Virus record (IMG/VR): IMGVR_UViG_3300023184_004051
Coordinates: 44,671-108,670 of that record
Origin: a virus
DNA length: 64,000 nt
Reading direction: 5' to 3' (one strand)
A program made the translations under genes and the position numbers. The notes under the pieces were generated by a model. It searched no databases, had not been told where the DNA came from, and saw only the letters and a program-made list of their open reading frames with translations. This document shows, one piece after another, positions 1 to 64,000 of this stretch; positions within the stretch are counted from its first letter, which is position 1; each line of letters starts with the position of its first letter.

Positions 1-1005
1 CCATCACCTAACGTAAACAACGTTCACATTGACGCAATCTTGACCAACATCTCGGTTGCGTACTTGCAGAACACCAACAACTTTGTCGCTGACAAGGTTT
101 TCCCAATCGTCCCTGTGGACAAGAAGTCAAACATCTACTTCAAGTACACGAAGGATGACTGGTTCCGTGACGAGGCTCAGCGTCGTGCTGATGGAACTGC
201 CTCGGCAGGTTCCGGCTACGGCTTGACCACCGACAACTACCTTGCGGATGTCTACGCATTTCACAAGGACATCGGTGACCAGACCCGCGCCAACGCCGAC
301 AACCCTCTCAACCCGGATATGGAAGCGACGCAGTTCGTCACCCAACGCCTCCTTCTCCGTCGTGAGGTTCAGTGGGCCGCCGACTACTTCACCTCCGGTA
401 TTTGGGGAACCAACATCACGGGTGTCGCATCATCAACCAACTCCGCACCTGCCGCAACGCAGGCTGTGAAGTGGAGCGACTACACCACGGGTGTCACCTA
501 CACCTCAAACCCAATCGTGGATGTTGAGTTGGGCAAGACCACCGTGCTTCAGAACACCGGATTTGAGCCGAACACGCTTGTTCTCTCTTACGCCGTGTTC
601 CAAAAGTTGAAGGCTCACCCAATCCTTGTTGACCGCTACAAGTACACCCAAGCCGGTGCAATCGTGACCGAGGACTTGCTCGCTGCCCTGTTCGGCATTG
701 ACCGTGTTCTCGTCGCAAAGGCTGTTGTCAACCCATCCAACGAAGGTCAGACCGCCGCGTCTTACAGTTTCACGGCTGGAAACAACGCCCTGCTCTGCTA
801 CGTTGCCCCGAACCCGGGTCTTATGACCCCATCAGCCGGATACACCTTTATGTGGACTGGCGTTTCGGGTGGCCTCGGTACGACGGTTGGCGTTAGCCGC
901 TTCCGTATGGAGGAACTGAAGGCAGACCGAGTTGAAGGTGAAATCGCCTTTGACAACAAGGTTGTCGCCGCAGACCTCGGCTACTTTTGGACTAGTATTA
1001 TCTAA
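1..1005 (+). CDS. Major capsid protein (HK97-fold type), 5' end outside the window
   Basis: Frame 1 is open from base 1 (PSPNVNNVHIDAILTNISVAY...FVADKVFPIVPVDKKS), an N-terminus typical of this capsid family. Followed by a strong terminator and head-tail genes. Confidence 0.85.
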   Translation, partial: PSPNVNNVHIDAILTNISVAYLQNTNNFVADKVFPIVPVDKKSNIYFKYTKDDWFRDEAQRRADGTASAGSGYGLTTDNYLADVYAFHKDIGDQTRANADNPLNPDMEATQFVTQRLLLRREVQWAADYFTSGIWGTNITGVASSTNSAPAATQAVKWSDYTTGVTYTSNPIVDVELGKTTVLQNTGFEPNTLVLSYAVFQKLKAHPILVDRYKYTQAGAIVTEDLLAALFGIDRVLVAKAVVNPSNEGQTAASYSFTAGNNALLCYVAPNPGLMTPSAGYTFMWTGVSGGLGTTVGVSRFRMEELKADRVEGEIAFDNKVVAADLGYFWTSII

Positions 1006-1025
1006 GCCAGAAGTTGCAGTCAGTG

Positions 1026-1063
1026 AAATCCCCTCGGCCTTCGGGTCGGGGGGATTTTGCTTT
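1026..1063 (+). terminator. Rho-independent terminator after the capsid gene
   Basis: aaatcccctcggcc-TTCG-ggtcggggggattt stem followed by ttgcttt. Confidence 0.85.
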
Positions 1064-1083
1064 GTGGTGATACGATTTCCTTT

Positions 1084-1386
1084 ATGGAAAACGAACCCAT
1101 TTACCGCATTATGCACCTGTGTCAGTTTGGTGGAAAGACTTATGCCGAAGGCGACACCATCCGCTTCTCCGAGATGACAAGCCACGAATACAACTGGGGC
1201 AACGCTTACGGCCACATCCAAGAGGTTGTTGCTGAACCTGAAGCCGTTGAGGAAGTTGCTGAAGTCGAGCCAGAGGCAGTTTTGGAAATCAAGTCAGTCG
1301 AGAGCGTTGAGGTTGAGAAGCCTGTCGCCGCCAAATCACCAGCCAAGAAGCCTGCGACTAAGACGGTCAAGCGAGCAACCAAGTAG
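1084..1386 (+). CDS. Hypothetical protein with Glu-rich linker and Lys-rich tail
   Basis: ORF; TACGAT -10 box just before the ATG (probably leaderless). Confidence 0.6.
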   Translation: MENEPIYRIMHLCQFGGKTYAEGDTIRFSEMTSHEYNWGNAYGHIQEVVAEPEAVEEVAEVEPEAVLEIKSVESVEVEKPVAAKSPAKKPATKTVKRATK

Positions 1387-1424
1387 GAAGTCGTATTGCG
1401 CGCATAGCGTGATACGATTTCACT

Positions 1425-1682
1425 ATGTCGCTAAAGGATGCCGAGCAACGACTAGAGCAGGTATTCACCTGCAAGTTTGTTGACTTCCACGAGGGATTAG
1501 ACAAAGACGACCAAACGACTTTTGCTCGTTGGGTTGGTGAAATCAAGCCCGCAGGTTGGATTTCCCGTGTCGTGACTGCCGACGGAAAACACCTCAACGA
1601 AAAGACCCTCAAACGGCACTTAGATGGGCAATGCAAATGCCCCGAGAACACCATCCACAAGGGGGTTTATCGTGGCGCTTGA
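1425..1682 (+). CDS. Hypothetical protein (C...H..G.C.C, possible Zn binding)
   Basis: ORF preceded by the same gtgatacgatttc sequence as the 1084 gene. Confidence 0.6.
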   Translation: MSLKDAEQRLEQVFTCKFVDFHEGLDKDDQTTFARWVGEIKPAGWISRVVTADGKHLNEKTLKRHLDGQCKCPENTIHKGVYRGA

Positions 1683-2892
1683 CGACGCAGCAAAGCCGTT
1701 CACCAAGCACAATGTTCCAAAAGGCAACGAGCCGGGTATCAAGTGGGATGGTGAAAAGGGCTTTATTGACAGTCCGGCCCTCCCCGATGAACCCGACCAA
1801 GCCTTATGGGAAACCATCATTGCCGATTGGGGACTTTCACCTGAAAAGACGGAAATCGTTGACGGGTCAGTTCACATTCGTGCGTGGGATGCCGCTATTG
1901 GCGGTGGTGAAACACAAAGGATGCGCTACTACCGAGCGTCTATCCGCAAACGACAAGAGGATGGCTTCCTTTCTGATGAGGTGAAGCGTCTATTCGCTCA
2001 CATCCAAAACCGCAAGCCAACCAAGCGTAGTGAAAACGATGTGGACTACGGCAATCAAGCCTTACTTCTTTTGGCGAGCGATTGGCAGTTGGGCAAGGGC
2101 GAAGGTGGCGGGCCGGAAGCGGCCATTGAGCGCATCTGTTCAGCACAAGACAAGTTCATCGAAAAGGTGCGGTTCCTCCGCAAGATGGGTCGTGGGCCTT
2201 CGGTGATTTATGTCGTCGGAATGGGCGACTTGGTGGAAAACTGCGACAACCACTACGCAATGCAACGCTTCACCGTTCGTTTGGACAGGCGAGAGCAAAA
2301 AGATGCAGTCATCTTTCTCCTTGACCGCCTCATTGAGTTGTTGGTGAAAAACTTTCCTGATTTGGAAATCGTGATGGCCGCAGTTCCGGGTAATCACGGC
2401 GAGAACAGGTCTAACGGCAAAGCGTTCACCTCTTGGACTGACAATGACGATTTGGATGCGGTGGCAATGACCTACCGTGCTTTCACTAAAAACCCCGAGC
2501 GATACGGCAAAGTCTCAATGCCACAGTTTGATGGACTCATCCAAGAGGATATGACTATCACACTGAACATCTGTGGTGTAAATGTGGGTTTTGCACACGG
2601 ACATCAGTTCCGCAACGGCACAAACGCCTCGGCCAAAGCGGAGGGGTGGTGGAAAGGTCAAGTAATGGGCGAGCAACCTATTGCTGCCGCCAAACTCTTG
2701 TTCGCCGGACACCTTCACCACGCAGTCGTTTCTGAAGCCACAGGTCGCACCTTTTTCCAATGCCCTGCGATGGATGGCGGTTCAGCGTGGTTCACAAGCA
2801 CTTCGGGCGCATCATCGCCTGCTGGAATGTTGACCGTTGGCGTTGGAACGGGATACGAACGCAACGGTTGGGGTGATTACGAAATCCTATGA
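1672..2892 (+). CDS. Calcineurin-like metallophosphoesterase (Mre11/SbcD-like)
   Basis: Motifs SDWQLGK, GDLVEN, PGNHGE, HGHQ, GHLHH. Confidence 0.8.
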   Translation: MALDDAAKPFTKHNVPKGNEPGIKWDGEKGFIDSPALPDEPDQALWETIIADWGLSPEKTEIVDGSVHIRAWDAAIGGGETQRMRYYRASIRKRQEDGFLSDEVKRLFAHIQNRKPTKRSENDVDYGNQALLLLASDWQLGKGEGGGPEAAIERICSAQDKFIEKVRFLRKMGRGPSVIYVVGMGDLVENCDNHYAMQRFTVRLDRREQKDAVIFLLDRLIELLVKNFPDLEIVMAAVPGNHGENRSNGKAFTSWTDNDDLDAVAMTYRAFTKNPERYGKVSMPQFDGLIQEDMTITLNICGVNVGFAHGHQFRNGTNASAKAEGWWKGQVMGEQPIAAAKLLFAGHLHHAVVSEATGRTFFQCPAMDGGSAWFTSTSGASSPAGMLTVGVGTGYERNGWGDYEIL

Positions 2893-3263
2893 CAAACAAG
2901 TTCTACATTGCCGGCCCGATGAGGGGTCTGCCGCAAAACAACAGCGCAGCATTTGAGGAAGCCACCAAACGGCTCCGAGAGGCTGGCTACGAGGTTTTTT
3001 CACCATCTGAGGGAGATGACGCACCCGCAACGGATGAAACCTTTACAAACGCAATGAAGGCCCTCCTGCCGGAACTACTGAAATGTGATGCGGTAGCCGT
3101 GTTGCCGGGTTGGGGTCGAAGCGAAGGTGCGAAGTTGGAAGTGTTGGTTGCAGTCAGCACCGGCAAGCCCATCTACTCCTATCATCAGCACCGCCCTCAG
3201 TATTTGGAACTGATGCCCACCGTCAAAATCATTACCCGTGCCGAGGCATTGGCGAATGGCTAA
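2889..3263 (+). CDS. DUF4406 / nucleoside 2-deoxyribosyltransferase-like protein
   Basis: FYIAGPMRG, F.P, CDAVAVLPGW..SEGAKLE. Confidence 0.8.
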   Translation: MTNKFYIAGPMRGLPQNNSAAFEEATKRLREAGYEVFSPSEGDDAPATDETFTNAMKALLPELLKCDAVAVLPGWGRSEGAKLEVLVAVSTGKPIYSYHQHRPQYLELMPTVKIITRAEALANG

Positions 3264-3711
3264 TCACCATTGGACTGACGGAACTGACACAGGCTGGGAT
3301 ATTTCACCTTGGGAACTACTCCCCGGCGTTCGCACAGGCGAGGAACTGTCTCGTGGTGAAAGAGCCGCAGACATTGTTCGCAACAAGATGGGTTCGTGGG
3401 GCTTTGTTTTCACCTTCACGACCTTTATGTTCATCTGGGCAAGTGTCAATGTTGTGGTGTTCGCCAATCGGGGCTGGGACCCGTATCCGTTCATCCTGCT
3501 GAACCTGATGCTTTCGGCTCTCGCCGGACTCCAAGGGTCAATCCTTCTCATCGCAGCGAAGCGGGCTGATGCCGTTGCCGCAGAACAAGCCCTCTCGCAC
3601 CTCACGATTTCCAAAGCAAGTAGCGAAATCATCAAGGAACTGCGTAGTGAAATCCGAGCGGTCAAGACATTGGCCGAGCAAATCCAACACCACATCAAGG
3701 AGGGCAAATGA
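3256..3711 (+). CDS. DUF1003-family membrane protein
   Basis: GERAAD.V...MGSWGF and WDPYPFILLNLMLS motifs; two hydrophobic segments. Confidence 0.8.
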   Translation: MANHHWTDGTDTGWDISPWELLPGVRTGEELSRGERAADIVRNKMGSWGFVFTFTTFMFIWASVNVVVFANRGWDPYPFILLNLMLSALAGLQGSILLIAAKRADAVAAEQALSHLTISKASSEIIKELRSEIRAVKTLAEQIQHHIKEGK

Positions 3712-4202
3712 GCAAGAGTTATGAGGAAATCAACGAGTTCCTTGCCGAACAGGAACGGCTTATCACCTCAGCCAATGCCCCCAAGAACCGACTTGTCATA
3801 GATGGTCGTCGGATTGTTCGTGCGGGTTCAGGTCGTCGTGCGGTTTTCACCTTTGCCGAGTTCCCTGAAGGCGGCGACCCCCGTTTCCGTGCCGTTCTTG
3901 CTGAAATGTTGCGTATCCACATTTCCAAATCAAGCGATTATGGGACTGGCGCTGACCTTTACGCCAACTATCGGTCTGCTGAAGCCATCGGTATTCCGGC
4001 GTGGAAGTCGTGTTTCGTTCGTGCTTTGGAAAAGGTGCAGCGTTTGACGAACGCGGCTGGTGGAAAAAAACTCAACCACGAGGGCATCTCGGACAGTTTC
4101 CTTGACCTCGCCAACCACATTGTCATCAGCAAAGTTCTGTATGACGAAACCCAAGCCAAGAGTGGCGTTTGCGGCAACACTGATTGCGACTGTTCCTGCT
4201 GA
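3708..4202 (+). CDS. DUF1599-like all-alpha protein (nucleotide modification-associated)
   Basis: K..DYG....YANY, R..EKVQRL, E.I.DSFLDLANH. Confidence 0.6.
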   Translation: MSKSYEEINEFLAEQERLITSANAPKNRLVIDGRRIVRAGSGRRAVFTFAEFPEGGDPRFRAVLAEMLRIHISKSSDYGTGADLYANYRSAEAIGIPAWKSCFVRALEKVQRLTNAAGGKKLNHEGISDSFLDLANHIVISKVLYDETQAKSGVCGNTDCDCSC

Positions 4203-4269
4203 AAAGGCAAGATTTTCCAAACCTTGTGGCAGACTAGGTGTGTCCGACCAACCCTTCTAGGAGACAAAA

Positions 4270-4944
4270 GTGGCGCAGATTTTCCCCAACGATGGCTTGA
4301 ACTACCTTTTCACTCAGTTGAGTATGGGTGGAACGAACGCATCTGCCGTCAGCGCCACCTACTACGCCGGTTTGCTTTCTGGTGGAACCACTACGACTGT
4401 TCCCGCCGCTACCGCAGTTCTCGGAACGCTCGGTGGAACTTTCGTTGAAACGACTGGCTCGGGCTACGCTCGCCAAACGGTGCAGTTCAGCACCATCGCT
4501 ACCTCTAACACGGCAGTTCTCTCCGGTGCGACCATCTCCGCCGGTGGTGGAAACGGCTCTTGGGTCGTGACTGTCGCTTCTAACACTAATGTTCGTGCCG
4601 GTATGACCGCAACCCTTACGGGCGGCTCGGGAACGGAAACCAAAATCGTGACGAACACCATCGGCTCAACGCAAATCGTGTTGTCCTCGGCTATCGCTTC
4701 GGGAACGCAGACTGCGATTTCAGTAGGCGACCTCTACGCAGGTCGTAAGGTTTATCCGGGTTCAGCAATCTCTTTTGGGCCAGCAACGGGAACTTGGACA
4801 GCCGCAACGGGATACTTCATTGCGACCACCTCAGATAACTCGGGTAAGTTGTTATATGTGAGCAACTTTGCTGATGCCACTTCGCCAACCCTCGGTGCGA
4901 ACGACACTCTGACGGTCACCCCAACTATCCTGTTGAGCAACTAG
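4270..4944 (+). CDS. Putative virion structural protein
   Basis: Thr/Gly/Ser-rich; E..GSGYARQ.V.F...F..ATGTW pattern; aggag RBS. Confidence 0.55.
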   Translation: MAQIFPNDGLNYLFTQLSMGGTNASAVSATYYAGLLSGGTTTTVPAATAVLGTLGGTFVETTGSGYARQTVQFSTIATSNTAVLSGATISAGGGNGSWVVTVASNTNVRAGMTATLTGGSGTETKIVTNTIGSTQIVLSSAIASGTQTAISVGDLYAGRKVYPGSAISFGPATGTWTAATGYFIATTSDNSGKLLYVSNFADATSPTLGANDTLTVTPTILLSN

Positions 4945-4960
4945 TCGGGGAAGCCCGACA

Positions 4961-7900
4961 ATGGCTACCCTTGTCAGCGCCTTTGGGTCCGCTAGTAGTG
5001 CGGCACTAACGGCTAGCGCCGCTTTCACTGTCCCCTATACCAACCTTCTAAGCGTTGCCCCTGCTGCGGGTGATTATGTGTTCGTTGCCCTTTGGCTGAC
5101 TCGTAATGCCGCCGCCACGCAAGCACAGTCATCAAACGGCACTTACGCCTCGGTAGCGTGTGGCTCGGTCTACCTGACCTGTATGGAGAACACCTCGGTT
5201 CCGACCAACCTCTCGGCAACCTCAACGACGCTATTTCACCAATATGGCGTTCCGGGCAACCTTTCCGCCAATGCCGTGAACCTTGCTGTTTTTGGAGCGC
5301 CTTACACGGCAGGTATGGCACGAGGCATCACCGTCACAGGGTTCAACGCCGGTGCTGCTACCGCAGTCCTTCTCTGCACCGCTATGGCAGTTCAGGGCAT
5401 CTACACGCCCCCAACAAACCCTCGGACAACGTGGTGTAAAACCATTGAGAACGGTGGAGTGGTTGACACGACATCGGGTTCCGGTTTGGCTTGGGCGAGC
5501 AATGGCGTGACCCCAAGTATCACCGCATTTGGAAGCACGAAGGTCAATAACAGCAACTTGACTTCCGCCATCGTTGATGATGTTGTAGCCGGTGCGGTGA
5601 CGGGCATCTTGAACCTTGGCTCTGCTGGCTACCAGACCACAGATTTTTCCACTAGGTATTCCAATCAAGAAGGTCTTTTTATTGGGAACCTAGATGTCAT
5701 TGGCTTTGGCGGCAATGGTGGCTCAGCAAACGTCATCGTCACAAACTCCAACAACCCCGTTCCGCCGGCCCTTTCAGGTGGCCCTAGCACTTGGACTGGC
5801 AAATACCTTGGGATTGGACAAGCGATATCGGGTGCGGATATTCCACAAGACACTTACATCACAGGCTTCAGTTATGACCCGAACTACTTGGGCTTTTTAG
5901 GCCCCACTTGGTTCGTCAACACCAATAATCTCGTCACCCCCTCCGGTCAGTTCTGGGCGGGTGCTGAACAGCCTGTCCTTGTCGTGATGTTCACCAACAA
6001 CTCAACGACTACGGCTGCTACAACTTCGGTTGGAAACACCGGAGGAACCGTCAACAACGGTCTGACCTACCTTGACCCCCAAGGGTCAACGATGTATTTC
6101 ACCTCATTTGGGTCGGCATCGGGAACTGTGGGAACGGGAACAAACACCTCGTTGCCAACTGCGGGCAGGGTGGTTGTGCCGACTTATGGTGGAAACACCA
6201 CTCTTTCGTGGACTTCCAAACCGTCTAGCACCTCCCTTGCGGGTTGCACCGCTCCATCATCACCACTTGATAAAGACCTCTATCAGTTGTGGATGGACAA
6301 TGTGCAAACCGGCTCGCAGTTTTGGGACTGCACCCCCGTCGTGACGAATAGTGGAAACGCAACCTCTCCTGCTAGCGCCCCTCCGGGCATTGAGACAGTC
6401 AAGACAGTTCTTGCTACAACCACAACGGGTTTCCAAACCGGAACTTTGGTGATGGCGTATGGGGCGAACCGTTCAGGAATAAGTCCGGTATCCCTTTTCG
6501 GACACCTTCGGCACGGCTCGGTATCATCAACCAACTTTGGATTTGGAGCGGCTTTTTCCTTCAAGCCCAACAAGTCATCCATCATTGGCACAGTGGGCGA
6601 AGTGGTGGAAACAAGAACAACTCCCGGCTCTGGCGTGTCTCGTGGGGCTATCCGCTCATCGGAAGTCATTGAGTTGGACACAGGTGAAAGTAGCGGCGCT
6701 GCTCGCACTTTGCCAAAAACCTCGGAACCATCACTATTGGCAAAAGGTGAAATCCAAAACTCAAAACAGAGCAATGTGGCATCTCAGGTCAATGAAGTGC
6801 TTTCAGCACAAGACAAGCGTGGCACAAATATTGGCGAGAAGGGCGCTGCAACTTATGGAACATTGTTCCAAGAAGTTGTTAGAGCCGTGTTATTCAGCAA
6901 ATCTAATACGGTCACGGAACTGCTTGACACGCAAAGCGTGAGAGCGCAAACGGCATATCGCCTGAGCGCCGTTAGTGAAATCTTGTCCTCAACCAGCCAG
7001 AAAACCCTGCTGCTCAACACCCTCACCAAAGCCGTCACATTTGCTCGCGGTGGGTATGTTCCAAAACTGAACAGCATCACCGGACTCGGCATCTTGGGTC
7101 AAGAAGCATTGGGCTATGGCAACTTCTACCCGACGAACAACTGGTACAACACCACTCTCGCCAAGAACTTCACGAAAACCTATGTCGAGGCGGGGGCGGT
7201 TTATCTGCTTTCCACTACCGAAAACACGAAGGCTACGATACGAAATGTCATATCAAGCGTTGCTGATGTTCCAACCTCAGCCAGCCAGCGAGCAGTCACA
7301 ATCCCACGCTCTGCTGCGGTTGCTGAAGCGCCGACAACCACATCTCAACGGTCTACCATCCGTTCCTTTGTCGCCGCCGTTGCTGAAATCTTGTCAGGAG
7401 AGAACACACGCAGCGTCAACAAGGGCAAAGTAAGCGAGGTCAACCTCACTCCAAGTGGTGAAAACCAACGACAAGTGGCGGGCAATGTCGTCGGCTCGGT
7501 TGCTGAAGCCCCCAAGAGCGCAAACGGAACTTCCAAAACTCTCGCTCGCATCACCACTGTTGTTGAAGCACTCAACACGGTGGCAACCAAAGTCCTCGTC
7601 ATAAATCGTGCCTCTGAAGTTGCTGAAAAGCCATCAGAAAGCAATACGAAGTCATCGGCATTTACTCGGTCAAGCCAAGTCTCGGAACGACCCACAACCA
7701 CATCGCAGCGTTCAGCAAGTCATTCATTTGCCACAACTGCCAACCTGTTGCTATCAGCAACCGTCACTCGTTCTGTTGGCGTGGCGAGGGCAAGTTCGGT
7801 TTACAAGGCGATTTACACCACCGCCTTTGCCATTCTCATCAAACTGACAAGCGGGTTCGTTGCGACCTTCACGGAATACCCAAAGACTGAGGGTTTCACC

Positions 7901-8014
7901 GAATATCCAAAGACGGAAACGATGATGGATGCCACAAATGCCGTTTTCACTACCTCAAATACGGCAATCGGTTTTCAGGATGATGGGGTAGCCTCTTACA
8001 CGGAAGGACAATAA
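4961..8014 (+). CDS. Large putative virion fibre/decoration protein with ~20-aa C-terminal repeats
   Basis: 1017 aa, Thr/Ser-rich; periodic VAE...S..RS units. Confidence 0.55.
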   Translation: MATLVSAFGSASSAALTASAAFTVPYTNLLSVAPAAGDYVFVALWLTRNAAATQAQSSNGTYASVACGSVYLTCMENTSVPTNLSATSTTLFHQYGVPGNLSANAVNLAVFGAPYTAGMARGITVTGFNAGAATAVLLCTAMAVQGIYTPPTNPRTTWCKTIENGGVVDTTSGSGLAWASNGVTPSITAFGSTKVNNSNLTSAIVDDVVAGAVTGILNLGSAGYQTTDFSTRYSNQEGLFIGNLDVIGFGGNGGSANVIVTNSNNPVPPALSGGPSTWTGKYLGIGQAISGADIPQDTYITGFSYDPNYLGFLGPTWFVNTNNLVTPSGQFWAGAEQPVLVVMFTNNSTTTAATTSVGNTGGTVNNGLTYLDPQGSTMYFTSFGSASGTVGTGTNTSLPTAGRVVVPTYGGNTTLSWTSKPSSTSLAGCTAPSSPLDKDLYQLWMDNVQTGSQFWDCTPVVTNSGNATSPASAPPGIETVKTVLATTTTGFQTGTLVMAYGANRSGISPVSLFGHLRHGSVSSTNFGFGAAFSFKPNKSSIIGTVGEVVETRTTPGSGVSRGAIRSSEVIELDTGESSGAARTLPKTSEPSLLAKGEIQNSKQSNVASQVNEVLSAQDKRGTNIGEKGAATYGTLFQEVVRAVLFSKSNTVTELLDTQSVRAQTAYRLSAVSEILSSTSQKTLLLNTLTKAVTFARGGYVPKLNSITGLGILGQEALGYGNFYPTNNWYNTTLAKNFTKTYVEAGAVYLLSTTENTKATIRNVISSVADVPTSASQRAVTIPRSAAVAEAPTTTSQRSTIRSFVAAVAEILSGENTRSVNKGKVSEVNLTPSGENQRQVAGNVVGSVAEAPKSANGTSKTLARITTVVEALNTVATKVLVINRASEVAEKPSESNTKSSAFTRSSQVSERPTTTSQRSASHSFATTANLLLSATVTRSVGVARASSVYKAIYTTAFAILIKLTSGFVATFTEYPKTEGFTEYPKTETMMDATNAVFTTSNTAIGFQDDGVASYTEGQ

Positions 8015-8015
8015 A

Positions 8016-8357
8016 ATGACCACGGTTGCCACTTATCCAACACCAGCATCAAGCCTGCCAGACCTGACATTCGTTTGGACTGATGCAACGCAGACCCTCA
8101 TCAACTTCGGAGTGGCGGGTTGGTCATACAGTATGAAAATCAGTCAACCTCCAAATGCCCCCACAATCACCAAGACGACGGGCATTTCTGGCGCTTCAAC
8201 TTCACCAAACATCACGGTTCAGTGGAGCGTGAACGAACTTGCAACCCTCACACCGGGTCGTTGGTACTTCCAACTGACCGCCACTTACGGCCCTAGTGGT
8301 GGAAAACAACGCATTATGACGGGTTCTATCGTCATTGACCAAGCGATTATGGCGTAG
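8016..8357 (+). CDS. Hypothetical beta-sandwich structural protein
   Basis: ORF coupled to the previous gene; ends PGRWYFQL...IMTGSIVI. Confidence 0.5.
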   Translation: MTTVATYPTPASSLPDLTFVWTDATQTLINFGVAGWSYSMKISQPPNAPTITKTTGISGASTSPNITVQWSVNELATLTPGRWYFQLTATYGPSGGKQRIMTGSIVIDQAIMA

Positions 8358-8361
8358 TGAA

Positions 8362-8856
8362 ATGAGTTGGACTTACTCTGCCGACCCAAGTTCCTCAACG
8401 AAAGATGCCGTTCGTTTTCTCATTGGTGATACCGATGAGACAGCCCAGCAGATGACGGATGAGGAAATCTACTTCAACCTCACCGAAGTTGGTGGTGAAA
8501 TCTATCGTGCCGCTTCCAATACTTGCTACAACCTTGCCGCCCGATACACGGGTGAAGCGCAAAGCACGAGCAAGAGCGTTGGTGGGTTGTCTCTAAGCAA
8601 GAGCCTTGGCGACAGAGCGCAACGCTATGAACGCCTTGCCAAAGACCTGTTGATACGCTCACGCCGTATTTCACCACCCGTTCCAAATGCCGACCCAGAT
8701 GCCCTCGGTGCGGAACTGTATGTGGGCAAGTTTGACCGCTACTACGCCACCCCGAACTATTGGCCGTCTAGCAGCGTGACGGGCGTTTCCACCACCTATG
8801 GCACAAACTACGAACCCGGTGAGGGAGGCGTGGCCGGAAGCGGTCAAGAGCCATAA
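8362..8856 (+). CDS. Head-tail adaptor/connector
   Basis: MSWTYS.DP...KDAVRFLIGDTD...SVGGLSLS; position in the morphogenesis operon. Confidence 0.65.
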   Translation: MSWTYSADPSSSTKDAVRFLIGDTDETAQQMTDEEIYFNLTEVGGEIYRAASNTCYNLAARYTGEAQSTSKSVGGLSLSKSLGDRAQRYERLAKDLLIRSRRISPPVPNADPDALGAELYVGKFDRYYATPNYWPSSSVTGVSTTYGTNYEPGEGGVAGSGQEP

Positions 8857-9275
8857 TGCCCATTGAGCCGGAACTCTACGAACTGTTTGGGCAGACCGTC
8901 TACTGCGAGAACCCTCTGCCTATCACCACTTACACAGCGCCCGGTGCAACCAACCCGTCGCCTGTTTTGGATGCGTATGGTCGCCACGTTCTTGCTGATG
9001 GAACAACGCCATCAACCTCAGCCGCCGCTTGGACTTCAGCAATCGCCTACAGATGCCGTTTGGAATACTCCGAGCAAGTCATCACTGATGCTGAAGGCAG
9101 AAACCGTGTGAGTAAGGGTCGTGCCTACCTGATGGGCGTTTTCCCTGAAATCACCACAGAAAGTCGGGTCACGGTTGATGAAGTCCAGCCGGCCCTGCAA
9201 CATCCTGTCCTCATAAATGTCACCACTGACAACGACCAATACGGGCCGCAAAACACGACCCTCCACTTTGAGTAG
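8856..9275 (+). CDS. Putative head-closure (stopper) protein
   Basis: Synteny; DAYG and CRLE...V.D..G pattern. Confidence 0.5.
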   Translation: MPIEPELYELFGQTVYCENPLPITTYTAPGATNPSPVLDAYGRHVLADGTTPSTSAAAWTSAIAYRCRLEYSEQVITDAEGRNRVSKGRAYLMGVFPEITTESRVTVDEVQPALQHPVLINVTTDNDQYGPQNTTLHFE

Positions 9276-9287
9276 GAGAGTAGTGAA

Positions 9288-9674
9288 ATGGATATCACGG
9301 TTCAGGTAGACACGAGCAACCTCGTGCTTCACCAAAAGTCACAACAAATCAACGAGATGATTGCTCGCAGCGTAAGCGATGTCATCGAGAAGGTCTTTGC
9401 TGAAAGCCAAATCCTTGTTCCCGTCAACACGGGTGCATTGAAAGCCTCCGGTCAAGTGGTGAAAGAGTCGCCTGAGGAAAATGGGGCGCTCAGTTCCTCC
9501 TACATCACTTATGGTGATGCAACCGTTGATTACGCTGTGTCAGTTCACGAGGACTTGTCTATGCCTCACGCTGCCCCAACGCAAGCCAAGTACCTAGAAA
9601 CCCCGTTAGTGAAAAATGTGCCGCTTTTGGAAAGTCTCATCCGAGCGCGGCTGAAAGTGATTTTGTATTCGTGA
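9288..9674 (+). CDS. HK97 gp10-like neck/tail completion protein
   Basis: VPVNTGALKASG...YAVSVHE...QAKYLE.P. Confidence 0.75.
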   Translation: MDITVQVDTSNLVLHQKSQQINEMIARSVSDVIEKVFAESQILVPVNTGALKASGQVVKESPEENGALSSSYITYGDATVDYAVSVHEDLSMPHAAPTQAKYLETPLVKNVPLLESLIRARLKVILYS

Positions 9675-10102
9675 CTACCCTCCTAGATGCACTTGGAACC
9701 TATCTGCCGACCAGAACTGCCACGCTGCCCGCCGTTCAGCAGTTGCACTTGGGGTCAAACCTATTCTTGGCTCGCATCCCAGCCGAAGCGCCTGATGCTT
9801 GTGTCGTCGTTCAGCAGTATGAGGGTCAGAACCCGACCTTCACAATGGGGCCTGTCGTCAGCGAGTTGGAACATCCCCGTATCCAAATCACCGTAAGGGG
9901 GATGAGAGAGGACTATCCGGGCGCATACGACCTCTCCATTGCCATCCGCAACATCTTGGGTGCAATCACCTCTACGACCTCGCTAAGCGGCATCAGCGTC
10001 ATCCGTATCGAGCCTTTGGGACTTCCAAACCCCATCGGCTACGACCAAGTGGAGCGACCCCGTTTCACTACCAACTTCCAAGCGCATTACAAATCATCGT
10101 GA
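9671..10102 (+). CDS. Tail terminator / minor capsid-family protein
   Basis: P.IQITVRG...Y, G.DQ..RPRFT.NF; synteny. Confidence 0.65.
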   Translation: MTTLLDALGTYLPTRTATLPAVQQLHLGSNLFLARIPAEAPDACVVVQQYEGQNPTFTMGPVVSELEHPRIQITVRGMREDYPGAYDLSIAIRNILGAITSTTSLSGISVIRIEPLGLPNPIGYDQVERPRFTTNFQAHYKSS

Positions 10103-10335
10103 ACGAACTTGACCTCGTAATCCAAAGCATCAAAGCGGCCAAACAAGCCTGCCTTGCATCAGTTCACGCATTGGAGGCAGTCGAGCGGCTTCTCGGTGCT
10201 GATGACATTTCCAAAACTCAGCCAGTCGAGGCTGCCGAGGCATCCGGTTGTCAGCACAAAGATGCGGCTAAAGTCACCACATCGGAAGGTGTGTTTCTTG
10301 TCTGCGGATGTGGCGAACAAAAAGAAATCCAATAA
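10099..10335 (+). CDS. Hypothetical protein, C-terminal Cys/His cluster
   Basis: ORF overlapping the previous stop; C.H...CGCG. Confidence 0.5.
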   Translation: MNELDLVIQSIKAAKQACLASVHALEAVERLLGADDISKTQPVEAAEASGCQHKDAAKVTTSEGVFLVCGCGEQKEIQ

Positions 10336-10340
10336 ATGAC

Positions 10341-10387
10341 TTGTCGTGAATACTCAACTGTGCTACACTTCCAAAACCGACTAAGGA
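10341..10387 (+). promoter_or_regulatory. Promoter plus ACCGACTAAGG leader box
   Basis: TTGTCG-17-TACACT, then accgactaagga at 10376-10387 merging with the SD. Confidence 0.6.
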
Positions 10388-10394
10388 GTAGCCT

Positions 10395-10679
10395 ATGACC
10401 CGCAGAACACCAGTAGCCGAGGTCGTTCCGAACTACACCCCCACTTGGGTGACAGTATTGGAATGGAACGGCTTGACACCGGGCGACCCCGTGAAAATCA
10501 CGGGCGAGCGAGGGGACTTCACCTTCGCCTCTGTCCACGAACGAGATGGCGAGGTCATCTCTGTCAATGTTCACGGCGGGATGAACGGTCACCAAATGTG
10601 TAGGTCGTTTTATCCCCAAAAGGTCAGCAAAAAGGTCGCCAAACGGTCACGCCTTCGCTCGGCTCCGGCTGGCGACTGA
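10395..10679 (+). CDS. Hypothetical protein with its own promoter inside the tail operon
   Basis: ORF with strong aaggag RBS. Confidence 0.65.
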   Translation: MTRRTPVAEVVPNYTPTWVTVLEWNGLTPGDPVKITGERGDFTFASVHERDGEVISVNVHGGMNGHQMCRSFYPQKVSKKVAKRSRLRSAPAGD

Positions 10680-10764
10680 CTGAGATGGGCTAACCCCCAT
10701 CTACCCACAGGTGATTTTCCAATCGGGTGCTACGATTTTAGTAGGCATCATACGGGAAGGCACT

Positions 10765-10977
10765 ATGGCTAAGGCTAAATCACAGGCGTATCAAGTCACC
10801 GATAAGTCACCTTTGTCCTACAACGGCAAGGATGTGTCTTGTGGTGAAGTGGTCACTGACATTCCCGGCGAAAGCATCTCTTGGCTTCTTGCTGATGGTT
10901 TCATCGTTCCCGTCGAGTCAGTCGAGGAAGCCACTCCCGCAGTTTTGGATGAGGCTCCTGCGGATGGTGAAAACTAA
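10765..10977 (+). CDS. Small hypothetical protein preceding the tail tube genes
   Basis: GEVVTDIP...ISWLLADGFI; coupled to the next gene (TAATG). Confidence 0.6.
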   Translation: MAKAKSQAYQVTDKSPLSYNGKDVSCGEVVTDIPGESISWLLADGFIVPVESVEEATPAVLDEAPADGEN

Positions 10978-11933
10978 TGCCCACCTTCCTTCACGGCAAG
11001 AATACGCGCGTGGTGCTTGTCAACCCGAACTTCACCTCGCAGACCTTCACGGCTACCGTCACGAGCGGTACTGCAGTTATCACCATCGTGAGCGCCAACT
11101 TGTCTTTGGTGCCCGGTATGGGTATCACCGCAGCCTCAGGCTTGCCTGCCGGAACCGTCATTCTCTCGGCTTCAGGGCGCTCTCTCACCCTGTCCAACAA
11201 CTTCACCGGAACCGGAACGATTACTTTCACCGCTTCTAGCACGGGTATCGCCTACGACATCTCGCAGTTTTTCAATGATGTTTCGGTTTCCTTCGCGAGC
11301 GAAGCCGCTGAAATCACGACTTTCCAAACGGCAGGCTTCAAGTCTTACATCGCTGGCTTGCGTGAAGGCAACATTTCACTAAACGGGTTCTACGACGGAA
11401 CCATCACGGGTGTTGACGCAATCCTGTACACAGCCATTGCTAATACGGGCGACGAAGGCTGCATCGTGTTTACCGATGGCAATAACTCCGCTACTTCTGC
11501 CTCTCGGTGCTACATCACCAGAGGTATTGAGACAAAGTATGACCTCAAATCGCCTGTTTCTGGCGTTGTTGCGGTTGATACTGAAATCCAAGCAGACGGC
11601 GGTGTGTGGCGTGGCATCGGTCAAAACTTCACCCAAAGCGGTGCGGCAACGACTTATGCACCGTCAACAAATGGCTACGACGGCGGTAGCGCAACAACGA
11701 ATGGCGGGTTGCTGATTGTGGGCGTGACGGCATTGACCGGCACAAGCCCAACTGTGGCCTTGACTTTTCAGCACTCCCCAGACCAATCCACTTGGACTGA
11801 CCTCGCAACAAGCAACACGGGTGGCGCTGTCACCATCGTCGGGGGAAGCATTTATCGCTACACAAGGCTCAGAGTTGTTTTGGGTGGCACAAGTCCTTCA
11901 GCAAACATCTACTACGGGTTCGCCCGCTTCTAA
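10977..11933 (+). CDS. Major tail (tube) protein paralogue 1
   Basis: MPTFLHGKN...E.TTF....KSYIAGLR...TKYDLKSPVSGVV. Confidence 0.7.
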   Translation: MPTFLHGKNTRVVLVNPNFTSQTFTATVTSGTAVITIVSANLSLVPGMGITAASGLPAGTVILSASGRSLTLSNNFTGTGTITFTASSTGIAYDISQFFNDVSVSFASEAAEITTFQTAGFKSYIAGLREGNISLNGFYDGTITGVDAILYTAIANTGDEGCIVFTDGNNSATSASRCYITRGIETKYDLKSPVSGVVAVDTEIQADGGVWRGIGQNFTQSGAATTYAPSTNGYDGGSATTNGGLLIVGVTALTGTSPTVALTFQHSPDQSTWTDLATSNTGGAVTIVGGSIYRYTRLRVVLGGTSPSANIYYGFARF

Positions 11934-11942
11934 GGAGTAAAA

Positions 11943-12650
11943 ATGGCAACTTTCCAGCACGGTAAGAACGGATTTCTGGCCCTCGGCTACGAAACCGCAA
12001 CGACTATCCCGACCCTGACCGCAGGTATCTCGGCAACGACGGCATTGGGAACCATCGGCGGTTTCACTAACTCGCTGCTTGATGGCAACAAGGCAAACCC
12101 CGTTATCACGGGTGGCTCGACCTACGGCGTGTTCCTCGGTGGTGTTCCAAACTACCTGACCGCTTCGATTGCAGCCTCGGGTGGAACGCTTGCTCAGGCC
12201 GCAACTGTCGCCACCAGCGCACAGGTTCTCTCAATGGTCAACTTTTCACCATACATCAACGACATTTCGTTCCCACAGGCGATTGAAACCAACGAAACCA
12301 CCACGTTCTCGTCGGCGGGTGTCAAGACCTACATCGTCGGTCTGAGGGGTTGGACTATCTCCTTTGGTGGAATGTTGGACTTGACCGTTGGCGCGACGAA
12401 CGCTCCGGGTGGCGTGGACAAGATTATGTCTGACATCATCGCTTTCCAAAATGTTTCCAGCGCAAACCTTGTCTCGTTTGTCTACGGCCCAGCATCGCCC
12501 GGTGCTTTGGGTGGTGGAACCGCCGACCTGAAGTATTACGGTCAGAGCGTCTTGACGAAGTACGACCTCAAATCCTCAGTCTCGGGTGTGGTCACTTTTG
12601 ATGGTGAACTTCAGGTCACTGGTGCTGTTTACCGCACGACGACTCTCTAG
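11943..12650 (+). CDS. Major tail (tube) protein paralogue 2
   Basis: MATFQHGKN...ETTTF....KTYIVGLR...TKYDLKSSVSGVV..GELQVTG; directly precedes the chaperone. Confidence 0.75.
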   Translation: MATFQHGKNGFLALGYETATTIPTLTAGISATTALGTIGGFTNSLLDGNKANPVITGGSTYGVFLGGVPNYLTASIAASGGTLAQAATVATSAQVLSMVNFSPYINDISFPQAIETNETTTFSSAGVKTYIVGLRGWTISFGGMLDLTVGATNAPGGVDKIMSDIIAFQNVSSANLVSFVYGPASPGALGGGTADLKYYGQSVLTKYDLKSSVSGVVTFDGELQVTGAVYRTTTL

Positions 12651-12687
12651 TTGATACGATAAGTAGAAACTAGCCCAAGGAGTATTG

Positions 12688-13074
12688 GTGTCAAACCTTT
12701 CAGCAAAGATTTTCGCAGCATCCGACATTGAGAGTGAGTTGGTGGATGTCCCGCAATGGGATGTCACGCTGTTAGTGAAATCCATCACGGCGAAAGACCG
12801 TGCAGTAATGATTTCGGGTTCTGTCGAGAACAATGGTGAGTTTCGGTTGGAGGAAATCCTCCCCGACCTCGTTATTGCCGCTTGTTATGACCCCGAGACT
12901 GGCGAGAAGGTTTTTCAGCCCGGTGACCGTGATGCGCTTATGGCAAAATCAGCCGCACCCATTGAACAGTTGGCGCAAGTCGCTATGCGTTTGTCGGGTA
13001 TGGAGGAAACTTCGGTGGATAACGCGGGAAAAGATTTTACGCCAACCCCGAGCGACGCTTCCTCTTTGAGTTAG
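12688..13074 (+). CDS. Tail assembly chaperone (G)
   Basis: E.V.VPQW...LLVKS; lies between tail tube and tape measure; slippery site near the 3' end. Confidence 0.8.
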   Translation: MSNLSAKIFAASDIESELVDVPQWDVTLLVKSITAKDRAVMISGSVENNGEFRLEEILPDLVIAACYDPETGEKVFQPGDRDALMAKSAAPIEQLAQVAMRLSGMEETSVDNAGKDFTPTPSDASSLS

Positions 13075-13220
13075 CCGAGAAGTTAGGGAGAACGGTTGGC
13101 GAACTCCTAGAAGGTTCTCCCGCACATAGGCCGATGTCCGCTAGTGAAATGGTGGAGTGGCAGGCAGTTTGGAAAATCCGAGCGTATGAGCAAGAGGAAG
13201 CAATGAAGGAGAATGGCTAA
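13026..13220 (+). CDS. -1 frameshift extension (GT) of the tail assembly chaperone
   Basis: G GGA AAA at 13026-13032; the -1 frame reads GKRFYANPERRFLFELAEKLGRTVGELL...MSASEMVEWQA to TAA at 13220. Confidence 0.8.
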   Translation, partial: GKRFYANPERRFLFELAEKLGRTVGELLEGSPAHRPMSASEMVEWQAVWKIRAYEQEEAMKENG

Positions 13221-13244
13221 CTGCTAAGAGGAAGGTGGTGAAAA

Positions 13245-16200
13245 ATGGAAGAAAGTATGCGTATCCGAATACTCGGAGATGCGTCTAGCGCCCAAACCGC
13301 TTTTCAGCAAGCAGAGAAGGCCGCTCAACTTGCGGCTGACAAAATCAGTCACTCTTTCAATCACCTCGGAAGCCTGTTCAAGCGAACCATTGGCTTCGCT
13401 GGCATCGCCGTTGGTCTTGATACCGCGCTGGAAAGTGCATCGCACCTCATCAACGCTCAGAAGGCACAGGCTCAACTCCTGTCCAACCAAGCGAAACAGC
13501 AGGGCAGTATCATCAAGTTGCAGGACTTTGAGTTGGAAGGCAATGCAAAGGCTTACGCTTGGAAGTCCAAAACGCTTGACCAGATGGCGACGCAGTTATC
13601 ACTAAACAACGCCATTTCCAAATCAGACATCGTTCAGGCGCAGAACCGGCAACTCACGAACACGGACTTGCTGAAGTTCTACTCCAAGGGCAACGCTGCG
13701 CTTTCACAACAGAACCAGACTTACAAAGACATCGTGAACGAAGCCCGCCTCCACGGGGTAGCAATGTCAGGTTCTCAGGCAGCAATGGCGACGACGCTGA
13801 CCACCGCAGCCAACCTTGCTGAAGTCACGGGTCAAGGCATCAACGGCTCAATGATGATGTTGACTCGTTTGATGGCTGACCCTGCCAAGCGAATGTCGGC
13901 AATGTCCCGTATGGGTATCCAAATCGCCAAGTCTGACCAAGAGCGCATCAAGGCGCTGGAAAAAACCAAGGGTCTGATGGCGGCTCAGGGTGAGTTGCTG
14001 AATGTTTTGGATAAGACCTATCACGGGATTGCCGCAACAGCAGCCTCGCCGGTAGAAATCCTGAAAAACGCCTTGGCAAACGTTTGGACTGCATTGGGCG
14101 AAGGTCTTATGCCTGTGCTGGAAAGTTTGTCTGCCGTTGTTATTGAGGTGGTGACACCACTTCTCCCTGTCCTTCAGAGTATGGGCAGCCTCATTGAGGA
14201 AGTAGCAAAACGACTCGGTACATCGCTCGGTTCGTTGATTTCCGACCTCATCCCCTTCATCGACCTCTTAGTGAAAGGGATGCTGCCCGCATTTTTTGAC
14301 CTCATCACGCCTCTCGTGCAGATGGCCGACAAAGCGATTACACCACTTGCCCAAGCGTTCTCGCAGTTGGTTGGTGAGGGTGAGAAAATGGGCCCCCTTT
14401 CCCAAGCGTTTTTGGATATGGGCAAGACCATTGGTGAAAACTTGAAGCCTGCGGTGGACTTCATCGCTGATGCCTTCAAGAAAATGTCCAAAGACGGCAC
14501 TCTGGACAAGATGATGAAAAGCCTTTTGGATACCTTCAAGGCTCTTGCTCCCATCCTTCCCGACCTCGCCGTTGCATTGGCGAACTTGGTGATTGCGATT
14601 ACTCCCGCCTTCATCGCTGCACTTCCCATAATGGTTGATGCCTTTGCATTGTTCGTGCAAATCCTGACTGCGATTACACCACTCGTCGTGGATGTGGCAA
14701 ACGGCATTGCCGACTTGGTGAAAAAGATTACGGACAACAAGGGCTTGACCGGCGTTATTGGCACACTCATCGGCCTTTGGTTCACCAAGAGCCTGTTCAT
14801 CACTCCACTCGTCGCCATTACTTCGGGTATTGGAATGATTATCACCAAAATCATTTCGGCTGGCTCGGCTCTGAAGGGCGTTGGCTCAATCGCCAAGGGG
14901 CTTTTCACTAAGGGCTTTGGCGGGGCTTCGGCTGCACGACTCGGTTCATTGGATAGACGAGCCGACATCGCCACGAGCAAGGCAACAGCGGCATTTGGAA
15001 TGTATGGTGGTGAAAGTGGTCGCTACAAGCGAGCAGCCGCCAAGCAAAAAGAGGCAGTTGAGCGCGCTGAAGCGTTCCGTGGGCGGGTCAACACAGTTGC
15101 CGGTGCTGGCGGTGGTGTAAAAGGACTCCTGAAGTCGGTATTCGGTTTTGGACTTGGAACAGGTTTCAAGCCCGCAAGTGAAGTTGACGCAGTAAACCAA
15201 AACACCCAAGCACTCATTGAGTTGACCGCAACCCTCGGTCGAACAGCAGGCGGTCTGTCCGGCGGTTTTGGAAGTGGGGGTAGTGGAAAATCTAAGCCGA
15301 TGACTGACTTGGAAAAGACTTATGCTGAACTTCACGCTAGGCAATATGGCGGAAGTAGCGGAAGGGGAGCCATACCGGGGCTTCAGTCTTTGCAAACCGC
15401 TCTTGCTGAAAATGGCTATGCCGGTAAGAACGGAAAGCCACCGTCAGGTGGAAAGTTTGGCCGCTTCGGTTCGTTTATGAAAAATGAGTTCTCGGCTATG
15501 GGCGAGGATGTCAGGAATGGCGCTGCCCGAACCAGTAGGATTGGCTCAAAGATTGCCGGATTTGGCAGACTTGGAAGGTTCAGCGCCGGTTCTGGCATTG
15601 TCGGTGGTCTTGCCTCGGCTGGTATTGGAATGGCAATGCCTCTCCTTCAGAAGGTGATGCCAAAGAAAGCGGCAAATGTCCTTGGTGGGGTCGCTCAGGG
15701 CGCTTCTATGGGAATGATGTTCGGCCCTTGGGGTGCAGCCATCGGAGCGGCAATCGGCCTAGTGAAATCCTTGTTCCAAAACTGCAAGCCTTTCCACGAC
15801 TTCGTTATCAAGGTCGGCCACAAACTGATGGAGTGGGGCAAGATTATTTGGACAAAAGTTCAGCCTGTCCTGAAGGTGGTTTGGGAAATCATCAAAAAAA
15901 TCGCCACCATCTACATCAAGGCAATGATTTTCGGGTTCAAGATTGTGTGGGGTGTCATCAAGATGGTTTGGAACGTGCTGAAAACCGTCTGGGATGTTCT
16001 GTACGCCATTGGTAAGTGGGTCGTTGGCGTGCTGATGGCTTACTTCAAGGGTTGGTGGACAATCATCAAAGCGGTTTGGGGCATACTGAGTGGCATTTGG
16101 GATGGCCTTGTATCTGGTGGAAAGACCGCTTGGGGCTGGCTGAAGGGTATGTTTGGGTGGATAAAAGACGCAGGGGGAAACGTGTGGGATGCGCTTTACA

Positions 16201-16595
16201 ACGGTTTTGTTTGGGCGGTAAACAAGATTATTGGTCTTTACAACGGAACCCTTGGCAATCTGTTGAGTTGGATTGGCGTGGATGCCAAAATCGGCACACT
16301 GACGTATGTTGACCACCACAGCAAGCCCAAGAAGCACCACTCCGGCGGTATCGTTCAGGGGCCACGAGGCAAGGAAGTTCCGGCCATCTTGCAGGCGGGT
16401 GAGGCTGTCACTTCGCTAGCCCAAATGAACGCAGGTCGCAACAGGGGAGCGGGCAACACCCTCAATGTCCAACCAAACGCTGTCACCATCGTGGTCAACG
16501 GCAATGCCGACGCTGCGACTACTGCTGAAATCAAGAAGCACGTTGATGCTCAGTTCAAGGAACTGCACCGCACCCTGAGGGGTATGGGTCGGTAA
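13245..16595 (+). CDS. Tape measure protein
   Basis: 1116 aa, helical, Trp-spaced repeats, C-terminal HSGG.V.GP...EVPAILQAGE; follows the chaperone. Confidence 0.9.
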   Translation: MEESMRIRILGDASSAQTAFQQAEKAAQLAADKISHSFNHLGSLFKRTIGFAGIAVGLDTALESASHLINAQKAQAQLLSNQAKQQGSIIKLQDFELEGNAKAYAWKSKTLDQMATQLSLNNAISKSDIVQAQNRQLTNTDLLKFYSKGNAALSQQNQTYKDIVNEARLHGVAMSGSQAAMATTLTTAANLAEVTGQGINGSMMMLTRLMADPAKRMSAMSRMGIQIAKSDQERIKALEKTKGLMAAQGELLNVLDKTYHGIAATAASPVEILKNALANVWTALGEGLMPVLESLSAVVIEVVTPLLPVLQSMGSLIEEVAKRLGTSLGSLISDLIPFIDLLVKGMLPAFFDLITPLVQMADKAITPLAQAFSQLVGEGEKMGPLSQAFLDMGKTIGENLKPAVDFIADAFKKMSKDGTLDKMMKSLLDTFKALAPILPDLAVALANLVIAITPAFIAALPIMVDAFALFVQILTAITPLVVDVANGIADLVKKITDNKGLTGVIGTLIGLWFTKSLFITPLVAITSGIGMIITKIISAGSALKGVGSIAKGLFTKGFGGASAARLGSLDRRADIATSKATAAFGMYGGESGRYKRAAAKQKEAVERAEAFRGRVNTVAGAGGGVKGLLKSVFGFGLGTGFKPASEVDAVNQNTQALIELTATLGRTAGGLSGGFGSGGSGKSKPMTDLEKTYAELHARQYGGSSGRGAIPGLQSLQTALAENGYAGKNGKPPSGGKFGRFGSFMKNEFSAMGEDVRNGAARTSRIGSKIAGFGRLGRFSAGSGIVGGLASAGIGMAMPLLQKVMPKKAANVLGGVAQGASMGMMFGPWGAAIGAAIGLVKSLFQNCKPFHDFVIKVGHKLMEWGKIIWTKVQPVLKVVWEIIKKIATIYIKAMIFGFKIVWGVIKMVWNVLKTVWDVLYAIGKWVVGVLMAYFKGWWTIIKAVWGILSGIWDGLVSGGKTAWGWLKGMFGWIKDAGGNVWDALYNGFVWAVNKIIGLYNGTLGNLLSWIGVDAKIGTLTYVDHHSKPKKHHSGGIVQGPRGKEVPAILQAGEAVTSLAQMNAGRNRGAGNTLNVQPNAVTIVVNGNADAATTAEIKKHVDAQFKELHRTLRGMGR

Positions 16596-16623
16596 ATCCC
16601 GACTTCGTGGGGTAGAGTGGTGA

Positions 16624-19600
16624 TTGAGCGAGATGAAAACTTACTACGCCAATCCAAACTACGCCGAGGCTGGCAACTCCGATAACTGGGTAGTAGTAGG
16701 GGCGCAAAGTGCTGATGTTTCCGTCAATGACTTGACACAGTTGGCCGTTGGCAACATTTCAGCACCAACAAGTGCCTCAACTACCGGGTATTACTTCGCC
16801 CAAGTAGAGGATTTGACCCGCCTGACAAAGGGATGGTCATACCTCACCAAGACCAATCTCGGCCCTCGCAACCAAGCGAATGACACCTTTCAAGGCAACC
16901 GCCCGCAAGCGCCTGTCTCGGAACCCTATGTCTATGTTGCTGAAATCAACGGCTTCCTCAATGGCGACACTCTGGCAGTTTTGGAAGGTCAGCAAGAGAA
17001 CCAACCTCCATTTTCCAATGCCGCCACTTCATCTGACTATGGGACAAGTCAGTGGTCAGTCGTTCGCAACGCCGGTCTTATCCCGCTCGTCAGCACCGAC
17101 CCCGGAAACTCCACCACATCGTTCTTGCAACCCGAGAACTCGTCATCCCTCGCTTCACGCCTCATCGCCTACAACAACATTGACTATGGCGACACGAACT
17201 ACGGAAACACCTACACGGATGACGGTGGCAACACTCTGCCTGTCCCTGCAACCAAGAACTACGGCTCAAAGTTCACCCCAACTCCCGACAACTTGGGAAA
17301 TGGAACAACGCAGAACTGGTATCTCGTCGCTTCAGGTGATGACACGGCTCAGGCAAACCTTCTCACGATGCTGCCGGATTTCACTACCGATGGCGAGCAA
17401 GTTGTCAGCGTGCAGGTTGGGCAGACCGCAACAACCGTCACTTTGAGTGCGGCAAACTCCGCTTTCACCGTCGGTCAGACCTTGACGATTGTGACGAACA
17501 GCACAGGGGTGAGCAGTTCGCTGCCTTACCTGTCTACAAGCGCCCCGATGGGTTGGTTTGCTGGAAAGATTACAAGCATTGCCGGTGCGACCCTCTACAC
17601 CGACCTCAACGACACCACTTCCAATACCGGAACGCTTGACCCCCTGCCCGGAAGCCTCAATAATGCTTTGACATTCACCGGCACAGTTTTGGGAACGAAC
17701 ACGATTACGATTTCAGCAGTTGGCTCAACATCCAACTATGGCATCGCCGCCGGTCACACCCTGACTCTGACCAACACGATTTCCACTATCAGTTCAACGG
17801 CCTCAACCTTCACGGTCACCACGAGCGCCACGCACTACATCGTTGCAGGTCAACAGGTCACCATCGCTGGCGTGACAGGGGCTACTTACACTCCTTACAA
17901 CGGGACTTGGACTGTCGCTACGGTTGGGGCAACCACTTTCACCGTGACAAGCACCATCAACCCCGGAACGGTTAGCCCTGCGAGTGCAACGGCTTCGCAA
18001 CAGGCGTATGTCGGCTCAATCATCGGAAACGGCGTGGGTGCTGTAATCACGCTAGATGCCTATGGTGGGCCAATGGGACTCAATACCGCCATCACAAACG
18101 GCTCTGGCATCTCGTTTTCAGCAAACTACCTTGACAACAATGTGCGAGCATACGCAGCGACAATCACCAACTACACGCTCCGTGTCAATGACGACGGCAA
18201 CAAGTTGGACTGCCAATACTCAACTGCGCCTTATTACGCCCAAAACTGCAAACTCTCCCTCTCATCGGCACTTTCCACTACCGGCGCTACGACGCAGGTT
18301 GTTCTCCGCAACAACGATGTGTATGACTACACCATCTATGGGGCGACGAACGGTGGAGTAGTTGTTGCAGTCATCTCAGGCGACAACTACCAAGAAATCA
18401 CCGTCACGAGCGACACAACCATCTTGGGTTTTGGAACAGCAACCGCCACGGCTACAAGTTTCACGCCAAACTTCGCTTACCCCGCTCGCATCACCTCGCT
18501 TTACGATGTCACTCAGACAAAAAGTGGTGATAATGACCGATACGGCAAAGTTCTTGTCCTCCCTGTCATCCCGCAGATTTACCGCAACGCCCCAATAGCG
18601 CAGTTCAAGAGTATGACCGCTTTGAGTGGTGGAATAACCGAAACGATTTCCGGCTCTACCTATTACTACGGGACAGTTGGAAGCACTTACTTCTCGTCTG
18701 ACCCCTACACGGTTTCAGTAGATGATGTTTCCAATATCAACGTTGGCGACACGCTTACTTTCCGCAACGACTACAACCCGTGGTTCAGCAACTACACGAC
18801 CAAGCCTCCGACATCCTCTGAATGGTCAACCTATGGCGACAATGTGCCTTGGAGTTGGACACTCACCGATAGCGGCGCTTCAGGTTTCACCTGCACGAGC
18901 GGGGCGACCTTCATCATCCTTCCTGATGCAAATGGCTACTCCCTCCCCCTAGTGAAAGGGCAAGCAGCGTTCGGTGCGCCAACCTATGTTCCAAATGGGG
19001 CAAAAGTCACGGGTTGGAACGCCACGCAGATTTTCTTTGACCAAAACACCACAGCAACCGTCGCCACCCCTGCCCAAAACATCCGCTTCTACCCCGGAAC
19101 TTCAGGCTTCAACTATTGGAAGGTTTACTCGGTCAACACGGCGGATAACACCTTCGTCATCTACGGTTCGTCGGGGGCATACGAGCAGATTTCAGCATCT
19201 TACGGAACCAACGGCGACAGTCAGAACTACATCTTTGACTACAGTAATCACCTCTACGCAGGGAATACTGTAGACATTTCCAGCACGATTGGCGTTGGAG
19301 CGGGCGTTGTCGGACTGTCAAGTGCGGTAAATGTTGGGCCAGAAGTCAACCTTTCTTGGCACACAACCAACACGGTGATTGCCTCATACGCAGAGGGTGG
19401 GCGCTACATCGGTAGTGAAAGCCTTGGCGACCAAGAAGTAGCAATCCCTTACCGCCTCGGTTCGCTGATTGGCTCAACCCTTGCAGTTGACATCATCGCT
19501 CAGACAAGCACCGCCATCGTGGTGAACGCACTTCCAAATACGGCTGCATCGGGTATCTACAATCCGTCATACACCCTTACGGACTACAACCAATATGGAA

Positions 19601-19968
19601 ACTCGCCAGCGCAACTTGCCAACCTCGGCCAAAACGCAGGCTTCGCCATTTTGTCAACCGAAAGCGCATATTCCACCAACTACTCAGTGGGCAATGTGTT
19701 CCCTCTTGTCGTGGGTGGCGGGGATACGCAGGAAGTCGTGTTGGTTCAGCGTGGCACATCCAAAGTCCCTAACCCCATTGACGGTGGCACGAGCCTCAAC
19801 TCTCCGATGGTTTGGAACTTGGCTTCGGGGCAGTCTTTTCAGTATGACCACGATGCGGGCGACCCAGTTTGCCTTCCAAACTTCATTTACAAATCAGCAG
19901 GTACGATTAGTCACGCCGCCAATGCGCCAGTAGTCGGCCTACCAGATACGGGAACTGTTTATGGCTAA
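16624..19968 (+). CDS. Large minor tail protein
   Basis: 1114 aa after the tape measure; contains a TVTT...H....GQ.VTIAGV....YNG.WTV module. Confidence 0.65.
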   Translation: MSEMKTYYANPNYAEAGNSDNWVVVGAQSADVSVNDLTQLAVGNISAPTSASTTGYYFAQVEDLTRLTKGWSYLTKTNLGPRNQANDTFQGNRPQAPVSEPYVYVAEINGFLNGDTLAVLEGQQENQPPFSNAATSSDYGTSQWSVVRNAGLIPLVSTDPGNSTTSFLQPENSSSLASRLIAYNNIDYGDTNYGNTYTDDGGNTLPVPATKNYGSKFTPTPDNLGNGTTQNWYLVASGDDTAQANLLTMLPDFTTDGEQVVSVQVGQTATTVTLSAANSAFTVGQTLTIVTNSTGVSSSLPYLSTSAPMGWFAGKITSIAGATLYTDLNDTTSNTGTLDPLPGSLNNALTFTGTVLGTNTITISAVGSTSNYGIAAGHTLTLTNTISTISSTASTFTVTTSATHYIVAGQQVTIAGVTGATYTPYNGTWTVATVGATTFTVTSTINPGTVSPASATASQQAYVGSIIGNGVGAVITLDAYGGPMGLNTAITNGSGISFSANYLDNNVRAYAATITNYTLRVNDDGNKLDCQYSTAPYYAQNCKLSLSSALSTTGATTQVVLRNNDVYDYTIYGATNGGVVVAVISGDNYQEITVTSDTTILGFGTATATATSFTPNFAYPARITSLYDVTQTKSGDNDRYGKVLVLPVIPQIYRNAPIAQFKSMTALSGGITETISGSTYYYGTVGSTYFSSDPYTVSVDDVSNINVGDTLTFRNDYNPWFSNYTTKPPTSSEWSTYGDNVPWSWTLTDSGASGFTCTSGATFIILPDANGYSLPLVKGQAAFGAPTYVPNGAKVTGWNATQIFFDQNTTATVATPAQNIRFYPGTSGFNYWKVYSVNTADNTFVIYGSSGAYEQISASYGTNGDSQNYIFDYSNHLYAGNTVDISSTIGVGAGVVGLSSAVNVGPEVNLSWHTTNTVIASYAEGGRYIGSESLGDQEVAIPYRLGSLIGSTLAVDIIAQTSTAIVVNALPNTAASGIYNPSYTLTDYNQYGNSPAQLANLGQNAGFAILSTESAYSTNYSVGNVFPLVVGGGDTQEVVLVQRGTSKVPNPIDGGTSLNSPMVWNLASGQSFQYDHDAGDPVCLPNFIYKSAGTISHAANAPVVGLPDTGTVYG

Positions 19969-22900
19969 TACCTCATACACCGCAGCGCCATCTCTGGTTG
20001 CCACGAACACCACCAACAAACCGACTATCACGACGAATACAAAACTCAACATCACCTCGCCGTGGCTCGCCTCAGGAAACGCCGGTCAACCGGACATTTC
20101 CACCACTTTGTCTGCAACTGCTTTGGAAGGCGCTTCGACGCTCTCGATTGTCTCAGGTGAAAACTTCCCCACCTCCTATCCGAGCGTGTTCCAAAGTGGC
20201 ATCACCTACCTCCCACCGAGCATTGGCCGCTTGGCAGGCTCAGTCATTTCCGGCACGAATGTCATCCCGTTCGTTGCTGATAATGAACTGCCGACCCAAG
20301 CCCCTACCTTCGTGCGCTTAGGTAGTGAAATCCTCCAAGTGTTGAGTTTTGGCAATGTGACGGTTGGAGCCACAAACTACAGTTGCCTCAACACGGCAAC
20401 AAACACGGCTTCAGCACACCCGGACTTCACGCCCATCCACCTGAACTCGCTGCCGACCAACACGCAATACACGAGCATCACAGTTCCGCATTTTTACCTC
20501 GCAGATGTGAGTGCAACCGGAACGATGTCGGGAACGAGCAATACCATCACCACCGCCGCTTTGCCAGCAACCCTCGGCAAGGGGCAAACGATTACGACGG
20601 CAACAGGCGGAACAACCTACCTGCCTTCGGGAACGACGGTTGTGGACTATTCCACTAACTCGGGTCTCATCACGCTTTCCAATGCGTTCAGCACAGCCGC
20701 AGCAGGCATCACTTTCGTCAATGCGGCGAACTTTACAGCAAATATGAACCCTGTGATGTTGTCATCTATCGCCTCAGTGACAAGCCCTGCCGGTGGCACA
20801 CACACCATAATGTCCAGCCTTCCAAACATCGGTTCGGTGATGACCGGAACGGGTATGGCATCACCTACTTACATTGCCGCCATTGACACGACAAACTTGC
20901 GCCTTCAGGTTTCAGCAAACCCGACCTCGTATGGAACGACTGTTGCGCTCACTTCGACGCTCACTTTCACCTGTAGCACCGTTTCTGGTAGCAAAATCCT
21001 GACCATCAAGAACATCACCGTCAACGGAACTTCATATCCAAAAGTCGGCTCGACCAACCCAACTTGGAACGGGAGGTCGCTCGCTTCCTACATCAAGGTT
21101 GGCGCTCCTATCACCACTACGACTGGCGGTGGCATCGCTGCAAAGTATGTGACTGCAATCAACCCAAGCACGGGTCAGGTCACGATTTCAGCAAACGCAA
21201 CCGCAACTGTGGCTACGGCAACAGTCACCTCGGCAATCACGATGACTGCCAACACAGGGCGTTCGGTCAATGTCGTCAACAACGCAAGTAGTGAAATCAA
21301 CAAAATCATCGCTGCGGGAAGTTCATTCTCGGACACCGCAGGTGTGACTACCTACATCGCTGCTGGCACGACAATCACCAAAACCCTCGCCGTCAGTTCT
21401 ACCCAAACTGAACTCACGATGTCTGCTCCATCTGGCACAACGGGTGCGTGGGCAGGTCGTGTGGCTCAACTTTCCACCACTTTCACGGGGACATCAAGTT
21501 TTTCCAACCAAATCACGGGAGTCGTCAACGCCTCCACCCTGTATCAAGTCGGCTCGGCGGTCTATGGGAACCAATACATCCCTGATAACACCACCATTAC
21601 GGGTATTTCGGGAACGACGCTTACTCTCTCCAACGCTTTGACCAACGGTTTCACCACTTACACGGGGCAAACCTTCAAGGTGAGTAGCAGCCTGAGTATT
21701 GGAAAAACCTATTCAAGCCTGCCGGTGACACCACTTCCTTGTTCAATCCCCGTCGGCACGACGCTCTACCTGTCTTTTGGAAACTATGTCCAAAACTTGA
21801 CGGTCACCTCACTCGGAAGTGCGGGCGACACAACCCTGTCGGTCACGGCGTTCCAACCTCGCTACAACTTTTCCACTACCTCTTACTCCTATGGCGTTGC
21901 CGTCGGCTTGACGGGTGGGTATGGCTATGGAGCAAGCATCACCACCGGCCTGAACGCCGACCTCTACACAGGTCAAGTCATCTTGCTTCAGGCGAACAAC
22001 AGCACGGATTTGACCACTCCTGTCACAGTCAAGTCGTACACTCGGATGACTTCACGAACCATTGAGACAATGCCCTTCGTGTCTCCCTACGCCTATGACG
22101 GACAAAGTGTGGGCTTTTCCACCACAGCGAACTTCACGGGCGGCAGCGACCAAGTGACGAGCGTTGGGTCAACGGGCGGATTGACGATTGGGCAACAGGT
22201 TTTCAGCACTTGCCTGCCGACGACGGCTCAATGCTTCATCACGGCCATCTCTGGCACGACACTCACCATCAGCACTCCGGCCACTTCGGGTGGAACGGGT
22301 GCGACCCTTTCGGTCTACTCAAACACCTTCCTTGCATCTATCCCATTGACTTTGGATAAGGGCAAAGTGCAAGAGGTTGTCTACCCGATTTCACTACCGA
22401 CGAGCAATGGTTCGTCGTGGGACATTAGCCTCGCTAGCCAGACAACTTATCAGCACAACAACAACGCATCGCTCGTCTACTACCACTGGCCTACGCCAAT
22501 CAAGACTGGTGATGTCACTTACCGACCCGACCTTGGCAAGTTGTTGATGTGGGATGGCTTCGGTTGGAGAACAGCACGAGTCAACTCCGTGAGCGGCGTG
22601 TATTCCATTCTCGGTGCAGTTGGCGGTGGTGAAATCTCAGACATCACGCTCTACGACCCGACGACCAACAAGGAAACAGCAGCCGACACATACAAAGGCT
22701 CTCCTTCAACCAAGTATTCCACCTATCACGGTGGCAAGCGGGCGGTTGACCCCAACGGCAATGAGTGGACAGGGGCAACGATGTCCCGTATTCAGTTTCA
22801 CCTCAAAGTCAAGGTTCCTCAGGGCAAGTCGGTGGGCTTCCGCAGTCTGGCGCTCCAAAGCGAATACAAGGCAGCGCCGTCGGTCAGCAGCGTCCACTTC

Positions 22901-25900
22901 ACTCCGGGCGACAACTTTGAGATTTCACCTTTCTACACGGGCAACTCCGTATTTTGGTACTACTCAGATTTGGAAAAGGAACCCCAGACCGGATGGCAGG
23001 TGAACATCTATGACGACTACACCTACAACCGACCTGACTTTGACCCTGACAATGCGGCGATTGTTCCGTTTTGGAAAGCGTCGGGTGCTGATGACACGAC
23101 AGATGTAGAAATCACGGGCGCTCACGGGTGGGTCAATGGTGAACGCTATTGGGCGTTTGTCCGTGTTGCCAAGCAGTTTCACCAAAAGCAATGGTGGGGG
23201 GATTGGAACTCTCAGCGTTTCATCGTTTCGGTTGACCAACCTGCAAGACCGATTATGTCCATCTACACGGATAGTGAAAAATCTGTCAACAAGTTGGCAA
23301 TCCAAACCACCGACAACCTTCTCGGCTTCAACAACGGCACATTCGTTCAGGGCTTGGGTCAATGGTCACGGTCAGTCAACGACACGGTTTCCAGCACCGT
23401 CACTGACCTCAATGACGGCATCCCATTGGGTGCGACATTGGCGGCAGGCAACCACATCACCTCTTTGCCTGTGGGTGCAACCGGCTTCGTCATCGTGCAG
23501 GGGGCGTTGAGCGGTACGGGAACTGGTACCTTCAAGGTTTCAGCAAGCACCGCAGGTGGGCAAGACGCACTCGGCTTCCCGCAATCAGGGCGTTTTTGGG
23601 TCACCATCGGAACCGAGAAAATCCTCGTTGAAAACAAGAACGACGGCAACAAGACCGGCGACACTTTCACTATCATCACTCGTGGCTACAAAGGCACAAC
23701 TGCCGCATCTCACGCATTGAACAGCGCAGTCTATTTTGGACTTCAGAACGATGTCTATGTTGGCTCGGTAGCGACAATCAAGTTCACGCAGCACAACACG
23801 GTTTCGTGGAACACCAAAAGCACCGCAACGGTTCGGAACTACAACGGCTACGGCGGGTCTTGGGAGAACCGAACAAGAACACCACTTTCCATCCTTTCGC
23901 AGACGCAGGGCGCTCACAAACATTCCACTGACCGTGTGATGGTCTACGACGGCGCTGGCTTGATTTCGCACGCTGATGTCGGCTCAACAGTCGTGTTGAG
24001 TTTCCGTCACTGGCACGATGCGAACAAAAAGAATGTCATTGGTCGAGATGCTCAGGGCAACCGCACGGTGAAAACAGTCAGTGTCCCTGACAAAGTTCTC
24101 ACGGGTGGCGATGTCCGTGAGGTGGAAATGAAAATCAAGGCTGTCCAAGACATCTGGGATGACACCGCACACAAAGCCATCAAAATCAACATCGGTGCGA
24201 CGGTCAACCAGATTGCAGGTGGCCCCGGCGACCCAACCAACCACATCACCATCTACCCGTGGCTCAACAAGTCGCAACAGTTTGACTTTTCCACTAACCA
24301 AGTCTGCATCTCACGGAACTACATCCCTGCTGGGCAGAAACTCACGATTTCGTCAGTCGGGTTCCGCGACCCCAATGCACCGCACAAGAATATTCCCGCC
24401 GCTTCTATGTCGGTTTACCTCACCAAAGACTGGCACCCCACCGATAAGACGCTGCACATCCGGGCAATCACCAAAGCACCCGGCTGCCAAGTCGGAAATG
24501 GCCAGTGTTTCATCATTCCAAAAAACTCGACAATCAGTTGGCAACCGCCTACGATTTTCACCTCACGCAAGGTCATCCACTTTGACGGCTCCTACCGTGA
24601 CAAGAAGGGTTTTGAGGCTCAGAAACTTCAGCCCGGAGATGGACTTTATGTTCTAAAGGGTCGCTACTTCCCCGGCAAGGCGAACACCGCAACAGGAACC
24701 CACCAAGTCACCACCGTTGTCCCTCACACAAAGAGGGTTGATGTTGACAGCACCCAAGCCTTCGTCGTGGACTTCCTCGTTCAGCCGACCATCTCAACGG
24801 GTGGCGTTCTTGGAACTCTGACGGGAAGCAGTTTCACTATCGCCACAGGCGCTAGCACCCAATACAACGCCATCGCATTTTCAGCGACACCCGGCTCGAT
24901 TGCAGGTGCTTTCGCATCCACTCCGGGTCTTTCACCAAACTCAACGGTTCGTGCGGTCACGACGGTTGTTGGCGGAACCTATGCGGGCTACTACGCAGTC
25001 ACCTTCAACAACAGTTCGCTAACGCAAACCACTGTCAAAGTCCAATACACCAATGTTTCGGGAAATGCGGTTTCATCACCTACCTACACGGGCATCAACG
25101 CCACTTTCTCGCCCTCTGACATCCTAAAGATTTCAGCAGGCGCACAAAGTTTGCCGGTTCGACCCGCCATTCCAAACTTCGCTTACCAGAAGTATCTCCC
25201 CATCAAAATCACCTACCCACCCATCTATGGCGACAATGTTCTCGCAGTAGACCCGACTACGGGTTCGGGTGGCTCGGGCGACATTAGTGAAATCTCCCTC
25301 TACCCCGCAGGCTGGTCGTTCACCGACCAAAACCCTGTGAGAGTCAATGCCGGACAGACTTATGGACTTTCCGCTTACAGCAAGTTGGTTGTGGGCAATG
25401 GAACACCAACCTTTGCGCCACACATTGACTGGTACGACGAAGTGGGAAGCCTGCTGAAATCCTCGTATGGAACCGAGAGCCTGAACAACCCCGGAACCAT
25501 CAACTCGGTCACCATCGGTGTCCAAATGAACACAAGCGCAAGCCTGTGGGGTCAGGGTTGGCATCCGGTGGCAATGGTCGCAAAAGCACCAACTGTCACT
25601 CTTGGAACGGCTACTTTCACCTCAACCTCAACCTCAACGGGCAACTTCGTTATTGGGGCGCAGGCAGGTTTTTCAGCAGTCAACCTGAAGGCGGGTGCGT
25701 CGCTCGCCGGTAGTAATGGAACCACTTACACCTTGACAACGGATGTGACCGCTACAAGTTCTGGCTTCACACTTCCGGTTCGTTTTACTGCTGGAATAAC
25801 TGTGCCAAGTAGCACCGTCTTGACCATCAAATCCACTCGTGCCGTGCCGGTCTTGCGCTGGACAAATGTGAACAGCACCGATGCGTATGGCGTGTCGGGC

Positions 25901-27088
25901 GTGTTGTTGAAGGCTTTGGAAGCACCATCGCTCGGTAGCAACGCAACTTCGTCTACTGAAATGCCAAAACTGACGCAACCCATCACGGTTGCCGATAACA
26001 ATGTCAACAACGCATTTCCAATCCCCTCAACCACGCCGATTGCCGGCCTCAACACCTTGTATGTGTTTGACCCTGTTGGTGATTATGGAACTTATGAACT
26101 GCACTCCGGCGGAACGATTGACACGCTTTGGACTAGCAGCGTCGGTGCGGTGGCGATTGGAACCACCCAAGTCACGTTGAACTCGGTTGAAGGTCTTGCT
26201 CCGGGCGTTGCGCTGATTTTCCAATATGGCGGCGACAATCAAGAAACTGTGTATGTGGACAGTTCGTGGGCGGGCGGTGCGATTGTGCCGATTGCCGCTC
26301 CGTATTTCACTAGGACTCATCCGAAGGGAAGCCGCGTTTACTCCTACACGGCTGGATTGGCAAGCGAAGTCATCACCACCCAAGCAACCAACACGCCGGT
26401 TGCCGTGTTCAACTACGGGCCAGATGGCTACATCGCCTCAGACAAGAACACCTACTACTACACGGTGCAAAAGTCGGAGGATGAAGGTCTGACTTGGACA
26501 ACTCTGCGTCACGGAGATGCGGTGAAATCCAACGACACCGGGGTGGCTTACATCACGGACTACGAGGCAGTTGCAGGAGTCACCACCTACTACAGGGCGA
26601 AGGCAACTCACTATGTTCCACCAGACCCCTCTAATCCTGATTACACGGTCACGGGGCCGCCAAGTGTGCAACTCGCTGCCAATGTCATCACCAATAGCAA
26701 CTGGTGGCTTACAAGCACGAGCAACACTTCCTTGCGCTTCCCTCTGCTAGTGAAAACCGGCTACTCAGAAACGCAGCGCCACCCATCCGGCGTGTTCTAC
26801 CCTCTTGGCTCGTCACGACCAATCACCACGGCTGGCGTTCCGACAGGTCGAGATGGCAGTATTACTGTGACTTGGATTGACGACAGCACCTTCCAAGACT
26901 TCCTTGACTTGCTGAATAAGGGCGAAACGCTAGTGTTGGTCAACCCAGTAGAGAGTGACCGCAAATACATTTTCATCAACCAAGACATCAGCATCACTCA
27001 CAATGCCGCCGCAAACCCTTGGCGTGAAATCAGCATCAACTATGTCGAGGCAGCGCCGCCCGGTTTTGGATACACCTATGGGAGTTAG
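19961..27088 (+). CDS. Very large minor tail / adhesin-like protein
   Basis: 2375 aa, Thr-rich beta modules; C-terminal DYEA..GV...YRA region resembles actinophage tail proteins. Confidence 0.7.
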   Translation: MANTSYTAAPSLVATNTTNKPTITTNTKLNITSPWLASGNAGQPDISTTLSATALEGASTLSIVSGENFPTSYPSVFQSGITYLPPSIGRLAGSVISGTNVIPFVADNELPTQAPTFVRLGSEILQVLSFGNVTVGATNYSCLNTATNTASAHPDFTPIHLNSLPTNTQYTSITVPHFYLADVSATGTMSGTSNTITTAALPATLGKGQTITTATGGTTYLPSGTTVVDYSTNSGLITLSNAFSTAAAGITFVNAANFTANMNPVMLSSIASVTSPAGGTHTIMSSLPNIGSVMTGTGMASPTYIAAIDTTNLRLQVSANPTSYGTTVALTSTLTFTCSTVSGSKILTIKNITVNGTSYPKVGSTNPTWNGRSLASYIKVGAPITTTTGGGIAAKYVTAINPSTGQVTISANATATVATATVTSAITMTANTGRSVNVVNNASSEINKIIAAGSSFSDTAGVTTYIAAGTTITKTLAVSSTQTELTMSAPSGTTGAWAGRVAQLSTTFTGTSSFSNQITGVVNASTLYQVGSAVYGNQYIPDNTTITGISGTTLTLSNALTNGFTTYTGQTFKVSSSLSIGKTYSSLPVTPLPCSIPVGTTLYLSFGNYVQNLTVTSLGSAGDTTLSVTAFQPRYNFSTTSYSYGVAVGLTGGYGYGASITTGLNADLYTGQVILLQANNSTDLTTPVTVKSYTRMTSRTIETMPFVSPYAYDGQSVGFSTTANFTGGSDQVTSVGSTGGLTIGQQVFSTCLPTTAQCFITAISGTTLTISTPATSGGTGATLSVYSNTFLASIPLTLDKGKVQEVVYPISLPTSNGSSWDISLASQTTYQHNNNASLVYYHWPTPIKTGDVTYRPDLGKLLMWDGFGWRTARVNSVSGVYSILGAVGGGEISDITLYDPTTNKETAADTYKGSPSTKYSTYHGGKRAVDPNGNEWTGATMSRIQFHLKVKVPQGKSVGFRSLALQSEYKAAPSVSSVHFTPGDNFEISPFYTGNSVFWYYSDLEKEPQTGWQVNIYDDYTYNRPDFDPDNAAIVPFWKASGADDTTDVEITGAHGWVNGERYWAFVRVAKQFHQKQWWGDWNSQRFIVSVDQPARPIMSIYTDSEKSVNKLAIQTTDNLLGFNNGTFVQGLGQWSRSVNDTVSSTVTDLNDGIPLGATLAAGNHITSLPVGATGFVIVQGALSGTGTGTFKVSASTAGGQDALGFPQSGRFWVTIGTEKILVENKNDGNKTGDTFTIITRGYKGTTAASHALNSAVYFGLQNDVYVGSVATIKFTQHNTVSWNTKSTATVRNYNGYGGSWENRTRTPLSILSQTQGAHKHSTDRVMVYDGAGLISHADVGSTVVLSFRHWHDANKKNVIGRDAQGNRTVKTVSVPDKVLTGGDVREVEMKIKAVQDIWDDTAHKAIKINIGATVNQIAGGPGDPTNHITIYPWLNKSQQFDFSTNQVCISRNYIPAGQKLTISSVGFRDPNAPHKNIPAASMSVYLTKDWHPTDKTLHIRAITKAPGCQVGNGQCFIIPKNSTISWQPPTIFTSRKVIHFDGSYRDKKGFEAQKLQPGDGLYVLKGRYFPGKANTATGTHQVTTVVPHTKRVDVDSTQAFVVDFLVQPTISTGGVLGTLTGSSFTIATGASTQYNAIAFSATPGSIAGAFASTPGLSPNSTVRAVTTVVGGTYAGYYAVTFNNSSLTQTTVKVQYTNVSGNAVSSPTYTGINATFSPSDILKISAGAQSLPVRPAIPNFAYQKYLPIKITYPPIYGDNVLAVDPTTGSGGSGDISEISLYPAGWSFTDQNPVRVNAGQTYGLSAYSKLVVGNGTPTFAPHIDWYDEVGSLLKSSYGTESLNNPGTINSVTIGVQMNTSASLWGQGWHPVAMVAKAPTVTLGTATFTSTSTSTGNFVIGAQAGFSAVNLKAGASLAGSNGTTYTLTTDVTATSSGFTLPVRFTAGITVPSSTVLTIKSTRAVPVLRWTNVNSTDAYGVSGVLLKALEAPSLGSNATSSTEMPKLTQPITVADNNVNNAFPIPSTTPIAGLNTLYVFDPVGDYGTYELHSGGTIDTLWTSSVGAVAIGTTQVTLNSVEGLAPGVALIFQYGGDNQETVYVDSSWAGGAIVPIAAPYFTRTHPKGSRVYSYTAGLASEVITTQATNTPVAVFNYGPDGYIASDKNTYYYTVQKSEDEGLTWTTLRHGDAVKSNDTGVAYITDYEAVAGVTTYYRAKATHYVPPDPSNPDYTVTGPPSVQLAANVITNSNWWLTSTSNTSLRFPLLVKTGYSETQRHPSGVFYPLGSSRPITTAGVPTGRDGSITVTWIDDSTFQDFLDLLNKGETLVLVNPVESDRKYIFINQDISITHNAAANPWREISINYVEAAPPGFGYTYGS

Positions 27089-27090
27089 CC

Positions 27091-28752
27091 TTGTATCCCA
27101 CTAGTGAAAAGTTTTTGCGCTCGGTAAGCGGCTCGCACCGCCCGTTCATCGTGGTGAAAGCAAAATCCATTGACGGCTCGTTCGTCAACTTGCCGGTTGT
27201 GAGTGGAAGCGTCACCATTGACCGCACCAGTCAGGACATCCGCCGAACCTGTAGCCTCACGCTGAACAGCGTTGACCTCGTGCCGGTTTTAGCAACCGAC
27301 CCACTCAACATCTACGGCAACCACATCTATGTCTACCGAGGCGTTCTCTGGCACGCTGGTGAAATCCCATCGCAACTGTGGGATGCTCCGCCCCCGCTCA
27401 ACAAGTACCTAATGCGCTTTGATAACCTCACTTCAACAGCGCCGAAGTGGGCTTTGCAATACCAAGATGACCCTCCTTACGAACTCGTGCCGCTTGGTGT
27501 TTTTCGCATCAACGAAGCCGACACGAGCGAGGATACGGATGGAAATGTGACCATCTCCCTCAATGCTTCAGACATTTCAGCAAACATCTCCAAGAACGCT
27601 TGGACAGGGCCGGTCACGGTTTGGAATAAGCCCTACAAGGTTCCGGTGGCAAAAACCAAATCCAAAACTCAGGCCCTTCCTGAAGTCACCTATGTGGCAA
27701 CGGGTGTGCAGGAAGCCATCAAGTTGCTCATCAACGACAGGTGGGGCAACCGCAAGTCAACCTTTGGTGAACCACGCTTTGAGTTTGGAGGCGTTGCCAA
27801 CAAGCCGCTTACGAAGCCCGTCGTGATGGGTTCTAATACGGTTTCCACTAGCGGAAGCAACTCCCCGTGGACTGACATCACGGGCCTTGCGGCAGCCATC
27901 GGTGCTGAACTCTTTGTGGATAACGAAGGCGCATTTCGTCTGCAAGCAATCCCTGACCCCAATACGATTTCACCTGTCTGGGACTATTTTGACGGGGAAG
28001 GCGGTCTACTGACGAACGCTTCTCGCAAACTCAATGACTCCAAAGCGGTCAACTATGTCATCGCAAGTGGTGAAAATACAAGTGCGAAGCAACCCCTAAA
28101 GGCCATTGCCTACGATGGCGACCCTGCATCACCAACCTATTACAAGGGCGAGTTTGGAAGGGTTGTCGGGCGTGAGAGTGGCAGAAAGAAACTCAATACG
28201 CAGGCTGAGGTTCAGCACGCCGCAGACACTTACCTGAACTGGTTTGTCGGAGGCGATGAGACAGTCAGCATCGAAGGCATCGTGAACCCCGCTTTGGATA
28301 CAGGTGATGTCATTCGTGTCCGCCGCAAGAGGATTGGCATTTACAACGCCGCAACCGTAATCACCGAACTCAACGCCGACTTTCCAAACAACGCCGAGAA
28401 CATCACGCTTAGTGAAATCGTCGTCGCTCCCCTCAAAAAGGGCTTAGCGAAGGGGCAACAACTTGTGATTTACACCACTTCGGCTTACGACACGGTTGTT
28501 CTTACCAACGCAGTCGCCACCGGCGGGACAACGCTTGCGGTTTCACCATTCCGCCCGCAGCGCCAATACCGCAAGGGAACGATTATTTTTGACCCCACCG
28601 ACCTTTCCAATGTCGGCTCGGTTCCGCACTACATTGACAGTATGACTATTCCACTAGACATAGATGCGCCAATCCAAATCACGGCTCGCGCCCGTCGAGT
28701 GGGAAGCCGCCAAGACGCTATCCGTGTTGCTGAATACAGTCAGGGCTACTAA
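27091..28752 (+). CDS. Minor tail / hub protein (DUF5047-like)
   Basis: MYPTS..F......SH, GSVT.DR....RRTC.L, VPLGVFRI, D.DP.SPTY..G.FG, NPALD.GD. Confidence 0.75.
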   Translation: MYPTSEKFLRSVSGSHRPFIVVKAKSIDGSFVNLPVVSGSVTIDRTSQDIRRTCSLTLNSVDLVPVLATDPLNIYGNHIYVYRGVLWHAGEIPSQLWDAPPPLNKYLMRFDNLTSTAPKWALQYQDDPPYELVPLGVFRINEADTSEDTDGNVTISLNASDISANISKNAWTGPVTVWNKPYKVPVAKTKSKTQALPEVTYVATGVQEAIKLLINDRWGNRKSTFGEPRFEFGGVANKPLTKPVVMGSNTVSTSGSNSPWTDITGLAAAIGAELFVDNEGAFRLQAIPDPNTISPVWDYFDGEGGLLTNASRKLNDSKAVNYVIASGENTSAKQPLKAIAYDGDPASPTYYKGEFGRVVGRESGRKKLNTQAEVQHAADTYLNWFVGGDETVSIEGIVNPALDTGDVIRVRRKRIGIYNAATVITELNADFPNNAENITLSEIVVAPLKKGLAKGQQLVIYTTSAYDTVVLTNAVATGGTTLAVSPFRPQRQYRKGTIIFDPTDLSNVGSVPHYIDSMTIPLDIDAPIQITARARRVGSRQDAIRVAEYSQGY

Positions 28753-29717
28753 TGGTTGATATGCGTGACCTCGCCAACTCTCTCGTGGCGAATGGGCAGT
28801 TTCACCTGCCCCCCAACGATGTCATCCGTATGGGAGTGGTGATTGGCTACGACCCGAACTGGGACAGCGACACCGGCTCGCACGACCATCCCTACCTCAC
28901 GGTCACAATGGCTGGCGATGACACGCCGATGCACGGAGTCCGGTTTGCTGATAACTACACGCCGAACATTGACGACACGGTTTGGATTGTCGTTTCTGGC
29001 ACAGACGCTTGGGTGATGTCCAAACTCACCGATGTTCCAAATGGCAATGGCACAGTCCGTTCACCATCCACACCCGGCGTTGCAGGACACGGTTATTCCA
29101 CTGACACGACATCCATTACAAGTAGCACGGCGACTACCTTGACCGGCTCTGGGGTCACCACAGCCCTCCTTCCAAACCGGCTTTACAAGGTGGAGGCTTC
29201 ATTTGGTTTCACCATCTCCAATGCCGATGCCACCGATGTTTTCTCGGCAACTTGGGCGAACAACTCCACAACACTTACCATCACTGGTGGCAGCACCACA
29301 GGGCTTTACGCCAATATGGGGATTGCTGGTGATGGCATCCCATCAGGCACAACCATCTTGACAGTTGGCTCGACAACCATCACGATTTCACAACAAACGA
29401 CCAAGGCGCAAAGCACCGCCACGCCCATCACGGTCACCTCGTCGCACTTCTTGTCGGTTGGGATTGTGACCCCATCCGGCTACTACGAAACAAACACCAG
29501 AACTGTGACCAACGGGGCCTACACCTCAAATGGAATGACGACTTGGGCGAACACTTCCACTAGTGGAACTTATCCCTACAACTGGACAGACACCTACCCC
29601 GATACGCAGTTCACTTGGTATCTAGCGGCAAAGGTTTCAGCAGTTGGCGGCACTCCACCCACCGCAGTTGGGGTTTTCCAAAACATCACCATTCACGACT
29701 TGGGCGTACACAGTTAG
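28752..29717 (+). CDS. Tail tip/spike-like protein
   Basis: Y.P..DD.VW pattern at the N-terminus; Thr-rich C-terminus. Confidence 0.55.
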   Translation: MVDMRDLANSLVANGQFHLPPNDVIRMGVVIGYDPNWDSDTGSHDHPYLTVTMAGDDTPMHGVRFADNYTPNIDDTVWIVVSGTDAWVMSKLTDVPNGNGTVRSPSTPGVAGHGYSTDTTSITSSTATTLTGSGVTTALLPNRLYKVEASFGFTISNADATDVFSATWANNSTTLTITGGSTTGLYANMGIAGDGIPSGTTILTVGSTTITISQQTTKAQSTATPITVTSSHFLSVGIVTPSGYYETNTRTVTNGAYTSNGMTTWANTSTSGTYPYNWTDTYPDTQFTWYLAAKVSAVGGTPPTAVGVFQNITIHDLGVHS

Positions 29718-29754
29718 AGCCTGAGTTTTGGAAACGCTGGTCTAACATCGTTGT

Positions 29755-30120
29755 ATGACCGTAGCGAGTTCACCATACATTGTCGCTGCGATAATCACCG
29801 CTATTCCCGCTACGCTCGCTGCGAGCGCAGGCTGGTATCAGGCTCACAAAGGGCGCAAAGAAAACACAGGCGACCACGCCAAAGTTGTCGCTCACCTTCA
29901 GCAGTTGGACACAAACATCCAAAGGGTAGACATCCGTGTAGAGCGGATGGATTTGCGATTTGACTCCATCGAGGATAAGGTTGAGCGCCACCTTGGATGG
30001 CATCGCTCCGAAGCAACATCAGCAAACCGCCTCAACGAGGCACTAACAAAGGAATACAAAGGTGACGAACCCGACTACCGACCCATCAGCCGAGCCGACG
30101 ACATCAGCACCGAAGGTTGA
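29755..30120 (+). CDS. Membrane-anchored coiled-coil protein (lysis-module associated)
   Basis: N-terminal TM helix, coiled coil, HL.WH motif; next to the holin. Confidence 0.5.
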   Translation: MTVASSPYIVAAIITAIPATLAASAGWYQAHKGRKENTGDHAKVVAHLQQLDTNIQRVDIRVERMDLRFDSIEDKVERHLGWHRSEATSANRLNEALTKEYKGDEPDYRPISRADDISTEG

Positions 30121-30352
30121 CCCAAAGGCAGTCCAAGCGGCGGTAGTTCGCTACGCGGTTCCCGCTCTGGTCGGCGTTGCCGTAGCCCTCGCTGCAAAGG
30201 CTGGCTTCGCCCTATCACCACAGGAAGCGTTGGGGATTGTAGCACCAATCGTCGGCACAGTCTATTCCACGCTCGCTCACATTTTGGAAGCCAAGTTCCC
30301 CGCTCTGAAGCGCGTGTTGGGGTCGCCACGCCCATCATCATTTATCAAGTAG
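30062..30352 (+). CDS. Putative holin
   Basis: Two TM segments; VRY.VP..VG...Y......LE...P.L...LG. Confidence 0.65.
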   Translation: MTNPTTDPSAEPTTSAPKVDPKAVQAAVVRYAVPALVGVAVALAAKAGFALSPQEALGIVAPIVGTVYSTLAHILEAKFPALKRVLGSPRPSSFIK

Positions 30353-30379
30353 ACTTCACCACCCATTATTGGGCATAGC

Positions 30380-30427
30380 GAAGCCCCCCGCCTGCCCGAA
30401 TAACGGGTTGGCGGGGGGTTCCGTTTT
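30380..30427. terminator. Terminator between convergent operons
   Basis: gccccccgcc...ggcggggggt stem. Confidence 0.7.
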
Positions 30428-30432
30428 GGTGA

Positions 30433-31032
30433 TTACTCAGCGACCTTGACGGTCACGGAGATGCCACCTTCGGTGTGCTGAAGCCCGTCAATCGGGGTTC
30501 CGGTTGCGGGGTCGAGAACGGTGTCGCCCGCAAAGTCAGCAACCTTCTTGATGCTGGCGATGTCGGCTTCACGCTTCACACGCACCCACTCAGAGTGACC
30601 GTTGGCATCAGCCCAAGCGAGGAACGCTTCAGCGTCAGTCACGGCGACCTTAGATGGGGTCACACGGCTCGTGGCAACACCATCGGGGAAGTCAAGCGAC
30701 TTGCGACCATCCTGCTCGTTCTGGCGAACAGCAATCAGGTATTCGGAGAGAGCGAGGTCAAAGAAATCAACCTCTCGTCCGTGAGTGACCGTGTTGCTCT
30801 CAACCCAATGGTTGATGCGGTCAATCTCAATCTTGGCTTGACGCTTCACCTCGTCAATCCGACGCTGAGCCTGAGCCAAACGACGCATTGCCCAAAGAGC
30901 CTCGTCGTCGTTGGTGATGACAAAGGTGCGCTCAGTGAGTTCACCATTTTCATCGGTGTGGTTCTCGGCAAAGCCCTCAGGCTCACCAAGAGTGGACAGG
31001 AATGTGGACAAATCCACGATGTCGTTGCTCAT
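30433..31032 (-). CDS. Mu Gam-like host-nuclease inhibitor
   Basis: F.I.ND..A.WAMRRL, KSL.FP.G....R. Confidence 0.7.
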   Translation of the reverse strand: MSNDIVDLSTFLSTLGEPEGFAENHTDENGELTERTFVITNDDEALWAMRRLAQAQRRIDEVKRQAKIEIDRINHWVESNTVTHGREVDFFDLALSEYLIAVRQNEQDGRKSLDFPDGVATSRVTPSKVAVTDAEAFLAWADANGHSEWVRVKREADIASIKKVADFAGDTVLDPATGTPIDGLQHTEGGISVTVKVAE

Positions 31033-31250
31033 CGCAACTCCCCTTTCGCTTGTGTTTCGGTAGGTTCTGACACTTGGATGGTGACCTTGCCACCCAATCC
31101 AAATGCGTCGTAGTGGGCCTCGTATTCAGCCTCAAAACGCTCGTCATAGATTTTGACTGCATCCTTCAGGATGAAGTAAGCATCATTGCTCTTGTGGGCT
31201 TCTAAGGCTTCGAGCGCCTTGTTCACCAGTTCCAATACTTCCAAGTCCAT
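31029..31250 (-). CDS. Hypothetical protein
   Basis: ORF after a TTGCAT-17-TACAGT promoter and an accgactag leader. Confidence 0.55.
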   Translation of the reverse strand: MDLEVLELVNKALEALEAHKSNDAYFILKDAVKIYDERFEAEYEAHYDAFGLGGKVTIQVSEPTETQAKGELR

Positions 31251-31378
31251 CGTTGGCCCCTGCTTTCTAGTCGGTTTCTACAACAGAAAGAACTGTAGCA
31301 CCCTCTAGTGGACAATGCAAGCCAATCACCAACATTTTTTCCAATGTCAAAACACCCTGAAAAATAAAGGGCATTGGC

Positions 31379-31407
31379 TTGACACGGGTTTAGTGACGCA
31401 TTAGTAT
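31379..31407 (+). promoter_or_regulatory. Sigma70-type promoter for the recombination/replication operon
   Basis: TTGACA-17-TAGTAT, divergent from the gam promoter. Confidence 0.6.
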
Positions 31408-31466
31408 TACGCCACCGATACCAGAACCGATGCCGTGTGCATTGACAACAGAAAGGCAGGGAACCT

Positions 31467-32384
31467 ATGAGTTCACTGTTCACCAAAGCGACTAAGGCGG
31501 AAGCCAAAGCGCGTATTGCCGTGACAGGCCCATCAGGGTCAGGCAAGACTTACTCATCTCTCCTGTGGGCTACGACGCTCGCTGAGGGTGGCAAGATTGC
31601 CGTCATTGACACCGAGCGAGACAGCGCCAAGTTGTATGCTGACCGCTTTGACTTTGACGCTCTCTCGATGTCTGCCCCCTATCACCCAGACCGCCTCATT
31701 GAGGCTCTGAAGGTCGCACAAGACGAAGGCTATGCCTGTGTGGTGATAGACTCCTTGACCCACTTTTGGAACGGTCAGGGTGGCATCTTGGAAATCGTTG
31801 ACCAAGCGGGTGCGGCGGCGAAGGGCAACAACTTCGCAGGATGGAAAACAGCAACCCCCATCCAACAACGAATGGTGGATGCCATCCTCGCCTTTGATGG
31901 TCACATCATCACGACCATCCGCTCCAAGACCGAATGGTCGTTGGAGAAAAACGAATACGGCAAGATTGCTCCCAAGAAGGTTGGACTTGCTCCGCAACAG
32001 CGTGACGGCATTGAGTACGAATACACGCTCGTTTTGGAAATGGACACCGAGCATCGCACGCTGATTGGCAAGACCCGTTGCGAGTTGATGGCGGACAAGG
32101 TGTATCCCCCAAATGCGGCTACCGAAGGCGCTACCACTTTCCTCACTTGGCTGAAGTCGGGCGACCCACTCATCACCGACACCGAGCGTGACGCACTTGA
32201 TGGTCGCATCCGTTCGCTCTCCCCTGAGCAGCGCCGAGCATTGAAAGACCTTTGGGGTGATGCCGGTCTGCCGAAGGTCGCCTCACTGACCAAGACCCGA
32301 TACCCCGAAGCGATGTCGCTCGTGGTCACCGTTAGCCTTGACGGTGCTGATGACGAACTGACCGCCGAGGAAGCCACCTCCTAA
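31467..32384 (+). CDS. AAA-family (AAA_24/Sak4-like) recombination ATPase
   Basis: Walker A GPSGSGKT, IDTE, Walker B VVIDS, QRDG.EYE. Confidence 0.8.
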   Translation: MSSLFTKATKAEAKARIAVTGPSGSGKTYSSLLWATTLAEGGKIAVIDTERDSAKLYADRFDFDALSMSAPYHPDRLIEALKVAQDEGYACVVIDSLTHFWNGQGGILEIVDQAGAAAKGNNFAGWKTATPIQQRMVDAILAFDGHIITTIRSKTEWSLEKNEYGKIAPKKVGLAPQQRDGIEYEYTLVLEMDTEHRTLIGKTRCELMADKVYPPNAATEGATTFLTWLKSGDPLITDTERDALDGRIRSLSPEQRRALKDLWGDAGLPKVASLTKTRYPEAMSLVVTVSLDGADDELTAEEATS

Positions 32385-32405
32385 TCACCTCACCGCAGTC
32401 GAGTT

Positions 32406-32443
32406 GCTAGCCCTGTCATCTCTACGGAGGTGGCAGGGCTAGT
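32406..32443 (+). terminator. Stem-loop after the AAA gene
   Basis: gctagccctgtca...tggcagggctagt. Confidence 0.5.
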
Positions 32444-32516
32444 CGTCGTTGCAATGTTCCGCACGCTGGCGAGCCGGTTGGTGTAATGTCGGCGCTCTCT
32501 CTCGCAACGACAAGGA

Positions 32517-33338
32517 GTGGTCGTGACCATCCGCCGCAGCCCATCACCAATCCGCAAGAACTTCACCATCCTGCCTAATGCAACGCTCAACGACAGGCGA
32601 CTGTCGTGGGAAGCGCGTGGGATGTTGGCCTACCTACTTTCCAAACCTGACCATTGGAAGGTCGTTCCAAAAGCGTTGGTGAACGAGACATCGGCGGGTA
32701 AATCCGTCGTGTATCGAATACTCAAAGAGTTGGAGGAAGCGGGCTACATCACCTCCGAGCAAAAACACGCCGACGACGGCACATTTAGTGAAATCGAGCG
32801 TGTTGTTCACGAGATTTCGTGCGTTTCCCCTGATGACACCGCATCCCAGTTTTCCGTATCCGGTTTAGCCGGATACGGTTTAGCCGGATACGGAAAATCA
32901 GGTCACATAGAAAGAACTGAAGTAGAGAAAGAACTGACTGGAGAAAGAACGGAAAAAAACATATTGCCCACTTCTGTCGAAGCGGGCAGCGCGGAAAAGG
33001 GGGTGGCTAGTGAAAACCTCCCCTACAAAGCCGAGTTTGAGGAACTGTGGGCGCTCTATCCGCGCAAGGCCGCTCGCAAAAAGGCATACACGCAACTCAT
33101 CGCTACTCTGCGTCGTGGCGTTTCACTAGACGACCTTCGCGTGGCAGTCCAAAACTATGCTGATGCCCGCCGAGGTCAAGATGCGGCCTACACTCTCCAC
33201 GCCGCTACATTCTGGGGGCCATCAGACAGGTGGGAGGACTTCCTTCCAAATGGCGATGGGCTGAAATCTGCGAAGCCCGAAAACAAGCCAAAGGGCTTCA
33301 ACGCCATCCAAGACTTCTTGAACCGAGGAAACCAATGA
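32517..33338 (+). CDS. Replication initiator (winged HTH)
   Basis: NFT.LPN....D.RLSWEARG.LAYLLSKP..W; C-terminal FEELW..YPRK...K.A...LH.ATF. Confidence 0.8.
   Translation: MVVTIRRSPSPIRKNFTILPNATLNDRRLSWEARGMLAYLLSKPDHWKVVPKALVNETSAGKSVVYRILKELEEAGYITSEQKHADDGTFSEIERVVHEISCVSPDDTASQFSVSGLAGYGLAGYGKSGHIERTEVEKELTGERTEKNILPTSVEAGSAEKGVASENLPYKAEFEELWALYPRKAARKKAYTQLIATLRRGVSLDDLRVAVQNYADARRGQDAAYTLHAATFWGPSDRWEDFLPNGDGLKSAKPENKPKGFNAIQDFLNRGNQ
32850..32960. repeat. Candidate replication origin inside the initiator gene
   Basis: 15-bp direct repeat cggtttagccggata x2, framed by inverted ttttccgtatccgg / ccggatacggaaaa, then an A-rich tract. Confidence 0.55.
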
Positions 33339-33913
33339 CCCGTGAGGAAACAGCAATCGTCTGCGCCACTTTGTCGGCTGCGTTTCCAAACTGGGTCGTC
33401 ACTAGTGAAACCATCGAGATGTGGCAAGCGATGTTGCAGGACTTGGATGGCTCTGTGGTGTTCCAAGCGGCACAAGAGTGGGTTTTGACCGACGAGCGGT
33501 ATCCGAGTATTGCTGGCATCCGCAAGAAGTGTGCTGAAATCACAGGCTCGCTCGCTCCAAGCGCCTCCGAAGCGTGGGCTGAGGTCATTGAGATGGTGGA
33601 AAGATACGGGAGCAGTCGAGGTCATCGCCCCGATTGGACACACCCCCTCGTCAGCAAAACCGTCAAGGCGATTGGCTACCGGCATATCTGTATGAGCGAC
33701 AACATCATCGCCGTCAGAGCGCATTTCACCAAAATGTTCAACGAGTTTGCGGTTTCATACAACAACGACATCATCACCTCAAAGCGATTTGAGTTGGGTG
33801 GCGAAATGGTTGCGCTGCCATACTCAACTATGGTAGGGTTGCCAAGCCAGAAAAACCTTCCGGCATCCGACCAAGGAGTATTGGACTATGAGCCAAGACA
33901 CACCACCCGTTGA
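33335..33913 (+). CDS. Replicative helicase loader/inhibitor-like protein
   Basis: MTREE......L..AFP...W...L.D...PSIA.IR...EAW.EV; ATGA-coupled to the initiator. Confidence 0.65.
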   Translation: MTREETAIVCATLSAAFPNWVVTSETIEMWQAMLQDLDGSVVFQAAQEWVLTDERYPSIAGIRKKCAEITGSLAPSASEAWAEVIEMVERYGSSRGHRPDWTHPLVSKTVKAIGYRHICMSDNIIAVRAHFTKMFNEFAVSYNNDIITSKRFELGGEMVALPYSTMVGLPSQKNLPASDQGVLDYEPRHTTR

Positions 33914-34472
33914 GCCAACGCCAACGCCGAAATCCAATGGCCTTATCACCACTTGGAACTCACTTTCCAAAGGCGTGAAAATCACCATTGCCGTCATTGC
34001 TGCCTTCGTCATCATTGTTGCCATCGCAGGCAATAGCGGTGGTGGAAACCAGACCCCATCAACCGAGCCAACCACGCCTCCTACAACGATTGACACCACG
34101 CCGACTACCATCGGCCTGTCTGAGCAATGGAGCAGTTGGAAGTTGGAACTTGCCCCTGTTATCAGCCAAATGCAGACTGACTACACGCAAACCCAAGCCG
34201 ACCTGTCAAACACGGATTTCACCGCCTCTACGCAAGATTTTGCGACCCTCTCGCAAGATGCAACCGAGATTGCCAAACTTGCAACGAGTCTTGACAGCAC
34301 CGTGAACAGCGACCTGATTGACCTCGCTTCGTCGTTGCAGGAAATCGCCTCCACAGGGATTTCAGCAATGAACAGTGGCGACCTGTCACAGTTCACAACT
34401 GCGCTGAACCACTACCGCACAGCGAGTGACACCCTCGCAACGGACATCACCACAGGCAACGACTTCTACTAA
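33888..34472 (+). CDS. Membrane-anchored protein with Pro/Thr linker and helical ectodomain
   Basis: TM segment ITIAVIAAFVIIVAIAG, then PSTEPTTPPTT. Confidence 0.6.
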   Translation: MSQDTPPVEPTPTPKSNGLITTWNSLSKGVKITIAVIAAFVIIVAIAGNSGGGNQTPSTEPTTPPTTIDTTPTTIGLSEQWSSWKLELAPVISQMQTDYTQTQADLSNTDFTASTQDFATLSQDATEIAKLATSLDSTVNSDLIDLASSLQEIASTGISAMNSGDLSQFTTALNHYRTASDTLATDITTGNDFY

Positions 34473-34496
34473 ACCGAAGGGTTCTCGGCACTTATC

Positions 34497-35000
34497 GTGA
34501 GCGACATCAAAAAATGCGGTAAGTGTCGGGAAATCCTGCCGGTCAGCGACTTCATTCCCCGAAGGGACAAGCCAGACAAGTATTTGCCCAACTGCAAAGC
34601 CTGTCGTGGTGAAATCCAAAAGGAAAAGTCCCTGAAGCGTGGAACTGCGCTGAAACGCACTCCGATGAAGCGTGGCACTTCGCAACTGAAGCGAACGGCA
34701 ATGAAGCCCATCTCCGACCATCGCCGTGAGGTGAACAAGCAACGCAAGATTGTGCTGGAAACGCACTTCGGCCCACGAGAGAAGTGGGTATGCTCGGTAT
34801 CTCATCTGATACCAACTCCTTGCTGGGGAGCGGTCAATGGACACGAAATCACCTCACGAGCGAGAGCGGGTCGCACCGACGAGAACTTGCTTGATGTGAG
34901 TGGCATCATCCTCGTCTGCAATCACCACAACACTTGGATTGAGGACAACCCCGCCGAGGCTCACCGACTTGGCCTGACGAAACACTCTTGGGAAGCCTGA
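34497..35000 (+). CDS. HNH-like endonuclease with N-terminal Zn finger
   Basis: CxxC...CxxC; HE...R.R.G...C..H..WI..NP..A...G. Confidence 0.6.
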   Translation: MSDIKKCGKCREILPVSDFIPRRDKPDKYLPNCKACRGEIQKEKSLKRGTALKRTPMKRGTSQLKRTAMKPISDHRREVNKQRKIVLETHFGPREKWVCSVSHLIPTPCWGAVNGHEITSRARAGRTDENLLDVSGIILVCNHHNTWIEDNPAEAHRLGLTKHSWEA

Positions 35001-35102
35001 GTTTTCAGCACCTAACGGGTAGTCGCTCAACCCCAACTGTCGGGCTGAAAAAAAATCGTCACTTACAGTTGATTGCTCAGACAAACCAAGTGGGGGAAAT
35101 AA

Positions 35103-35633
35103 GTGCCGGAAACGAAAGTCAACAAGCCTGCAAACGCAATCCGAGTAGGTGAAATCGGGTTTGCCCGAACCAAAGGTGCGATGGCGAAACTCATTCGTGC
35201 GAGCGAATGGCTGAAATGGCGTTCGTGTCAGTTCAACCACACCTTCGTTGTGGTCACGGCAGGAAACACCTACGAGGAAACTTGGATTGTCCAAGCCGAA
35301 CTTCGAGGCGTGACGCTGCGCCGTTTGTCCGAACTCCTGCCGGATGCTAGTGAAATCCACTTTGTCGCCCCGCCGGAAGGCGTTGACCGCAAACGGGTTG
35401 CCCTGTTCGCCCTTGCCGAACTTGGTCGCCCGTATGGGATTTTGAGTATCATCTGCATTGCGCTGGATATCACCACACCGGATTGGTTCCTTGCGTTTCG
35501 CCGCAAGAACACTTGGATTTGCTCGGCTCTTACAGCAGAGGCTTGTCGTTATGCTGGTTGGTTCTATGACTTCCCCGACATCTACCTCGTCACCCCAACC
35601 CGACTTTGGCAAGCCCTTCAGGAAGCGAAGTAG
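35103..35633 (+). CDS. Permuted papain-like (YiiX/YebB, NlpC/P60) protein
   Basis: His first (FNHTFVV), then LGRPYG, Cys in WICSAL, and TP. Confidence 0.65.
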   Translation: MPETKVNKPANAIRVGEIGFARTKGAMAKLIRASEWLKWRSCQFNHTFVVVTAGNTYEETWIVQAELRGVTLRRLSELLPDASEIHFVAPPEGVDRKRVALFALAELGRPYGILSIICIALDITTPDWFLAFRRKNTWICSALTAEACRYAGWFYDFPDIYLVTPTRLWQALQEAK

Positions 35634-35795
35634 CGTGCTGAAATCCTTTCTGTCAATCATCACGACTTTGGATGTGAACTTGCCACGCACCAAACCATCA
35701 TCTAGTATGGCAATCACCAATCGAGCCTCCCTGCGAAAGAAAAACGCAGAACGCACAGAGGCTCATCAAGCAATGAGAAGGGTAGTGAAATAACT

Positions 35796-36062
35796 ATGAC
35801 GAACAAGATGTTCATTAGCCGCCACGAACACAACTTCAAGTCAACTTTCGCCAATGAGGTTGCCAAAAGCCAACCGCTTCGTGGTGCGATGATTTACACC
35901 CCACACGACTGTGAGATGCCCGACCCTTGGGAAACACCACTTGGGTCAATCTGGGCTTGCTACGGCTTCCGCAATGGAAAGATGTGCTACGACCAATGGA
36001 TTTGTGAGGACAACTCCGGTGCGAAGCGTTGGGTGCTATTTCAGCGAAACCTGAGCGTCTGA
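35796..36062 (+). CDS. Hypothetical protein
   Basis: ORF with Cys/Trp motif H.C..P......GSIW.C. Confidence 0.5.
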   Translation: MTNKMFISRHEHNFKSTFANEVAKSQPLRGAMIYTPHDCEMPDPWETPLGSIWACYGFRNGKMCYDQWICEDNSGAKRWVLFQRNLSV

Positions 36063-36259
36063 TGCCCCCCAAGAAAAAGGTGGCGACCCCAAGAGTTGCT
36101 ACTGACCACGACACTGAAGTGGTGGAATACAAGTCAGCGATGATGATGCGAACCTTCTACGAGCCAACTTGCTCGTGCGGGTGGGGAAGCCTGCGGTATT
36201 TGACCAAACCACAGGCTTTGGCCGCTGCTGAAAAGCACGCCAAAAACCCCGTTTTCTAA
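36062..36259 (+). CDS. Small Zn-finger-like protein
   Basis: H...CSCGW...A..H. Confidence 0.5.
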   Translation: MPPKKKVATPRVATDHDTEVVEYKSAMMMRTFYEPTCSCGWGSLRYLTKPQALAAAEKHAKNPVF

Positions 36260-36310
36260 AGAGAAACACTCTAAGGCTGTTAGTGAAAAAACGCTAGTAG
36301 CCTGTGGGGT

Positions 36311-36793
36311 ATGACCGTCATCGCTGGTTGGCACGACAAAGAACGAGCGTGGATTGGCGGCGACAGTGGTGCGTTTGACGAGGACAGCGTAAGCCTCACC
36401 GAGACAAAGGTTTGGAAAGCCGACGGCTTCCTTCTTGGCGCTTGTGGGGGGTTCCGCCTTGCTGAAATCGCTTACGATAGCGGTATTGGAGAGCCATATC
36501 GCCTCCGTGACCACTTGGAGATGTGGTGGAAAGACCTCGGCTCAGGGGAGAATGACACGACCTTCCTGTGTCTCAACACACTCGGGATTTGGATTATTGG
36601 CTCGGATTTCAGCGTCATTCGTTGCCGTGAGAACTACGCTGCCATCGGGGGCGGGGGATTGTCTGCGATGTCAGCACTTCGGGCGCTACAAGATGTGTCT
36701 ATGGGGGGCAAAGACCGCATCACCACCTCCCTCAAAACTTCCGCTTACCACACGAGCAAGGTTCGCACCCCGTTCCGGGTGATTTCACTATGA
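36311..36793 (+). CDS. Ntn-hydrolase (HslV/proteasome beta-like) protein
   Basis: N-terminal Thr (MTVIAG), GGDS, KVW, AIG.G. Confidence 0.7.
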   Translation: MTVIAGWHDKERAWIGGDSGAFDEDSVSLTETKVWKADGFLLGACGGFRLAEIAYDSGIGEPYRLRDHLEMWWKDLGSGENDTTFLCLNTLGIWIIGSDFSVIRCRENYAAIGGGGLSAMSALRALQDVSMGGKDRITTSLKTSAYHTSKVRTPFRVISL

Positions 36794-37170
36794 GTAGGAA
36801 AATCCAAAAGTCTTACACGCTTCGCTACGATGTCCGACCCGACTTCACGCTCAACAAGGAACGAACGGTGCATCACCACGCTCGTGCCAAAGTGGTCAAG
36901 GAGTGGCGACAGGCGTTTGCTGATGCCGCCCAAGCCGAGATGATACCGAGATTGGAACAAATCACGGTTGAAGCGCAGCCCTATGTGCTGAACGCTCGCT
37001 ATCGCCAAGATGTCGGTGCGTGTTTCCCTGTGGTGAAAGCGGCGATTGACGGACTTGTGGATGCAGGCGTTCTCGTTGACGACCACGCAGGGATTGTGGT
37101 GAAACTGACGATGCTCGCTCCCATTTTTGGCAGCGACGCTTTGGAAATCACGATTGCTAGCGTAGGATAG
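36790..37170 (+). CDS. RusA-like Holliday junction resolvase
   Basis: D.......KAAIDGLVDAGVL.DD. Confidence 0.7.
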   Translation: MSRKIQKSYTLRYDVRPDFTLNKERTVHHHARAKVVKEWRQAFADAAQAEMIPRLEQITVEAQPYVLNARYRQDVGACFPVVKAAIDGLVDAGVLVDDHAGIVVKLTMLAPIFGSDALEITIASVG

Positions 37171-37178
37171 GTGCTGAA

Positions 37179-40100
37179 ATGGATTTTCCTACCTATGAAA
37201 ACCCGACGGCTTACCACGCCCAAGCAGTTTTGGATAACACCGACCTCAAAGCGGTTTCGGTAGCCCCAAACTTCACGGGTGTCGCTTCCGGCTGTGCGGT
37301 TTCAGCAAATGCAACGATGGGTGTTGCCATTGCTTCGGGAACCATCCTCATCAACGGTGCGCCCTACACGACTGTTGGTGGAACTTCTGCCGTTTCCTCC
37401 GCAAGTGTGGGTGACCGCCGTGACATCGTTTACGCAACTTGGTCTGGCTCGGCTGTAGTTTTCACCACCGCAGCCGGAACCCCTGCAACTGCCGGATGGA
37501 CTTTTGGAACGCAGGGAACACCACCCATCAAGCCAACTCTGCCCGACAACGCAGTTTTGCTTGCGGAAGTGTATGTCGTTGGAACGGGGGCAACCCCAAC
37601 AACTGTCATTACAAGTGCTGAAATCGTAGACAAGCGATGCTTCGTCACGCAGTTCACCAACGATGTGACTGCCACGACGGGTGGCTCAATGACTCTAAAG
37701 GCCGTTGGAACCGCAGGAACTTACGGTGGTGGAAACGCCCTCCCATCCATCACGACGGATAGTGCGGGTCGGATTTCAGCAGCAAACAACATCGCCGCAA
37801 TCCCCTCGACCTACACGGCTGGAACACCAACTTACATTGGCTCTGCCACTACCCCTATTACGGGAGGAACCTTCACCTCAGGGTCGTGGACTTTCAATGC
37901 GTCTATTACTCCGACGGCGTGTTCATCAACAGCAAACTTGATTACATTCTCTGTGAGCGCCACCACAGGTTTTGTCGTTGGGCAAATGATTACTGCCGCC
38001 GGTTTCGCTAACGCTGCCTACAACGGCGTGTTTTATGTTGGAGCAGTTTCAGCATCGGCAGTCACGGTTTATGCGGGAACTAACCCCGCTTCCATCCCAT
38101 CAAACACCACAGGCAAGTTGTATCCGACGATTGGAGTTGGCTCGCAAGTTGGCGTGGCGGCGGTCAACGGCTCTGCAACCATTCCTATCGGTGGTATCAC
38201 CACAAACGGAACGACTTGGACAGTCACCACTTCGGCTGCACACGGCTTTGTCAACGGTGCTTCGGTCACTATCGCTGGTGTCACACCCTCCGGCTACAAC
38301 GGTTCATTCACGATTGCCTCTATTGGCTCAACGACTTTCACTATCACGAACGCCACTCAGCCCGTTCCAGTCACGGTTGCAGGAACGGCAACGGCCACAA
38401 TGGGGGCGATTTCTTTTGCCCCTGTTATTGCTTCATCTCTAGGCTCGTTCACAATCACCACTCAGCCAAACGGTATTACGCCTGTCAACTCGCCTGCGAG
38501 CGGAACCCTGACCTATCCTGTGCCGCTTTACAGCGCCGCATCGCCCGCAGTTGGGTATTACCAAGCGTGGTCGGGAACTTCGCCTGTCCAAGTCCCAACA
38601 TTTGGTGGTGGAAAGAACGCCCTCATCAACTCGGCAATGGACATTTGGAACCGTGGAACTTCCATCGCCATCAACACGAGCATTGGTGCATCAGCATCGG
38701 CGTGGACAGCAGACCGTTGGTATGTGACCGCTCTCAACGGCAGCGTCACGGCTTCGCAAGACGGCACGGCAACGATGCCGAACAACGCTCCTTACGGCCA
38801 TCGCATCACCACTGGCTCGGCAGGAAACGCTGGCTACATTATGCAACAGGCTTTAGATAGCGTCACCTCAAAGGCACTCGCTGGTCAGAACTTGACTGTT
38901 TCGTTCAACGCTCGCTTCAATGCCAACAACAATAGAACTGCCGTATCTATTTTCACCTCTAGCATCTCCAACTCCATCACGGGCAACACTTGGAACCACC
39001 TGTCAACCGCTAGCGCAAATACGCCAACGACCTATGCCACGACCCTTCCCCTACAAGCAGTTAGTGGCATTATCCCAACCGGAACACTTGGCGTGATGGT
39101 GCAGATTACGCCGGTTGCTGCAATCAACAGCATTGCAAACTCTGGCACAACGCCCAATATTGTTTGGACAGTTACAACCGGAACGGTTCACGGTCTTACC
39201 ACAGGCGATACGGTTGTCATTTTTGCGGCTAACGCTTCATACAACGGAACTTGGACAGTCGCTTCAGTCCCATCAGGAACAACTTTCACCATCGGTAGCC
39301 AGACCACAAACCCCGGAACAGCAACCGGATACGCAACTGCCGCCTTTTCTCCGGTTATGTCGGTTTCGGCTTTCCAAATCACAAGTGCCACCGTTTTCAC
39401 CTACACGGCTGCGCTGCCTGCCGCTTCAGGTGGCAGTTCGCCCTCTACTTATTTTCAGCCCGGTCAAACAGTCACGATTGCGGGTCTTACAGGTGGAGCC
39501 GCAGTAGGCAATGGAACTTTTGTCCTTGCTTCAGCCAGCGCCTCAGGCTTTACGGTCACCACTTCTGGTCAGACCGCAGGCTCTTTGATTTCTGGTCAGG
39601 CAGGAACGGCTACAGCCGTTACCACGCACGATGTCACCAAAGTGCAGTTGGAGTTTATGGGCGGCAACAACATTTACTCCATTTACAACCGGCACGGTGG
39701 GGCAAATGAAACTGCTGAAATCATTACAAATGGGCCTGCCGGAACCAATGGCGTTCTTGTCACGACGGGCGCTCTTGACTCAGGAACGGGTCAAGGAACA
39801 CCATCTTGGCTCACAGTCGGTGCAACCAACACGGCTTTGATGTCTAGTGGAACCCAATCCGTCTTTGCCTACAGGCAGACACAGGCTCTCGCCTACACAA
39901 CAAGCGGTGGAGTTATTGGAACCAATGTTGGTGAAACTATCCCTGTCTGGGGGGCAAATGCCGTCTACACAACCGTCGCTTCCAATATGCGTCTTACCGC
40001 CGTTTACCTCACCGCGGGGCAACAGGTCACCAACTTGACTTTCTTTGGCATCGGGGCGGGGTCGGGTCTTAGTACCGCTTGGGGTGGGCTTTTCACCCTT

Positions 40101-40433
40101 GCATCAGGTTCAGGCTCTAGCGGGGTGACAACATTGGTCGCTGCTACTGCCACGCAAAGCATTTCCACTACCTCCGCTACGGCTTTTGCGACTTGGGCAT
40201 TATCAAGCCCTTACACCGTTCCGTCTACGGGTCTTTACTATGTGGGTTTTCTGTTTGCAGGAACATCACCTACTTTTCCGACCCTTGCGGGAGCAAGTAG
40301 CCAAATCTCGGCGGTTCTCAACACGCCACGCCCATCGGCACAAATCACCACCGCACCGGCAACTCCGCCCGCTATCGGCGCAACATACAATGTTGGTGGT
40401 AGTGCTTGGAGCATCTACGCCGCACTTACCTAA
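37179..40433 (+). CDS. Tail fibre / receptor-binding-like protein outside the tail operon
   Basis: 1084 aa; repeated TVTT...HG...G..V.I......YNG modules; KN.LIN..MDIW.RG...ADRW carbohydrate-binding-like segment. Confidence 0.65.
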   Translation: MDFPTYENPTAYHAQAVLDNTDLKAVSVAPNFTGVASGCAVSANATMGVAIASGTILINGAPYTTVGGTSAVSSASVGDRRDIVYATWSGSAVVFTTAAGTPATAGWTFGTQGTPPIKPTLPDNAVLLAEVYVVGTGATPTTVITSAEIVDKRCFVTQFTNDVTATTGGSMTLKAVGTAGTYGGGNALPSITTDSAGRISAANNIAAIPSTYTAGTPTYIGSATTPITGGTFTSGSWTFNASITPTACSSTANLITFSVSATTGFVVGQMITAAGFANAAYNGVFYVGAVSASAVTVYAGTNPASIPSNTTGKLYPTIGVGSQVGVAAVNGSATIPIGGITTNGTTWTVTTSAAHGFVNGASVTIAGVTPSGYNGSFTIASIGSTTFTITNATQPVPVTVAGTATATMGAISFAPVIASSLGSFTITTQPNGITPVNSPASGTLTYPVPLYSAASPAVGYYQAWSGTSPVQVPTFGGGKNALINSAMDIWNRGTSIAINTSIGASASAWTADRWYVTALNGSVTASQDGTATMPNNAPYGHRITTGSAGNAGYIMQQALDSVTSKALAGQNLTVSFNARFNANNNRTAVSIFTSSISNSITGNTWNHLSTASANTPTTYATTLPLQAVSGIIPTGTLGVMVQITPVAAINSIANSGTTPNIVWTVTTGTVHGLTTGDTVVIFAANASYNGTWTVASVPSGTTFTIGSQTTNPGTATGYATAAFSPVMSVSAFQITSATVFTYTAALPAASGGSSPSTYFQPGQTVTIAGLTGGAAVGNGTFVLASASASGFTVTTSGQTAGSLISGQAGTATAVTTHDVTKVQLEFMGGNNIYSIYNRHGGANETAEIITNGPAGTNGVLVTTGALDSGTGQGTPSWLTVGATNTALMSSGTQSVFAYRQTQALAYTTSGGVIGTNVGETIPVWGANAVYTTVASNMRLTAVYLTAGQQVTNLTFFGIGAGSGLSTAWGGLFTLASGSGSSGVTTLVAATATQSISTTSATAFATWALSSPYTVPSTGLYYVGFLFAGTSPTFPTLAGASSQISAVLNTPRPSAQITTAPATPPAIGATYNVGGSAWSIYAALT

Positions 40434-40697
40434 GCCCTAGTTATTTCACCAAACAACTTGACTTTATGACCCTCACGCAACCGCAGTTGTTGTAGTAGGG
40501 TTTCCAAAACACGAAGGGGTTGTGATAGTGAAATCCGACGACGACGGACATTGCCTGATTTGCCGCATCAAGACCTACCTGATTTCGGGGGATTGGTTTC
40601 ACTACAATCAAGAGGCCAAGCGCGCCGCTTCCAAACTGTGCCACCCCTCGCACCCCAAGCCTGCTGATAACTAAGTTCTGAGAACAAGGAGAAACCT

Positions 40698-40955
40698 ATG
40701 GAACCCGTCACCCCGCTTCCAAAGCGCCAAGAAGTTGACACAAACTTTTCACCAGAGGTCGCCTCGCTGCTGCAACACATCAAGGATGTCTGCAAGCAGA
40801 TGCGTGACCACGAACGAGCGGTGATTGACTTGGGCGTTGAGCGTCGCCAGACCGTCACTCGACTCCGTGACCACGGCATCACTTGGCGCAAGATTGCTGA
40901 ATGGGCCGGCACGACTGACCAAGCCCTTTACAAGCACCACAACCGAGACAAGTAG
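40698..40955 (+). CDS. HTH DNA-binding protein
   Basis: LR..G.TW..IA...G.T.QA; aaggag RBS. Confidence 0.65.
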   Translation: MEPVTPLPKRQEVDTNFSPEVASLLQHIKDVCKQMRDHERAVIDLGVERRQTVTRLRDHGITWRKIAEWAGTTDQALYKHHNRDK

Positions 40956-40987
40956 TTGACATCACCACTCGCACCTACTAAACTAGG

Positions 40988-43456
40988 GTGCGTATGCCGA
41001 CACCTGACCCAACTTTAGTTAGAGCCGTGCAGACGCTTGCGGGCGTTTGCGATGGAGCCGCCACCCAAGATGGTGTTGGCTTCAATGGGCCTGACAGCAA
41101 GTTTGGGAAGTCTCTTGGTGAAGCCCCTGTAGAGGTTTGGACTGATGCCCTCGCCAGAGATGCGTGGGAACTCATCGCCAAGTATCGGGGGCAACTCAAA
41201 AGGGTTGGCATTGACTACGACAGCATCCCAGAGCCTCCTAAGGCGCACGGTGTCAAGGGCGTAAGAGCCGTAGATGTCCGCTCAGGCAAGGTTTTGGTGT
41301 TCCTGCCCTATGGGGACTCAGCCTATCCAAAACAGGCGTTATCAGCAACTTGGAACCGTGACCTGCGGGGTTGGCAGGTAGCCGTATCCAAGTATGGCTC
41401 AGTCTTGTCGTGGGCTGAAAGAAACGACATCCCCGTGACCGACAGGGCGAAGGCAATCCTGTCATCAGCACCTCAGCCAGACAAGCCAGACTACGGTGGC
41501 ACAGCCCTTTTGGAGTTTGGTGAAATCGTGTTGAAGTTTGACTACAACCCCAAACTCGTAGATGCCGTTCGTGCCATTCCCGGTAGGCATTGGAACGGTC
41601 ACGAGAAGGTTTGGATTATCCCTGCCAAGTGCGTGAGCCTCGTTCGTCAGTTGGCGGAGGACTATCACCTCTTTCTAACCGAGGATGTCAAGCGCCTACC
41701 TGACCACGAAGTGACCACAGCACCGACTGTCTCCGTCAAAGGGAAGTCGTTTGCCATCTCGTTCACCTACGATGCCGACCTACTTTCCAGCGTTCGCCAA
41801 ATGCCCGGTTCTACTTGGTCACCTAAGGACAGAGTTTGGCTTGTTCCGATTGAGAGCGTTGAGGAAGTTCAGAAGTTTATCGCCCAATCAAAGGCAAAAA
41901 CTTCACCAGAAGTCGCCAAGTTGGTCGCTGAGGCAAGTGTCGTTCAAGCGGTTATTGACGCATCAGCAGCGCACGATGCCGAAATCCAAATCAAGGGATT
42001 TGGCTCAGAGAAGTTCCAACTATTCCCATTCCAAAGAGCCGGTGTCGCCTACGCTATGCGTCAAATGGGCTTCACCTGCGACGATGATGGAGTGTGGATA
42101 CAAACCGAAATAAACTCCGGTGGTGTTCTTATTGGCGACGAAATGGGGCTTGGAAAAACCTCGCAAGGTCTTGGTGTTCTGAAGGCTACGAACTCGTTTC
42201 CTGCGGTGATTGTCTGCCCTGCCAGCCTCAAACTCAACTGGAAGCGTGAAGCCGAACAATGGATACCGGGCGTTCAGGTGAAGGTTCTTTCAGGCACTAA
42301 AGGCAACTTGCCTGATGCCGACATTTACATCATAAACTACGATATTCTCACGCATTGGACAGATAAGTTCGTGAGTATCAAGGGCTTGGTTTTGGATGAA
42401 AGCCACTACATCAAGAACGGTTCAGCACAGCGTTCCAAAGCCTGTATTCGTATGGCGGATAAGGTTTCCGAAGGTGGCGTTAGAGTCTGTTTGTCAGGAA
42501 CACCAATCGTCAATCAACCTTTAGAGATTATGACGCAACTCCGTGTCATCAACCGTTTGGATGAGTTTGGCGGAGCCACTTCATTCCGAGGAAACTACGG
42601 GCGGGCATCAGCAAAGAGCCTCGCAGCACTCAACCGGAAACTCCGTAGCACTTGCTATGTCCGTAGGCGTAAGGCTGATGTTTTGACCGAACTGCCTCCG
42701 AAGCGTTGGGCGCACTTGGTCGTAGAAGGCGACCCTGTGGTGATGAAGGAATACAAGAAAGCCGAAGCCGACATCGTGAAGTATCTGTCGCAGTTGGCGA
42801 TGCAACTCGCTTTGGAAGCCGGTGCTGATAACGAGGAAGCCCGACGAGAGGCTTGGCAAAAGGCGCTACGAGCCAGAGCCGCCGAGAACCTTGTCGCCAT
42901 CACCACCTTGAAGCAACTCGCCGCCAAAGCCAAAATGAAGGTCGCTAAGAGTTGGATAGATGACTTCCTCGCCAACGACAAGAAGTTGGTGGTGTTCGGA
43001 TGGCATCGTGACATCGTGGATATGGTTGCTGAAAACTTCAGTAATGGCGTGAAAATCCAAGGCGGATTGACCGCCGAGAAGCGTCAGGAAGCCGTTGACC
43101 TTTTCCAAAACTCAGACGAGCAGAAGGTGATTGCCTGCAACATCAAGGCAGCCGGAGTGGGTCTAACCCTGACCGCAGCCAGCGATGTGCTGTTCGTTGA
43201 GCAGGGATGGACACCGAGCGATATGGAGCAGGGTGCTGACCGTTGCCACCGCATCGGACAGACCGACAGCGTGACCGCTTGGCTGATGCTGACCGCCGAA
43301 ACGATTGACGAGGATATCGCCACGCTGATTGACCACAAGAGAAGCATCGTGGACAGGGCGATTGACGGAAGCGATGACGACGATGACGAGGAAACCTCCA
43401 TCATTGGTGATTTGCTTGTCGGCCTTGCCGAGCGTGGGATGCAGGAAGCGTCGTAG
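40988..43456 (+). CDS. SNF2-family helicase with N-terminal HARP-like repeats
   Basis: DEMGLGKT, DESH, SGTP, DR.HRIGQ; repeated F.Y...V..VR..PG..W units. Confidence 0.9.
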   Translation: MRMPTPDPTLVRAVQTLAGVCDGAATQDGVGFNGPDSKFGKSLGEAPVEVWTDALARDAWELIAKYRGQLKRVGIDYDSIPEPPKAHGVKGVRAVDVRSGKVLVFLPYGDSAYPKQALSATWNRDLRGWQVAVSKYGSVLSWAERNDIPVTDRAKAILSSAPQPDKPDYGGTALLEFGEIVLKFDYNPKLVDAVRAIPGRHWNGHEKVWIIPAKCVSLVRQLAEDYHLFLTEDVKRLPDHEVTTAPTVSVKGKSFAISFTYDADLLSSVRQMPGSTWSPKDRVWLVPIESVEEVQKFIAQSKAKTSPEVAKLVAEASVVQAVIDASAAHDAEIQIKGFGSEKFQLFPFQRAGVAYAMRQMGFTCDDDGVWIQTEINSGGVLIGDEMGLGKTSQGLGVLKATNSFPAVIVCPASLKLNWKREAEQWIPGVQVKVLSGTKGNLPDADIYIINYDILTHWTDKFVSIKGLVLDESHYIKNGSAQRSKACIRMADKVSEGGVRVCLSGTPIVNQPLEIMTQLRVINRLDEFGGATSFRGNYGRASAKSLAALNRKLRSTCYVRRRKADVLTELPPKRWAHLVVEGDPVVMKEYKKAEADIVKYLSQLAMQLALEAGADNEEARREAWQKALRARAAENLVAITTLKQLAAKAKMKVAKSWIDDFLANDKKLVVFGWHRDIVDMVAENFSNGVKIQGGLTAEKRQEAVDLFQNSDEQKVIACNIKAAGVGLTLTAASDVLFVEQGWTPSDMEQGADRCHRIGQTDSVTAWLMLTAETIDEDIATLIDHKRSIVDRAIDGSDDDDDEETSIIGDLLVGLAERGMQEAS

Positions 43457-43489
43457 TCGCCTTACCCTTGCTGAAAAGTAAGGAGAGGG

Positions 43490-43849
43490 TTAGAGCGTGT
43501 TGCCCGCAGCGTTGTCGGTAAAGCCTGTGTTCACAGCGGCAGTTGCACTCTCGGCGGCGCTAGAGGCATCAGCAGCCATCTCAATCGCATCTTTGTGCGT
43601 GTCGTCATCTTTGCCTGATGTGATTTCAGCAGCCTTGTTGTGTGCCGTAGCCGCTTGGTTGTGCAGACTTGCGGGGAAAATAAACCCCTTCTTGGTCAGG
43701 ATTTCAGCAACCTTGCGATGATACTTCGCCTTTTGCTTGTGATGAGCCGCTTGCTCTCTCGACTTCTCGACGGTTTCACCAGCGATTTTCAACACACCCA
43801 CTGAAGCCCACGAGGGCAACAGAGCGTCGGTGGCGAAAGGATTTGTCAT
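43490..43849 (-). CDS. Helical His/Ala-rich protein carrying a partial family leader (NPF...LL.P.W....VLK)
   Basis: N-terminus resembles 52237; AH..AA repeats resemble 46067. Confidence 0.6.
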   Translation of the reverse strand: MTNPFATDALLPSWASVGVLKIAGETVEKSREQAAHHKQKAKYHRKVAEILTKKGFIFPASLHNQAATAHNKAAEITSGKDDDTHKDAIEMAADASSAAESATAAVNTGFTDNAAGNTL

Positions 43850-43899
43850 AACAAAAGTCTATCCTGCGTTAGTGAAATCCCTGAAGTAGAGTGGCATCT

Positions 43900-45102
43900 A
43901 TGAATATCAACGTGAGAGCCGAACTTGTTGCGATTGACAGCATCAAGGCGCACCCGCAAAACCCCCGACTTGGTGATGTCGCCGCTATTGCCGAGAGTTT
44001 GGAAGTCAACGGTCAGTATTCACCAGTCGTGGTTTGGAACGACACGATTATTGCCGGAACCCACACTTGGAAGGCCGCAAAGAGTCTCGGCTGGACAGAA
44101 ATCGCCGTCACCTACTTTGAGGGCAGCGAGGATGAGGCGCTTCGTGTGCTGATAACCGACAACCGCACGAGTGACATTGCCGTTTACAACAACGAACTGC
44201 TCCTTGACCTGCTGAAATCCCTGCCGGATTTGGAAGGAACGGGCTTTGACACCGAGTATTTAGACGAACTTGACGGTCTACACAACGACACCTCCGGTGG
44301 CATTTCCAAACCTCTCCTTGACGACGAGCCAACCGACGACCCAACACCACCTGTTCCAATCGTTCTTGGTGACTTTCGGGGCTACTTGGACTACGGACTG
44401 CACGACATCTGGCTCTCATCTATCCAAGATGCGGTTGGTGAAAAGAAAGCCAAGATTACTAAGGAAATCCGCAATCGCTTGGACATCCCCAACGACCCAA
44501 AGCCGCCAAAGACGGAAAAGGTCAAGACTTCCAAAACTGCCGACCAAAAGATGACGATGGTGGAAACTACTCTCGTTCCCATCAAAGAACTGAAGCGGTA
44601 TCCAAACAACCCTCGCGAGGGGGACATCGGGGCGATTAGTGAAAGCCTGCGGGTTCTTGGGCAATACCGACCCGTCGTGGTGAATAAGCGCAACAACCAA
44701 ATCCTGAAGGGCAACCACACGGCTGCCGCTGCATCAGCACTTGGCTGGACTGAAGTTGCCGTCGTATGGGTGGATGTGGATGACGAAGCGGCGGCAAAAA
44801 TCGTGCTTGCCGACAACCGAACAGCAGACAAGGCGACCTACGACAACGACCTGCTTCTCTCTGCGATTTCACTACTGGACACTTTGGAAGGTTCCGGGTT
44901 TGACAGTGAGGATGTAGCCGACATCGCACAGGGCAAGAACAGCACCCCCGTCATTGCAAAGGTCAAGTTCCAAATCGGGGATTACTCGTTCTCGACTACA
45001 CAGGGCGCTTACGACGCTTGGGCTGCTGAAACCAATATTCCTGATGAGGCGCTTCACCAACTTGGCTTGCCCCTAACCGCACTTCTAAGGGAAGCAGACT
45101 GA
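43900..45102 (+). CDS. Protein with two tandem ParB/Srx N-terminal domains
   Basis: Two copies of P.NPR.GD..AI.ESL...GQY.P.VV...G.HT..AA..LGW...DNRT.D; probable leaderless ATG at 43900. Confidence 0.85.
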   Translation: MNINVRAELVAIDSIKAHPQNPRLGDVAAIAESLEVNGQYSPVVVWNDTIIAGTHTWKAAKSLGWTEIAVTYFEGSEDEALRVLITDNRTSDIAVYNNELLLDLLKSLPDLEGTGFDTEYLDELDGLHNDTSGGISKPLLDDEPTDDPTPPVPIVLGDFRGYLDYGLHDIWLSSIQDAVGEKKAKITKEIRNRLDIPNDPKPPKTEKVKTSKTADQKMTMVETTLVPIKELKRYPNNPREGDIGAISESLRVLGQYRPVVVNKRNNQILKGNHTAAAASALGWTEVAVVWVDVDDEAAAKIVLADNRTADKATYDNDLLLSAISLLDTLEGSGFDSEDVADIAQGKNSTPVIAKVKFQIGDYSFSTTQGAYDAWAAETNIPDEALHQLGLPLTALLREAD

Positions 45103-45116
45103 TGTAGAATGGTCGT

Positions 45117-45338
45117 ATGGGCAAAGACAACCTGACTGTTATTTTAGCAACGCCACTCGCTTATCCAAAACCGAGCAAGGCTCTGTCCGATGTCGTTTTC
45201 TCGTTGTCACCCGACAAAATGCGTGACTTCTACGCATCTTTAGACCAGACTTTCAGCAAGTTCGGGAACAACGCAACCGTTGGAAACTTGCCACCTGCGC
45301 TGCAAACAGCAGTCGTCGCCAACTATCCGATTGACTAG
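45117..45338 (+). CDS. Hypothetical protein
   Basis: ORF after a TAGAAT -10 box. Confidence 0.5.
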   Translation: MGKDNLTVILATPLAYPKPSKALSDVVFSLSPDKMRDFYASLDQTFSKFGNNATVGNLPPALQTAVVANYPID

Positions 45339-45340
45339 TT

Positions 45341-46018
45341 GTGTCAGGCTTCACCACTGAGGCATTGCTCTACCCTCTTGCCAAAGGGGACATCAGAGGA
45401 CACGCCTTCCACGGGAACCAGTACGAAGTGGTCGCTAGCGAGGGCCAAAGCGAAAGCAGACCGCCGACTGGACAGTTCCAACTCTCAGGTAGTGAAATCC
45501 GTGAGTGGGTCAAGTCATTTCGTGAAGAACGCCACGTTGCGGGTATTCTCACACAAGAAGCCATCCTTGACTCAGGAGCCGTCGCTCTTTCCAAAATGCT
45601 CGGGTTTGACAAGCCGGCCCAGCAACCCAAAACGCCACCCAGCCGAGAACCAAACCTCTATCGGGGATGCAGTCCTGAAGGTGCTGAAAGCCTGTTGCGA
45701 CCTTTAGAACACTACGGGAGTGGCGGTGGGGCGGCTTATGGCAACGGGGTTTATTCCGCAGAGAACCGTTTGGTGGCGGAGCAATACAACGTCGGCGCAA
45801 TGGTGAAAATCTGGCTTGACCCCGATACAACGATTGCAGATGGCGAGGATGTGGAAAAGGCTTACAGGGCATTTGATGTCATCTTGCCTAACGAGTTTTC
45901 ATCGTTCGCTTATCAGCCCGTCAATGCAGCACTTCTCTTTGGCTACCAAGCCATTGAATGGGGTGGAACATTCGTCATTCTTGACCGTTCCAAAATGACT
46001 ATCAGCACCGAGTCGTGA
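45341..46018 (+). CDS. KGD-GHxFxGNQ tagged protein; ADP-ribosyltransferase-like C-terminus
   Basis: Tag LAKGDIRGHAFHGNQY; LYRG...G.GVY.A....A..Y. Confidence 0.6.
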   Translation: MSGFTTEALLYPLAKGDIRGHAFHGNQYEVVASEGQSESRPPTGQFQLSGSEIREWVKSFREERHVAGILTQEAILDSGAVALSKMLGFDKPAQQPKTPPSREPNLYRGCSPEGAESLLRPLEHYGSGGGAAYGNGVYSAENRLVAEQYNVGAMVKIWLDPDTTIADGEDVEKAYRAFDVILPNEFSSFAYQPVNAALLFGYQAIEWGGTFVILDRSKMTISTES

Positions 46019-46066
46019 CAGGCGGATTGGGCAAGTCGTAGTAGCATTAGCGGAAGGAGGTTCCCT

Positions 46067-46561
46067 ATGTCTATCAACCCTTTCCATTACGAAAATCTGC
46101 TGAAATCTGCTGGCAACTACCCCATTGCAAAGGGAGATTTGCCCGGACACCCGTTTCGGGGGAACCAGTACCAAACTCTCAACTCTGCGCTAGACCACAT
46201 TTCACAAACGGCTTATCGGAGCGGCGGGAGGATTGAGAGGGACTCGGTTGCCGATGCCCACCGTGCAGCGGCAAAGGAGCATTACAGCAGAGCAGCCGGA
46301 CTCCTTCAGCACGCCCAAAACCAAGTTGACGCTGGATTGTCAAACACGACTGAGCAATACAAGCAAGATGTTCACGATGCGATTGGCGCTCATCTGCTTG
46401 CTGGAAAAGCGCACGATGCCGCCGCTGATGAAAACTCACGAGGGGTGGCTTATGGCCCCGGAGAGGTAAAGCCGTACAACGCTGAACAATCTGCATCCGC
46501 CTCAAAGACGGCTTTACGCCGTTCGGGTGAAGCACGAGCCACTACAGAACTTCTTTCCTAA
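46067..46561 (+). CDS. Tagged protein; helical AH..AA-repeat C-terminus
   Basis: Tag IAKGDLPGHPFRGNQY. Confidence 0.65.
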   Translation: MSINPFHYENLLKSAGNYPIAKGDLPGHPFRGNQYQTLNSALDHISQTAYRSGGRIERDSVADAHRAAAKEHYSRAAGLLQHAQNQVDAGLSNTTEQYKQDVHDAIGAHLLAGKAHDAAADENSRGVAYGPGEVKPYNAEQSASASKTALRRSGEARATTELLS

Positions 46562-46573
46562 GTAAGTAGTGGA

Positions 46574-47170
46574 ATGTCTGCCAATCCTTTCCAAACCAGC
46601 GAGTTACTGAAATCGCTATCAAACTACCCCGTTTCCAAAGGTGGAGACTTACCCGGTCACGAGTTTCACGGAAACCAACACACAGGTGGCATTGGTGGTG
46701 GTGGTGGGGATGCCCGTCAGTCTGACCCCGGGCGCAACAGCAATCCGGGTCGGAACCAAGCCAGCACCCAAAGCAACGGACTTGGAAGCAAAATCCGTGC
46801 CAAACTCTCCCAAATCAACCATTTCGGTGCTACGAAAGAGGAATGGGATAAAAAACAGGCAGCCGCCGACAAGATAAGTAGGGCGCACCACGCGGCAGAG
46901 GCAGAGAAGGAACGTAGGATAAACAACGAGTTGGCTTACCACGACCGCCTCGTGCAGGTCGCTGACAAATACAAAGAAGAATGGCGACGGACTGGTGACA
47001 AAAGGGCGCTTGACAAACACGACGAACTGAAAGCGGAGTTCCACGCAGGTAAGCACTTGGCCTTCACCTTGAACACAGACAAAGAGCGCAAATACGGCAC
47101 GAACATAGACTTCTCGGTGGGTGAAGAAATCACACCAGACAAAATGCCCAAGTATGTCCCCTTCTCGTGA
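46574..47170 (+). CDS. Tagged protein; charged helical C-terminus
   Basis: Tag VSKGGDLPGHEFHGNQH. Confidence 0.65.
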   Translation: MSANPFQTSELLKSLSNYPVSKGGDLPGHEFHGNQHTGGIGGGGGDARQSDPGRNSNPGRNQASTQSNGLGSKIRAKLSQINHFGATKEEWDKKQAAADKISRAHHAAEAEKERRINNELAYHDRLVQVADKYKEEWRRTGDKRALDKHDELKAEFHAGKHLAFTLNTDKERKYGTNIDFSVGEEITPDKMPKYVPFS

Positions 47171-47385
47171 CTCAATGGTGGTCGTGGTGCTTAGACGGCC
47201 TCGGCTTGACTTGCACCTACCTAGTTGGTAGAAAGTTCTGGTGGGGTTGGCTCTGCTATCAGGGCTACAACCTCATTTGGATTACTTACGCCATCACCAC
47301 ACGGCAATGGGGCTTCATCCCCGGCTGCATCGTCTATGCCACCCTCAACCACAAGAATATGAGGTCTTGGCGCAAGGGCGCTTGA
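47167..47385 (+). CDS. Small PnuC-like membrane protein
   Basis: WSW......G.K.WWGW......W..Y......QWGF. Confidence 0.55.
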   Translation: MTQWWSWCLDGLGLTCTYLVGRKFWWGWLCYQGYNLIWITYAITTRQWGFIPGCIVYATLNHKNMRSWRKGA

Positions 47386-47419
47386 CAGATAACACTAAAC
47401 CCCGATAGTGTGAGGGGCA

Positions 47420-47827
47420 ATGACCTCCCCCTTCAATGAAGTGCCGAGCGAACCCGAATACCCTGACCCCTCGCTGATTGCCTCGATTGAGCATCAAGCC
47501 GAGAAGTTGGGCTACCTAGTGAAAAAGGTAGAGGACTTGTTCGCCAAGCGTGCGCGTGAAGCACGACACATTGCCCTGTTTCAGCACGGGTTAGAGAACA
47601 TCTACATCCTTCGCAAGTGGACTAATGGTGAAATCAACGACGAGGAAGCCGCCGAGTTGCAGGCTCAACTTGCCGAGCGCACCTCTGCGATGCACGATGA
47701 GGTCAAAGACCTTTTCACCACGAATATGAACCGCCTCAACGAAATAGTGCTTCGCCATCTTGATATCGGCAAGGGTTCAGCGAGCGAGTTGGACAACTTC
47801 CTCAACGAGATGTTCCGAGGCGAATAA
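47420..47827 (+). CDS. Hypothetical protein
   Basis: ORF after a TTGACA promoter. Confidence 0.55.
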   Translation: MTSPFNEVPSEPEYPDPSLIASIEHQAEKLGYLVKKVEDLFAKRAREARHIALFQHGLENIYILRKWTNGEINDEEAAELQAQLAERTSAMHDEVKDLFTTNMNRLNEIVLRHLDIGKGSASELDNFLNEMFRGE

Positions 47828-47969
47828 TGAGTCAGCAAGAGAACACGGACACTTGCCAACTCTGCGGCCATTTGCTTTATCACCACAATCCAAAATGCGG
47901 GTTCAATCCGTGGTGGGTCAACAGCAATGGCGAAAAAGTCAACCCGTGTCAATGTGAAGGAGAACAACA

Positions 47970-48266
47970 ATGAGCCTAGAGAACGACATCAGCCGCATCA
48001 GGGAACTTTTGGAAGTCGTCACGGAGGTTGTAGTGGAAAAAGCCGACAACAAGCCTGCTTGCCTGTGCCAGCCACCGGAGAACAACGAGGCAAACATTGA
48101 GTATCTGTCGCCATACAACGACGGTGCTGAAATGATTGAGGAACTTCGGGATTGGCTCGCCAGCCAAATCAACTTCGCCTACCAAGCCCAATCAGACACC
48201 CTCGCCTTCCAAACCACTTTGGATATGTTGAACGAAATCGTGAACAAACGGGCGCTGAGTCACTGA
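47970..48266 (+). CDS. Hypothetical protein
   Basis: ORF with aaggag RBS. Confidence 0.55.
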   Translation: MSLENDISRIRELLEVVTEVVVEKADNKPACLCQPPENNEANIEYLSPYNDGAEMIEELRDWLASQINFAYQAQSDTLAFQTTLDMLNEIVNKRALSH

Positions 48267-48354
48267 TTTCGGCAAAGAAAACACAACCCCCCTATTGCAT
48301 AGGAGCGTGGATTTGTGTATGCTTCACCTCTAGCCGACTGCAAAAGGAGAACCA

Positions 48355-48606
48355 ATGACCATTGCATCACCTTGGAACGACGAGAGCGACTACCACACCC
48401 CACAGTCGCAGTTTGGGGAGTTCATCGTCGTCACCCCCGCAGGTGAAGTGAGTTTCCTCCCCGAAGGAAGCATCATCTTGCCTGTTGCCGAGATGAGCGT
48501 TGCCGAAAAGAATGAAGCGGTCACGCTCATCAGTAAGCCAACCGAGGCTCGTCACACTTGGGCGCTGAAGGCTCGTACCGACGCTTGGGTGCGGAACGGT
48601 CACTGA
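48355..48606 (+). CDS. Hypothetical protein
   Basis: TTGCAT-17-TATGCT promoter, ccgact box, aaggag RBS. Confidence 0.55.
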   Translation: MTIASPWNDESDYHTPQSQFGEFIVVTPAGEVSFLPEGSIILPVAEMSVAEKNEAVTLISKPTEARHTWALKARTDAWVRNGH

Positions 48607-48612
48607 CCCCGA

Positions 48613-48870
48613 ATGGCAATCACCACTTGTATCTGTGGCGAGGAAATCGCAACCGTGTATGGCGATGGTGAAAACCTGTCCGTATGGTGGCATACCGCAT
48701 ACGCACGACCTGAGTGCCTGTCCTCCCAAATAGCAACACCAGCCGTTCCCGAAACATTGCCAACTGTTGAGTGTGAGTGTGGTGAAAAGTTTGTTGGCTC
48801 AACACGAAAGCACGACCTCGCAATGCACCGAGATGCCTGTAAATGGGGAGATGAATGGCTGACCTCGTAA
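48613..48870 (+). CDS. Small Cys-rich protein
   Basis: CICG...CECG...H...C. Confidence 0.5.
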   Translation: MAITTCICGEEIATVYGDGENLSVWWHTAYARPECLSSQIATPAVPETLPTVECECGEKFVGSTRKHDLAMHRDACKWGDEWLTS

Positions 48871-49070
48871 ATCACCCACCGCACTACACGAGCGACCCAT
48901 CAGGCGTGGAGTGCATCACCATCACCCAACATCGGAACTTCTGCGTCGGCAACGCCATCAAGTATCTGTGGCGAGCAGGACTCAAAGACGACACCAAAAC
49001 CATTGAGGACTTGCAAAAGGCCGTGTTCTACATCAACCAAGAAATCAAGCGGCTAGGAGGCAAACCGTGA
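48855..49070 (+). CDS. DUF3310-family protein
   Basis: D.VNHP.HY....ECI...GNA.KY.WRAG.K...EDL.KA.FY. Confidence 0.85.
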   Translation: MADLVNHPPHYTSDPSGVECITITQHRNFCVGNAIKYLWRAGLKDDTKTIEDLQKAVFYINQEIKRLGGKP

Positions 49071-50144
49071 ACAGAGAGTGGTGGAAAGTTAGACAAGAAG
49101 CCGAGGCAGCAGCCCAAACCAACCAGCCATCCGGCATTGACGGACTGAAGGAACACCTCCGCCACAAAGAAGCCGAACTCGCCTATCTCAAAAGGCAGAA
49201 GGCAATGGTCAAGTTTGAGGTCAAGGCGCTTCGCCGGTTGGTGGAAAACTATGACCAGCAATAGTATGCAGCGCAACAGTATGAACCAAGCCGAGCGTAG
49301 TGAAATGCGAGCCAAGCACATCTTGGAGACATACGAGGACAGAGTAACTAAGCAAGAAGTTGAAACCTGCGGTCATTGCTGCCTTGATGAGTGGCCCTGC
49401 GATGTAATCAAGGTGCTTGACGCTACTGAGCCACCGTGCGACCACGTTGAAGGTGGCGAAATCCCTCACACCACCGAAGGCATCAACGTTTGGCTCCACT
49501 TCACCTACTGCCCCTTGTGTGGAGAGAAACTATGAACCAGCAAGAACAAAATGAAGTTCGGGCGTTGTATTATTTTTGGGAAAACAGCCTGAACAACCGT
49601 ACACAGGAAGCGTCATCTGTAGACGCTTGGGAAGCCGTAGCGAACACTAACCCCGATAATGTTAGCCAAGGCGACCTAGTGAAAAAGGCGCGGCGTTTGC
49701 TCGCAGAGGTCACGCCAGAGGAATACGGCCTTGCTTACGCACAGGGATACCAAGTGGCAATCCAAGACCTTTTAGGCGATGTCGTTTTGGAGGAAGCCAC
49801 TCCTACAGGTGCAACTTTCTCCAAAGGCGAACACCAACCCCCTGCAAAATACCCAACTAGGGGGGAGAAGTAATGGATACGCCTTCAATGATTTTCACCA
49901 TCTGCATTATCTGGCTTCTTGTTATTGCGGCGATGCGATGACAACGGCACAAAATCGAGCCGAGGAACTCCTTTTGGAACTCATCTATGAGCGAGTGCTG
50001 GTTAGTGCGCCAACCAAGATTGAAGAACTGGATTACCCGGCTAGTGACCATTACAAGGGCTACTACGAAGGTTGGTGGGAAGCGGTAGAGGCGCTACGGA
50101 ACACCATTGACAACCATAACGAGGGCAACGGGTATCGCAAATGA
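49067..50144 (+). CDS. Run of four small coupled hypothetical ORFs (49067-49264, ~49251-49535, 49532-49873, 49938-50144)
   Basis: Overlapping start/stop codons and SD-like sequences; one ends YCPLCGEKL. Confidence 0.45.
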
Positions 50145-50614
50145 GCCGCCAACAGGACATCGCCAACGCACAGAACCCTGAAGGTGAAAAGCGCCTTGCC
50201 CGCATCCTGAACCGCCACATCGGTTGGTCGGAGCAGGGTTGGTCATCCATCTCTTGTGAAAAGTTGCCACCCTCCTACTACCTTGACTTCTGCATCGTGC
50301 GTGACAACCGCTATGTCGAGGCGTGGTTAGAGGTGAAAGAGCGTGGAGCGTTCTACGGCGACTGGCTTTTCCCGCTTGCAAAGTGGATACGAGGTTTGGA
50401 ACTTGCTGAAATGAGTGACAAACCGTTCTACATTTGCTTCTCTTACCCTGACAAGATTTCAGCAGACGAGCGCATCTGCTATTTGGAAGTCAACAAAGAG
50501 ATGAAGCCACCTGTGGTTTGGGCGGGGCGCAAAGACCGAGGCTACGAGAACGATATGTTCCCTCACATTGAGTTGCCCCACAAGTGGTTCACAGATATCT
50601 CAGACTTGGGATAG
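50141..50614 (+). CDS. PD-(D/E)XK nuclease-like protein
   Basis: Y.LDF........LEVK.R pattern. Confidence 0.55.
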   Translation: MSRQQDIANAQNPEGEKRLARILNRHIGWSEQGWSSISCEKLPPSYYLDFCIVRDNRYVEAWLEVKERGAFYGDWLFPLAKWIRGLELAEMSDKPFYICFSYPDKISADERICYLEVNKEMKPPVVWAGRKDRGYENDMFPHIELPHKWFTDISDLG

Positions 50615-50639
50615 GGTTTCACCACTGAACTAAAGGAGA

Positions 50640-51621
50640 GTGAGGCAACCAATGTTCACCATTTTCTGCCAATCACACGGCAAAGAGGAAGTCTGTCCAA
50701 GCGAGCCTTACAAGGTCTGCCCTGAGTGCTTCCACATCTTTCATACCCCTGAGGCGCTGCTAGCCGACGCAAACATCGAACGCTTGCAGATAACCCCGAG
50801 TAGTGAAAATGTCACGCTCATCACGGACACGGAAGCCGTGTTGTCCTGTCCGCATTGCGTTCACGACTTCTAAGGAGGGCTTGATGTCTGCTGAAATGTC
50901 TTACGAGGACTTGGCGCTTAGGTTTTTGTATTTAGCCAACAACAGCGGCGTGAACTACGGGCAAGGAAATCGCTATCTAGCCGAGGCTCAGGTCTGGGCG
51001 ACCCTTCACCTCGCAAAAGCGATGGGCAACATAGCAGAAACTCACCAAACTGATGAGTTTGCGCTATGTCAGCACCGCACCCTCAATACCCATAAGATTG
51101 AGAACGATGTTGCCGACGGGTTTTGGACTGAACTCAACACTTACTGCCCGCAATGTGGTGAAAAGTTATGACAAGCCGCTTGATGAGAAACTTCTACTTC
51201 TTTGCGAAGCGCCAAGCCGCACGAGTAGCCTGCCTGTTCGGTCACCACAATCACAAGATGGGCGTTCCGGCTAAGGGTGGCGGCGGTTTCGGATGCCTGT
51301 GGTGTAAAAAGCCCCCAAAAAAGTAGTTCCGCCCCACAAACAGGGCAAAACTATGCTGAAAACGGTATTGTTCTGGCAAAAGAGCGCCGGAACCGATACT
51401 CTTTTGACCCACGAGGGGGAATGATGCCGAGTATTCCAATCAGCAAGACAAGCAAGAAATGGCGCAGAGAAGGATGGCTGTCGCTCTCGCTGCGTGACTT
51501 CGGTTTTGGATTTCACCTCTACTTTTGGCGACGAAAGAACGCGTGGGGAACATCCGGCTTCTCCGTCAACTGCTACTTGCTTTTTGTGGATTTTCACCTA
51601 GAGGTTTGGAAAACTAAATGA
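50640..51621 (+). CDS. Small hypothetical ORFs (50640-50873, 50884-51171, ~51277-51621)
   Basis: ORF track; CxxC motifs in the first two. Confidence 0.45.
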
Positions 51622-52070
51622 CGGTTCAATCCAACTTCAGCGAAGGTGGACAGTTAGAGATAGTCCAACACCCACATCCAATCCTCGCCACTGTTGCCAC
51701 TCCCGTCACGGATTTCAGCACTATCCCCGCTCTTGTCTTGACAATGCGCCAAGCAATGAAGGAACACCGTGGCGTTGGGATTGCGGCAAACCAAATCGGT
51801 GACCCAAGAGCCGTGTGCATCGTCAAGGGAACCGTGATGGTCAACCCAACGGTAGTGAAAACCAGCGGCAGGGCGTTGTTGGCGTTAGAAGGCTGCCTCT
51901 CTGTCAAGGCGAGCGGCGAAGCCTATCCCCGCACGGCTCACGACTTCATCACCGTGGCGTTCCAAAACTCCAAAGGTGAAAAGGTTGTCCAAACCTTTAG
52001 CGATTGGGATGCTCGCATTGTCCAACACGAACTCCGTCACCTCAACGGGAAAACGATTGCCGATGCCTGA
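51618..52070 (+). CDS. def: Peptide deformylase
   Basis: Three signature motifs: GVGIAANQIG, EGCLS, QHELRHLNG. Confidence 0.9.
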   Translation: MTVQSNFSEGGQLEIVQHPHPILATVATPVTDFSTIPALVLTMRQAMKEHRGVGIAANQIGDPRAVCIVKGTVMVNPTVVKTSGRALLALEGCLSVKASGEAYPRTAHDFITVAFQNSKGEKVVQTFSDWDARIVQHELRHLNGKTIADA

Positions 52071-52197
52071 AGCACCACCGCCCAACAACCCTTTGGCGAC
52101 TTTTAGTGAGTGTCCTCATTGTGGTGAAATCCTCACGCCAGAACACGCCCACTTCAAGTGCCGAGGATGCGGTTGGCGTGATAGTTGCTGCGACTAG
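52063..52197 (+). CDS. Tiny Zn-ribbon protein
   Basis: CPHCG....PEHAH.KC..CG..DSCC. Confidence 0.55.
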   Translation: MPEAPPPNNPLATFSECPHCGEILTPEHAHFKCRGCGWRDSCCD

Positions 52198-52236
52198 AGA
52201 ACAGAAAAGTGACACCCCTGCTGTAATCTAGGGTCT

Positions 52237-52884
52237 ATGGCGACTAACCCTTTCTCTCTTGAAAACCTTGCACCAACTTGGGTGCAGGCTACTGAAATCC
52301 TCAAAGGTGACTTCGTTGGTCACCCCTTCCGTGGCAATCAGTGGGAACCCGGCAATAACCTCGGACTAAGCGAGATGACTTACACCGGAAGCGAAAAATG
52401 GAAAACAGTTGACCCGGCGCAAACTTACCAAGTTGGTTTTGGTCGAGATGACATTGGTACAACCCTCACCAGTAAAGGCGATGTTGGCATTTCCATTTAC
52501 GTTTATGACGATTGGCACGACGATATGGGTCAGTTGAATGTCCTAAAGAGCAGCGAACTGAAGTGGGTTTTGGATGGCATCAGTGGCGGAGAAGCCACTT
52601 GCCGCTCTTGCGAAACGACTTCCCCCCTCAAAGATTTCACTACCCCCGAAGTCATTGCTCCTACCGAAAAAGTTGTTCCGGCAAGCCTCGTCAAGGGCGG
52701 TTGCCCACATTGCGCGCAGGAAACGAGCATCGCAACCGTCGGTCAACTCCTTACGGCCTACACCAAAAACCCAACCAGCAAAGAGATAGACGACCTCACG
52801 GATGCTGTTCACGAGTCAATGACTGGAAACTACGGCGGCTACGACACAATGGATGAATACCGCAGCAGTAGCGGAGACTACTAA
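52237..52884 (+). CDS. Tagged protein; C-terminus with two CxxC pairs
   Basis: Tag ILKGDFVGHPFRGNQW; CRSC...CPHC. Confidence 0.65.
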   Translation: MATNPFSLENLAPTWVQATEILKGDFVGHPFRGNQWEPGNNLGLSEMTYTGSEKWKTVDPAQTYQVGFGRDDIGTTLTSKGDVGISIYVYDDWHDDMGQLNVLKSSELKWVLDGISGGEATCRSCETTSPLKDFTTPEVIAPTEKVVPASLVKGGCPHCAQETSIATVGQLLTAYTKNPTSKEIDDLTDAVHESMTGNYGGYDTMDEYRSSSGDY

Positions 52885-52889
52885 GTCCA

Positions 52890-53249
52890 ATGTCCGGTTT
52901 CACCACCAACGAACTTCTCTACCCCCTAACCAAAGGCGACCTACCCGGTCATCCCTTTCACGGAAATCAGTATGAGGCTGGCGCAGGTGAACTGACCCCT
53001 GATGACAGGGTAGACATTGAGGAACTGATTAGCGAACATCAAGGGAGCATCGGTTCGGCGCGTAGTGAAATCTCTGGGTCAAACCAATATCGGGACTCTG
53101 TTGGCGCAGGTGAATACCGGGCGCAACAACTTGAAAACGACATCGCTAACCACGAATACGCCATTGACGCGTTCAAGGTGGCGCTGCACTCTGGCAAAAA
53201 AGAAGATTTGGAATGGGCAAAAGCCCTTTCCGCTAGTGCATACAAGTAG
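52890..53249 (+). CDS. Tagged protein; short helical C-terminus
   Basis: Tag LTKGDLPGHPFHGNQY. Confidence 0.65.
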   Translation: MSGFTTNELLYPLTKGDLPGHPFHGNQYEAGAGELTPDDRVDIEELISEHQGSIGSARSEISGSNQYRDSVGAGEYRAQQLENDIANHEYAIDAFKVALHSGKKEDLEWAKALSASAYK

Positions 53250-53255
53250 GCAACC

Positions 53256-53960
53256 GTGAGTGATTTCACCACGACCTCCCTACTCAAAGGTCTTTCTCGC
53301 TACCCCCTAACAAAGGGGGATTTACCGGGGCATCCGTTCCACGGGAACCAGTGGACAACAGTTGGTGGAATAACCCCCGATGTTGCCAACTTCCTTACGA
53401 AAAACGCTAACAAGTTTTACAGGGCTGGTGGAAAGGTTGAGGTTGTCAAGTTCTACCAACGCAACCTTGCCAATGGTCGCAGCCGTGGAGATGAAAGACA
53501 GCGCCTCTCAAAGGTGCTGGACAAACTCTACGACGAGCAGCGCAAGGAATACGAAACCTCAGGGGATAGTGAAAAATACAAGGAGATTGAGCGCCTGATT
53601 TCGGGCTACTCCTTCACCAAACTTGCCTTGATGGGTTTTGGAAGCGCCATCGTCGCCACCGATAAAGACGGCAATGTGGTCGGGGCAATGAGTTACACCA
53701 CAAATGACGAAAGAATGAAAGTCGGCATCCTCGGCTCATCTAATGAACCTGATGGCGTGGCTACAGCCATTGAGGTGAAAGCGGCATCATTGGCAAACGA
53801 AAACTCCCTAAGGGTTGATAGCGAAGCCACTACAGACGCAGAGCCATATCACCGCCTCATCGGGAGAACCATTAGCGACCCACAAACCCTTGGGAGCAGT
53901 TGGTCAGCAGAGGAAGTCAAAGCAATCGCAGGCTTACCCGTCGGGCCGGAACACATCTAA
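53256..53960 (+). CDS. Tagged protein; GNAT-like C-terminus
   Basis: Tag LTKGDLPGHPFHGNQW; VATDKDGNVVG...LGS...GVAT...A..YH..IG. Confidence 0.6.
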   Translation: MSDFTTTSLLKGLSRYPLTKGDLPGHPFHGNQWTTVGGITPDVANFLTKNANKFYRAGGKVEVVKFYQRNLANGRSRGDERQRLSKVLDKLYDEQRKEYETSGDSEKYKEIERLISGYSFTKLALMGFGSAIVATDKDGNVVGAMSYTTNDERMKVGILGSSNEPDGVATAIEVKAASLANENSLRVDSEATTDAEPYHRLIGRTISDPQTLGSSWSAEEVKAIAGLPVGPEHI

Positions 53961-54664
53961 TGACACGCTTGGATTTCACTACTGAAGGCTTGCTCTATCC
54001 CTTGACCAAGGGGGATAGCCCCGGACATCCCTTCAGGGGGAACCAATGGCAAACCGTTGGGGGCATCACGCCAGAGGTAGCGGAGTTCATCACCACCAAT
54101 GCAAACAAGTTCTACAAAGCGGGCGGCAAAATCGTCAAAATCAAATCGGGGGCAACAAAACTCCGCAACGGCAAAGACCTTACAGAGGCCCGCCAAGAAA
54201 TGACCGCCAAGATTGAGCAACTGTCCACTAGACAGATGACCCCCGAAACAGAACGCCTCATAGAGGGCTACAAGATGATGCGCCGCAACCTCTCTATGCT
54301 GGACAGGGAAAAAGGCCGTGAAGCCTATGTCGCCTTAGACAAAGACGGAAACATCGCTGGTGTAATCGGCGCAATCCAACAACGCGCAGGGAAAGATTGG
54401 AAAATCACGGAGTTAGGCTCCACTAACGAAATCCCCGGAACCGCAACCGCTTTGGAACACTACATCGCTTCATCGGCAGGGAACACCAACTTAGAAAGTA
54501 TCTCTACAGCAGATGCCGTCAACTACCACACGGCTATTGGTAGAACCCTTGAACCCATCATCCACCCTTATGACAAAACCCCTACAGGAGACTTCACCTC
54601 AAACTGGTCACTCTCCGAGATGCAAGCGATTGCCAAACTCCCCATAGGCCCGAAACACATCTAA
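53960..54664 (+). CDS. Tagged protein; GNAT-like C-terminus, paralogue of 53256
   Basis: Tag LTKGDSPGHPFRGNQW; shares TVGGITP.VA.F...NANKFY.AGGK and the LP.GP.HI end with 53256. Confidence 0.6.
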   Translation: MTRLDFTTEGLLYPLTKGDSPGHPFRGNQWQTVGGITPEVAEFITTNANKFYKAGGKIVKIKSGATKLRNGKDLTEARQEMTAKIEQLSTRQMTPETERLIEGYKMMRRNLSMLDREKGREAYVALDKDGNIAGVIGAIQQRAGKDWKITELGSTNEIPGTATALEHYIASSAGNTNLESISTADAVNYHTAIGRTLEPIIHPYDKTPTGDFTSNWSLSEMQAIAKLPIGPKHI

Positions 54665-54703
54665 CCCTTCCATATTTCACTACAGGGGTTTAGACTCATC
54701 ACT

Positions 54704-55318
54704 ATGTCCGACACTTCCAATACTCCCGAGTTCACCTTGCCGCCCCTTCCCGAAAAGGGTAAGAGGACAGGCAGAAAGACCCTTCTCACCCCAGAGGTCA
54801 CCGATGCCGTTGTAAGGCTTCTCAAAGCCGGAAACTACCTCAGTCAAACAGCACGGTATCTCGGCCTAGACCCAACCACTCTGAACAGTTGGAGGGCAAG
54901 AGGGAACGAACTGATGGCAAGTGGGAGGGAGGATTTGGATGAATACGAACAAATGTTCGTAGACTTCTCCATTGCCGTAGAGAGTGCAAAGGCTGAGGCT
55001 GAAATCAGGGCAGTAGACATCATCCGCAAGGCTATGCCGAAAGATTGGCGAGCAGCAACTTGGTATTTGGAAAGAACCAACAACCGAGATTGGGGAGCAA
55101 CCCAACGGACAGAGGTATCAGGCCCAGATGGAGGGGCTATCCCGATAGATGTGGACAGTGTGTATCGGAAGTTGGAAGCGGTCACCCAAAGGGTCGTTTT
55201 GGAAGCCGAGATTGCATCTCAGCCGACAGAGAGTGCGGAACTACCAGAGAGTGCCGGAGATGGTGAAATAGAGGCCAATGAGCCGGTTGTAGAGAGTGAA
55301 CCGAATAAGGCGTTATGA
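54704..55318 (+). CDS. terS: Terminase small subunit
   Basis: GRKT.LT, HTH, DWRAA.WYLER...WG...E.SGPDGG.I; lies upstream of terL. Confidence 0.75.
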   Translation: MSDTSNTPEFTLPPLPEKGKRTGRKTLLTPEVTDAVVRLLKAGNYLSQTARYLGLDPTTLNSWRARGNELMASGREDLDEYEQMFVDFSIAVESAKAEAEIRAVDIIRKAMPKDWRAATWYLERTNNRDWGATQRTEVSGPDGGAIPIDVDSVYRKLEAVTQRVVLEAEIASQPTESAELPESAGDGEIEANEPVVESEPNKAL

Positions 55319-55447
55319 CCCAATATTGGCGTTATGACAGCCCTGCCCTTACGAGCCTCGGAACTTCCCTTCCCAAAACTCAACCGTCGTTTAGTGAAAT
55401 CCAATAAAAGACTTGACTTTGGATGTGGGTTGCGTTAGCCTGCGTTT

Positions 55448-55584
55448 GGCCGCAACAAGGCGGCCCAAAAACATAGAAGTTCAGGGACTACACACCCTGC
55501 ACCTCTACCGCAAACAGCGAACAAGAGCCGGCCCCGCCACAAGACTGACCTGTCCAAGTCAGAGGGGTCGGCTTGTTGCGTTGT
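55448..55584 (+). ncRNA. Predicted structured small RNA (RNA-C)
   Basis: TTGACT(55413)-17-TAGCCT promoter; three consecutive hairpins; no ORF with an RBS. Confidence 0.45.
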
Positions 55585-55633
55585 AGGGCATTGACGGTTA
55601 GTGAAATGTGCGATTACGCTCTTGGTTGAAGTG

Positions 55634-55716
55634 GCCGCTACAGAAACCCATAGGTCTAAAGGGTCTGCAACCTTTACTGACGAGTAGGGCGCTGCTTCTA
55701 GGGCAACAGCAGACCC
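55634..55716 (+). ncRNA. Hammerhead ribozyme candidate (type II topology with pseudoknot)
   Basis: GAAA 55643-46; stem III ACC/GGT; GTC cleavage triplet 55654-56; stem I TAAAGG/CCTTTA; CTGACGA 55677-83; stem II CTAC/GTAG; loop I GTCTGC can pair with GCAGAC 55709-14. One extra A at 55642. Confidence 0.65.
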
Positions 55717-55718
55717 GC

Positions 55719-55785
55719 CTCCCTTTTGCGACGGCGGGGAGTTTTTGGCTAAGACCTCCGCACTATGCGGGGGTCTTAGTTATTT
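55719..55785 (+). terminator. Two tandem terminator hairpins
   Basis: ctccc...gggag-ttttt, and ctaagacctccgca-c-ta-tgcgggggtcttag-ttattt. Confidence 0.6.
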
Positions 55786-55896
55786 CACTACGATGCGCTC
55801 GCTCGACAAAAAACCCCGAGTTTTGGAAAACTCCGCAGATTTCAGCAGATTTTCGTAGACGAAAAACCCCCCGTTCCAAAACGCAACACGGGCAGA

Positions 55897-56019
55897 CAAA
55901 AACCCCCTCGCAAGCGAAAACAAGGGGGCTTCGTCTTAGTTAGGGAGGGCAACACCGCAGCCGTCGTCGAATGAATACCGACTAAGGAAAAACAGAGAAA
56001 CGACGACTACGGGTTGCCG
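55897..56019 (-). ncRNA. Predicted antisense sRNA-A
   Basis: TTGACA(56049-54)-17-TATGAT(56026-31); long stem with a pyrimidine-rich loop containing TTCCTTAGTCGGTAT; terminator at 55897-55933. Confidence 0.65.
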
Positions 56020-56104
56020 ACTCACATCATAAAGCGAACACAGGTTCGTGTCAAGCGGTATGTGACACCCCCCTCGTAAACTTGTTCCCGGAGGGGTCTG
56101 TCTC

Positions 56105-56198
56105 CGTACAGCGCAAGACCCCCACCGGAGGTCGGTGAGGGTCTTATGCGCCCGACTAAGAGCGAGCGGCGGCGACGAAGTGGGGGCTTCATCACCTG
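56105..56198 (-). ncRNA. Predicted antisense sRNA-B
   Basis: TTGCAT(56227-32)-17-TAGAGT(56204-09); 5' hairpin, linker containing CTTAGTCGG, 3' GC-rich hairpin. Confidence 0.55.
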
Positions 56199-56239
56199 CA
56201 ACTACTCTATCACGGTTGAGTGACCAATGCAAATCGGGC

Positions 56240-56661
56240 AAAGAAAAAAGCCCCACCCCGAAGGGTGAGGCTCTGTCTCGCAAGGCTACTTATCGGATTT
56301 CCCTTTTCCTCAGGCTAACCGCTCTCGCTCCCCACTTCCTAGACAGCGCGGCTACACCTCCTACGAGTGCCACTTCTAGGCTTGCCCGCACACTTGCGCG
56401 ATTGGGCTTTGAGTATTTGTGACCCGATGAGTCTGGCGTGTCACCCTGCTAGCCCACACGCCTTTGGATGGAAGGTCAAGCGCAACCTGCCGGCCCGCTA
56501 TCGCTCGTCATCCTCCGGCGCAGAACGCACATAGGGATTTCCCTTTCTAAGAGGTAGACCCCCCCAAACTGCTCAGCCTTAGAAGCCCGCAGCCCAAAGT
56601 GACACAACACACCCATCGGATTTCGTTGTCAAGGAACTTCGTGAGGTCTACCGCCCCTCAC
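56240..56661 (-). ncRNA. Predicted ~360-420 nt structured RNA of unknown class
   Basis: TTGACT(56691-96)-17-TATGGT promoter (weaker second TTGACA at 56627-32); multiple stems; TTCG-loop terminator with T-run at 56240-56272. Confidence 0.5.
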
Positions 56662-56722
56662 GCAACTACCATACACCACTCTAGTTTGGAAGTCAAGTCA
56701 TTTGGAAAGAATATTTCCAAAC

Positions 56723-56836
56723 TCAACAACCTTCCTCTCGCATCTGGCTCAACAGCATCTCATCTGCGAGTGCTTCCAAGTCCTCGTCGGACATACCCTC
56801 GAAGTTGCTCGCTACCATCTCATCCCAAGTCATCAT
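56723..56836 (-). CDS. 37-aa acidic microprotein
   Basis: MMTWDEMVASNFEGMSDEDLEALADEMLLSQMREEGC; gaggtg RBS; TTGACT(56895-900)-17-TAGAGT promoter. Confidence 0.55.
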   Translation of the reverse strand: MMTWDEMVASNFEGMSDEDLEALADEMLLSQMREEGC

Positions 56837-56965
56837 CAGTCACCTCGTTCTCGTTGTATCTACTACACCACACTCTATCAAGAGGGTGTCACATAGTCAA
56901 GTCATTTTGGAAATATTATTTGGCGGCCCCTTGCTCGACACCACCCCTCCTTGTATTTTGGAAGT

Positions 56966-57145
56966 ATGAGCGCATACAACGGATTAGACACGACCACAGG
57001 AAACATCACCCCACTCTGGCTCTGCGATGAGGCAGGCTGCAATCTCGGATGTGAGGTTGGAACACCAGAGGCCGAAGGCTGGCTTGCCACCGAGGAAGCA
57101 CACTTCTGTCCTACCCACGTCATTTCTCGCTTCGGCAGCAAGTAG
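56966..57145 (+). CDS. Small Cys/His protein
   Basis: CD..GC...GW......HFCP.H. Confidence 0.45.
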   Translation: MSAYNGLDTTTGNITPLWLCDEAGCNLGCEVGTPEAEGWLATEEAHFCPTHVISRFGSK

Positions 57146-57310
57146 CAGCGGCCCAGCAGCGAGTTTTGGAAAACTGGGCCATACCCCCCTATTTTTTGTC
57201 CGAGCAGGGCTACGATAGGGGGATGAAGCATTACCTCCCATACCTCTACTCCTTCTTGGCAGGCTTTGGAACTGCGATGACCGTCGCTTTCTTTCGCCGT
57301 AGGTAGTGAA

Positions 57311-58276
57311 ATGAACCAAATCATCCAGCGGCTTTTGGAAGCCGGCCCCGAACAGAAGCGGCAAATCTTGTCGAGTCTGTCAAAAGACGAGTTAGCAGTC
57401 GTCTACCGTGAGTTGGAAGTCATCGAAAGCAGCCCAACACGGCGTTGGTATTGCCCCCGTGAGGTCTGCAACGGCGAGCCACACGCAGGATTTCACTGGT
57501 GCGACCACCCGATTGACGGGAACCACACGCCATACTGCAAGCACGCTCGAACACCACAGCGCCCGCCGGAGGAAACGGCAGACAAGCCGTGGCTTACTTG
57601 GTTCTTTAGCGGCGGTCGAGGAACGGGAAAGACACGAGCCGGAGCCGAGTGGGTTTTGGATTTGGTATGGAACCAAGGCTACAAGCGCATCGCACTTGTC
57701 GGTCGAACACCAGCCGATGTCCGAGATGTGATGATTTACGGGGATAGTGGAATAATGTCCGTGAGCGACCCCCATCCCCGCCCCACACACGAGCCGACCA
57801 AGCGCAGGCTCATCTGGCCGAATGGGGCGCAAGCCTTCACCTATTCCGCCGCCGCTCCGAGTCAGTTGCGTGGCCCTCAGCACGATGCGGCGTGGTGCGA
57901 TGAGTTGGCCGCTTGGACTGACGCTCCAAAGGGCGATGTTTTGGACACCTCTTGGAACAACCTGATGCTCGGCTTGCGTCTGGGGACAAATCCAAAGGCG
58001 CTCGTCACCACCACTCCAAAACGAGTCAAGTTGGTTCGACAAGTTATGGAGCGTCGAACAACCGTGATTACACAAGGAACGACCTACGAGAACCTTTCCA
58101 ATATGGCCGCTTCCTTCCGTGAGAACGTGCTTGCGGCCTACGAAGGCACACGCATTGGCGAACAGGAGTTGATGGGAACCCTCCTGACAGATGTTGACGG
58201 TGCAATGTGGACTTTGGAAATGCTCGAAAATCGAGCCGAACTTGTCGCAAGCGTGCGAGCGGGGCTAGATGATTAG
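57311..58276 (+). CDS. terL: Terminase large subunit, ATPase half
   Basis: GGRGTGKT, LRGPQ...AWCDE, TTTPK, QEL.G. Confidence 0.85.
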   Translation: MNQIIQRLLEAGPEQKRQILSSLSKDELAVVYRELEVIESSPTRRWYCPREVCNGEPHAGFHWCDHPIDGNHTPYCKHARTPQRPPEETADKPWLTWFFSGGRGTGKTRAGAEWVLDLVWNQGYKRIALVGRTPADVRDVMIYGDSGIMSVSDPHPRPTHEPTKRRLIWPNGAQAFTYSAAAPSQLRGPQHDAAWCDELAAWTDAPKGDVLDTSWNNLMLGLRLGTNPKALVTTTPKRVKLVRQVMERRTTVITQGTTYENLSNMAASFRENVLAAYEGTRIGEQELMGTLLTDVDGAMWTLEMLENRAELVASVRAGLDD

Positions 58277-58898
58277 AGTCACGCCAGACGATTTCACTCG
58301 CATCGTCATAGGGGTTGACCCATCCGTGACTTCAGGCGAGAGCGCAGACGAAACGGGCATCGTTGTAGTTGCAGCCGGCCCACACCAGCCCGATACTTGC
58401 GTGATTGAGACTTGCGACAGCCACGGCTATGTGCTACAGGATGCGACGCTCGCCAAGACCAACAAGAACAGCGTTGACGCTTGGGTGCAACGGGTCATCG
58501 AGGTCTTTGACGATTGGAACGCCAACCTTGTTGTGGTGGAAAGTAATCAGGGCCACGAACTTTTGGAAATGGCGCTGCGGACAAAGCGGCCTGACCTACC
58601 CATCAGCAGACCGAACGCCAAGGAGAACAAGAAGGCACGAGCCGAACCCATTGTGGCGCTCTACGAGCAGGGTCGAGTTCACCACGTTGGCGACGCTGCG
58701 CAGTTCGCTCAGTTGGAGGAACAGATGACGACTTGGGTTCCATCACCAGACGGCAAGCGGCGAGGCAAGTCACCTGACCGCGTTGACGCTCTTGTATGGG
58801 CGCTCGCGGAACTGAACTTGCAGGGCAAGAAATACCGCAAGCAGTTGGAAGCGTTTGCTCCGGTCAACTTCGAGCAACGCAATATGTGGCGTATCTAA
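58269..58898 (+). CDS. terL: Terminase large subunit, nuclease half (separate ORF, +1 frame)
   Basis: RIVIGVDP......DETGI, E.NQG, K..RAEP...LYEQGRVHH, SPDR.DALVWA. Confidence 0.85.
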   Translation: MIRVTPDDFTRIVIGVDPSVTSGESADETGIVVVAAGPHQPDTCVIETCDSHGYVLQDATLAKTNKNSVDAWVQRVIEVFDDWNANLVVVESNQGHELLEMALRTKRPDLPISRPNAKENKKARAEPIVALYEQGRVHHVGDAAQFAQLEEQMTTWVPSPDGKRRGKSPDRVDALVWALAELNLQGKKYRKQLEAFAPVNFEQRNMWRI

Positions 58899-59043
58899 CA
58901 CCACACTAAACGGGGGTAGTAAGATACCGGCCCGATGATTTGAGAGCCTTAGAAGGCATCACAGAGCGAGGCTTTTCGCCATCACCACCCGAAAACGGGC
59001 AAAGCCGTAGGGGGCAGGGCATCTAGCCCCACCCCCCTCGACT

Positions 59044-59379
59044 TCAGTTGCTCGGGGCAGTCGCCACTTCCAAAGCCTTTTGGAAGTAGCGGTGCGCTGT
59101 CGGGTAGGAAACGCCAAAGTTCTTGGCGATGGTCGGGATGCTGTCACCGGCTGCAACACGAGCGTTCAGGTTTGCAACCTGAGTCGGGTTCAGCGCAGGG
59201 CGACGACCACTTCCCTTTTTGCGTGGCTTGCGGGTGGCAGTCACCACAGGGGCAGGAGACTGCGTGAGGCTTTGGAGAGCCTGTGCCGTCAACTTGGTTG
59301 CCTTGCCGTGGTCATCGGCCATCACCGCCACGATTGCTTCGGTCAGAAGCGATACCGTCTTTGCGTTGTGCTTGTTCAT
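59044..59379 (-). CDS. Protein with C-terminal HTH (resolvase-HTH-like)
   Basis: GRRPAL.......GDS...IAK.FGVS..T..RY. Confidence 0.65.
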   Translation of the reverse strand: MNKHNAKTVSLLTEAIVAVMADDHGKATKLTAQALQSLTQSPAPVVTATRKPRKKGSGRRPALNPTQVANLNARVAAGDSIPTIAKNFGVSYPTAHRYFQKALEVATAPSN

Positions 59380-59684
59380 TGTTCACCTCCTTTTGGAACA
59401 TAGGAAATGAATAGCGAGTAGGTTCCATCGCCGTTGCGACGGGTGCGACCCTTGTAGTCAAGTGTCTTGCGACTCACATAACGGGCGGCCCCACTTGGAT
59501 AGCCAGAGAGCAACAGCATCACCTTGCCGATAACTTGGTCGCTATGGGCATCGTCTTGCCAGAGAAACCATTTGTGCGGGTTCTCACGGAGTTGCTTCCG
59601 CCTCGCCTCATACATCTCGGCATCATCACCTAGCAAGCCTGCACGCTGCGGAGGGGTTGCCTCTTGCATTGTGTAGTCGGTCAT
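59376..59684 (-). CDS. Hypothetical protein
   Basis: Coupled ORF with gaggtg RBS. Confidence 0.5.
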   Translation of the reverse strand: MTDYTMQEATPPQRAGLLGDDAEMYEARRKQLRENPHKWFLWQDDAHSDQVIGKVMLLLSGYPSGAARYVSRKTLDYKGRTRRNGDGTYSLFISYVPKGGEQ

Positions 59685-60043
59685 TACTTCACCTCTTTCG
59701 GTTGGAAGTTCCACGCCTCGGCAAACTCCCACGCCTCTTGCAAGAGGTCAGCAGGGGCTTCCTTAGCCGTGATGGTCAACTCAATCAGGCCAAACTCAGC
59801 CAGCCTCATCAAGAACGCTTCATCGCTCATCTCATCGTCAATGAGGATGCGATACTGCACGAACACCCGATAGGCAATGCCACGCTTCGGGTATTTGTGG
59901 TCCATCGGGTTGTAAGACCGCTCACCAATGATGGCGAGGATGTCAAACGCTGATGGTTGGATGATGATGTCCTTACCCCACCTCACCTGCCATACAGCAG
60001 ATGAGGGGGAGAACAGAGCATCGTTGGGCATCTCGGGCATCAC
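59684..60043 (-). CDS. Hypothetical protein
   Basis: ORF coupled to the GATase gene. Confidence 0.55.
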   Translation of the reverse strand: MMPEMPNDALFSPSSAVWQVRWGKDIIIQPSAFDILAIIGERSYNPMDHKYPKRGIAYRVFVQYRILIDDEMSDEAFLMRLAEFGLIELTITAKEAPADLLQEAWEFAEAWNFQPKEVK

Positions 60044-60771
60044 GCAATCGCCTTTCTGCTCTCGCCAATGGCGAGGCTTTCCAAAATCTCACCGTTGCGA
60101 ACACGGAGGTAAGTCATAGGCTCAATGTCCTCAGCCCACGACAGGTCAACCCGTGCGTCAGCACACGCGGCGACGAGCAGAGGCATCGTGGAGGCAAAGA
60201 ACAATGATCCAGTTTTGGTTGCTCCCACCGCCAACGGAGAGCCGTCAACACGAGCGAGGTGGAGGTCACGCTTGTCCTTAGCGTCAAGCCACGCCAGAGC
60301 CGCACGACCTTTGAGCGAACGCAACACCTCAGATGGGGCGTAGACCGTTCGGTTGAGAAGTGCGAACGCAGCCTCACTGTCAACCTGAGCCTTACGAGCC
60401 TCACGGAAGTAGTCAAACACCGCCTTGTCGTTGGAGAGGACACCGTTGTGAACACCAACGATGCGACCACTCACGATGGGATGGTTGTTCAGGTTGTTCT
60501 CCGGTGAGCCTTGCGTCGCCCAACGAGTGTGCAGGATGACCCGCTTCGTGGAGGATGGCATTTGCTTCAGGTAGGGGTCAAACGAGTAAGCGGGGATTGG
60601 CGCTTTGCTGACGGCTATGGTAGCCTTCTTGGTTTGCTTGTTGCTTTGCACCCAAGCCGCTCCTGTCGCATCCTCACCACGAGAAACGATTTGGTTGAGT
60701 AGTGCCATAGACACCTTTCGAGCGTTGATGCTCTCGTCTTTGTGGAGACAAAATCCAGCGATACCACACAT
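60040..60771 (-). CDS. Class II glutamine amidotransferase
   Basis: MCGIAG, RG.DATG, HTRWATQG, NNHP, HNG, DSE. Confidence 0.9.
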   Translation of the reverse strand: MCGIAGFCLHKDESINARKVSMALLNQIVSRGEDATGAAWVQSNKQTKKATIAVSKAPIPAYSFDPYLKQMPSSTKRVILHTRWATQGSPENNLNNHPIVSGRIVGVHNGVLSNDKAVFDYFREARKAQVDSEAAFALLNRTVYAPSEVLRSLKGRAALAWLDAKDKRDLHLARVDGSPLAVGATKTGSLFFASTMPLLVAACADARVDLSWAEDIEPMTYLRVRNGEILESLAIGESRKAIA

Positions 60772-60811
60772 TTTCTTTCTGCTTTCTGTAGTCGGTTTGT
60801 TGAGAGGTTGG

Positions 60812-60845
60812 TCACCTCCCCCCGCCCGCAGGAGAGGGGAGGTGA
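60812..60845 (-). terminator. Stem-loop between amidoligase and GATase
   Basis: tcacctcccc...ggggaggtga. Confidence 0.5.
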
Positions 60846-60851
60846 GAGCGA

Positions 60852-61901
60852 TTAGGAACGGCTACCCGTGAGGCGAGTGGCACGACGGTTGAGGAATGAC
60901 TTGGTGTCATTCCCAAGTGAGGTTGCATCCATCAGCGCCGAGAGGGAACCGAAGTTCTCGGAGGCAACCGGCATCGCAACGGCAGACTCAATGAGAGCCA
61001 AGACGAACTTGACCCACGAAGCCACCTTCTCGCCGTTCAGGGTGCCTTGGTGCTGACGGAACTCAATCGTTCCGTACTTGGCGTAAGCGGTCAAGTTGAT
61101 GACCGAGTAGCGACCAAAGTTGCGAGAGGCATCACTGATTTGCGATGGGGTCACCGCAGAGCGCACGGTGGCGTAGTTGCCGTAGCGAGTCCCGACACCC
61201 AAGTTGAGTGGCGAGCAGTAGCCGTTGGTCTGGCGTGACCGAGCGATGATGGTGTTGATGTGACCCTGATTTGCAGAGTAGAGGTCAAGCACCTTCATAA
61301 TGTCAGCACCCGTGAGGTTGTTCATCCCAACGTGAACGTGAAGTCCGCAGGTGCGGTCAACACGACCACCGGCACGAAGCAAGGTTGAGACTGCCAACGA
61401 TGCCTCAGCGAGTCCAGCCTCGCCCTGAAGGATTGGCGACACCAACTCCAAGCCACCGACACCCGTGCCGGTTCCGGTCACCGAGCCATCGGTCACGATT
61501 TTCCAACCGGACATCACACGGTGCGTGTAGCCCTCGTATGAAACCGAGATGCCAACGGCACGGAGAGCGTCAACAGCAACCGTCGGGCGGATGCCAAAGA
61601 ACTCAGCCTCGATGCCGAAGGTGCGGTTGGAAGGCATTGCCCCCGTGACCCGAACGGCAGGTGCAGTCTGAGTTGCCACCGATGCCACAGCACCAGAGGC
61701 AAGGCGGGCGGATGCGGCTCGGCAGGCTTCAGCCGCACCCTGAGCGGCTGCGTAGCCAAGTCGGTTAGCGATTTCGGCGTAAGCCAATCCACGCTGACGA
61801 AGTGCAAGCGCCTCGTTCTGACGAGCGTGCGTTGCGGAGATGGAACGGTTGCCACTGAGGTTGCTGCGGCGGTAGTTCGTTGGTCGGTTCGTTGCAGGCA
61901 T
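60852..61901 (-). CDS. Putative amidoligase (COOH-NH2 ligase) with N-terminal HTH
   Basis: RTFGIE.E, W....DGS, ELVSP.L, CGLHVH, RY...NL, TIEFR.H.GT. Confidence 0.85.
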   Translation of the reverse strand: MPATNRPTNYRRSNLSGNRSISATHARQNEALALRQRGLAYAEIANRLGYAAAQGAAEACRAASARLASGAVASVATQTAPAVRVTGAMPSNRTFGIEAEFFGIRPTVAVDALRAVGISVSYEGYTHRVMSGWKIVTDGSVTGTGTGVGGLELVSPILQGEAGLAEASLAVSTLLRAGGRVDRTCGLHVHVGMNNLTGADIMKVLDLYSANQGHINTIIARSRQTNGYCSPLNLGVGTRYGNYATVRSAVTPSQISDASRNFGRYSVINLTAYAKYGTIEFRQHQGTLNGEKVASWVKFVLALIESAVAMPVASENFGSLSALMDATSLGNDTKSFLNRRATRLTGSRS

Positions 61902-61908
61902 CTTGCCC

Positions 61909-62194
61909 TCCTTAGTCGGTGTTGGTATTTCCCAACAACAAGAACGATAATGGGGTTGAGTCCAAAAGTCAAGTCAATGTCAAAAAAAGTTTGTCCCCGA
62001 TATCCCTTGCAAATAAAGGGCTTTCGCCGTGTGTCCAAAAATCTCTAAAAAAAACTTTGGCGAAGTCAGCCTGCGGGCAACGAAAAAACGACACCTCAAA
62101 ACAGGCTCTAAAACTTTCTTGCGAAATGACTTGACAACTAAACACGGGTAGTGCATAATGACTACATCGCAACAAGGCGATACCGACTAAGGAA
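61909..62194. promoter_or_regulatory. Divergent promoter region; both leaders carry ACCGACTAAGGA
   Basis: Minus strand: TTGACT-17-TATCGT, box at 61909-61920. Plus strand: TTGACA-18-CATAAT, box at 62180-62194. Confidence 0.65.
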
Positions 62195-62201
62195 GTGCAG
62201 T

Positions 62202-62651
62202 ATGACCGCAACCACCACCCGCCAGCAACGGCTCATCACTTGGATTGAGCGTGTGTCCGGCAAGCCGTGTGACCTCTCAATCGTTGAGGGAAAGATGGCA
62301 TCATTCAACGAGAGCCGTTTGCGCTTTCGCATTGAGCAGTTGACCGGCAAGAAGTTCGTGTTCGGCTTCGACCCAACCGACGACTCAATGGCCGTTGACA
62401 AGCCCAACACCTACGATTGGTTCCTCTCCGACACGGACATCGTGATGGAGTGGACTGACGAGGATTTGGAACTTGCCACCGACTGCGATGGCATTGACCA
62501 CTTCCACACGGTCAACATCGTGACCGACCCCTACGGTTGGACACGACAGACTTGGGAATGCGAGAACGCCGATGGCGACATCACCGAATACTCACAAATC
62601 TCGTTGGACTTCGTTCACGAGTTGGCTTACATCGTGGGAGGTGGCTTCTAA
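62202..62651 (+). CDS. Hypothetical acidic protein
   Basis: ORF following the promoter and RBS. Confidence 0.6.
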   Translation: MTATTTRQQRLITWIERVSGKPCDLSIVEGKMASFNESRLRFRIEQLTGKKFVFGFDPTDDSMAVDKPNTYDWFLSDTDIVMEWTDEDLELATDCDGIDHFHTVNIVTDPYGWTRQTWECENADGDITEYSQISLDFVHELAYIVGGGF

Positions 62652-63118
62652 TGACCACCACCTTTGAGCCTCGCACCGAAGTAGTGGAGCGCATCATCGG
62701 CTTGCTCAGTGAGCCAGCCGTTGATTGCTCCGGCAATGTGACCAAGCAAAGTCGCTCACTGACCGCACCAACTTTGATGGCATTGCTTCACGACATCGAG
62801 TTGCCCGAAATCCGAGTGACCCTCTATGCCCTCGTTCAGCGAGGCATCGTGAAGTGGGATGGCTTCGCCAATCCTTACGGCTCGCCACGAGGCACGATGC
62901 GCGAGCAACGCTTCGCCCTCGTCGCAACCGACTGCCTTGCGTGTGGTCACGACATCGCACACCACCAGACGGCTCGCTACCTCTACCCCGAGAGCGAGAT
63001 GGATGGATACGAGCAACACTCCTGCACGGAGTTTGACTGCGTGACCTCTGGCGACCCTCACGGGTATGGCGAGTACACCTCACGATGCGATGGGTTCGTG
63101 GGGGAGGATGAGTCGTGA
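62651..63118 (+). CDS. Hypothetical protein (wHTH-like N-terminus, Cys/His C-terminus)
   Basis: ggaggt RBS; CLACGH....H...C...C. Confidence 0.55.
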   Translation: MTTTFEPRTEVVERIIGLLSEPAVDCSGNVTKQSRSLTAPTLMALLHDIELPEIRVTLYALVQRGIVKWDGFANPYGSPRGTMREQRFALVATDCLACGHDIAHHQTARYLYPESEMDGYEQHSCTEFDCVTSGDPHGYGEYTSRCDGFVGEDES

Positions 63119-63299
63119 ACGCTAACGAGGTTCTTGCCGACATCCTTCATCACGCCTGCCCTGAGAGCGTGAGCGATGATGGAGTCTACACCTTCCGCAT
63201 CACGACGCATTGCGCAGAGTGGGTTCTCACGGCACGAAGCAACGGAGTCTACTCCTACAACATCTTGACCGCAACTTTGGAAGCCGAATAGGAGGCTTG

Positions 63300-63584
63300 A
63301 TGCGACACCAACCCAAACACGCACGACGACGGAGGCGGGGCAACGAAGTCACGCCCCTCCTTCACGCCCTCGCTCTTGTGGCGGCGTGGCCGATGACCCT
63401 CGTAACGATGCAGACGCTCACGAGCGGGATGCTAGCCCATCTCGGCACACCTCTCGTGACAATCATCGCTCTCGGCATCTTTGCCGTCTACGAGATTGTC
63501 TTTGCGTTCGTCATCGCCTTCGTATGCGTCGTGACTGAGCGATACGAGGAACGGCGCATCCAACGGATACTGGATCGTCGCTAG
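63300..63584 (+). CDS. Membrane protein
   Basis: Two hydrophobic segments; aggagg RBS. Confidence 0.5.
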   Translation: MRHQPKHARRRRRGNEVTPLLHALALVAAWPMTLVTMQTLTSGMLAHLGTPLVTIIALGIFAVYEIVFAFVIAFVCVVTERYEERRIQRILDRR

Positions 63585-63667
63585 CACACCACACCACATC
63601 TGTCAAGTCAATCCGTAGCGATACGGCATCTCGACCCTGCCCCTACATCGGGGGTAGGGTCTTTGCC

Positions 63668-63922
63668 GTGACATCGGACATCTCTTGGTTCTCGCCATAC
63701 GCCGACCAATGGGAAGGCTTCGACTACCGATACGAACGCTTCCATTTCCTCGTAGAGCGCGTAGCGCCTACCGCCTACGCCCTGAGTATCCAAAACTCAC
63801 ACGACACCGCCTACGGCATCACGCTTGATGAGTTTGGTTCGCTGGCCGCTGCCCAATACGCCGCCGAAAGATTTGGTGCGCTACTGCGTGACCTGACCGC
63901 CCCTCAACCGCCCACCGAGTAG
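63668..63922 (+). CDS. Hypothetical protein
   Basis: ORF after a TAGGGT -10 box. Confidence 0.45.
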   Translation: MTSDISWFSPYADQWEGFDYRYERFHFLVERVAPTAYALSIQNSHDTAYGITLDEFGSLAAAQYAAERFGALLRDLTAPQPPTE

Positions 63923-64000
63923 CCCCCCGTAGGCTTGCGTTGCCGGCCTCTATCTGGTGCGTATTTATGCGAGCGTGCAGGCATACGACCTCGATGCACC

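Follow-up and report, generated by a model that had tools for sequence, protein, structure and literature searches.

The chromosome of an uncultured phage of ~109 kb carries, on both strands, a total of ~370 copies of four related octamers, TAGTGAAA, TGCTGAAA, TGGTGAAA and TGGTGGAA, and this word family is maintained by selection acting on DNA. Its members are interchangeable, keep apart at short range, turn over in position and differ in dialect between related phages. We tentatively propose, with a probability of about 0.35, that they are dispersed binding or nucleation sites for an inferred, probably phage-encoded, sequence-specific DNA-binding protein.

The window (the whole stretch of 64,000 nucleotides that was analysed, with genes called by a simple ORF caller) contains 60 exact copies of TAGTGAAA, against 1.21 ± 1.25 (maximum 5) in 100 dinucleotide-preserving shuffles. 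The 39 plus-strand and 21 minus-strand copies agree with the initial annotation, which had counted at least 39 and about 20, and every coordinate that it cited for this word is present in the exact-match list. Over the whole 108,670-bp contig TAGTGAAA is the commonest octamer, with 100 copies (66 plus, 34 minus) where ~1-3 are expected. Related octamers are frequent as well: TGCTGAAA occurs 55 times in the window (27 plus, 28 minus), TGGTGAAA 50 times (30 and 20), TGGTGGAA 32 times (26 and 6), TAGTGGAA 18 times (7 and 11) and TTTTGGAA 43 times (24 and 19). Together with TAGTGAAA and the rarer TGCTGGAA (9 copies) and TACTGAAA (8), the first four of these make up the 232 of 289 window sites that read T-R-S-T-G-R-A-A, the other 57 being TTTTGGAA or TATTGGAA; with these two words included, the genome-wide total is 477 sites (296 plus, 181 minus). 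The consensus TNNTGRAA proposed earlier is too loose, since before TGAAA only AG, GC and GG (and weakly AC) are enriched, and TTTTGGAA should not be lumped into it, as it acts as a distinct motif without short-range exclusion. The statement that TAGTGAAA and TTTCACTA are absent beyond 57311 is correct, but eight other members of the family occur up to 60079, leaving the final 3.9 kb as the sole family-free part of the window. The span of the family and the sites referred to below are as follows.

598-60079: extent of the family, with 289 sites in the window
60080-64000: motif-free, higher-GC contig end with an amidoligase cluster (minus strand)
1418-1425, minus strand: non-coding example (the plus strand reads TTTCACTA)
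2028-2035, plus strand: coding TAGTGAAA example, within the exonuclease ORF 1624-2892
9281-9288, plus strand: TAGTGAAA that shares its final A with the start codon (ATG) of ORF 9288-9674
57304-57311, plus strand: the genome's last TAGTGAAA, overlapping the ATG of ORF 57311-58276 (weakly matched to terminase large subunit)
29555-29568: TTCCACTAGTGGAA, two TAGTGGAA words back to back

The palindrome TTCCACTAGTGGAA is thus present where it had been reported, and it is the sole inverted pair at its spacing. Palindromic pairing or fixed spacing as an organising principle was not found among the genome's family sites, which are solitary, neither palindromic nor clustered. The family is spread at an even density over the genome, with few sites at the contig ends.

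A selected DNA signal had been suspected from the letters, with a codon- and dinucleotide-preserving shuffle named as the control, and under such shuffles the enrichment persists. Coding sequence contains 72 copies of TAGTGAAA, against 3.7-4.9 (about 4) under synonymous-codon shuffles made either globally, with a ban on 94 avoided restriction-type words, or within genes. The sites had been said to fall in different reading frames, and each usable frame on both strands is indeed enriched 8-70 fold for TAGTGAAA, with non-coding DNA likewise enriched; 28 of the 100 copies fall outside genes or at their edges, which together make up ~15% of the DNA. The commonest coding placement is the sense frame xxT-(AGT/GCT/GGT)-GAA-A. 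The dipeptides AE, EI, FT and EM are inflated, which implies that the proteins have bent to the motif. Selection on DNA is thus supported by nulls that preserve codons, dinucleotides and forbidden words, by the spread over frames, strands and non-coding DNA, and by conservation at synonymous positions.

We considered whether the words might instead be a by-product of codon usage, codon-pair bias, protein repeats or restriction purging, or an RNA-level or translational signal. The predominance of one sense frame would suit such an origin, as would the restriction of the enrichment to the sense strand in one relative (G003) and the avoidance of ~61 restriction-type words by the genome. However, the family disappears in shuffles that preserve proteins, codon usage and forbidden words: global and within-gene synonymous shuffles abolish the words, which speaks against codon usage or codon-pair bias, and banning the 94 avoided words leaves the expectation equally low. 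Enrichment does not correlate with the number of purged palindromes among 37 relatives (rho 0.18, p 0.28), the 8-70-fold enrichment extends to antisense frames and non-coding DNA, and in the genomes G006 and G007 the motif lies antisense within minus-strand gene blocks (4 sense versus 12 antisense sites). The protein contexts of the family are diverse, which discards repeated protein motifs as its cause; in G003, such motifs do explain some words, each of them in frame 0 (TACCAAGG, TATCAGGG and others). For the studied genome this alternative is already largely refuted, and we regard it as extremely improbable. Other candidates were also set aside. A gene-start or gene-stop signal accounts for just a small peak, with 10 motif-ATG overlaps (the last A of the motif being the A of ATG) in five genomes; selection for words mutationally distant from forbidden sites was judged, by reasoning alone, too weak for a 30-fold enrichment; and long intact ORFs, together with conservation in independent metagenome contigs, argue against a sequencing or base-calling artefact.

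In relatives at 76-79% nucleotide identity, 55-70% of orthologous family words are identical, compared with 21-25% of background 8-mers, sites in close relatives being kept 2.6-3 times better than background, and 69-82% of the orthologous words stay in the family, for example by change of TAGTGAAA to TGCTGAAA or TGGTGAAA. Conservation inside the motif is without 3-nt periodicity. At orthologous positions TAGTGAAA, TGCTGAAA, TGGTGAAA and T(R)(S)TGGAA substitute for one another, and the T-R-S-T-G-R-A-A words are one functional, interchangeable class. Distant relatives retain the density of sites and not their positions. Sister phages use dialects based on CAGTGAAA, on TGCTGAAA only or on TGCTAAAA, and some close relatives are without the words altogether while others differ in dialect. 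These dialects follow phage clades, as would be expected if the reader were phage-borne and co-evolving. The phage lineage is also marked by an extreme purge of restriction sites. No relatives of the phage were found among 185,579 prokaryote genomes, an endolysin search for the host gave one distant match, the window has no tRNA genes, and a literature search for the family words returned nothing relevant.

The spacing of the sites points to an occupied neighbourhood. Among the TAG, TGC, TGG and xxTGGAA classes, each of the six class pairs has 0 pairs of sites 8-39 nt apart, against ~33 expected in total, whereas the TTTTGGAA class, which serves as an internal control, has no exclusion at short range (23 seen, 19 expected). 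Over all pairs, 29 lie less than 40 nt apart against 69 ± 7, and 243 lie at 60-199 nt against 184 ± 10. The test pooled same- and opposite-orientation pairs, and in these pooled data the exclusion appears blind to orientation. The initial annotation had offered a genome-coating protein site as one possibility, and the exclusion below 40 nt in the studied genome favours the protein-site part of that suggestion.

We suggest that the words T-(A/G)-(G/C)-T-G-(A/G)-A-A may serve as short asymmetric sites on duplex DNA, present about every 300 bp along almost the entire chromosome, for a protein that would probably be phage-encoded and possibly delivered along with the DNA. Each unit, once bound, would cover or act for at least 40 bp around it, giving the genome regular coverage; it might plausibly shield the phage DNA from host nucleases, or mark and organise it. 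We infer each of the three elements of this proposal, namely the protein acting on duplex DNA, its origin in the phage and the effect of its binding. Against the docking-site reading, an asymmetric site with 8 strictly defined base pairs is longer than one HTH would normally read, ~370 roadblock-like intragenic sites would have to tolerate transcription and replication, and the strong polarity of sister phages irrespective of gene direction is not predicted by a non-directional binding protein. We consider rather unlikely the fuller proposal of a genome-wide 'name-tag', in which a phage protein, possibly delivered from the capsid, would nucleate at ~370 evenly spaced 8-bp words and coat or mark the chromosome, with dialect and polarity co-evolving with the reader; if true, it would shield the phage from its hosts' many restriction and nuclease systems, or distinguish self from host DNA.

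The following genes of the window are relevant to the identity of a reader, the last of them to the Chi-like alternative discussed below.

43891-45102, plus strand: tandem ParB_N/sulfiredoxin-domain protein, 403 aa
40698-40955, plus strand: small HTH DNA-binding protein, 85 aa, adjoining the SNF2/HARP helicase; candidate reader
30433-31032, minus strand: Mu Gam-like DNA-end protection protein

The 85-aa HTH protein has 73-83% identity in relatives. Two near-portal candidates, a DUF6011 protein and a 90-aa ORF, at first seemed to track the enrichment, but the association was lost under sensitive search. A resemblance to a parS half-site had also been noted, and it holds at the level of sequence: the enriched-word cores GTGAAAT, CTGAAAT and GTGGAAA(T) are like chromosomal parS half-sites and like the P1 ParB Box A and Shigella VirB half-site, (A/G)(A/T)G(G)AAAT, which is read by HTH domains (PMC6410309). 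Words of the Box A or GTGAAAC (parS) type, by comparison with that consensus, number 59 (AGTGAAAT), 59 (GCTGAAAT), 66 (GTGAAATC) and 37 (GGTGGAAA) (PMC6410309), and the phage, like ParB systems, encodes ParB_N-domain proteins. The likeness does not extend to architecture, since ParB proteins with an HTH are known to bind a small number of sites, clustered or palindromic, whereas here hundreds of solitary sites have a strict 5' T(A/G) extension. The ParB-like protein has two ParB_N domains, with a PDB match to Noc confined to the N-terminal domain, and an HTH was looked for in it and not detected; a candidate by name only, it was rejected as reader.

Another of the earlier suggestions, that of Chi-like sites, is a realistic possibility, albeit one that we would bet against. 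Here the words would be read on single-stranded DNA by a helicase-nuclease (of the host RecBCD/AddAB class, or a phage enzyme) and would switch it from degradation to recombinational repair, protecting a phage whose DNA restriction enzymes frequently cleave; since each break leaves two ends, sites would be required in both orientations. The length and asymmetry of TAGTGAAA fit, and it tops the octamers of the genome. In phage MD8 the most frequent octamer is 'Chi', with all 32 sites on one strand, and another frequent octamer matches it at 7 of 8 bases; in phage LLS Chi is abundant, 20 of its 23 sites having the active orientation (PMC12315714). The family words are similarly linked in a one-mismatch network, as with the near variant of MD8 (PMC12315714). 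Turnover of positions at constant density and the extreme restriction pressure on the lineage are also in keeping with Chi-like sites.

Orientation bears on this alternative from both sides. The strand polarity of sister phages ranges from ~1:1 to 10:1, and it is strong whatever the gene direction in G003 (216:22), G006 (75:14) and also G008, the motif of the polar relatives lying on the sense strand. The studied genome (G000) has just 246 plus to 135 minus sites (65:35), and its bias follows local coding composition and appears to track gene strand in minus-strand genes, where G000 and G001 together have 17 sense and 11 antisense sites. Both motif orientations are under selection in the studied genome, and in one region the usual 2:1 plus bias is reversed:

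16624-29717, plus strand: large tail and tail-fibre genes, reversed strand bias, strongly negative GC skew

Further evidence weighs against Chi-like sites. Density is 3.4 per kb and observed/expected 20-80, compared with 0.2-0.7 per kb and 2-3 for known Chi; sites do not cluster toward an end, the contig ends (which may not be true termini) being motif-poor; and the exclusion below 40 nt, apparently orientation-blind in the pooled test, is unexpected for independent directional sites. Close relatives vary in dialect or have no words, and classical Chi words (GCTGGTGG and others) are not enriched. The phage has a Sak4-type recombinase (AAA_24), an exonuclease and RusA besides the Mu Gam-like end protector, whereas known Chi-rich phages are without a recombination module (PMC12315714, PMC3784561). 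Chi-like sites are a live rival all the same, because sisters carry the same words strongly polarised; spacing favours protein sites.

Polarity could also arise if the words served to prime or restart replication on the lagging-strand template. One word per stretch would be enough; the words would be polar where replication proceeds in a single direction, and would lie on both strands where forks move in both directions. Regular spacing would fit, the sense strand that bears the motif in polar relatives is the lagging-strand template for co-directional forks, and the 5' half T(G/A)(G/C)TG is reminiscent of sites used by T7 primase (TGGTC, for example). Against this, no primase or polymerase gene was found in the phage gene set; the DnaD/O-like initiator, SSB and SNF2/HARP helicase that are seen indicate the use of host DnaG, with its trinucleotide specificity. 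The exclusion is seemingly orientation-blind (orientations pooled), we know of no phage that enriches primase sites, and we consider priming very improbable.

The initial annotation had further listed a modification target, and nothing in the analysis supports it. The words would then be targets of a phage DNA-modifying enzyme, their high density giving dense modification. The phage does encode at least five methyltransferases together with glycosyltransferase- and amidoligase-type genes, type IIG and type III enzymes typically recognise asymmetric 6-8-mers, and dialects could reflect swaps of target-recognition domains. Yet the 40-nt exclusion is left unexplained, methyltransferase content does not track dialect (G002 keeps TAGTGAAA without the tandem methyltransferases), and to our knowledge modification targets are not pushed to over-representation. 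We judge this explanation improbable.

Among known systems, the stoperators of Cluster A mycobacteriophages (L5 gp71 and its relatives) are short asymmetric sites of 13-14 bp, 20-36 per genome, dispersed in coding and non-coding DNA, oriented with transcription and selected, with a consensus that drifts by sub-lineage and a phage-encoded reader. The family resembles them in its asymmetry, its dispersal in genes and intergenic DNA, selection and lineage dialects, and differs in its 8-bp length, ~370 copies per genome, use of both orientations and 40-nt exclusion zone. No phage candidate for a stoperator-like cognate DNA-binding protein held up, and no repressor or temperate module was identified in the phage. 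As in Chi-rich phages (E. coli LLS and P1, P. aeruginosa MD8), the top 8-mer is asymmetric and far above chance (PMC12315714, PMC3784561), although density is 5-15 times higher here, polarity is weak and there is no terminal clustering. DUS (with its Neisseriaceae 'dialects') and USS (Pasteurellaceae) offer a further parallel: TAGTGAAA occurs at ~1 per kb on both strands with preferred intragenic frames, the family shapes peptide content, and relatives use dialects. DUS/USS, however, are 9-12 nt words of competent bacteria, often in inverted pairs at terminators, whereas here solitary sites are carried by a phage, some of whose relatives show strand polarity. Iterated palindromes such as HIP1 (GCGATCGC) are likewise octamers maintained genome-wide by selection, but they differ from the present words in symmetry, the family being asymmetric and in some cases polar.

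Behind each of Chi, KOPS, DUS/USS and stoperators, all of them words iterated across genomes, a DNA-reading machine has come to light. This clade provides an unusually clean case, with hundreds of sites, a measurable exclusion zone and interchangeable variants that define a recognition code, and covariation with the dialect and polarity variants of sister phages offers a way to find the reader. Should that reader be a host nuclease, the words would reveal the Chi sequence of an uncultured freshwater lineage and so provide a marker for the host. A genome-coating or tagging protein of the phage would instead represent a new kind of device for countering defences or organising the chromosome, in phages that are extreme avoiders of restriction sites.

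The initial annotation had reported that TAGTGAAA is over-represented throughout the window, and this excess was borne out: dinucleotide shuffles predict 1.2 copies and the window holds 60, of which the plus strand carries 39 and the minus strand 21. Over the whole of the studied genome TAGTGAAA is the commonest octamer, with 100 copies (66 plus, 34 minus); TAGTGAA is followed by A in 100 of 100 cases and AGTGAAA is preceded by T in 100 of 110. Sibling words are also frequent when both strands of the whole genome are counted (TGCTGAAA 103, TGGTGAAA 77, TTTTGGAA 82, TGGTGGAA 46 and TAGTGGAA 22), and the remaining T-N-N-T-G-N-A-A words lie genome-wide mostly at or under expectation. Motif-poor islands, largely minus-strand or orphan gene blocks, occur at genome positions 4898-8083, 9961-12481, 15136-17083 and 86188-87697 and at window positions 60080-64000.

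The contig, a single piece of 108,670 bp of which the window covers 44,671-108,670, is an uncultured tailed phage. Among its products are a portal, a head protease domain, a tape-measure protein, tail proteins, a GH25 endolysin and at least five DNA methyltransferases, and 99 of the 115 called genes lie on the plus strand. No close cultured phage was found for it, but its portal has counterparts of 75-91% identity on about 70 IMG/VR contigs. Within the head and cargo module, a gene for a Dps/ferritin-like 'DNA binding protein' (locus L002, 7208-7666; genome 25208-25666) is 59-89% conserved across many relatives. A cluster at the genome start (locus L001, 580-4284), possibly a module for modifying DNA or the surface, comprises a Methyltransf_24 protein, a family-2 glycosyltransferase with TPR repeats, an N6/N4 DNA methylase and a metallophosphoesterase. 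Genes for DNA metabolism include SSB, an exonuclease and a recombination/replication module in which no polymerase or primase was recognised (window coordinates):

30433-31032 (-), Mu Gam-like end protector
31467-32384, Sak4-type AAA_24
32517-33338, DnaD/O-like initiator with N-terminal HTH
36790-37170, RusA
40988-43456, SNF2 helicase with HARP-like motif

The studied genome, the window included, is exceptionally depleted of restriction-type words. AGCT, CATG, TTAA and CCWGG are each absent, AATT occurs once, GATC twice, TATA five times and GANTC about once; some 61 canonical 4-6-mers stand at no more than 6% of expectation, in a list that resembles an enzyme catalogue. BsaI, BsmBI, BsmI, MboII and Bsp1286I-type sites are among the purged words, and several non-palindromic avoided words have no obvious known enzyme (ATCAAT/ATTGAT, TTCAAA/TTTGAA, GGACG/CGTCC, TCCAGA/TCTGGA, TACATA/TATGTA), some of these being common to relatives, as seen genome-wide and also in the relatives G001 and G002. 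The few purged 4-mers that remain lie mostly inside some of the motif-poor islands, which look as if they were recent acquisitions with adaptation still under way. The purged set differs from relative to relative, and outgroups at 43-48% portal identity are neither purged nor enriched in the words. Because TTTGAA is banned, TTTTGAAA is absent.

Given this heavy purge, synonymous-codon shuffles were barred from creating any new avoided word. Coding copies of TAGTGAAA then fell from 72 to 3.7, those of TGCTGAAA from 88 to 10.8 and those of TGGTGAAA from 63 to 12.2. Within-gene shuffles gave the same outcome, with every usable frame enriched on both strands; for TAGTGAAA, seen and expected copies were 10 and 0.4 in sense frame 1, 36 and 1.4 in sense frame 2, 7 and 0.1 in antisense frame 1, and 19 and 2.3 in antisense frame 2. 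Another 28 of the 100 copies are non-coding or at gene edges, in about 15% of the genome, where 'non-coding' follows from a simple custom ORF caller, the source of all gene calls, and may hold small unannotated genes. Only 36 of 136 Ser-Glu pairs are encoded as T|AGTGAA|A, the others being scattered. Nor was there, over 37 relatives, a correlation between enrichment and the count of purged 4-mer palindromes (rho 0.18, p 0.28). A coding or avoidance artefact is thereby largely ruled out for the studied genome, and the excess, which the initial annotation had expected to vanish under codon- and dinucleotide-preserving shuffles if spurious, persists. The dipeptides AE, EI, FT and EM are over-abundant in the encoded proteins, which have therefore adapted to the word.

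The 477 family sites are over-dispersed along the genome. Against a null that preserves density within each 2-kb block, pairs less than 40 nt apart number 29 (69 +/- 7 expected) and pairs 60-199 nt apart number 243 (184 +/- 10 expected). For the TAGTGAAA, TGCTGAAA, TGGTGAAA and xxTGGAA classes, with both orientations pooled, no pairs were seen at 8-39 nt for six of six class pairs, each with an expectation of 5-7 (P ≤0.008). The TTTTGGAA/TATTGGAA class served as internal control, other frequent 8-mers being contaminated by family extensions, and showed no exclusion with those four (23 seen, 19 expected). This mutual exclusion implies that T-R-S-T-G-R-A-A is one functional class, a neighbourhood being served by one site. 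A second over-represented motif, independent of the first, consists of TTTGGAA-type words: TTTGGAA occurs 97 times on the plus and 99 times on the minus strand genome-wide, often as (G)TTTTGGAA(A) and window-wide too, has a 4-18 fold excess in almost every member of the clade, strand-symmetrically and in all frames, and is not kept at a distance from sites of the TRSTGRAA class.

Ten gene starts in five genomes read ...GTGAAATG, the motif's final A being the A of the start codon, and motif positions relative to start codons peak sharply at offset -7. Two examples, besides eight further sites, are (window coordinates):

9281-9290, motif-start codon overlap
57304-57313, motif-start codon overlap

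In the closest relatives, at 76-79% nucleotide identity and with synonymous sites almost saturated, 55-70% of aligned family words are identical, compared with 21-25% of background 8-mers, and a further share is swapped for another family member, such as TAGTGAAA for TGCTGAAA, TGGTGAAA or TACTGAAA. Conservation is level from position -1 to +9 and lacks the 3-nt periodicity seen in the flanks. At 65-67% identity density is kept and positional conservation mostly lost; sites are thus preserved over short times and turn over across longer ones, as those of density-dependent signals do.

TRSTGRAA sites split 246:135 between the strands of the studied genome. The bias flips across the tail and tail-fibre genes, a region of strongly negative GC skew, and in minus-strand genes of this phage and G001 it tracks gene strand (17 sense, 11 antisense), so that orientation here looks like coding convenience. 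The split is 216:22 in the relative G003, with enrichment confined to sense frames, 75:14 in G006, 47:16 in G008 and 72:31 in G007; in G006 and G007 words remain on the major strand within opposite-strand gene blocks (12:4). Polarity among the relatives and heavy restriction pressure on the lineage are what one might expect if the words were Chi-like sites, the main rival explanation, for which the Chi-rich phages LLS and MD8 offer a precedent, the top octamer of MD8 being 'Chi' (PMC12315714). The studied genome is, however, only weakly polar, its words are not clustered towards an end, their density is 5-15 times above known cases, and exclusion, with orientations pooled, seems orientation-blind. 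Moreover, the phage owns a Gam-like protein, Sak4, an exonuclease and RusA, whereas Chi-rich phages are without such modules (PMC3784561, PMC12315714). We give Chi-like function a somewhat lower probability than the docking-protein reading set out below.

The favoured words differ among the sister phages:

G001 (121 kb, terminal repeats), CAGTGAAA, TGGTGGAA and TGCTGGAA
G002, TAGTGAAA alone
G004, weak TGCTAAAA and GGTAAAAA only
G005, TGGTGAAA and CAGTGAAA
G006 and G007, TGCTGAAA

None of the words is enriched in G009 or G010, and a quick portal tree implies no fewer than 2-4 gains or losses of enrichment. In G003 (loci L091-L095) TACCAAGG, TATCAGGG, CGCAGGGT and GGTGCTCA are frequent, each nearly always in one sense frame (Tyr-Gln-Gly and Gly-Ala-His/Gln); they were rejected as a DNA signal, since a repeated peptide explains them.

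Selection in both orientations, interchangeable variants and seemingly orientation-blind exclusion together point to a protein docking on duplex DNA in the studied genome, a reading to which we give a probability of roughly one in three. Such a putative protein would dock at the words and occupy or serve at least 40 bp. It appears less likely that the words are a modification target, priming sites or RNA-level signals. Plasmid-type ParB proteins read the Box A / VirB half-site (A/G)(A/T)G(G)AAAT (PMC6410309), which the core of the phage words matches; the ParB-like protein of the phage, however, has tandem ParB_N domains, and no HTH was detected in it. Two genes linked to the portal had looked as if they followed the enrichment, an association that a sensitive search did not uphold. 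The clade-specific dialects suggest that the reader of the words is phage-borne and co-evolving.

As an iterated genomic word the family groups with Chi, DUS and stoperators, yet each of these has at least one tested feature that the family does not share. These asymmetric DNA words are genuine, under selection and unusually dense, and they obey rules that can be measured, namely a recognition code, an exclusion zone, dialects and a polarity that varies.

Follow-up and report, generated by a model that had tools for sequence, protein, structure and literature searches.

The window analyzed here is a stretch of 64,000 nucleotides from the genome of an uncultured phage (109 kb). As the sequence-only reading had described, it contains seven ORFs in two clusters, all located on the plus strand, whose products start with a leader followed by a common tag of the form φ-x-K-G-D-x-P-G-H-P-F-[RH]-G-N-Q-[YWH], where φ is a hydrophobic residue (Table 1). 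The claimed adjacency of the second cluster to terS was confirmed, and the two clusters have ParB, nuclease, deformylase, and terS genes as neighbors. For cargo 7, whose start overlaps the stop of the cargo 6 gene, a TTG frame beginning at position 53900 was considered and set aside as a longer and less good reading than the ATG.

Table 1. Tagged ORFs of the window and the genes flanking them (positions in the window)
Feature	Position	Strand	Remarks
ParB-like protein, two ParB_N stretches	43891..45102	+	Pfam ParB_N, E 2e-10; first cluster comes next
Tagged cargo 1	45341..46018	+	225 aa, GTG start; leader and tag approximately residues 1-28
Tagged cargo 2	46067..46561	+	164 aa; orphan cargo
Tagged cargo 3	46574..47170	+	198 aa; Gly-rich linker after tag
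Tagged cargo 4	52237..52884	+	215 aa; CxxC...CxxC pattern
Tagged cargo 5	52890..53249	+	119 aa; orphan cargo
Tagged cargo 6	53256..53960	+	234 aa; predicted GNAT-fold cargo
Tagged cargo 7	53960..54664	+	234 aa; predicted GNAT-fold paralogue of cargo 6
Small terminase subunit terS	54704..55318	+	phrog_4102, E 3e-27; directly after second cluster

The residues invariant in the alignment of the seven ORFs are F4, L9, K15, G16, D17, G20, H21, F23, G25, N26, and Q27. A degenerate DNA pattern for G-H-x-F-x-G-N-Q gave seven matches against 0.01 expected (0/100 shuffles), and a six-frame scan of the window revealed no tag copies beyond the seven. Since the copies use different synonymous codons, the tag is conserved as a peptide and not as a DNA repeat. 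Each ORF combines one tag with one cargo segment, none of the seven being a multi-effector ORF, and similarity was indeed found to end after the tag except between cargos 6 and 7 (phmmer E 1e-35). The tag is a modular unit ahead of unrelated cargo domains, as had been proposed, and it lies outside any shared fold: leader and tag have pLDDT values of 35 to 65, compared to approximately 90 for the cargo, and the models do not show the tag packed against the cargo.

The cargo functions guessed from sequence fared differently. The GNAT fold was supported for cargos 6 and 7. The AlphaFold2 model of cargo 6 has an overall pLDDT of 83 (leader below 50, tag 57 to 65, cargo approximately 90), and all top matches in a Foldseek search of the PDB were GNATs (GCN5, AtaT, TacT, and NatD; E from 5.5e-5, probability 1.0), so that both proteins are predicted to carry this fold; Pfam and NCBIfam searches gave no match for either cargo. 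With respect to the acetyl-CoA-binding motif R/Q-x-x-G-x-G/A, the expected place holds x-x-x-G-x-A, in which G167 is invariant and A169 nearly so, and the leading R/Q is absent. An acetyltransferase adjoining terS in Arthrobacter phage Kovu showed no detectable relationship to the GNAT cargo. For cargo 1, an ADP-ribosyltransferase (ART)-like fold of approximately residues 94 to 225 received moderate support. The model, built with eight homologues, reached a pLDDT of 68, with residues 1 to 38 below 50; the best 40 rows of the VIA-align comparison were almost all ART folds (exotoxin A-like, cholix, diphtheria toxin, RES, ParT, AcrIF11, and PARPs), with Z scores from 7.4 to 4, i.e., below 8, and approximately 100 to 116 aligned residues. 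Weak Foldseek matches pointed in the same direction. When compared with the catalytic triad (R-S-E or H-Y-E), the protein shows an invariant Y-R-G (R108) and no conserved catalytic Glu that could be placed; Q203, D215, and R216 are further invariant residues. The proposed zinc binding goes back to the CxxC...CxxC pattern of cargo 4 only, which may represent a zinc ribbon; the protein atlas search with cargo 4 gave weak, sub-threshold zinc-ribbon leads only. No homologue of the part of cargo 2 behind the tag was found among the 150 top profile matches and 120 IMG/VR loci, and cargo 5 was likewise an orphan in the comparison with tag-bearing proteins and loci.

A search with a tag profile, which the sequence-only reading had suggested as a check, retrieved 1886 protein clusters at E ≤ 1e-3 and revealed both diverse enzymes and fusions to MuF, portal, and head-protease domains. 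The 150 best matches each carry at least two and up to nine tags with a median spacing of 213 aa. In these proteins, the last tag is a median of 258 aa away from the C-terminal end and almost never terminal; 73 of the 150 have their first tag between residues 1 and 45. Tags stand ahead of domains, between domain-sized segments, and in Gly-rich linkers. The N-terminal position originally ascribed to the tag holds for the window ORFs and is a special case, as most tags are internal to polyproteins. The attached Pfam domains include ADPrib_exo_Tox, ART-PolyVal, PARP, GNAT, MuF, Topo I (Topo IB), ParB, zeta toxin, pentapeptide, InPase, PI3/4-kinase, NUDIX, and ferritin. Stand-alone and fused forms of the cargos are interchangeable, the window cargos recurring as internal modules of polyproteins of related phages. 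Specifically, a module homologous to cargo 1 sits behind a tag in polyprotein P0004, and the GNAT cargo of cargo 6 is found directly behind tags in P0042, in P0001, and in a 1248-aa head-region polyprotein of the same genome (residues 775 to 987, a paralogue). The start of cargo 3 resembles module 1 of the latter protein (residues 348 to 757; phmmer E 2e-6). In P0090 and L113, the homologue of the 1248-aa protein is joined with the counterpart of a 455-aa gene that stands separately in this genome.

The core consensus G-D-x-x-G-H-x-F-[HR]-G-N-Q-[WY] is near-universal, and its G, H, F, G, N, and Q show no variation among many phyla. In 185,579 species genomes, 92 pattern matches were obtained, of which 24 are real tags and 68 are chance matches (stops, wrong context), approximately 50 chance matches being predicted by the pattern's information content. 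No tag was detected in 50,697 cultured-phage records using tblastn with a 36-aa tag and a 645-aa tagged protein, a search with poor sensitivity for a 14-residue motif, or in the first 28 kb of the nearest cultured relatives by portal, the Arthrobacter phages Kovu and Edmundo (approximately 50% identity). The tag profile matched no PDB sequence, Pfam, PHROGs, and NCBIfam contained no match for the tag or for most cargos, and literature searches for spellings of the motif returned chance matches only, with no paper or curated family describing it. The tag is a widespread header that has apparently escaped description so far.

The set of seven ORFs is real and at the same time incomplete, as 15 further tags are located just outside the window. 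The whole genome contains 22 tags in 15 proteins, and 15 of the 22 reside in eight consecutive large-protein ORFs upstream of the window, which directly follow a Mu-type portal gene and are located between portal and capsid gene. The first ORF of this block carries a Peptidase_S78_2 domain, i.e., an XkdF-type head protease (genome positions 20382-22463); the protease domain has invariant catalytic-type His and Ser residues and is directly preceded by a conserved I-x-K. A Kovu protease examined as a relative of the 693-aa protein showed no detectable relationship, and MuF was not detected in this genome. The distance between the window genes and the portal-protease block is 45 to 79 kb on the linear contig and would be approximately 30 to 40 kb if the genome were circularly permuted. 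Fusions with head proteins were found among the database matches: P0233 comprises a Portal_Mu domain (residues 91 to 468) followed by tags at 570 and 696, P0235 an XkdF domain (residues 9 to 130) followed by tags, and MuF is fused in P0232, P0188, and P0025; MuF came after the tags, at the C terminus or close to it, in the tagged proteins checked. Portal C termini face the capsid interior. The portal, protease, and MuF fusions place the tags in the head. As to the seven window proteins, we infer their timing and presence in the head from paralogy and the common tag.

The residue preceding G-D is uniform within a protein and differs between proteins. Among 133 proteins, 81 have K throughout and 37 lack K, compared to 26.6 and 3.6 expected. 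This is not a unique property of the position, since tag positions +3 (H/R), -3, and -8 are likewise consistent within a protein, and concerted evolution could explain part of this behavior. Because other positions are similarly consistent, the argument for cleavage is based on covariation with the protease and not on consistency by itself. Of 26 long IMG/VR records searched, 24 contained strict tags and two had none; the genomic context of non-K lineages comes from such records only. XkdF was present in 10 of the 16 K-class records and in 0 of the 8 non-K records, a comparison that involves approximately five versus six lineages, is confounded by shared ancestry, and includes many incomplete records. 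In the 24 records, Mu-like_Pro (Mu gpI-like) was found only in L-class G005 and G008, and DUF2213 only in L-class G009 and G019. Comparison of the XkdF profile with the region of DUF2213, a candidate protease, by hhalign revealed no relation, and the HK97-type Peptidase_S78 was essentially absent from tag-bearing records. Four natural ORFs begin exactly at M-G-D (three in L119 and one in L067), two of them with a clear GGAGGG-type ribosome-binding site; among 84 tags located at most 60 residues from an upstream stop, the next-shortest single-start leader comprises 9 residues before G. Assemblin-like head proteases follow a φ-x-P1 site rule, exemplified by L/I-x-E for gp21 of T4. The φ-x-P1 pattern before G-D agrees with this rule and speaks for a cut, which also fits the lineage-specific residue, the covariation with the protease family, and the natural M-G-D starts. 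A co-fold of the XkdF protease domain (residues 57 to 194) with the tag scored 0.01 and was uninformative either way.

We propose that the seven ORFs belong, as stand-alone members, to a large class of head-associated cargo modules, which elsewhere are found as the beads of giant polyvalent polyproteins. Each module would be headed by a two-part signal, consisting of a lineage-variable N-side flank and the near-universal core. The flank, here hydrophobic-x-K, would be cut by the phage's own head maturation protease, represented by the XkdF-type domain, and after this cut, presumably directly before G-D, the core would become the new N terminus of every cargo. Within the head, the core may then hold or address the cargo, with the Mu/SPP1-type portal-MuF module as the most likely place, and ART-like, GNAT-like, and other enzymes would thereby travel with the DNA and be delivered into the host. 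We regard this reading as a whole, a protease site plus a header marking head-carried cargo, as moderately probable. A broader version is more tentative, and we consider it possible but rather doubtful: the core would be a universal loading signal that requires a free N terminus, generated by the head protease or, in the M-G-D ORFs, by Met removal, and serves the Mu/SPP1-type portal-MuF head in many phyla, such that any protein with the approximately 14-residue header would be carried and delivered with the DNA. Overall, the modular tag on diverse cargos envisaged by the sequence-only reading has been borne out, and its cleavage and address parts remain predictions.

The tag might alternatively be a mere processing site or spacer of polyproteins with no addressing role, retained in the small ORFs as a leftover of gene fission. 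The placement of tags in Gly-rich linkers between domain-sized segments would fit, as would the fusion of the protease itself into tag-bearing proteins and the occurrence of gene fission and fusion at tags. A leftover should decay, yet the N-terminal tags of single-domain ORFs are fully conserved, with orthologues only 40 to 57% identical. Moreover, the M-G-D ORFs retain the core with nothing to remove, and the core is invariant across different protease families, whereas a pure protease site would vary. We therefore consider this explanation unlikely. Encapsulin cargo-loading peptides are short peptides that direct unrelated enzymes into an HK97-fold shell; they are usually C-terminal and uncleaved and bind the shell protein. 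By analogy, the tag could be an uncleaved docking peptide for the inner capsid wall, the scaffold, or the portal, with no proteolysis involved. As a short and conserved linear motif, it occurs in a disordered context on unrelated enzymes, the tag-bearing phages have HK97-type shells, and one tagged protein contains a ferritin-like domain, a classic encapsulin cargo. Docking alone explains neither the exact M-G-D starts nor the residue before G-D, which is lineage-specific and linked to the protease family, and docking peptides usually drift with their partner, whereas the core is near-invariant across phyla, which makes this option quite improbable. The main proposal, too, is weakened by the strict invariance of the core over 8 residues, which docking peptides do not usually show and which could instead reflect intrinsic chemistry. 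Finally, we deem a role of the tag after delivery, or one unconnected with the head, very unlikely, such as binding of a conserved host component, self-processing, or (e.g., Asn-dependent) modification, with an incidental head neighborhood: its strict residues do resemble a chemical or catalytic motif and the window clusters sit among non-structural genes, but it is tied to head assembly by the portal-capsid position and by its occurrence in one polypeptide with portal, MuF, or head-protease domains, and no known self-processing motif matches it, nor does any entry of PDB, Pfam, or NCBIfam.

The proposed protease site plus header has its closest parallel in phage T4, whose internal proteins (IPI-III and Alt) bear a capsid targeting sequence, are processed by the prohead protease gp21, reside in the head, and are delivered with the DNA. 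Both systems would have a short N-terminal signal on unrelated cargo, the φ-x-P1 rule, and an ADP-ribosyltransferase among the cargo. The tag has no sequence similarity to the T4 signal, which is removed and weakly conserved within T4-like phages, whereas the present core, C-terminal to the predicted cut, would be retained on the cargo, hardly varies among many phyla, and recurs inside polyproteins. In addition, the protease is of the XkdF, Mu-I, or DUF2213 type, with K or L instead of E at the predicted P1. The T4 internal proteins are reviewed in PMC9026906 and PMC9958956. According to PMC10052503 and PMC7411985, gp175/gp245 of the giant phages phiKZ/SPN3US cut many head-internal proteins, among them ejection and inner-body proteins, before DNA packaging. 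These phages likewise combine many head-internal proteins with a short prohead-protease consensus, but their three-residue site, (S/A/G)-x-E, is not known to come with a conserved flanking core or repeated header-plus-domain units.

Polyvalent proteins of phages and conjugative elements (Iyer, Burroughs, Anand, de Souza, and Aravind 2017, PMC5512222) share their repertoire (ART-PolyVal, MuF, ParB nucleases, InPase, and peptidases) with the tag-bearing proteins, as well as late or head gene neighborhoods and a predicted delivery with the DNA; here, these neighborhoods are the eight-ORF block between portal and capsid and the window clusters at terS. Polyvalent proteins combine at least two unrelated effector domains per polypeptide, a feature found in the 635-, 645-, and 1248-aa proteins of this genome, the 645-aa protein having four tags, and in most database matches, but not in the seven window ORFs. 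Iyer et al. propose autoprocessing by zincin-type metallopeptidases, and their text contains no such motif, linkers, or GNQ string (PMC5512222). In contrast, a defined header delimits the modules described here and is also present on single-domain ORFs. MuF polymorphic toxins of temperate phages consist of an N-terminal MuF and one C-terminal toxin, and a linker motif is not mentioned in their description (Jamet et al. 2017, PMC5576092). The fusion of MuF to variable domains is common to both groups; MuF is N-terminal in these toxins and C-terminal or nearly so in the tagged proteins checked.

It is known that phages use enzymes packed in their heads, delivered along with the DNA, to disarm the host. 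To our knowledge, the choice of proteins for head loading has been explained only for T4 and a few giant phages. If the proposed reading is true, a header on approximately 1900 clusters would be a sequence rule predicting head-carried effectors in metagenomes, many of them without a known family, and giant polyvalent proteins could be divided into functional units at the header. It would also provide a portable, testable tag with which foreign proteins could be loaded into phage capsids, and the link between the pre-header residue and the protease would predict the cleavage specificity of three little-studied head-protease families. The gene order from ParB to terS is the same in Arthrobacter phages Kovu and Edmundo, and in a relative (G022), the place ahead of terS is occupied by a tagged polyprotein of at least 1021 aa and a tagged ORF of 171 aa.

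The window makes up the final 64 kb of one virus contig, 108,670 bp in length. The seven ORFs that the sequence-only reading had grouped by a shared N-terminal tag (named by their starts: 45341, 46067, 46574, 52237, 52890, 53256, and 53960) were all found, each on the plus strand. In all seven, K-G-D-x-P-G-H-P-F-[RH]-G-N-Q-[YWH] comes after a leader of 14 to 22 residues, and eleven columns of the alignment are invariant. Searched as a degenerate DNA pattern, the core gave seven matches in the window against 0.01 expected, and a scan of the window revealed no tag copies beyond these. The seven DNA copies differ at synonymous positions, which shows that the peptide itself is under selection. As that reading had also claimed, similarity ends after the tag, 53256 and 53960 being the only pair related downstream of it. 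Neither the tag nor the cargos of these ORFs were recognised by Pfam, PHROGs, or NCBIfam.

A scan of the whole contig uncovered 15 additional tag copies, all within eight consecutive ORFs (genome 20382-35465) that come immediately after a Mu-type portal (Pfam Portal_Mu, E = 3e-32; phrog_113). An XkdF-type head serine protease (Peptidase_S78_2, E = 1.4e-14) makes up the C-terminal part (residues about 550-693) of the 693-aa product of the leading ORF (genome 20382-22463), and its His and Ser are invariant; the capsid protein, the major tail protein, and the tape measure are encoded further downstream of the tagged block. The tags of the large upstream proteins are internal, with one to four per protein and Gly-rich linkers on their flanks, so the window genes, tagged at the N-terminus, show one form of a recurring internal header. 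A long tag form, with G-G-P-G-S-G-x-x in place of G-D ahead of P-G-H, is present in the protease fusion and two other head-region proteins (see table), and also occurs in database matches such as P0235 and P0025.

A tag profile built from the 22 copies of this genome was searched against 1.84 billion representative proteins and matched 1886 clusters at E ≤ 1e-3, of which 435 reached E ≤ 1e-10. The 150 best-matching proteins contain 579 tags with the consensus [VIL]-x-K-G-D-x-x-G-H-x-F-[HR]-G-N-Q-[WY]-T, the G, H, F, G, N, and Q being conserved at 95 to 100%. Among these 150 proteins, 73 have a tag within the first 45 residues, the median spacing between tags is 213 residues, and the last tag and the C-terminal end are a median of 258 residues apart; the unit is therefore a header plus the domain that follows it. 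The tag is common in IMG/VR, where at least 120 stretches contain it, many of them more than once, and 24 bacterial contigs from diverse phyla, among them contigs of Ideonella livida and Hydromonas duriensis, carry real tags; the other 68 pattern matches in bacterial contigs were due to chance. None was found in 50,697 cultured phage records by tblastn, which has poor sensitivity for a 14-residue motif. A PDB sequence search with the profile gave no match among solved structures, and we found no paper describing the motif.

The profile search, a check proposed by the sequence-only reading, matched diverse enzymes together with MuF, portal, and head-protease fusions. Specifically, the Pfam domains on tag-bearing proteins comprise several families of ADP-ribosyltransferases, GNATs, MuF, topoisomerase IB, ParB nucleases, zeta toxin, pentapeptide repeats, inorganic pyrophosphatase, PI3/4-kinase, NUDIX, 2H phosphoesterase, SprT-like, and ferritin-like domains. 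This repertoire is the same as that of the polyvalent proteins (Iyer et al., PMC5512222), in the text of which the tag motif is absent. MuF is located behind tags in several proteins, and in P0235 an XkdF protease is followed by tagged modules. In P0233, two tagged modules follow a Mu-type portal; portal C-termini point into the capsid interior. These fusions tie the tag to the phage head. P0243, a protein of 574 aa, has two tags (306 and 427) C-terminal to a ferritin-like domain (residues 72-209), a curious parallel to encapsulins, of which ferritin-like proteins are the classic cargo.

Several cargos occur both alone and within larger proteins. The GNAT-like cargo of 53256 and 53960 corresponds to module 2 (residues 775-987) of the phage's own 1248-aa head-region protein (E = 1e-16) and is also found immediately behind tags in the polyproteins P0042 and P0001, while a module homologous to the 45341 cargo follows a tag in P0004. 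P0090 and L113 each carry a fusion of the 1248-aa homologue with the 455-aa protein that this phage encodes in a gene of its own. In the relative G022, whose capsid protein is 80% identical to that of this phage, the region upstream of terS encodes a polyprotein at least 1021 aa long that is tagged at 295, 694, and 905 and has a GNAT module behind the second tag. Gene fission and fusion thus occur at the headers, the stand-alone and fused forms appear equivalent, and the seven window genes are members of the tagged-module class. A 53256 homologue, P0161 (370 aa), has an extra N-terminal domain, a conserved cargo, and a decayed tag in which the G-H-x-F-x-G-N-Q core is replaced, and represents a natural tag-loss variant.

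AlphaFold2 models were obtained for 53256 (12 homologues; pLDDT 83) and 45341 (8 homologues; pLDDT 68). In the former, pLDDT is below 50 in the leader, 57 to 65 in the tag, and about 90 in the cargo; in the latter, residues 1-38 are below 50. The tag thus lies outside the confidently folded region in both, and is not part of a shared folded domain, the outcome that the sequence-only reading had named as counting against it. All top PDB matches of the 53256 model were GNATs (GCN5, NatD, and the toxins AtaT and TacT), as surmised from sequence. The sequence-only guess of an ADP-ribosyltransferase (ART)-like cargo has moderate support for 45341, with almost only ART folds listed in an exhaustive structural comparison (Z up to 7.4); Y-R-G is invariant, but no catalytic Glu is assignable. 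This model also matches part of a cyanophage A4 pre-ejectosome protein (PDB 9k3a chain B; Foldseek E = 1.1e-3; VIA Z 6.1); this protein is known to be carried in the head and ejected, and may contain an ART-like domain.

A proteolytic cut at the bond just before G-D is plausible; four results point there. First, the preceding residue is uniform within a protein but is K, L, F, E, H, A, N, D, or M depending on the protein: 81 of 133 proteins have only K and 37 have none, versus 26.6 and 3.6 expected. Taken alone this is a weak argument, since other variable tag positions are likewise protein-consistent. Second, among 26 long IMG/VR records, 24 had strict tags (16 K-class and 8 non-K, by the residue before G-D) and two had none. 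XkdF (Peptidase_S78_2) was found in 10/16 K-class and 0/8 non-K records, whereas Mu-like_Pro (gpI family; L-class G005 and G008) and DUF2213 (L-class G009 and G019, inside a tag-bearing ORF) were each found in 0/16 and 2/8; HK97-type S78 was essentially absent from tag-bearing records, with one sub-threshold match in K-class G001. That the residue follows the head-protease family is only suggestive, as the comparison amounts to about five versus six independent lineages. Third, three ORFs in L119 (IMG/VR 3300037851_000393) and one in L067 begin exactly at M-G-D, two of them closely preceded by a stop codon and by a clear GGAGGG-type ribosome-binding site; removal of Met would leave an N-terminus identical to that produced by the proposed cut. 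These leaderless tagged proteins are each separate ORFs of about 140 to 225 aa, and the L119 record (43% complete) yielded no head protease family. Fourth, assemblin-like head proteases follow a phi-x-P1 site rule, and a conserved I-x-K lies ahead of the protease domain itself.

Lineages that differ in protease family share the same invariant core, so the core probably does not serve as the protease's recognition site; from this conservation we infer that it may have a second function common to all carriers. Nearly all long tag-bearing records hold a Mu-type portal or MuF, which makes the portal-MuF module the first candidate partner of the core. The tag is a modular header. That tagged proteins as a class reside inside the head is well supported, and for the seven window genes the same location is inferred; tagged cargo may be loaded into heads and injected.

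Coordinates of long-form tags and of selected window genes
Feature	Position	Genome position	Strand	Match
Long tag form	L002:2935-3042	21435-21542		
Long tag form	L002:5988-6095	24488-24595		
Long tag form	L002:10829-10966	29329-29436		
Peptide deformylase, phage-encoded	window 51618-52070		+	Pfam Pep_deformylase, E = 1.4e-29
Large terminase, first ORF	window 57311-58276		+	Terminase_6N ATPase part, E = 2.4e-23
Overlapping 209-aa ORF after Terminase_6N ORF	window 58269-58898		+	

In the window, the large terminase seems to be split over two ORFs and is separated from terS by about 2 kb without long ORFs. No PHROG match was obtained for the 2375-aa ORF of the tail region (19961-27088, plus strand), nor for the neighbouring 1114-aa (16624-19968) and 1017-aa (4961-8014) ORFs. 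Only a small CxxC ORF (51976-52197) separates the deformylase gene from the second tagged cluster downstream; that this enzyme takes part in N-terminal processing of the tagged proteins would be purely speculative. Between the two tagged clusters, DUF3310 (48855-49070, E = 7e-13) and a phage PDDEXK_14 nuclease (50141-50614, E = 1.3e-15) are encoded on the plus strand, together with several small Cys-rich ORFs.

Follow-up and report, generated by a model that had tools for sequence, protein, structure and literature searches.

No small ribozyme has been studied better than the hammerhead, whose core of 13 bases is regarded as nearly inviolable. The locus described here raises the question of whether a phage element carrying every part of this core, but with one extra A beside the catalytic G12, is a genuine hammerhead and whether it still cuts. 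Should an A at this position be tolerated, or even conserved, the core would have been defined too strictly and current searches would be missing part of the phage hammerheads. The candidate provides a compact 120-nt test case in which removal of one base restores the canonical core, and its location in an unusual RNA-gene island between the terminase genes terS and terL could show a hammerhead role in phage late transcripts.

The source record is a linear sequence of 108,670 bp, estimated by IMG/VR to be 87% complete, and the window analyzed here is its right-hand 64 kb. The DNA sequencing runs containing the region are lake and freshwater metagenomes, and no RNA run was found to contain it. 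Contigs from a second DNA run were identical to the record where they overlap it, with positions 55509-55782 lying outside them. Re-reading of the sequence bore out the first-pass annotation, which had placed all hammerhead parts here in type II order. The features of the element are as follows.

55628-55637 (+): 5' strand of the helix II extension, from the minimum-energy fold
55638-55641 (+): stem II strand CTAC (11.4-11.1), matched by the descriptor
55642 (+): extra A between C11.1 and G12, read from the sequence
55643-55646 (+): GAAA (G12 to A15.1), from sequence and descriptor
55646-55648 with 55653-55655 (+): stem III ACC/GGT, 3 bp, with loop CATA, from sequence and descriptor
55656 (+): C17, with the predicted cut 3' of it, from sequence, descriptor and covariance model R1
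55657-55662 with 55671-55676 (+): stem I TAAAGG/CCTTTA, 6 bp, with the 8-nt loop GTCTGCAA, from the minimum-energy fold
55677-55683 (+): core strand CTGACGA (C3 to A9), from sequence, descriptor and model R1
55684-55687 (+): stem II strand GTAG (10.1-10.4), from sequence, descriptor and model R1
55688-55698 (+): 3' strand of the helix II extension, pairing with 55628-55637 in 9 pairs with small bulges
55709-55716 (+): possible loop I partner GCAGAC(CC), able to form a 6-bp pseudoknot or an 8-bp helix, from sequence and centroid structure

All hammerhead core bases (C3, U4, G5, A6, N7, G8, A9, G12, A13, A14 and H17) are present, and the three pairs adjoining the core can be formed, namely A55646-T55655 (A15.1-U16.1), G55684-C55641 (10.1-11.1) and T55657-A55676 (1.1-2.1). 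The C15.2-G16.2 pair and a GUC cleavage site are present as well. The junction between stem II (11.1) and G12, which should be uninterrupted, is interrupted by A55642. Loops close stems I and III and stem II is open, which is the type II topology, and the stem lengths matched by the descriptor are 6, 4 and 3 pairs.

Stem II continues outward, giving helix II a total of 4 + 9 pairs. The extension has an energy of -17.1 kcal/mol, compared with -7.2 +/- 3.0 kcal/mol for random pairs of genomic flanks (p = 0.005). Only 0.2 kcal/mol separates the hammerhead-compatible fold from the minimum-energy fold, and the folding energy of the 119-nt unit as a whole is no better than that of shuffled sequence (z = -0.2).

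A pseudoknot between loop I and the 3' tail had also been proposed, and its complementarity was found as described, GTCTGC in loop I (55663-55668) matching GCAGAC at 55709-55714 over 6 bp (p = 0.04 for a loop-to-tail match of this length). Its placement is less regular, since the partner starts 21 nt 3' of stem II and 10 nt past the extended helix rather than adjoining stem II. The match is extendable to an 8-bp helix, GGGTCTGC/GCAGACCC, which would compete with the top of stem I. This competing helix is the sole basis of the earlier suggestion that the element is a switchable variant; the helix is possible, and the switch is a reading of it.

The rate at which such an arrangement is expected by chance is low. 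The candidate was the sole match in the window of a hammerhead descriptor covering three topologies, even with relaxed stems, and the descriptor gave 0 matches on 300 dinucleotide shuffles. Among compact motifs (span <=60 nt) in 1200 shuffles, 11 were found at stems 3/2/3, 2 at 4/2/3 and none higher. Extrapolation to 6/4/3, at about a quarter per added pair and with three topologies and five junction variants (15 combinations) pooled, gives ~1e-5 compact chance motifs per 64-kb window, and the expectation for the candidate's own combination of topology and insertion is below about 1e-5 per window. A provisional verdict of chance motif, reached at 4-8e-4 per window with spans up to 200 nt, was overturned by the compact-motif estimate together with scans of contig collections.

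In these scans, the candidate pattern (CAGAAACC, a short loop, GGTC, a hairpin-sized gap and then CTGANGAG) matched 18 places in IMG/VR and, in prokaryote genomes totalling 596 Gb, 28 (about 41 counted over both collections); none of the matches had comparable helices I and II. The same pattern minus the extra A recovered at least 119 loci; among the matches listed, 109 were unique and at least 84 were well-formed type II hammerheads. Phage loci retrieved because of unrelated pattern matches, ~1 Mb in all, additionally contained two unselected canonical hammerheads. The scan and shuffle counts together indicate that real hammerheads are orders of magnitude commoner in phage DNA than comparable chance motifs. 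Type II patterns with AA gave chance matches only, as did single-A type II patterns in prokaryote genomes, and no other type II hammerhead with an extra A before G12 was found in the pattern scans of IMG/VR and prokaryote genomes.

The Infernal search with Rfam models that had been suggested as a check found no family reaching its gathering score anywhere in the window, and the surroundings of the candidate gave no match even at E <= 10. When the phage genome was searched with RF02276 and RF00008, the candidate site was absent from the matches, and the gathering threshold of RF02276 (37 bits) was not reached by the candidate. This silence was first taken as evidence against a ribozyme, a position dropped once covarying variants with the same insertion proved to be missed by Rfam too; for that reason it is weak evidence.

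A covariance model, R1, was trained on 40 phage type II hammerheads that are canonical and equal in length, and was run on the window with filters off. The candidate was the top match, with 19.6 bits (E = 7e-5), followed by a next best of 12.2 bits, and on the whole 108.7-kb phage it was the only match at E <= 10 (E = 1.2e-4). Control loci totalling 377 kb gave at most 10.5 bits. The score is nevertheless modest, as false local alignments that skip both hairpins reach ~19 bits in loci selected for core-like words.

These results bear on the possibility that the element is a chance near-match within a small structured transcript, or a terminator region, that has nothing to do with hammerheads. 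By extrapolation, ~1-2 compact motifs with one junction insertion are expected over ~250,000 windows, the R1 score falls within the range of false local matches, and the candidate comes without an Rfam match, a homologue or an unusual folding energy. Against coincidence stand the expectation of ~1e-5 per window for all 15 combinations, lower still for the candidate's own, and the finding that no pattern match in the viral and prokaryote collections had the helices. The helix II extension and the loop I partner are independent extras that were unused in the search, the element lies in the ~5% of the genome left uncovered by the ORF map, and real hammerheads, including those with this insertion, are far commoner in phage DNA than such motifs. 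Coincidence is thus considered very unlikely. The claim of a type II hammerhead with A55642 as its sole defect is well supported computationally by the low chance rate, the R1 match and the conservation of the insertion in other phage hammerheads, and the candidate is very probably a real hammerhead fold.

The insertion itself has natural counterparts. An alignment termed A3 comprises a type I family with an invariant A before G12, whose 8 unique members lie on 7 IMG/VR contigs (L271 with two copies, L331, L347, L360, L365, L366 and L371). The two L271 copies, at 7563-7618 and 8783-8835, are 1.2 kb apart. In this family a single A stands between a stem II of 9-11 bp and GAAA, stem I has 4-5 bp and stem III 3 bp. 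Pairing is retained in 99.3% of the alignment cells, and at 6 pairs both partners have changed. Covariation at this level was reached in no shuffle, and pairing fell to 21-58% when the partners were shifted by 1-3 columns.

Two type III hammerheads carry A residues at the same junction between 11.1 and G12, L299 with a single A and stems 5/7/5, and L223 with AA. L299 and both L271 copies are intergenic and lie just 5' of a ribosome-binding site. Searches of L271, L299 and L223 against the Rfam models gave nothing at E <= 10. A long helix II is common to all the A-insertion examples.

The opposite junction strand carries insertions too. An extra nucleotide between A9 and G10.1 was found in 13 phage type II hammerheads (12 with U, 1 with A) versus 138 canonical ones from the same loci, the loci concerned being L114, L128, L132 (four copies), L185, L187, L188, L208, L213 and L220. 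For the insertion between 11.1 and G12, an incomplete literature search yielded no description or assay. The kind of hammerhead is known, and no earlier description seems to exist of this variant, in which an A adjoins G12 and helix II is long. The reference survey of hammerheads discarded hits with a core change or a mispair adjoining the core (PMC3088659). On our reading of its method this filter also excluded junction insertions, which would explain why the A-insertion forms are missing from curated models.

A being present beside G12 also underlies a second alternative, that the RNA is genuinely derived from a hammerhead yet non-cutting or very slow, the extra A and the minimal stem III having disabled catalysis. 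The junction would then persist in a small RNA, as a 3'-end structure, or as a recent relic. The statistics that exclude chance apply equally to such a derivative, and the extra A adjoins G12, the general base of the hammerhead (PMC6155905). Other natural core insertions, A6a and those of the saltern 2a/2b variants, give low activity (PMC3088659), the stem III and the pseudoknot spacing are atypical, and the element is absent from the relatives L006 and L016. Several observations argue the other way. Apart from A55642 there is no decay, every core base and closing pair being consensus, and the A3 family retains the identical insertion while its stems evolve by compensatory changes, which argues that it is tolerated. 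In addition, an extra A or U on the opposite junction strand is compatible with activity and is frequent in phage type II hammerheads, as counted above. In the plus-strand hammerhead of chrysanthemum chlorotic mottle viroid (CChMVd), where A10 lies between A9 and G10.1, the insertion slows cleavage only moderately, and with U in its place the rate is even higher (De la Pena and Flores 2001, as summarized in PMC3705267). Loss or severe slowing of catalysis is rated a less likely reading. From the sequence, we lean slightly towards 55638-55687 being a candidate active, self-cleaving type II hammerhead of an unusual subclass.

The surroundings of the element were compared next with those of related phages. 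It lies within a 1.3-kb gene-poor, non-coding stretch running from terS to terL.

54704-55318 (+): small terminase gene terS, upstream of the candidate, PHROG terminase small subunit, E = 3e-27
56599-57030: ORF without known function, downstream of the candidate
57311-58276 and 58269-58898: large terminase terL in two ORFs, downstream of the candidate

A 111-codon ORF at 55608-55943 that overlaps the candidate gave no family match in a PHROG search. RtcB or RNA-ligase domains that might use the cleavage products were not found in the phage record. The large terminase is split into an ATPase ORF of 321/322 aa and a nuclease ORF of 209 aa that overlap by 8 nt. The same split occurs in relatives (L006:2933-3901 and 3894-4523; L016:2374-3342 and 3335-3964), and it is not an assembly error, as the arrangement is identical in three diverged relatives.

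No homologue of the candidate was found by exact 25-mer search of viral contigs, by blastn against GenBank phages, or by blastn and nhmmer against 80 metagenome loci linked to terS, so the candidate locus has no covariation support. The closest relatives whose loci were compared are L006 and L016, with terS 75% and 60% identical; the closest terS proteins are P0003 (84%) and P0005 (80%). Both L006 and L016 are without the candidate and share at this place an unrelated unit of promoter, small RNA and terminator.

The spacer between terS and terL has further features of its own. Its only part conserved in relatives is window 55939-56340 (-), with 72-75% identity and counterparts at L006:2022-2422 and at L016:1051-1264 and 1753-1854. 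This part holds a conserved minus-strand promoter, TTGACA-17-TATGAT at 56054-56026, and a repeated box, CTTAGTCGG; its hairpins show compensatory changes, and Rfam gave no match. A minus-strand tRNA-Ala(UGC) is present in the spacer of L006 (1847-1920) and L016 (871-946), and a tRNA-Asn in that of L014/L015. The window is without any tRNA and has extra terminator-like hairpins at 55807-55900, where L006 and L016 have tRNA-Ala.

At the end of terS, a direct repeat at window 55309-55338 consists of two copies of GGCGTTATGAC, 19 nt apart. A doubled GGGCGTGA(A)TGACCG stands at the corresponding end of terS in L006 (1413-1450) and L016 (about 410-450), and the repeat may be a protein-binding or packaging site. 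Several octamers are over-represented in the 108.7 kb, namely TAGTGAAA with 100 copies, TGCTGAAA with 103, TGGTGAAA with 77 and GTTTTGGA/TTTTGGAA with 85/82, where ~2.5 are expected per octamer. Examples in the window lie at 55392, 55599, 55790 (-) and 57304, and the same words are present in L006 and L016. Their occurrence on both strands, in multiple reading frames and in intergenic DNA too points to a signal at the DNA level.

How the element would be transcribed is suggested by its flanks.

55591-55596 and 55615-55620 (+): promoter-like TTGACG-18-TACGCT, with 8/12 consensus positions
55716-55746 (+): terminator-like hairpin with T5, from sequence and fold
55749-55785 (+): second hairpin with 14-nt arms (93% complementarity) and a T-rich run after it, from an inverted-repeat scan

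The first-pass annotation had given the element its own promoter and a terminator, and in both cases the sequence is present but fails the rules of the respective scan. The promoter is weak, and the genome-wide octamer TAGTGAAA falls within the spacer of the site at 55591-55620. Its sole extra support is that the transcript is predicted to start at ~55628, the base with which the extended helix II begins. The hairpin and T5 of the terminator end at 55746, and the scan leaves it unreported because of a loop of more than 8 nt or the 3-nt spacer between. A second plus-strand unit lies upstream at 55414-55585 (+), where a promoter-like TTGACT-17-TAGCCT is followed by ~130 nt and the unit is closed by a 16-nt long-range inverted repeat (55451-55466 with 55565-55580). 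As this unit is without a clear terminator, its transcripts may enter the hammerhead.

The weakness of the promoter and the octamer in its spacer agree with a real ribozyme that acts in read-through transcripts of the terS operon and processes late polycistronic RNA from terS to terL, the promoter being fortuitous. No convincing terminator lies between the end of terS at 55318 and the element, and the intergenic hammerheads L299 and L271 stand just upstream of a ribosome-binding site. The coincidence of the predicted start with the first base of helix II speaks against read-through, as do the two terminator-like hairpins directly after the element and the lack of any plus-strand gene for the next ~850 nt. 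Read-through is rated rather unlikely; it is a variant of the active-ribozyme reading and not exclusive of it, so that its rating is conditional and overlaps with the one given to that reading.

For an active hammerhead, the following course can be proposed. Transcription would start at the weak promoter (55591-55620) or reach the element by read-through from terS, and the RNA would fold co-transcriptionally into a three-way junction and cut after C55656. The upstream product would bear a 2',3'-cyclic phosphate end on the stem III hairpin, and the downstream product, of ~90 nt with a 5'-OH, would extend to the terminator at ~55746, both products staying annealed via helix II. Loop I may dock on GCAGAC at 55709-55714, and the 8-bp version of this pairing could refold the product. 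The likely role would be the cutting or stabilizing of RNA in the terS-terL RNA island.

A broader proposal is offered tentatively. Hammerheads with 1-2 A before G12 and a long helix II, which would occur in phages in all three topologies, may constitute a subclass invisible to databases, of which the candidate would be the first type II member and, at the same time, an autonomous RNA gene running from promoter to terminator, with cleavage or product refolding governed by the distal pairing of loop I.

Compared with known type II hammerheads of bacteria and phages (RF02276; Perreault et al. 2011, PMC3088659), the candidate shares the order of elements (stem II strand, GAAA, stem III, UH site, stem I, CUGANGA, stem II strand), the full core, a site between phage genes and a loop I complementary to downstream sequence; phage hammerheads usually sit in non-coding stretches (PMC3088659). 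It departs from them in the extra A between C11.1 and G12, in a helix II of 13 pairs versus 3-4 in 79/84 canonical members among the matches listed, and in a stem III of 3 pairs versus at least 5 in 82/84 of the same set, only 1/84 among the matches listed having a stem III as short. The type II pseudoknot joins loop I by at least 4 pairs to bases directly 3' of stem II in the majority of members, and spacing changes around it cost orders of magnitude in rate (PMC3088659). This adjacent pseudoknot was seen in 30/84 canonical type II hammerheads among the matches listed.

Natural hammerheads with an insertion within the core or next to it, a number of them phage-borne, also include the saltern variants with 2a/2b insertions near C3 and the A6a and U13a variants, which differ from the candidate in their insertion sites and of which several are weakly active or dependent on high salt (PMC3088659). 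The plus-strand hammerhead of CChMVd similarly retains one extra nucleotide at the junction of stem II and core in nature; unlike the candidate, it is a viroid type III ribozyme with the insertion on the opposite junction strand (PMC3705267). Where phage type II hammerheads were found to have a counterpart of its A10, the extra base is usually U (12/13).

The closest likeness is to the A3 family, L299 and L223, which have A at the same junction, a helix II of 7-11 pairs, a location in intergenic phage DNA and no response from Rfam. The A3 family also shares the 3-bp ACC/GGU stem III with a loop of 4 to 5 nt, a shortness partly imposed by the search pattern. In these relatives in form, stem I or III is open instead of stem II, and there is no detectable sequence homology with the candidate beyond the core; covariation supports the A3 family and not the candidate. 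The proposed class comprises hammerheads with 1-2 A at the junction of 11.1 and G12, a core that otherwise follows the consensus and at least 7 pairs in helix II, and the candidate, which has one A there, shows all of these features.

What the first reader, a model, noticed from the sequence alone, without database searches (positions are those of the whole stretch)
55897..56054. Phage sRNA-A whose loop is antisense to a leader/RBS box shared by several phage genes
Seen: a near-consensus minus-strand promoter (TTGACA-17-TATGAT), a ~123 nt non-coding unit and a terminator. The unit folds into an ~18-bp stem that presents a ~34-nt loop containing UUCCUUAGUCGGUAU. That loop is the exact reverse complement of ATACCGACTAAGGAA (15/15) in the leader of the 62202 gene, and of ACCGACTAAGGA (12/12) in the leaders of the amidoligase (61909-61920) and the 10395 gene (10376-10387). 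Shorter matches precede the gam operon (31267-31275), the GATase (60789-60796) and the 48355 gene, and one overlaps the start of the 59684 gene. In the best targets the box runs into the Shine-Dalgarno sequence. A second sRNA segment (UUGCCCUCC) matches the GGAGGGCAA just before the amidoligase ATG. Inference: one trans-acting phage RNA co-ordinately blocks translation of a dispersed regulon. I know of no described phage system built this way.
Basis: partly seen in the sequence, partly recalled or inferred. Interest (0 to 1): 0.9.

Follow-up and report, generated by a model that had tools for sequence, protein, structure and literature searches.

The report
Phage small RNAs mirroring early-gene leaders
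An uncultured freshwater phage carries two conserved small-RNA genes whose exposed segments mirror a 12-base tag placed over the ribosome-binding site of eight of its early genes, so the RNAs probably switch those genes off together, though no transcript has been seen.

Summary

**The RNA gene.** sRNA-A has an 11/12 sigma70-type promoter on the minus strand. It has a 20-bp stem with a ~30-nt open loop (z = -7.2) and a terminator.

**The box.** ACCGACTAAGGA occurs 8 times; about 0.013 are expected.
- Seven copies lie 7-9 nt before an ATG, mostly behind early-type promoters.
- The eighth is the sRNA-A loop, in antisense.
- An eighth leader carries a 9-nt version.

**Predicted targets.** With accessibility included, the eight leaders score -14 to -20 kcal/mol. 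The median of 135 start regions is -4.

**Conservation.** Two related phages (L083, L084; about 73% identical here) keep promoter, stem and loop. The two longest invariant runs in the island are the anti-box of sRNA-A (13 nt) and that of neighbouring sRNA-B (20 nt). In both relatives a tRNA-Ala follows sRNA-A on the same strand.

**Verdict.** Most likely a trans-acting antisense RNA pair that blocks translation of a dispersed early regulon. It works like the P1/P7 c4 RNA but is not a member of that family.

**Limits.** No expression data exist. Stem covariation is weak with three sequences. Distant relatives have a related box but no visible antisense RNA. The scan noted similar candidates on other phage DNA.

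The parts
56026..56054 (-). sRNA-A promoter, TTGACA-17-TATGAT
   Evidence: 11 of 12 matches. Among the four best sigma70-type sites in the genome. Conserved at the same place in L083 (TTGACG-18-TATGCT) and L084 (TTGACG-18-TAGGAT).
55897..56020 (-). Predicted sRNA-A transcript, about 120-124 nt; the start is inferred at 56018-56022
   Evidence: Fold of -57.5 kcal/mol, z = -7.16. No Rfam family and no tRNA. The overlapping minus-strand ORF (55936-56283) is not kept in L083.
55948..56018 (-). Stem-loop 1: a 20-bp stem (arms 55999-56018 and 55948-55968) closing a ~30-nt loop
   Evidence: The same architecture appears in the window, L083 and L084. 92.6% of cells are paired against 26-63% when the partners are slid. 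There are 2 double and 6 one-sided compatible changes, which is not significant with 3 sequences. Covariance model R1 finds only these three loci.
55975..55989 (-). Anti-box in the loop (UUCCUUAGUCGGUAU); the core 12-mer is at 55977-55988
   Evidence: Exact complement of the leader box. It costs only 3.1-3.6 kcal/mol to open. The 13 nt TCCTTAGTCGGTA form the second-longest invariant run in the three-phage island alignment.
55933..55947 (-). Single-stranded linker with a second anti-SD-like motif, CCCUCCCUAAC
   Evidence: Unpaired in the fold. CUCCCUAAC is kept in L083, twice. It has no convincing set of targets.
55897..55932 (-). Terminator of sRNA-A: 13-bp GC-rich hairpin plus U5
   Evidence: The homologous hairpin in L083 is scored as terminator-like.
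55800..55896 (-). Two further minus-strand terminator-like hairpins; relatives carry tRNA-Ala(UGC) at this position
   Evidence: Sequence read. tRNA-Ala lies at L083 1847-1920(-) and L084 871-946(-). The window has no tRNA.
55700..55785 (+). Two plus-strand terminator hairpins, so transcription from the terS side should stop before sRNA-A
   Evidence: Read directly from the sequence: CCCGCC..GGCGGG followed by TTTTT, and TAAGACC..GGTCTTA followed by a T-rich tail.
56204..56232 (-). sRNA-B promoter, TTGCAT-17-TAGAGT, with the early-class spacer motif ACTCAACC
   Evidence: The L083 homologue is TTGACT-17-TAAAGT with a TG extension.
56105..56199 (-). Predicted sRNA-B: 5' hairpin, small hairpin presenting CUCUUAGUCGG, then a 3' hairpin
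   Evidence: Folds of -52 to -56 kcal/mol in the three phages. The minus-strand RNA is 8-18 kcal/mol more stable than the plus-strand RNA in all three. Predicted pairing with the box leaders is -7 to -13 kcal/mol.
56149..56168 (-). sRNA-B conserved core (CGCUCGCUCUUAGUCGGGCG), containing the 9-nt anti-box at 56152-56160
   Evidence: Longest invariant run (20 nt) in the 448-column island alignment of three phages, where 58% of columns are invariant overall.
62180..62194 (+). Target box in the leader of gene 62202-62651 (15/15 match), behind promoter TTGACA-17-CATAAT
   Evidence: Predicted interaction -19.7 kcal/mol, covering -20 to +1. The box is invariant in L083 and L041.
61909..61920 (-). 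Target box in the leader of the amidoligase gene (60852-61901)
   Evidence: Predicted interaction -13.7 kcal/mol. The box is invariant in L083 and L041.
10376..10387 (+). Target box in the leader of the DUF7246 gene (10395-10679)
   Evidence: Predicted interaction -14.7 kcal/mol.

Best explanation
sRNA-A is a real, independently transcribed small RNA of about 120 nt, read from the minus strand by host RNA polymerase. Its neighbour sRNA-B appears to work the same way.

**Proposed mechanism.** The long stem holds open a ~30-nt loop. The core of that loop, UCCUUAGUCGGU, is the last bases of the 16S anti-Shine-Dalgarno sequence extended by GUCGGU. The loop pairs with ACCGACUAAGGA(G/A), a tag that sits 7-9 nt before the start codon of eight phage genes. 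Most of these genes lie behind early-type sigma70-like promoters. Pairing covers about -21 to -2 of the mRNA, hides the ribosome-binding site and blocks initiation. It may also expose the mRNA to RNase III or RNase E. The extra hexamer restricts the effect to tagged mRNAs, so one RNA, or the A+B pair, turns down a dispersed early regulon as it accumulates.

**Shown by computation:** promoter, fold, terminator, conservation, exact complementarity, accessibility and target ranking.

**Inferred:** transcription itself, the direction of the effect (repression), the timing, and any need for Hfq or RNases.
For: - Promoter at 11 of 12 matches, among the top four in the genome.
- Fold with z = -7.2 and a terminator.
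- No Rfam family, no tRNA and no conserved ORF.
- Eight exact copies of the 12-mer against about 0.013 expected; seven lie at a fixed 7-9 nt from an ATG.
- The distance from the -10 hexamer to the box varies from 6 to 25 nt (sequences), so the box is tied to translation rather than to transcription.
- Accessibility-corrected energies of -13.7 to -19.7 kcal/mol for the eight leaders. The background of 135 start regions has median -4.1 and sd 3.6. The five box leaders in that set rank 1-5.
- Homologues in L083 and L084 keep promoter, stem and loop.
- The anti-boxes of sRNA-B (20 nt) and sRNA-A (13 nt) are the two longest invariant runs in an island that is 58% invariant overall.
- tRNA-Ala lies directly downstream on the same strand in both relatives, with no sigma70-type site called between sRNA-A and the tRNA in L083 or L084. 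This argues for minus-strand transcription.
- G-U pairs make the minus-strand RNA more stable than the plus-strand RNA. This holds for sRNA-B in all three phages and for sRNA-A in the window.
- The boxes are invariant in the orthologous leaders of L083 and L041, while the 5' leader hairpins change their sequence.
Against: - No expression data.
- Stem covariation is not statistically significant with three sequences; 136 of 500 shuffles do as well.
- For L083 and L084 the sRNA-A stem is about equally stable on either strand.
- Box and anti-box are co-conserved, but no co-variation between them has been seen.
- More distant relatives carry a related box (AACTGAC + SD) on 10 or more leaders, yet no antisense copy in an RNA-like unit was found in 21-46 kb of their DNA. 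The box therefore probably has a function of its own.
- sRNA-B, by its promoter motif, and sRNA-A, by its consensus host-type promoter, would be made at the same time as their targets. A simple off-switch therefore needs accumulation or a difference in stability.
Confidence: 0.55

Rival explanations
1. The sRNAs are real, but their main role lies elsewhere. They could block the tagged early mRNAs of an incoming related phage (RNA-based superinfection exclusion or heteroimmunity). They could also act on host mRNAs or sequester Shine-Dalgarno-rich RNAs in general.
For: - Both RNAs have host-type promoters that would fire from the start of infection.
- The loop is pyrimidine-rich and anti-SD-like, and it gives moderate scores with several untagged start regions.
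- The box differs between clades, ACCGAC against AACTGAC, as an immunity specificity would.
- c4 RNA mediates P1/P7 heteroimmunity (PMC12197685).
Against: - The best predicted targets are the phage's own eight leaders, by a wide margin.
- No integrase or resolvase is present, so there is no sign of a resident prophage state; the record is 87% complete.
- The host genome is unknown, so host targets could not be scored.
Confidence: 0.2
2. The box is a site for a protein, or for the ribosome itself: a translational enhancer, a repressor or RNase site, or a DNA operator of the 'stoperator' kind. On this view the copies in the island are plus-strand decoys or DNA sites, not antisense RNA seeds.
For: - A related box precedes the SD in distant relatives that show no antisense RNA.
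- The hairpin would display the box in a loop on the plus strand as well.
- The L084 stem is equally stable on both strands.
Against: - No plus-strand promoter faces the unit, and two plus-strand terminators lie upstream of it.
- Promoters, terminators and the tRNA are all minus-strand and conserved.
- No ORF follows the plus-strand box in the three phages.
- The sRNA-B hairpins need G-U pairs that would be A-C mismatches on the plus strand.
- The box keeps register with the ATG, not with the promoter.
Confidence: 0.12
3. The loop match is a relic. An inverted copy of a leader was captured in a structured RNA or terminator region and has no regulatory role.
For: - Beyond the box, the plus strand of the loop resembles a leader: GGAAAAACAGAG against GGAGACAGCAATG.
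- Phage intergenic regions are mosaic, and the tRNA has been lost from this spot in the window.
Against: - A relic would decay, yet the anti-boxes are the two most conserved stretches of the island across three phages that are 72-75% identical here.
- Two unrelated scaffolds carry the same 9-nt seed in the same orientation.
Confidence: 0.05

Closest known systems
c4 antisense RNA of phages P1/P7, and the related P4 CI RNA (Rfam C4 family)
   Same: - A phage-encoded small RNA whose function depends on its fold.
- Complementary segments are displayed in loops.
- It binds around the ribosome-binding site of phage mRNA and blocks translation (PMC12197685).
- In the relatives, sRNA-A lies directly upstream of a tRNA, so RNase P could set its 3' end. 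Processing of c4/CI by RNase P is stated from my own knowledge.
   Different: - No match to the Rfam C4 model.
- It has its own promoter instead of being cut from the target operon's leader.
- It has one loop seed per RNA.
- Its eight or so targets are scattered over the genome, rather than one operon (ant).
- There is no sign of lysogeny.
Bacterial trans-encoded sRNAs with one conserved seed and many targets, such as RybB or GcvB, and the C-rich loop sRNAs of Staphylococcus such as RsaE and RNAIII (own knowledge)
   Same: - Own promoter and Rho-independent terminator.
- A short, invariant seed.
- Pairing at Shine-Dalgarno regions of several mRNAs.
- The seed is shown in a hairpin loop, as in the staphylococcal RNAs.
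   Different: - Here the regulon is the phage's own early genes.
- The targets share an exact 12-nt tag, whereas bacterial seeds match their targets imperfectly.
- Hfq dependence is unknown.
T4 RegB endoribonuclease and RegA repressor, which shut off early genes at their ribosome-binding sites (review PMC3014915, listed but not read; the mechanism is from my own knowledge)
   Same: Post-transcriptional shut-off of a set of early phage mRNAs, acting at or in the Shine-Dalgarno sequence.
   Different: T4 uses proteins. Here the proposed effector is RNA, and specificity comes from a hexamer next to the SD.
Phage sRNAs VpdS (VP882) and PreS (lambda) (PMC12197685)
   Same: Trans-acting phage sRNAs that change mRNA levels or translation during the lytic cycle.
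   Different: According to that review, VpdS and PreS need Hfq, PreS acts on the host gene dnaN, and VpdS affects both phage and host mRNAs. Neither is described as acting on a tagged regulon of the phage's own early genes.

Membership tests
Rfam C4 antisense RNA family (P1/P7 c4, P4 CI) | Match to the family's covariance model | tested here: not met
   No hit at gathering threshold over the whole window. No C4 hit at E <= 10 over 55200-57400.
Rfam C4 antisense RNA family (P1/P7 c4, P4 CI) | The RNA is cut from the leader of the operon it controls; its targets lie in that same transcript | tested here: not met
   It has its own promoter and terminator. Its targets are at eight dispersed loci.
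Rfam C4 antisense RNA family (P1/P7 c4, P4 CI) | Loop-displayed segments complementary to a ribosome-binding region | tested here: met
   The anti-box lies in an open loop. Pairing covers -21 to -2 of the leaders.
Trans-encoded base-pairing sRNA | Independent promoter and intrinsic terminator flanking a non-coding unit | tested here: met
   These are sequence predictions only.
Trans-encoded base-pairing sRNA | A conserved, accessible seed complementary to several mRNAs encoded elsewhere | tested here: met
Trans-encoded base-pairing sRNA | The RNA is expressed and changes target translation or stability | not testable with these tools
The phage is uncultured.
Trans-encoded base-pairing sRNA | Structure supported by covariation | tested here: inconclusive
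   The helix is kept in 92.6% of cells and has 2 compensatory pairs. With 3 sequences the shuffles do as well in 136 of 500 cases.
tRNA / tmRNA | Cloverleaf recognised by ARAGORN | tested here: not met
   No tRNA or tmRNA anywhere in the window.
DNA operator array ('stoperator'-like) | Sites placed relative to promoters or transcription units, not to start codons | tested here: not met
   The box-to-ATG distance is 7-9 nt in all 7 copies. The distance from the -10 hexamer to the box is 6-25 nt, and two boxes have no promoter.

The most novel reading that the evidence does not exclude
The tag and the two sRNAs together form an RNA 'address code' for a whole temporal class of phage genes. Any mRNA carrying ACCGACUAAGGA next to its start codon is silenced by the A/B pair. 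Related phage clades use different tags (ACCGAC against AACTGAC). The same RNAs could then shut off the phage's own early genes on schedule and also exclude incoming phages that share the tag. That would be RNA-based, clade-specific translational immunity in a virulent phage.
Probability: 0.15. Interest if true: 0.85.

Novelty: new variant of a known kind. Interest (0 to 1): 0.62.

Why it matters
Shut-off of early genes in lytic phages is known mainly through proteins, such as T4 RegB and RegA. Known phage sRNAs act on one operon or on host genes.

An RNA, or an RNA pair, that silences a scattered set of the phage's own early genes through a shared 12-base leader tag would be a simple, programmable timing device. 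It can be tested directly with leader-reporter fusions and seed and box swap mutants in a laboratory host.

This scan has noted similar anti-leader RNA candidates in other uncultured phages. The arrangement may therefore be common and overlooked.

Tried and rejected
**Searches that found nothing useful**
- Rfam at gathering and at permissive thresholds: nothing credible.
- INPHARED by DNA, and IMG/VR by the terS protein and by exact loop patterns: no close relative.
- The loop pattern in GTDB genomes gave three hits in unrelated bacteria. They match only the loop and lack the stem, so I treat them as chance.
- Model R1 over 56 related loci (0.88 Mb) found only the window, L083 and L084.

**Search for an equivalent RNA in distant relatives**
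- Relatives whose leaders carry AACTGAC(C/T) are L005, L006 (record G005, 46 kb), L007, L095, L098 and L100. Nearly every copy was a sense leader or lay in coding sequence.
- The few non-coding copies (L095 6094, L092 3839, L100 6027, G005 23731 and 14868/14935) did not sit in a promoter-hairpin-terminator unit.
- L088 has no repeated box at all.

**Methods that did not fit**
- RNAcofold cannot place a target inside a hairpin loop, so it paired the linker instead. I replaced it with a duplex-plus-opening-energy calculation.

**Ideas dropped**
- A second seed in the linker (CUCCCUAAC): only one other genomic complement, and not at a gene start.
- A plus-strand micro-ORF after the box: a 9-codon ORF in L083 only, with a 14-nt spacing, and absent from the window and L084 (read).

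- Metagenome records could not be searched whole.

Full report
**Setting.** The window is the last 64 kb of a 108,670-bp IMG/VR virus record (offset 44,670; linear; CheckV completeness 87%). The finding lies in a 2-kb non-coding island. On one side is the small terminase gene (54704-55318). On the other is a large terminase split into two ORFs (57311-58276 and 58269-58898). No integrase or resolvase is present. Relatives come from freshwater lake metagenomes.

**The unit itself.** The minus strand carries TTGACA-17-TATGAT at 56054..56026, with 11 of 12 matches. Only three other sites in the genome are as good. The RNA from about 56020 to 55897 folds at -57.5 kcal/mol. Shuffled sequences average -32.4, giving z = -7.16, and none of 200 does as well. 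The fold has a 20-bp stem with one bulge, a ~30-nt loop, a 15-nt unpaired linker and a 13-bp GC-rich hairpin followed by U5. Two more terminator-like hairpins follow at 55800-55896. On the plus strand, two terminator hairpins at about 55700-55785 face the other way. The region is therefore a convergent termination zone, and transcripts coming from terS should stop before the unit. Rfam gives nothing at gathering or at permissive thresholds, and ARAGORN finds no tRNA. A 115-codon minus-strand ORF overlaps the unit, but it is not kept in the relative L083.

**The box.** ACCGACTAAGGA occurs four times in the window and eight times in the genome. About 0.013 copies are expected in 217 kb of two-stranded sequence. 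Seven copies lie 7-9 nt upstream of an ATG that opens an ORF of 82-349 codons. The eighth is the plus-strand image of the sRNA-A loop. One more leader (genome 6632, minus strand) has CGACTAAGG.

Five tagged leaders follow sigma70-like promoters that one search shows to share the spacer motif ACT[AC]AAC; some also carry an upstream ATGAC. A sixth (genome 11505) follows TTGACA-18-TAGAAT without that motif. Two lie inside operons.

The box includes the SD sequence UAAGGAG, which pairs with the very 3' end of 16S rRNA (my own knowledge), plus the hexamer ACCGAC. The distance to the ATG is fixed. The distance from the -10 hexamer ranges from 6 to 25 nt. This ties the box to translation rather than to transcription.

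Several leaders begin with a small hairpin whose stem sequence differs between genes and between phages. Its loop is often AACAA(A/G/T).

The tagged genes encode the following:
- a DnaQ-like exonuclease;
- an amidoligase;
- a DUF7246 protein;
- a DUF6011 protein;
- four proteins with no Pfam family (82-300 aa).

**Predicted pairing.** RNAcofold cannot model pairing inside a loop. I therefore summed duplex energy and the opening energies of both partners. The sRNA loop costs only 3.1-3.6 kcal/mol to open. The eight leaders give -13.7 to -19.7 kcal/mol, over about -21 to -2 (or +1) relative to the start codon. A crude set of 135 start regions has a median of -4.1 and an sd of 3.6. The five tagged leaders in that set rank 1 to 5.

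**Relatives.** The TerL N-terminal protein has many metagenomic homologues. Two JGI contigs are close enough to align across the island: L083 (93% TerL identity) and L084 (90%). Their DNA identity in the island is 72-75%.

Both keep the minus-strand promoter at the same place (TTGACG-18-TATGCT and TTGACG-18-TAGGAT). Both keep the long stem and the loop. Their loops read CUCCUUAGUCGGUA, a 14-nt complement of UACCGACUAAGGAG.

The helix is paired in 92.6% of cells, against 26-63% when partners are slid. It has two double compensatory changes and six one-sided compatible changes. With three sequences this is not significant: 136 of 500 shuffles do as well.

The strongest comparative result concerns invariant runs. 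In the 448 aligned columns of the island, 58% are invariant. The two longest invariant runs are CGCTCGCTCTTAGTCGGGCG (20 nt, in sRNA-B) and TCCTTAGTCGGTA (13 nt, in the sRNA-A loop). Both contain the same 9-nt anti-box.

The orthologous leaders in L083 and L041 keep the box exactly, while the leader hairpin stems change.

**Which strand.** All promoters and terminators of the units are minus-strand, and they are conserved. In L083 and L084 a tRNA-Ala(UGC) lies about 25 nt after the sRNA-A terminator-like hairpin, on the same strand. The sigma70 scans of L083 and L084 call no site between sRNA-A and the tRNA. Minus-strand transcription through sRNA-A is therefore needed to express that tRNA. 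The window phage has lost the tRNA but kept sRNA-A, so the RNA is more than a tRNA leader.

G-U pairs make the minus-strand RNA more stable than the plus-strand RNA:
- for sRNA-B in all three phages (-52 to -56 against -38 to -43 kcal/mol);
- for sRNA-A in the window (-36.2 against -26.6).

For L083 and L084 the sRNA-A stem is nearly symmetric. No conserved ORF follows the plus-strand box.

**sRNA-B.** This RNA, noted separately by the scan, starts from a promoter of the early class (56232..56204). It has a 5' hairpin whose sequence differs between the phages, a small hairpin that presents CUCUUAGUCGG, and a 3' hairpin. Predicted pairing with the tagged leaders is weaker, at -7 to -13 kcal/mol.

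**What limits the claim.**
- No expression data could be obtained.
- The closest ENA relatives could not be fetched.
- Box and anti-box are co-conserved, but they have not been seen to change together.
- More distant relatives (TerL identity 72-80%) have a different but related leader box, (C)AACTGAC(C/T) followed by the SD. It occurs on 10 or more leaders in L007 and in the 46-kb record of L006.
- In those relatives I found no promoter-hairpin-terminator unit displaying its complement. Model R1 finds no homologue there either.
- The box family therefore seems older than sRNA-A and sRNA-B and probably has a role of its own, for example in translation efficiency. The RNAs may be a clade-specific layer that exploits it. 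Only 21-46 kb of genomes of about 110-130 kb could be read, so absence is not shown.

**Mechanism and comparison.** The most likely reading is a trans-acting antisense RNA, or RNA pair, that competes with the 30S subunit for tagged leaders and so turns down a dispersed early regulon (confidence 0.55).

Both RNAs have host-type promoters. A timed shut-off would therefore depend on accumulation of stable, structured RNA over short-lived mRNAs. That step is inference.

The closest known system is the c4 RNA of P1/P7, which uses loop-displayed antisense segments covering a ribosome-binding site (PMC12197685). sRNA-A fails the C4 family tests on three counts: the covariance model, processing from the target operon, and a single-operon target. 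It therefore works like c4 without being a member of that family. A 2025 review of phage sRNAs lists no RNA that controls a tagged set of the phage's own early genes (PMC12197685).

The scan has recorded similar candidates in other uncultured phage genomes, and none has been tested experimentally. These are AI notes and do not count as independent support.

Noticed in passing
L083 1847-1920 (-); L084 871-946 (-); window 55800-55896: Both close relatives carry tRNA-Ala(UGC) directly after sRNA-A on the same strand. The window phage has two terminator-like hairpins there and no tRNA anywhere in 64 kb.
   Followed up: partly
Genome 7511(-), 9901(-), 15762(+), 92064(+); window 56221(-), 61961(-), 62137(+): The early-type promoters share more than the two hexamers. 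The spacer holds ACT[AC]AAC(C/G)C, and ATGAC often sits just before the -35 hexamer. The same pattern appears in relatives, for example GTCACACAACCCTGCTATAGT. This suggests a distinct promoter class or an extra factor.
   Followed up: partly
Leaders at window 61921-61945(-) and 62158-62181(+); L083 7494(-) and 7757(+); L041 4062(-) and 4326(+): Tagged leaders start with a short hairpin. Its stem differs between genes and phages (GUUGG/CCAAC, AUCGC/GCGAU, GUCGC/GCGAC, GUGGG/CCCAC). Its loop is usually AACAA(A/G/T), an A-R-N-like motif of the kind bound by the distal face of Hfq (own knowledge).
   Followed up: no
Window 56236-56340 (-) and upstream to about 56696: A further minus-strand non-coding stretch is well conserved in L083 and L084 (GGAAGTTGGGAGCGAAGGCGGTTAGCC..CCGATAAGTAG) and ends in a strong terminator at 56274..56247. 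L084 has an insertion of about 400 bp here, carrying its own promoter and a small ORF.
   Followed up: no
L004-L025; window e.g. 55393(+), 55600(+), 55782(-): The abundant octamer family T-N-N-T-G-R-A-A is shared by the relatives, but its core differs from phage to phage: TAGTGAAATC, CAGTGAAATCC, TACTGAAATC, TGCTGAAATC, TAGTGGAATC, TAGTTTGGAA. This looks like a phage-specific signal that co-evolves with a phage factor.
   Followed up: no
Window 57311-58276 and 58269-58898; proteins P0002-P0064: The split of TerL into an N-terminal protein of about 315-325 aa is shared by dozens of metagenomic relatives. Others have a fused TerL of about 450-560 aa, and some of those carry intein or homing-endonuclease domains (PF14890, PF07591, PF05204, PF14528).
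   Followed up: no
L024 / L091 10930-14560 (-): A more distant relative repeats (C)AAAGAAAATC(C) 12-17 times just upstream of consecutive small genes downstream of terL. This is a different repeated pre-gene motif in the same phage group.
   Followed up: no
Window 55591-55746: The permissive Rfam scan of 55200-57400 (E <= 10) returned no hammerhead family hit for the hammerhead candidate noted by the scan.
   Followed up: partly
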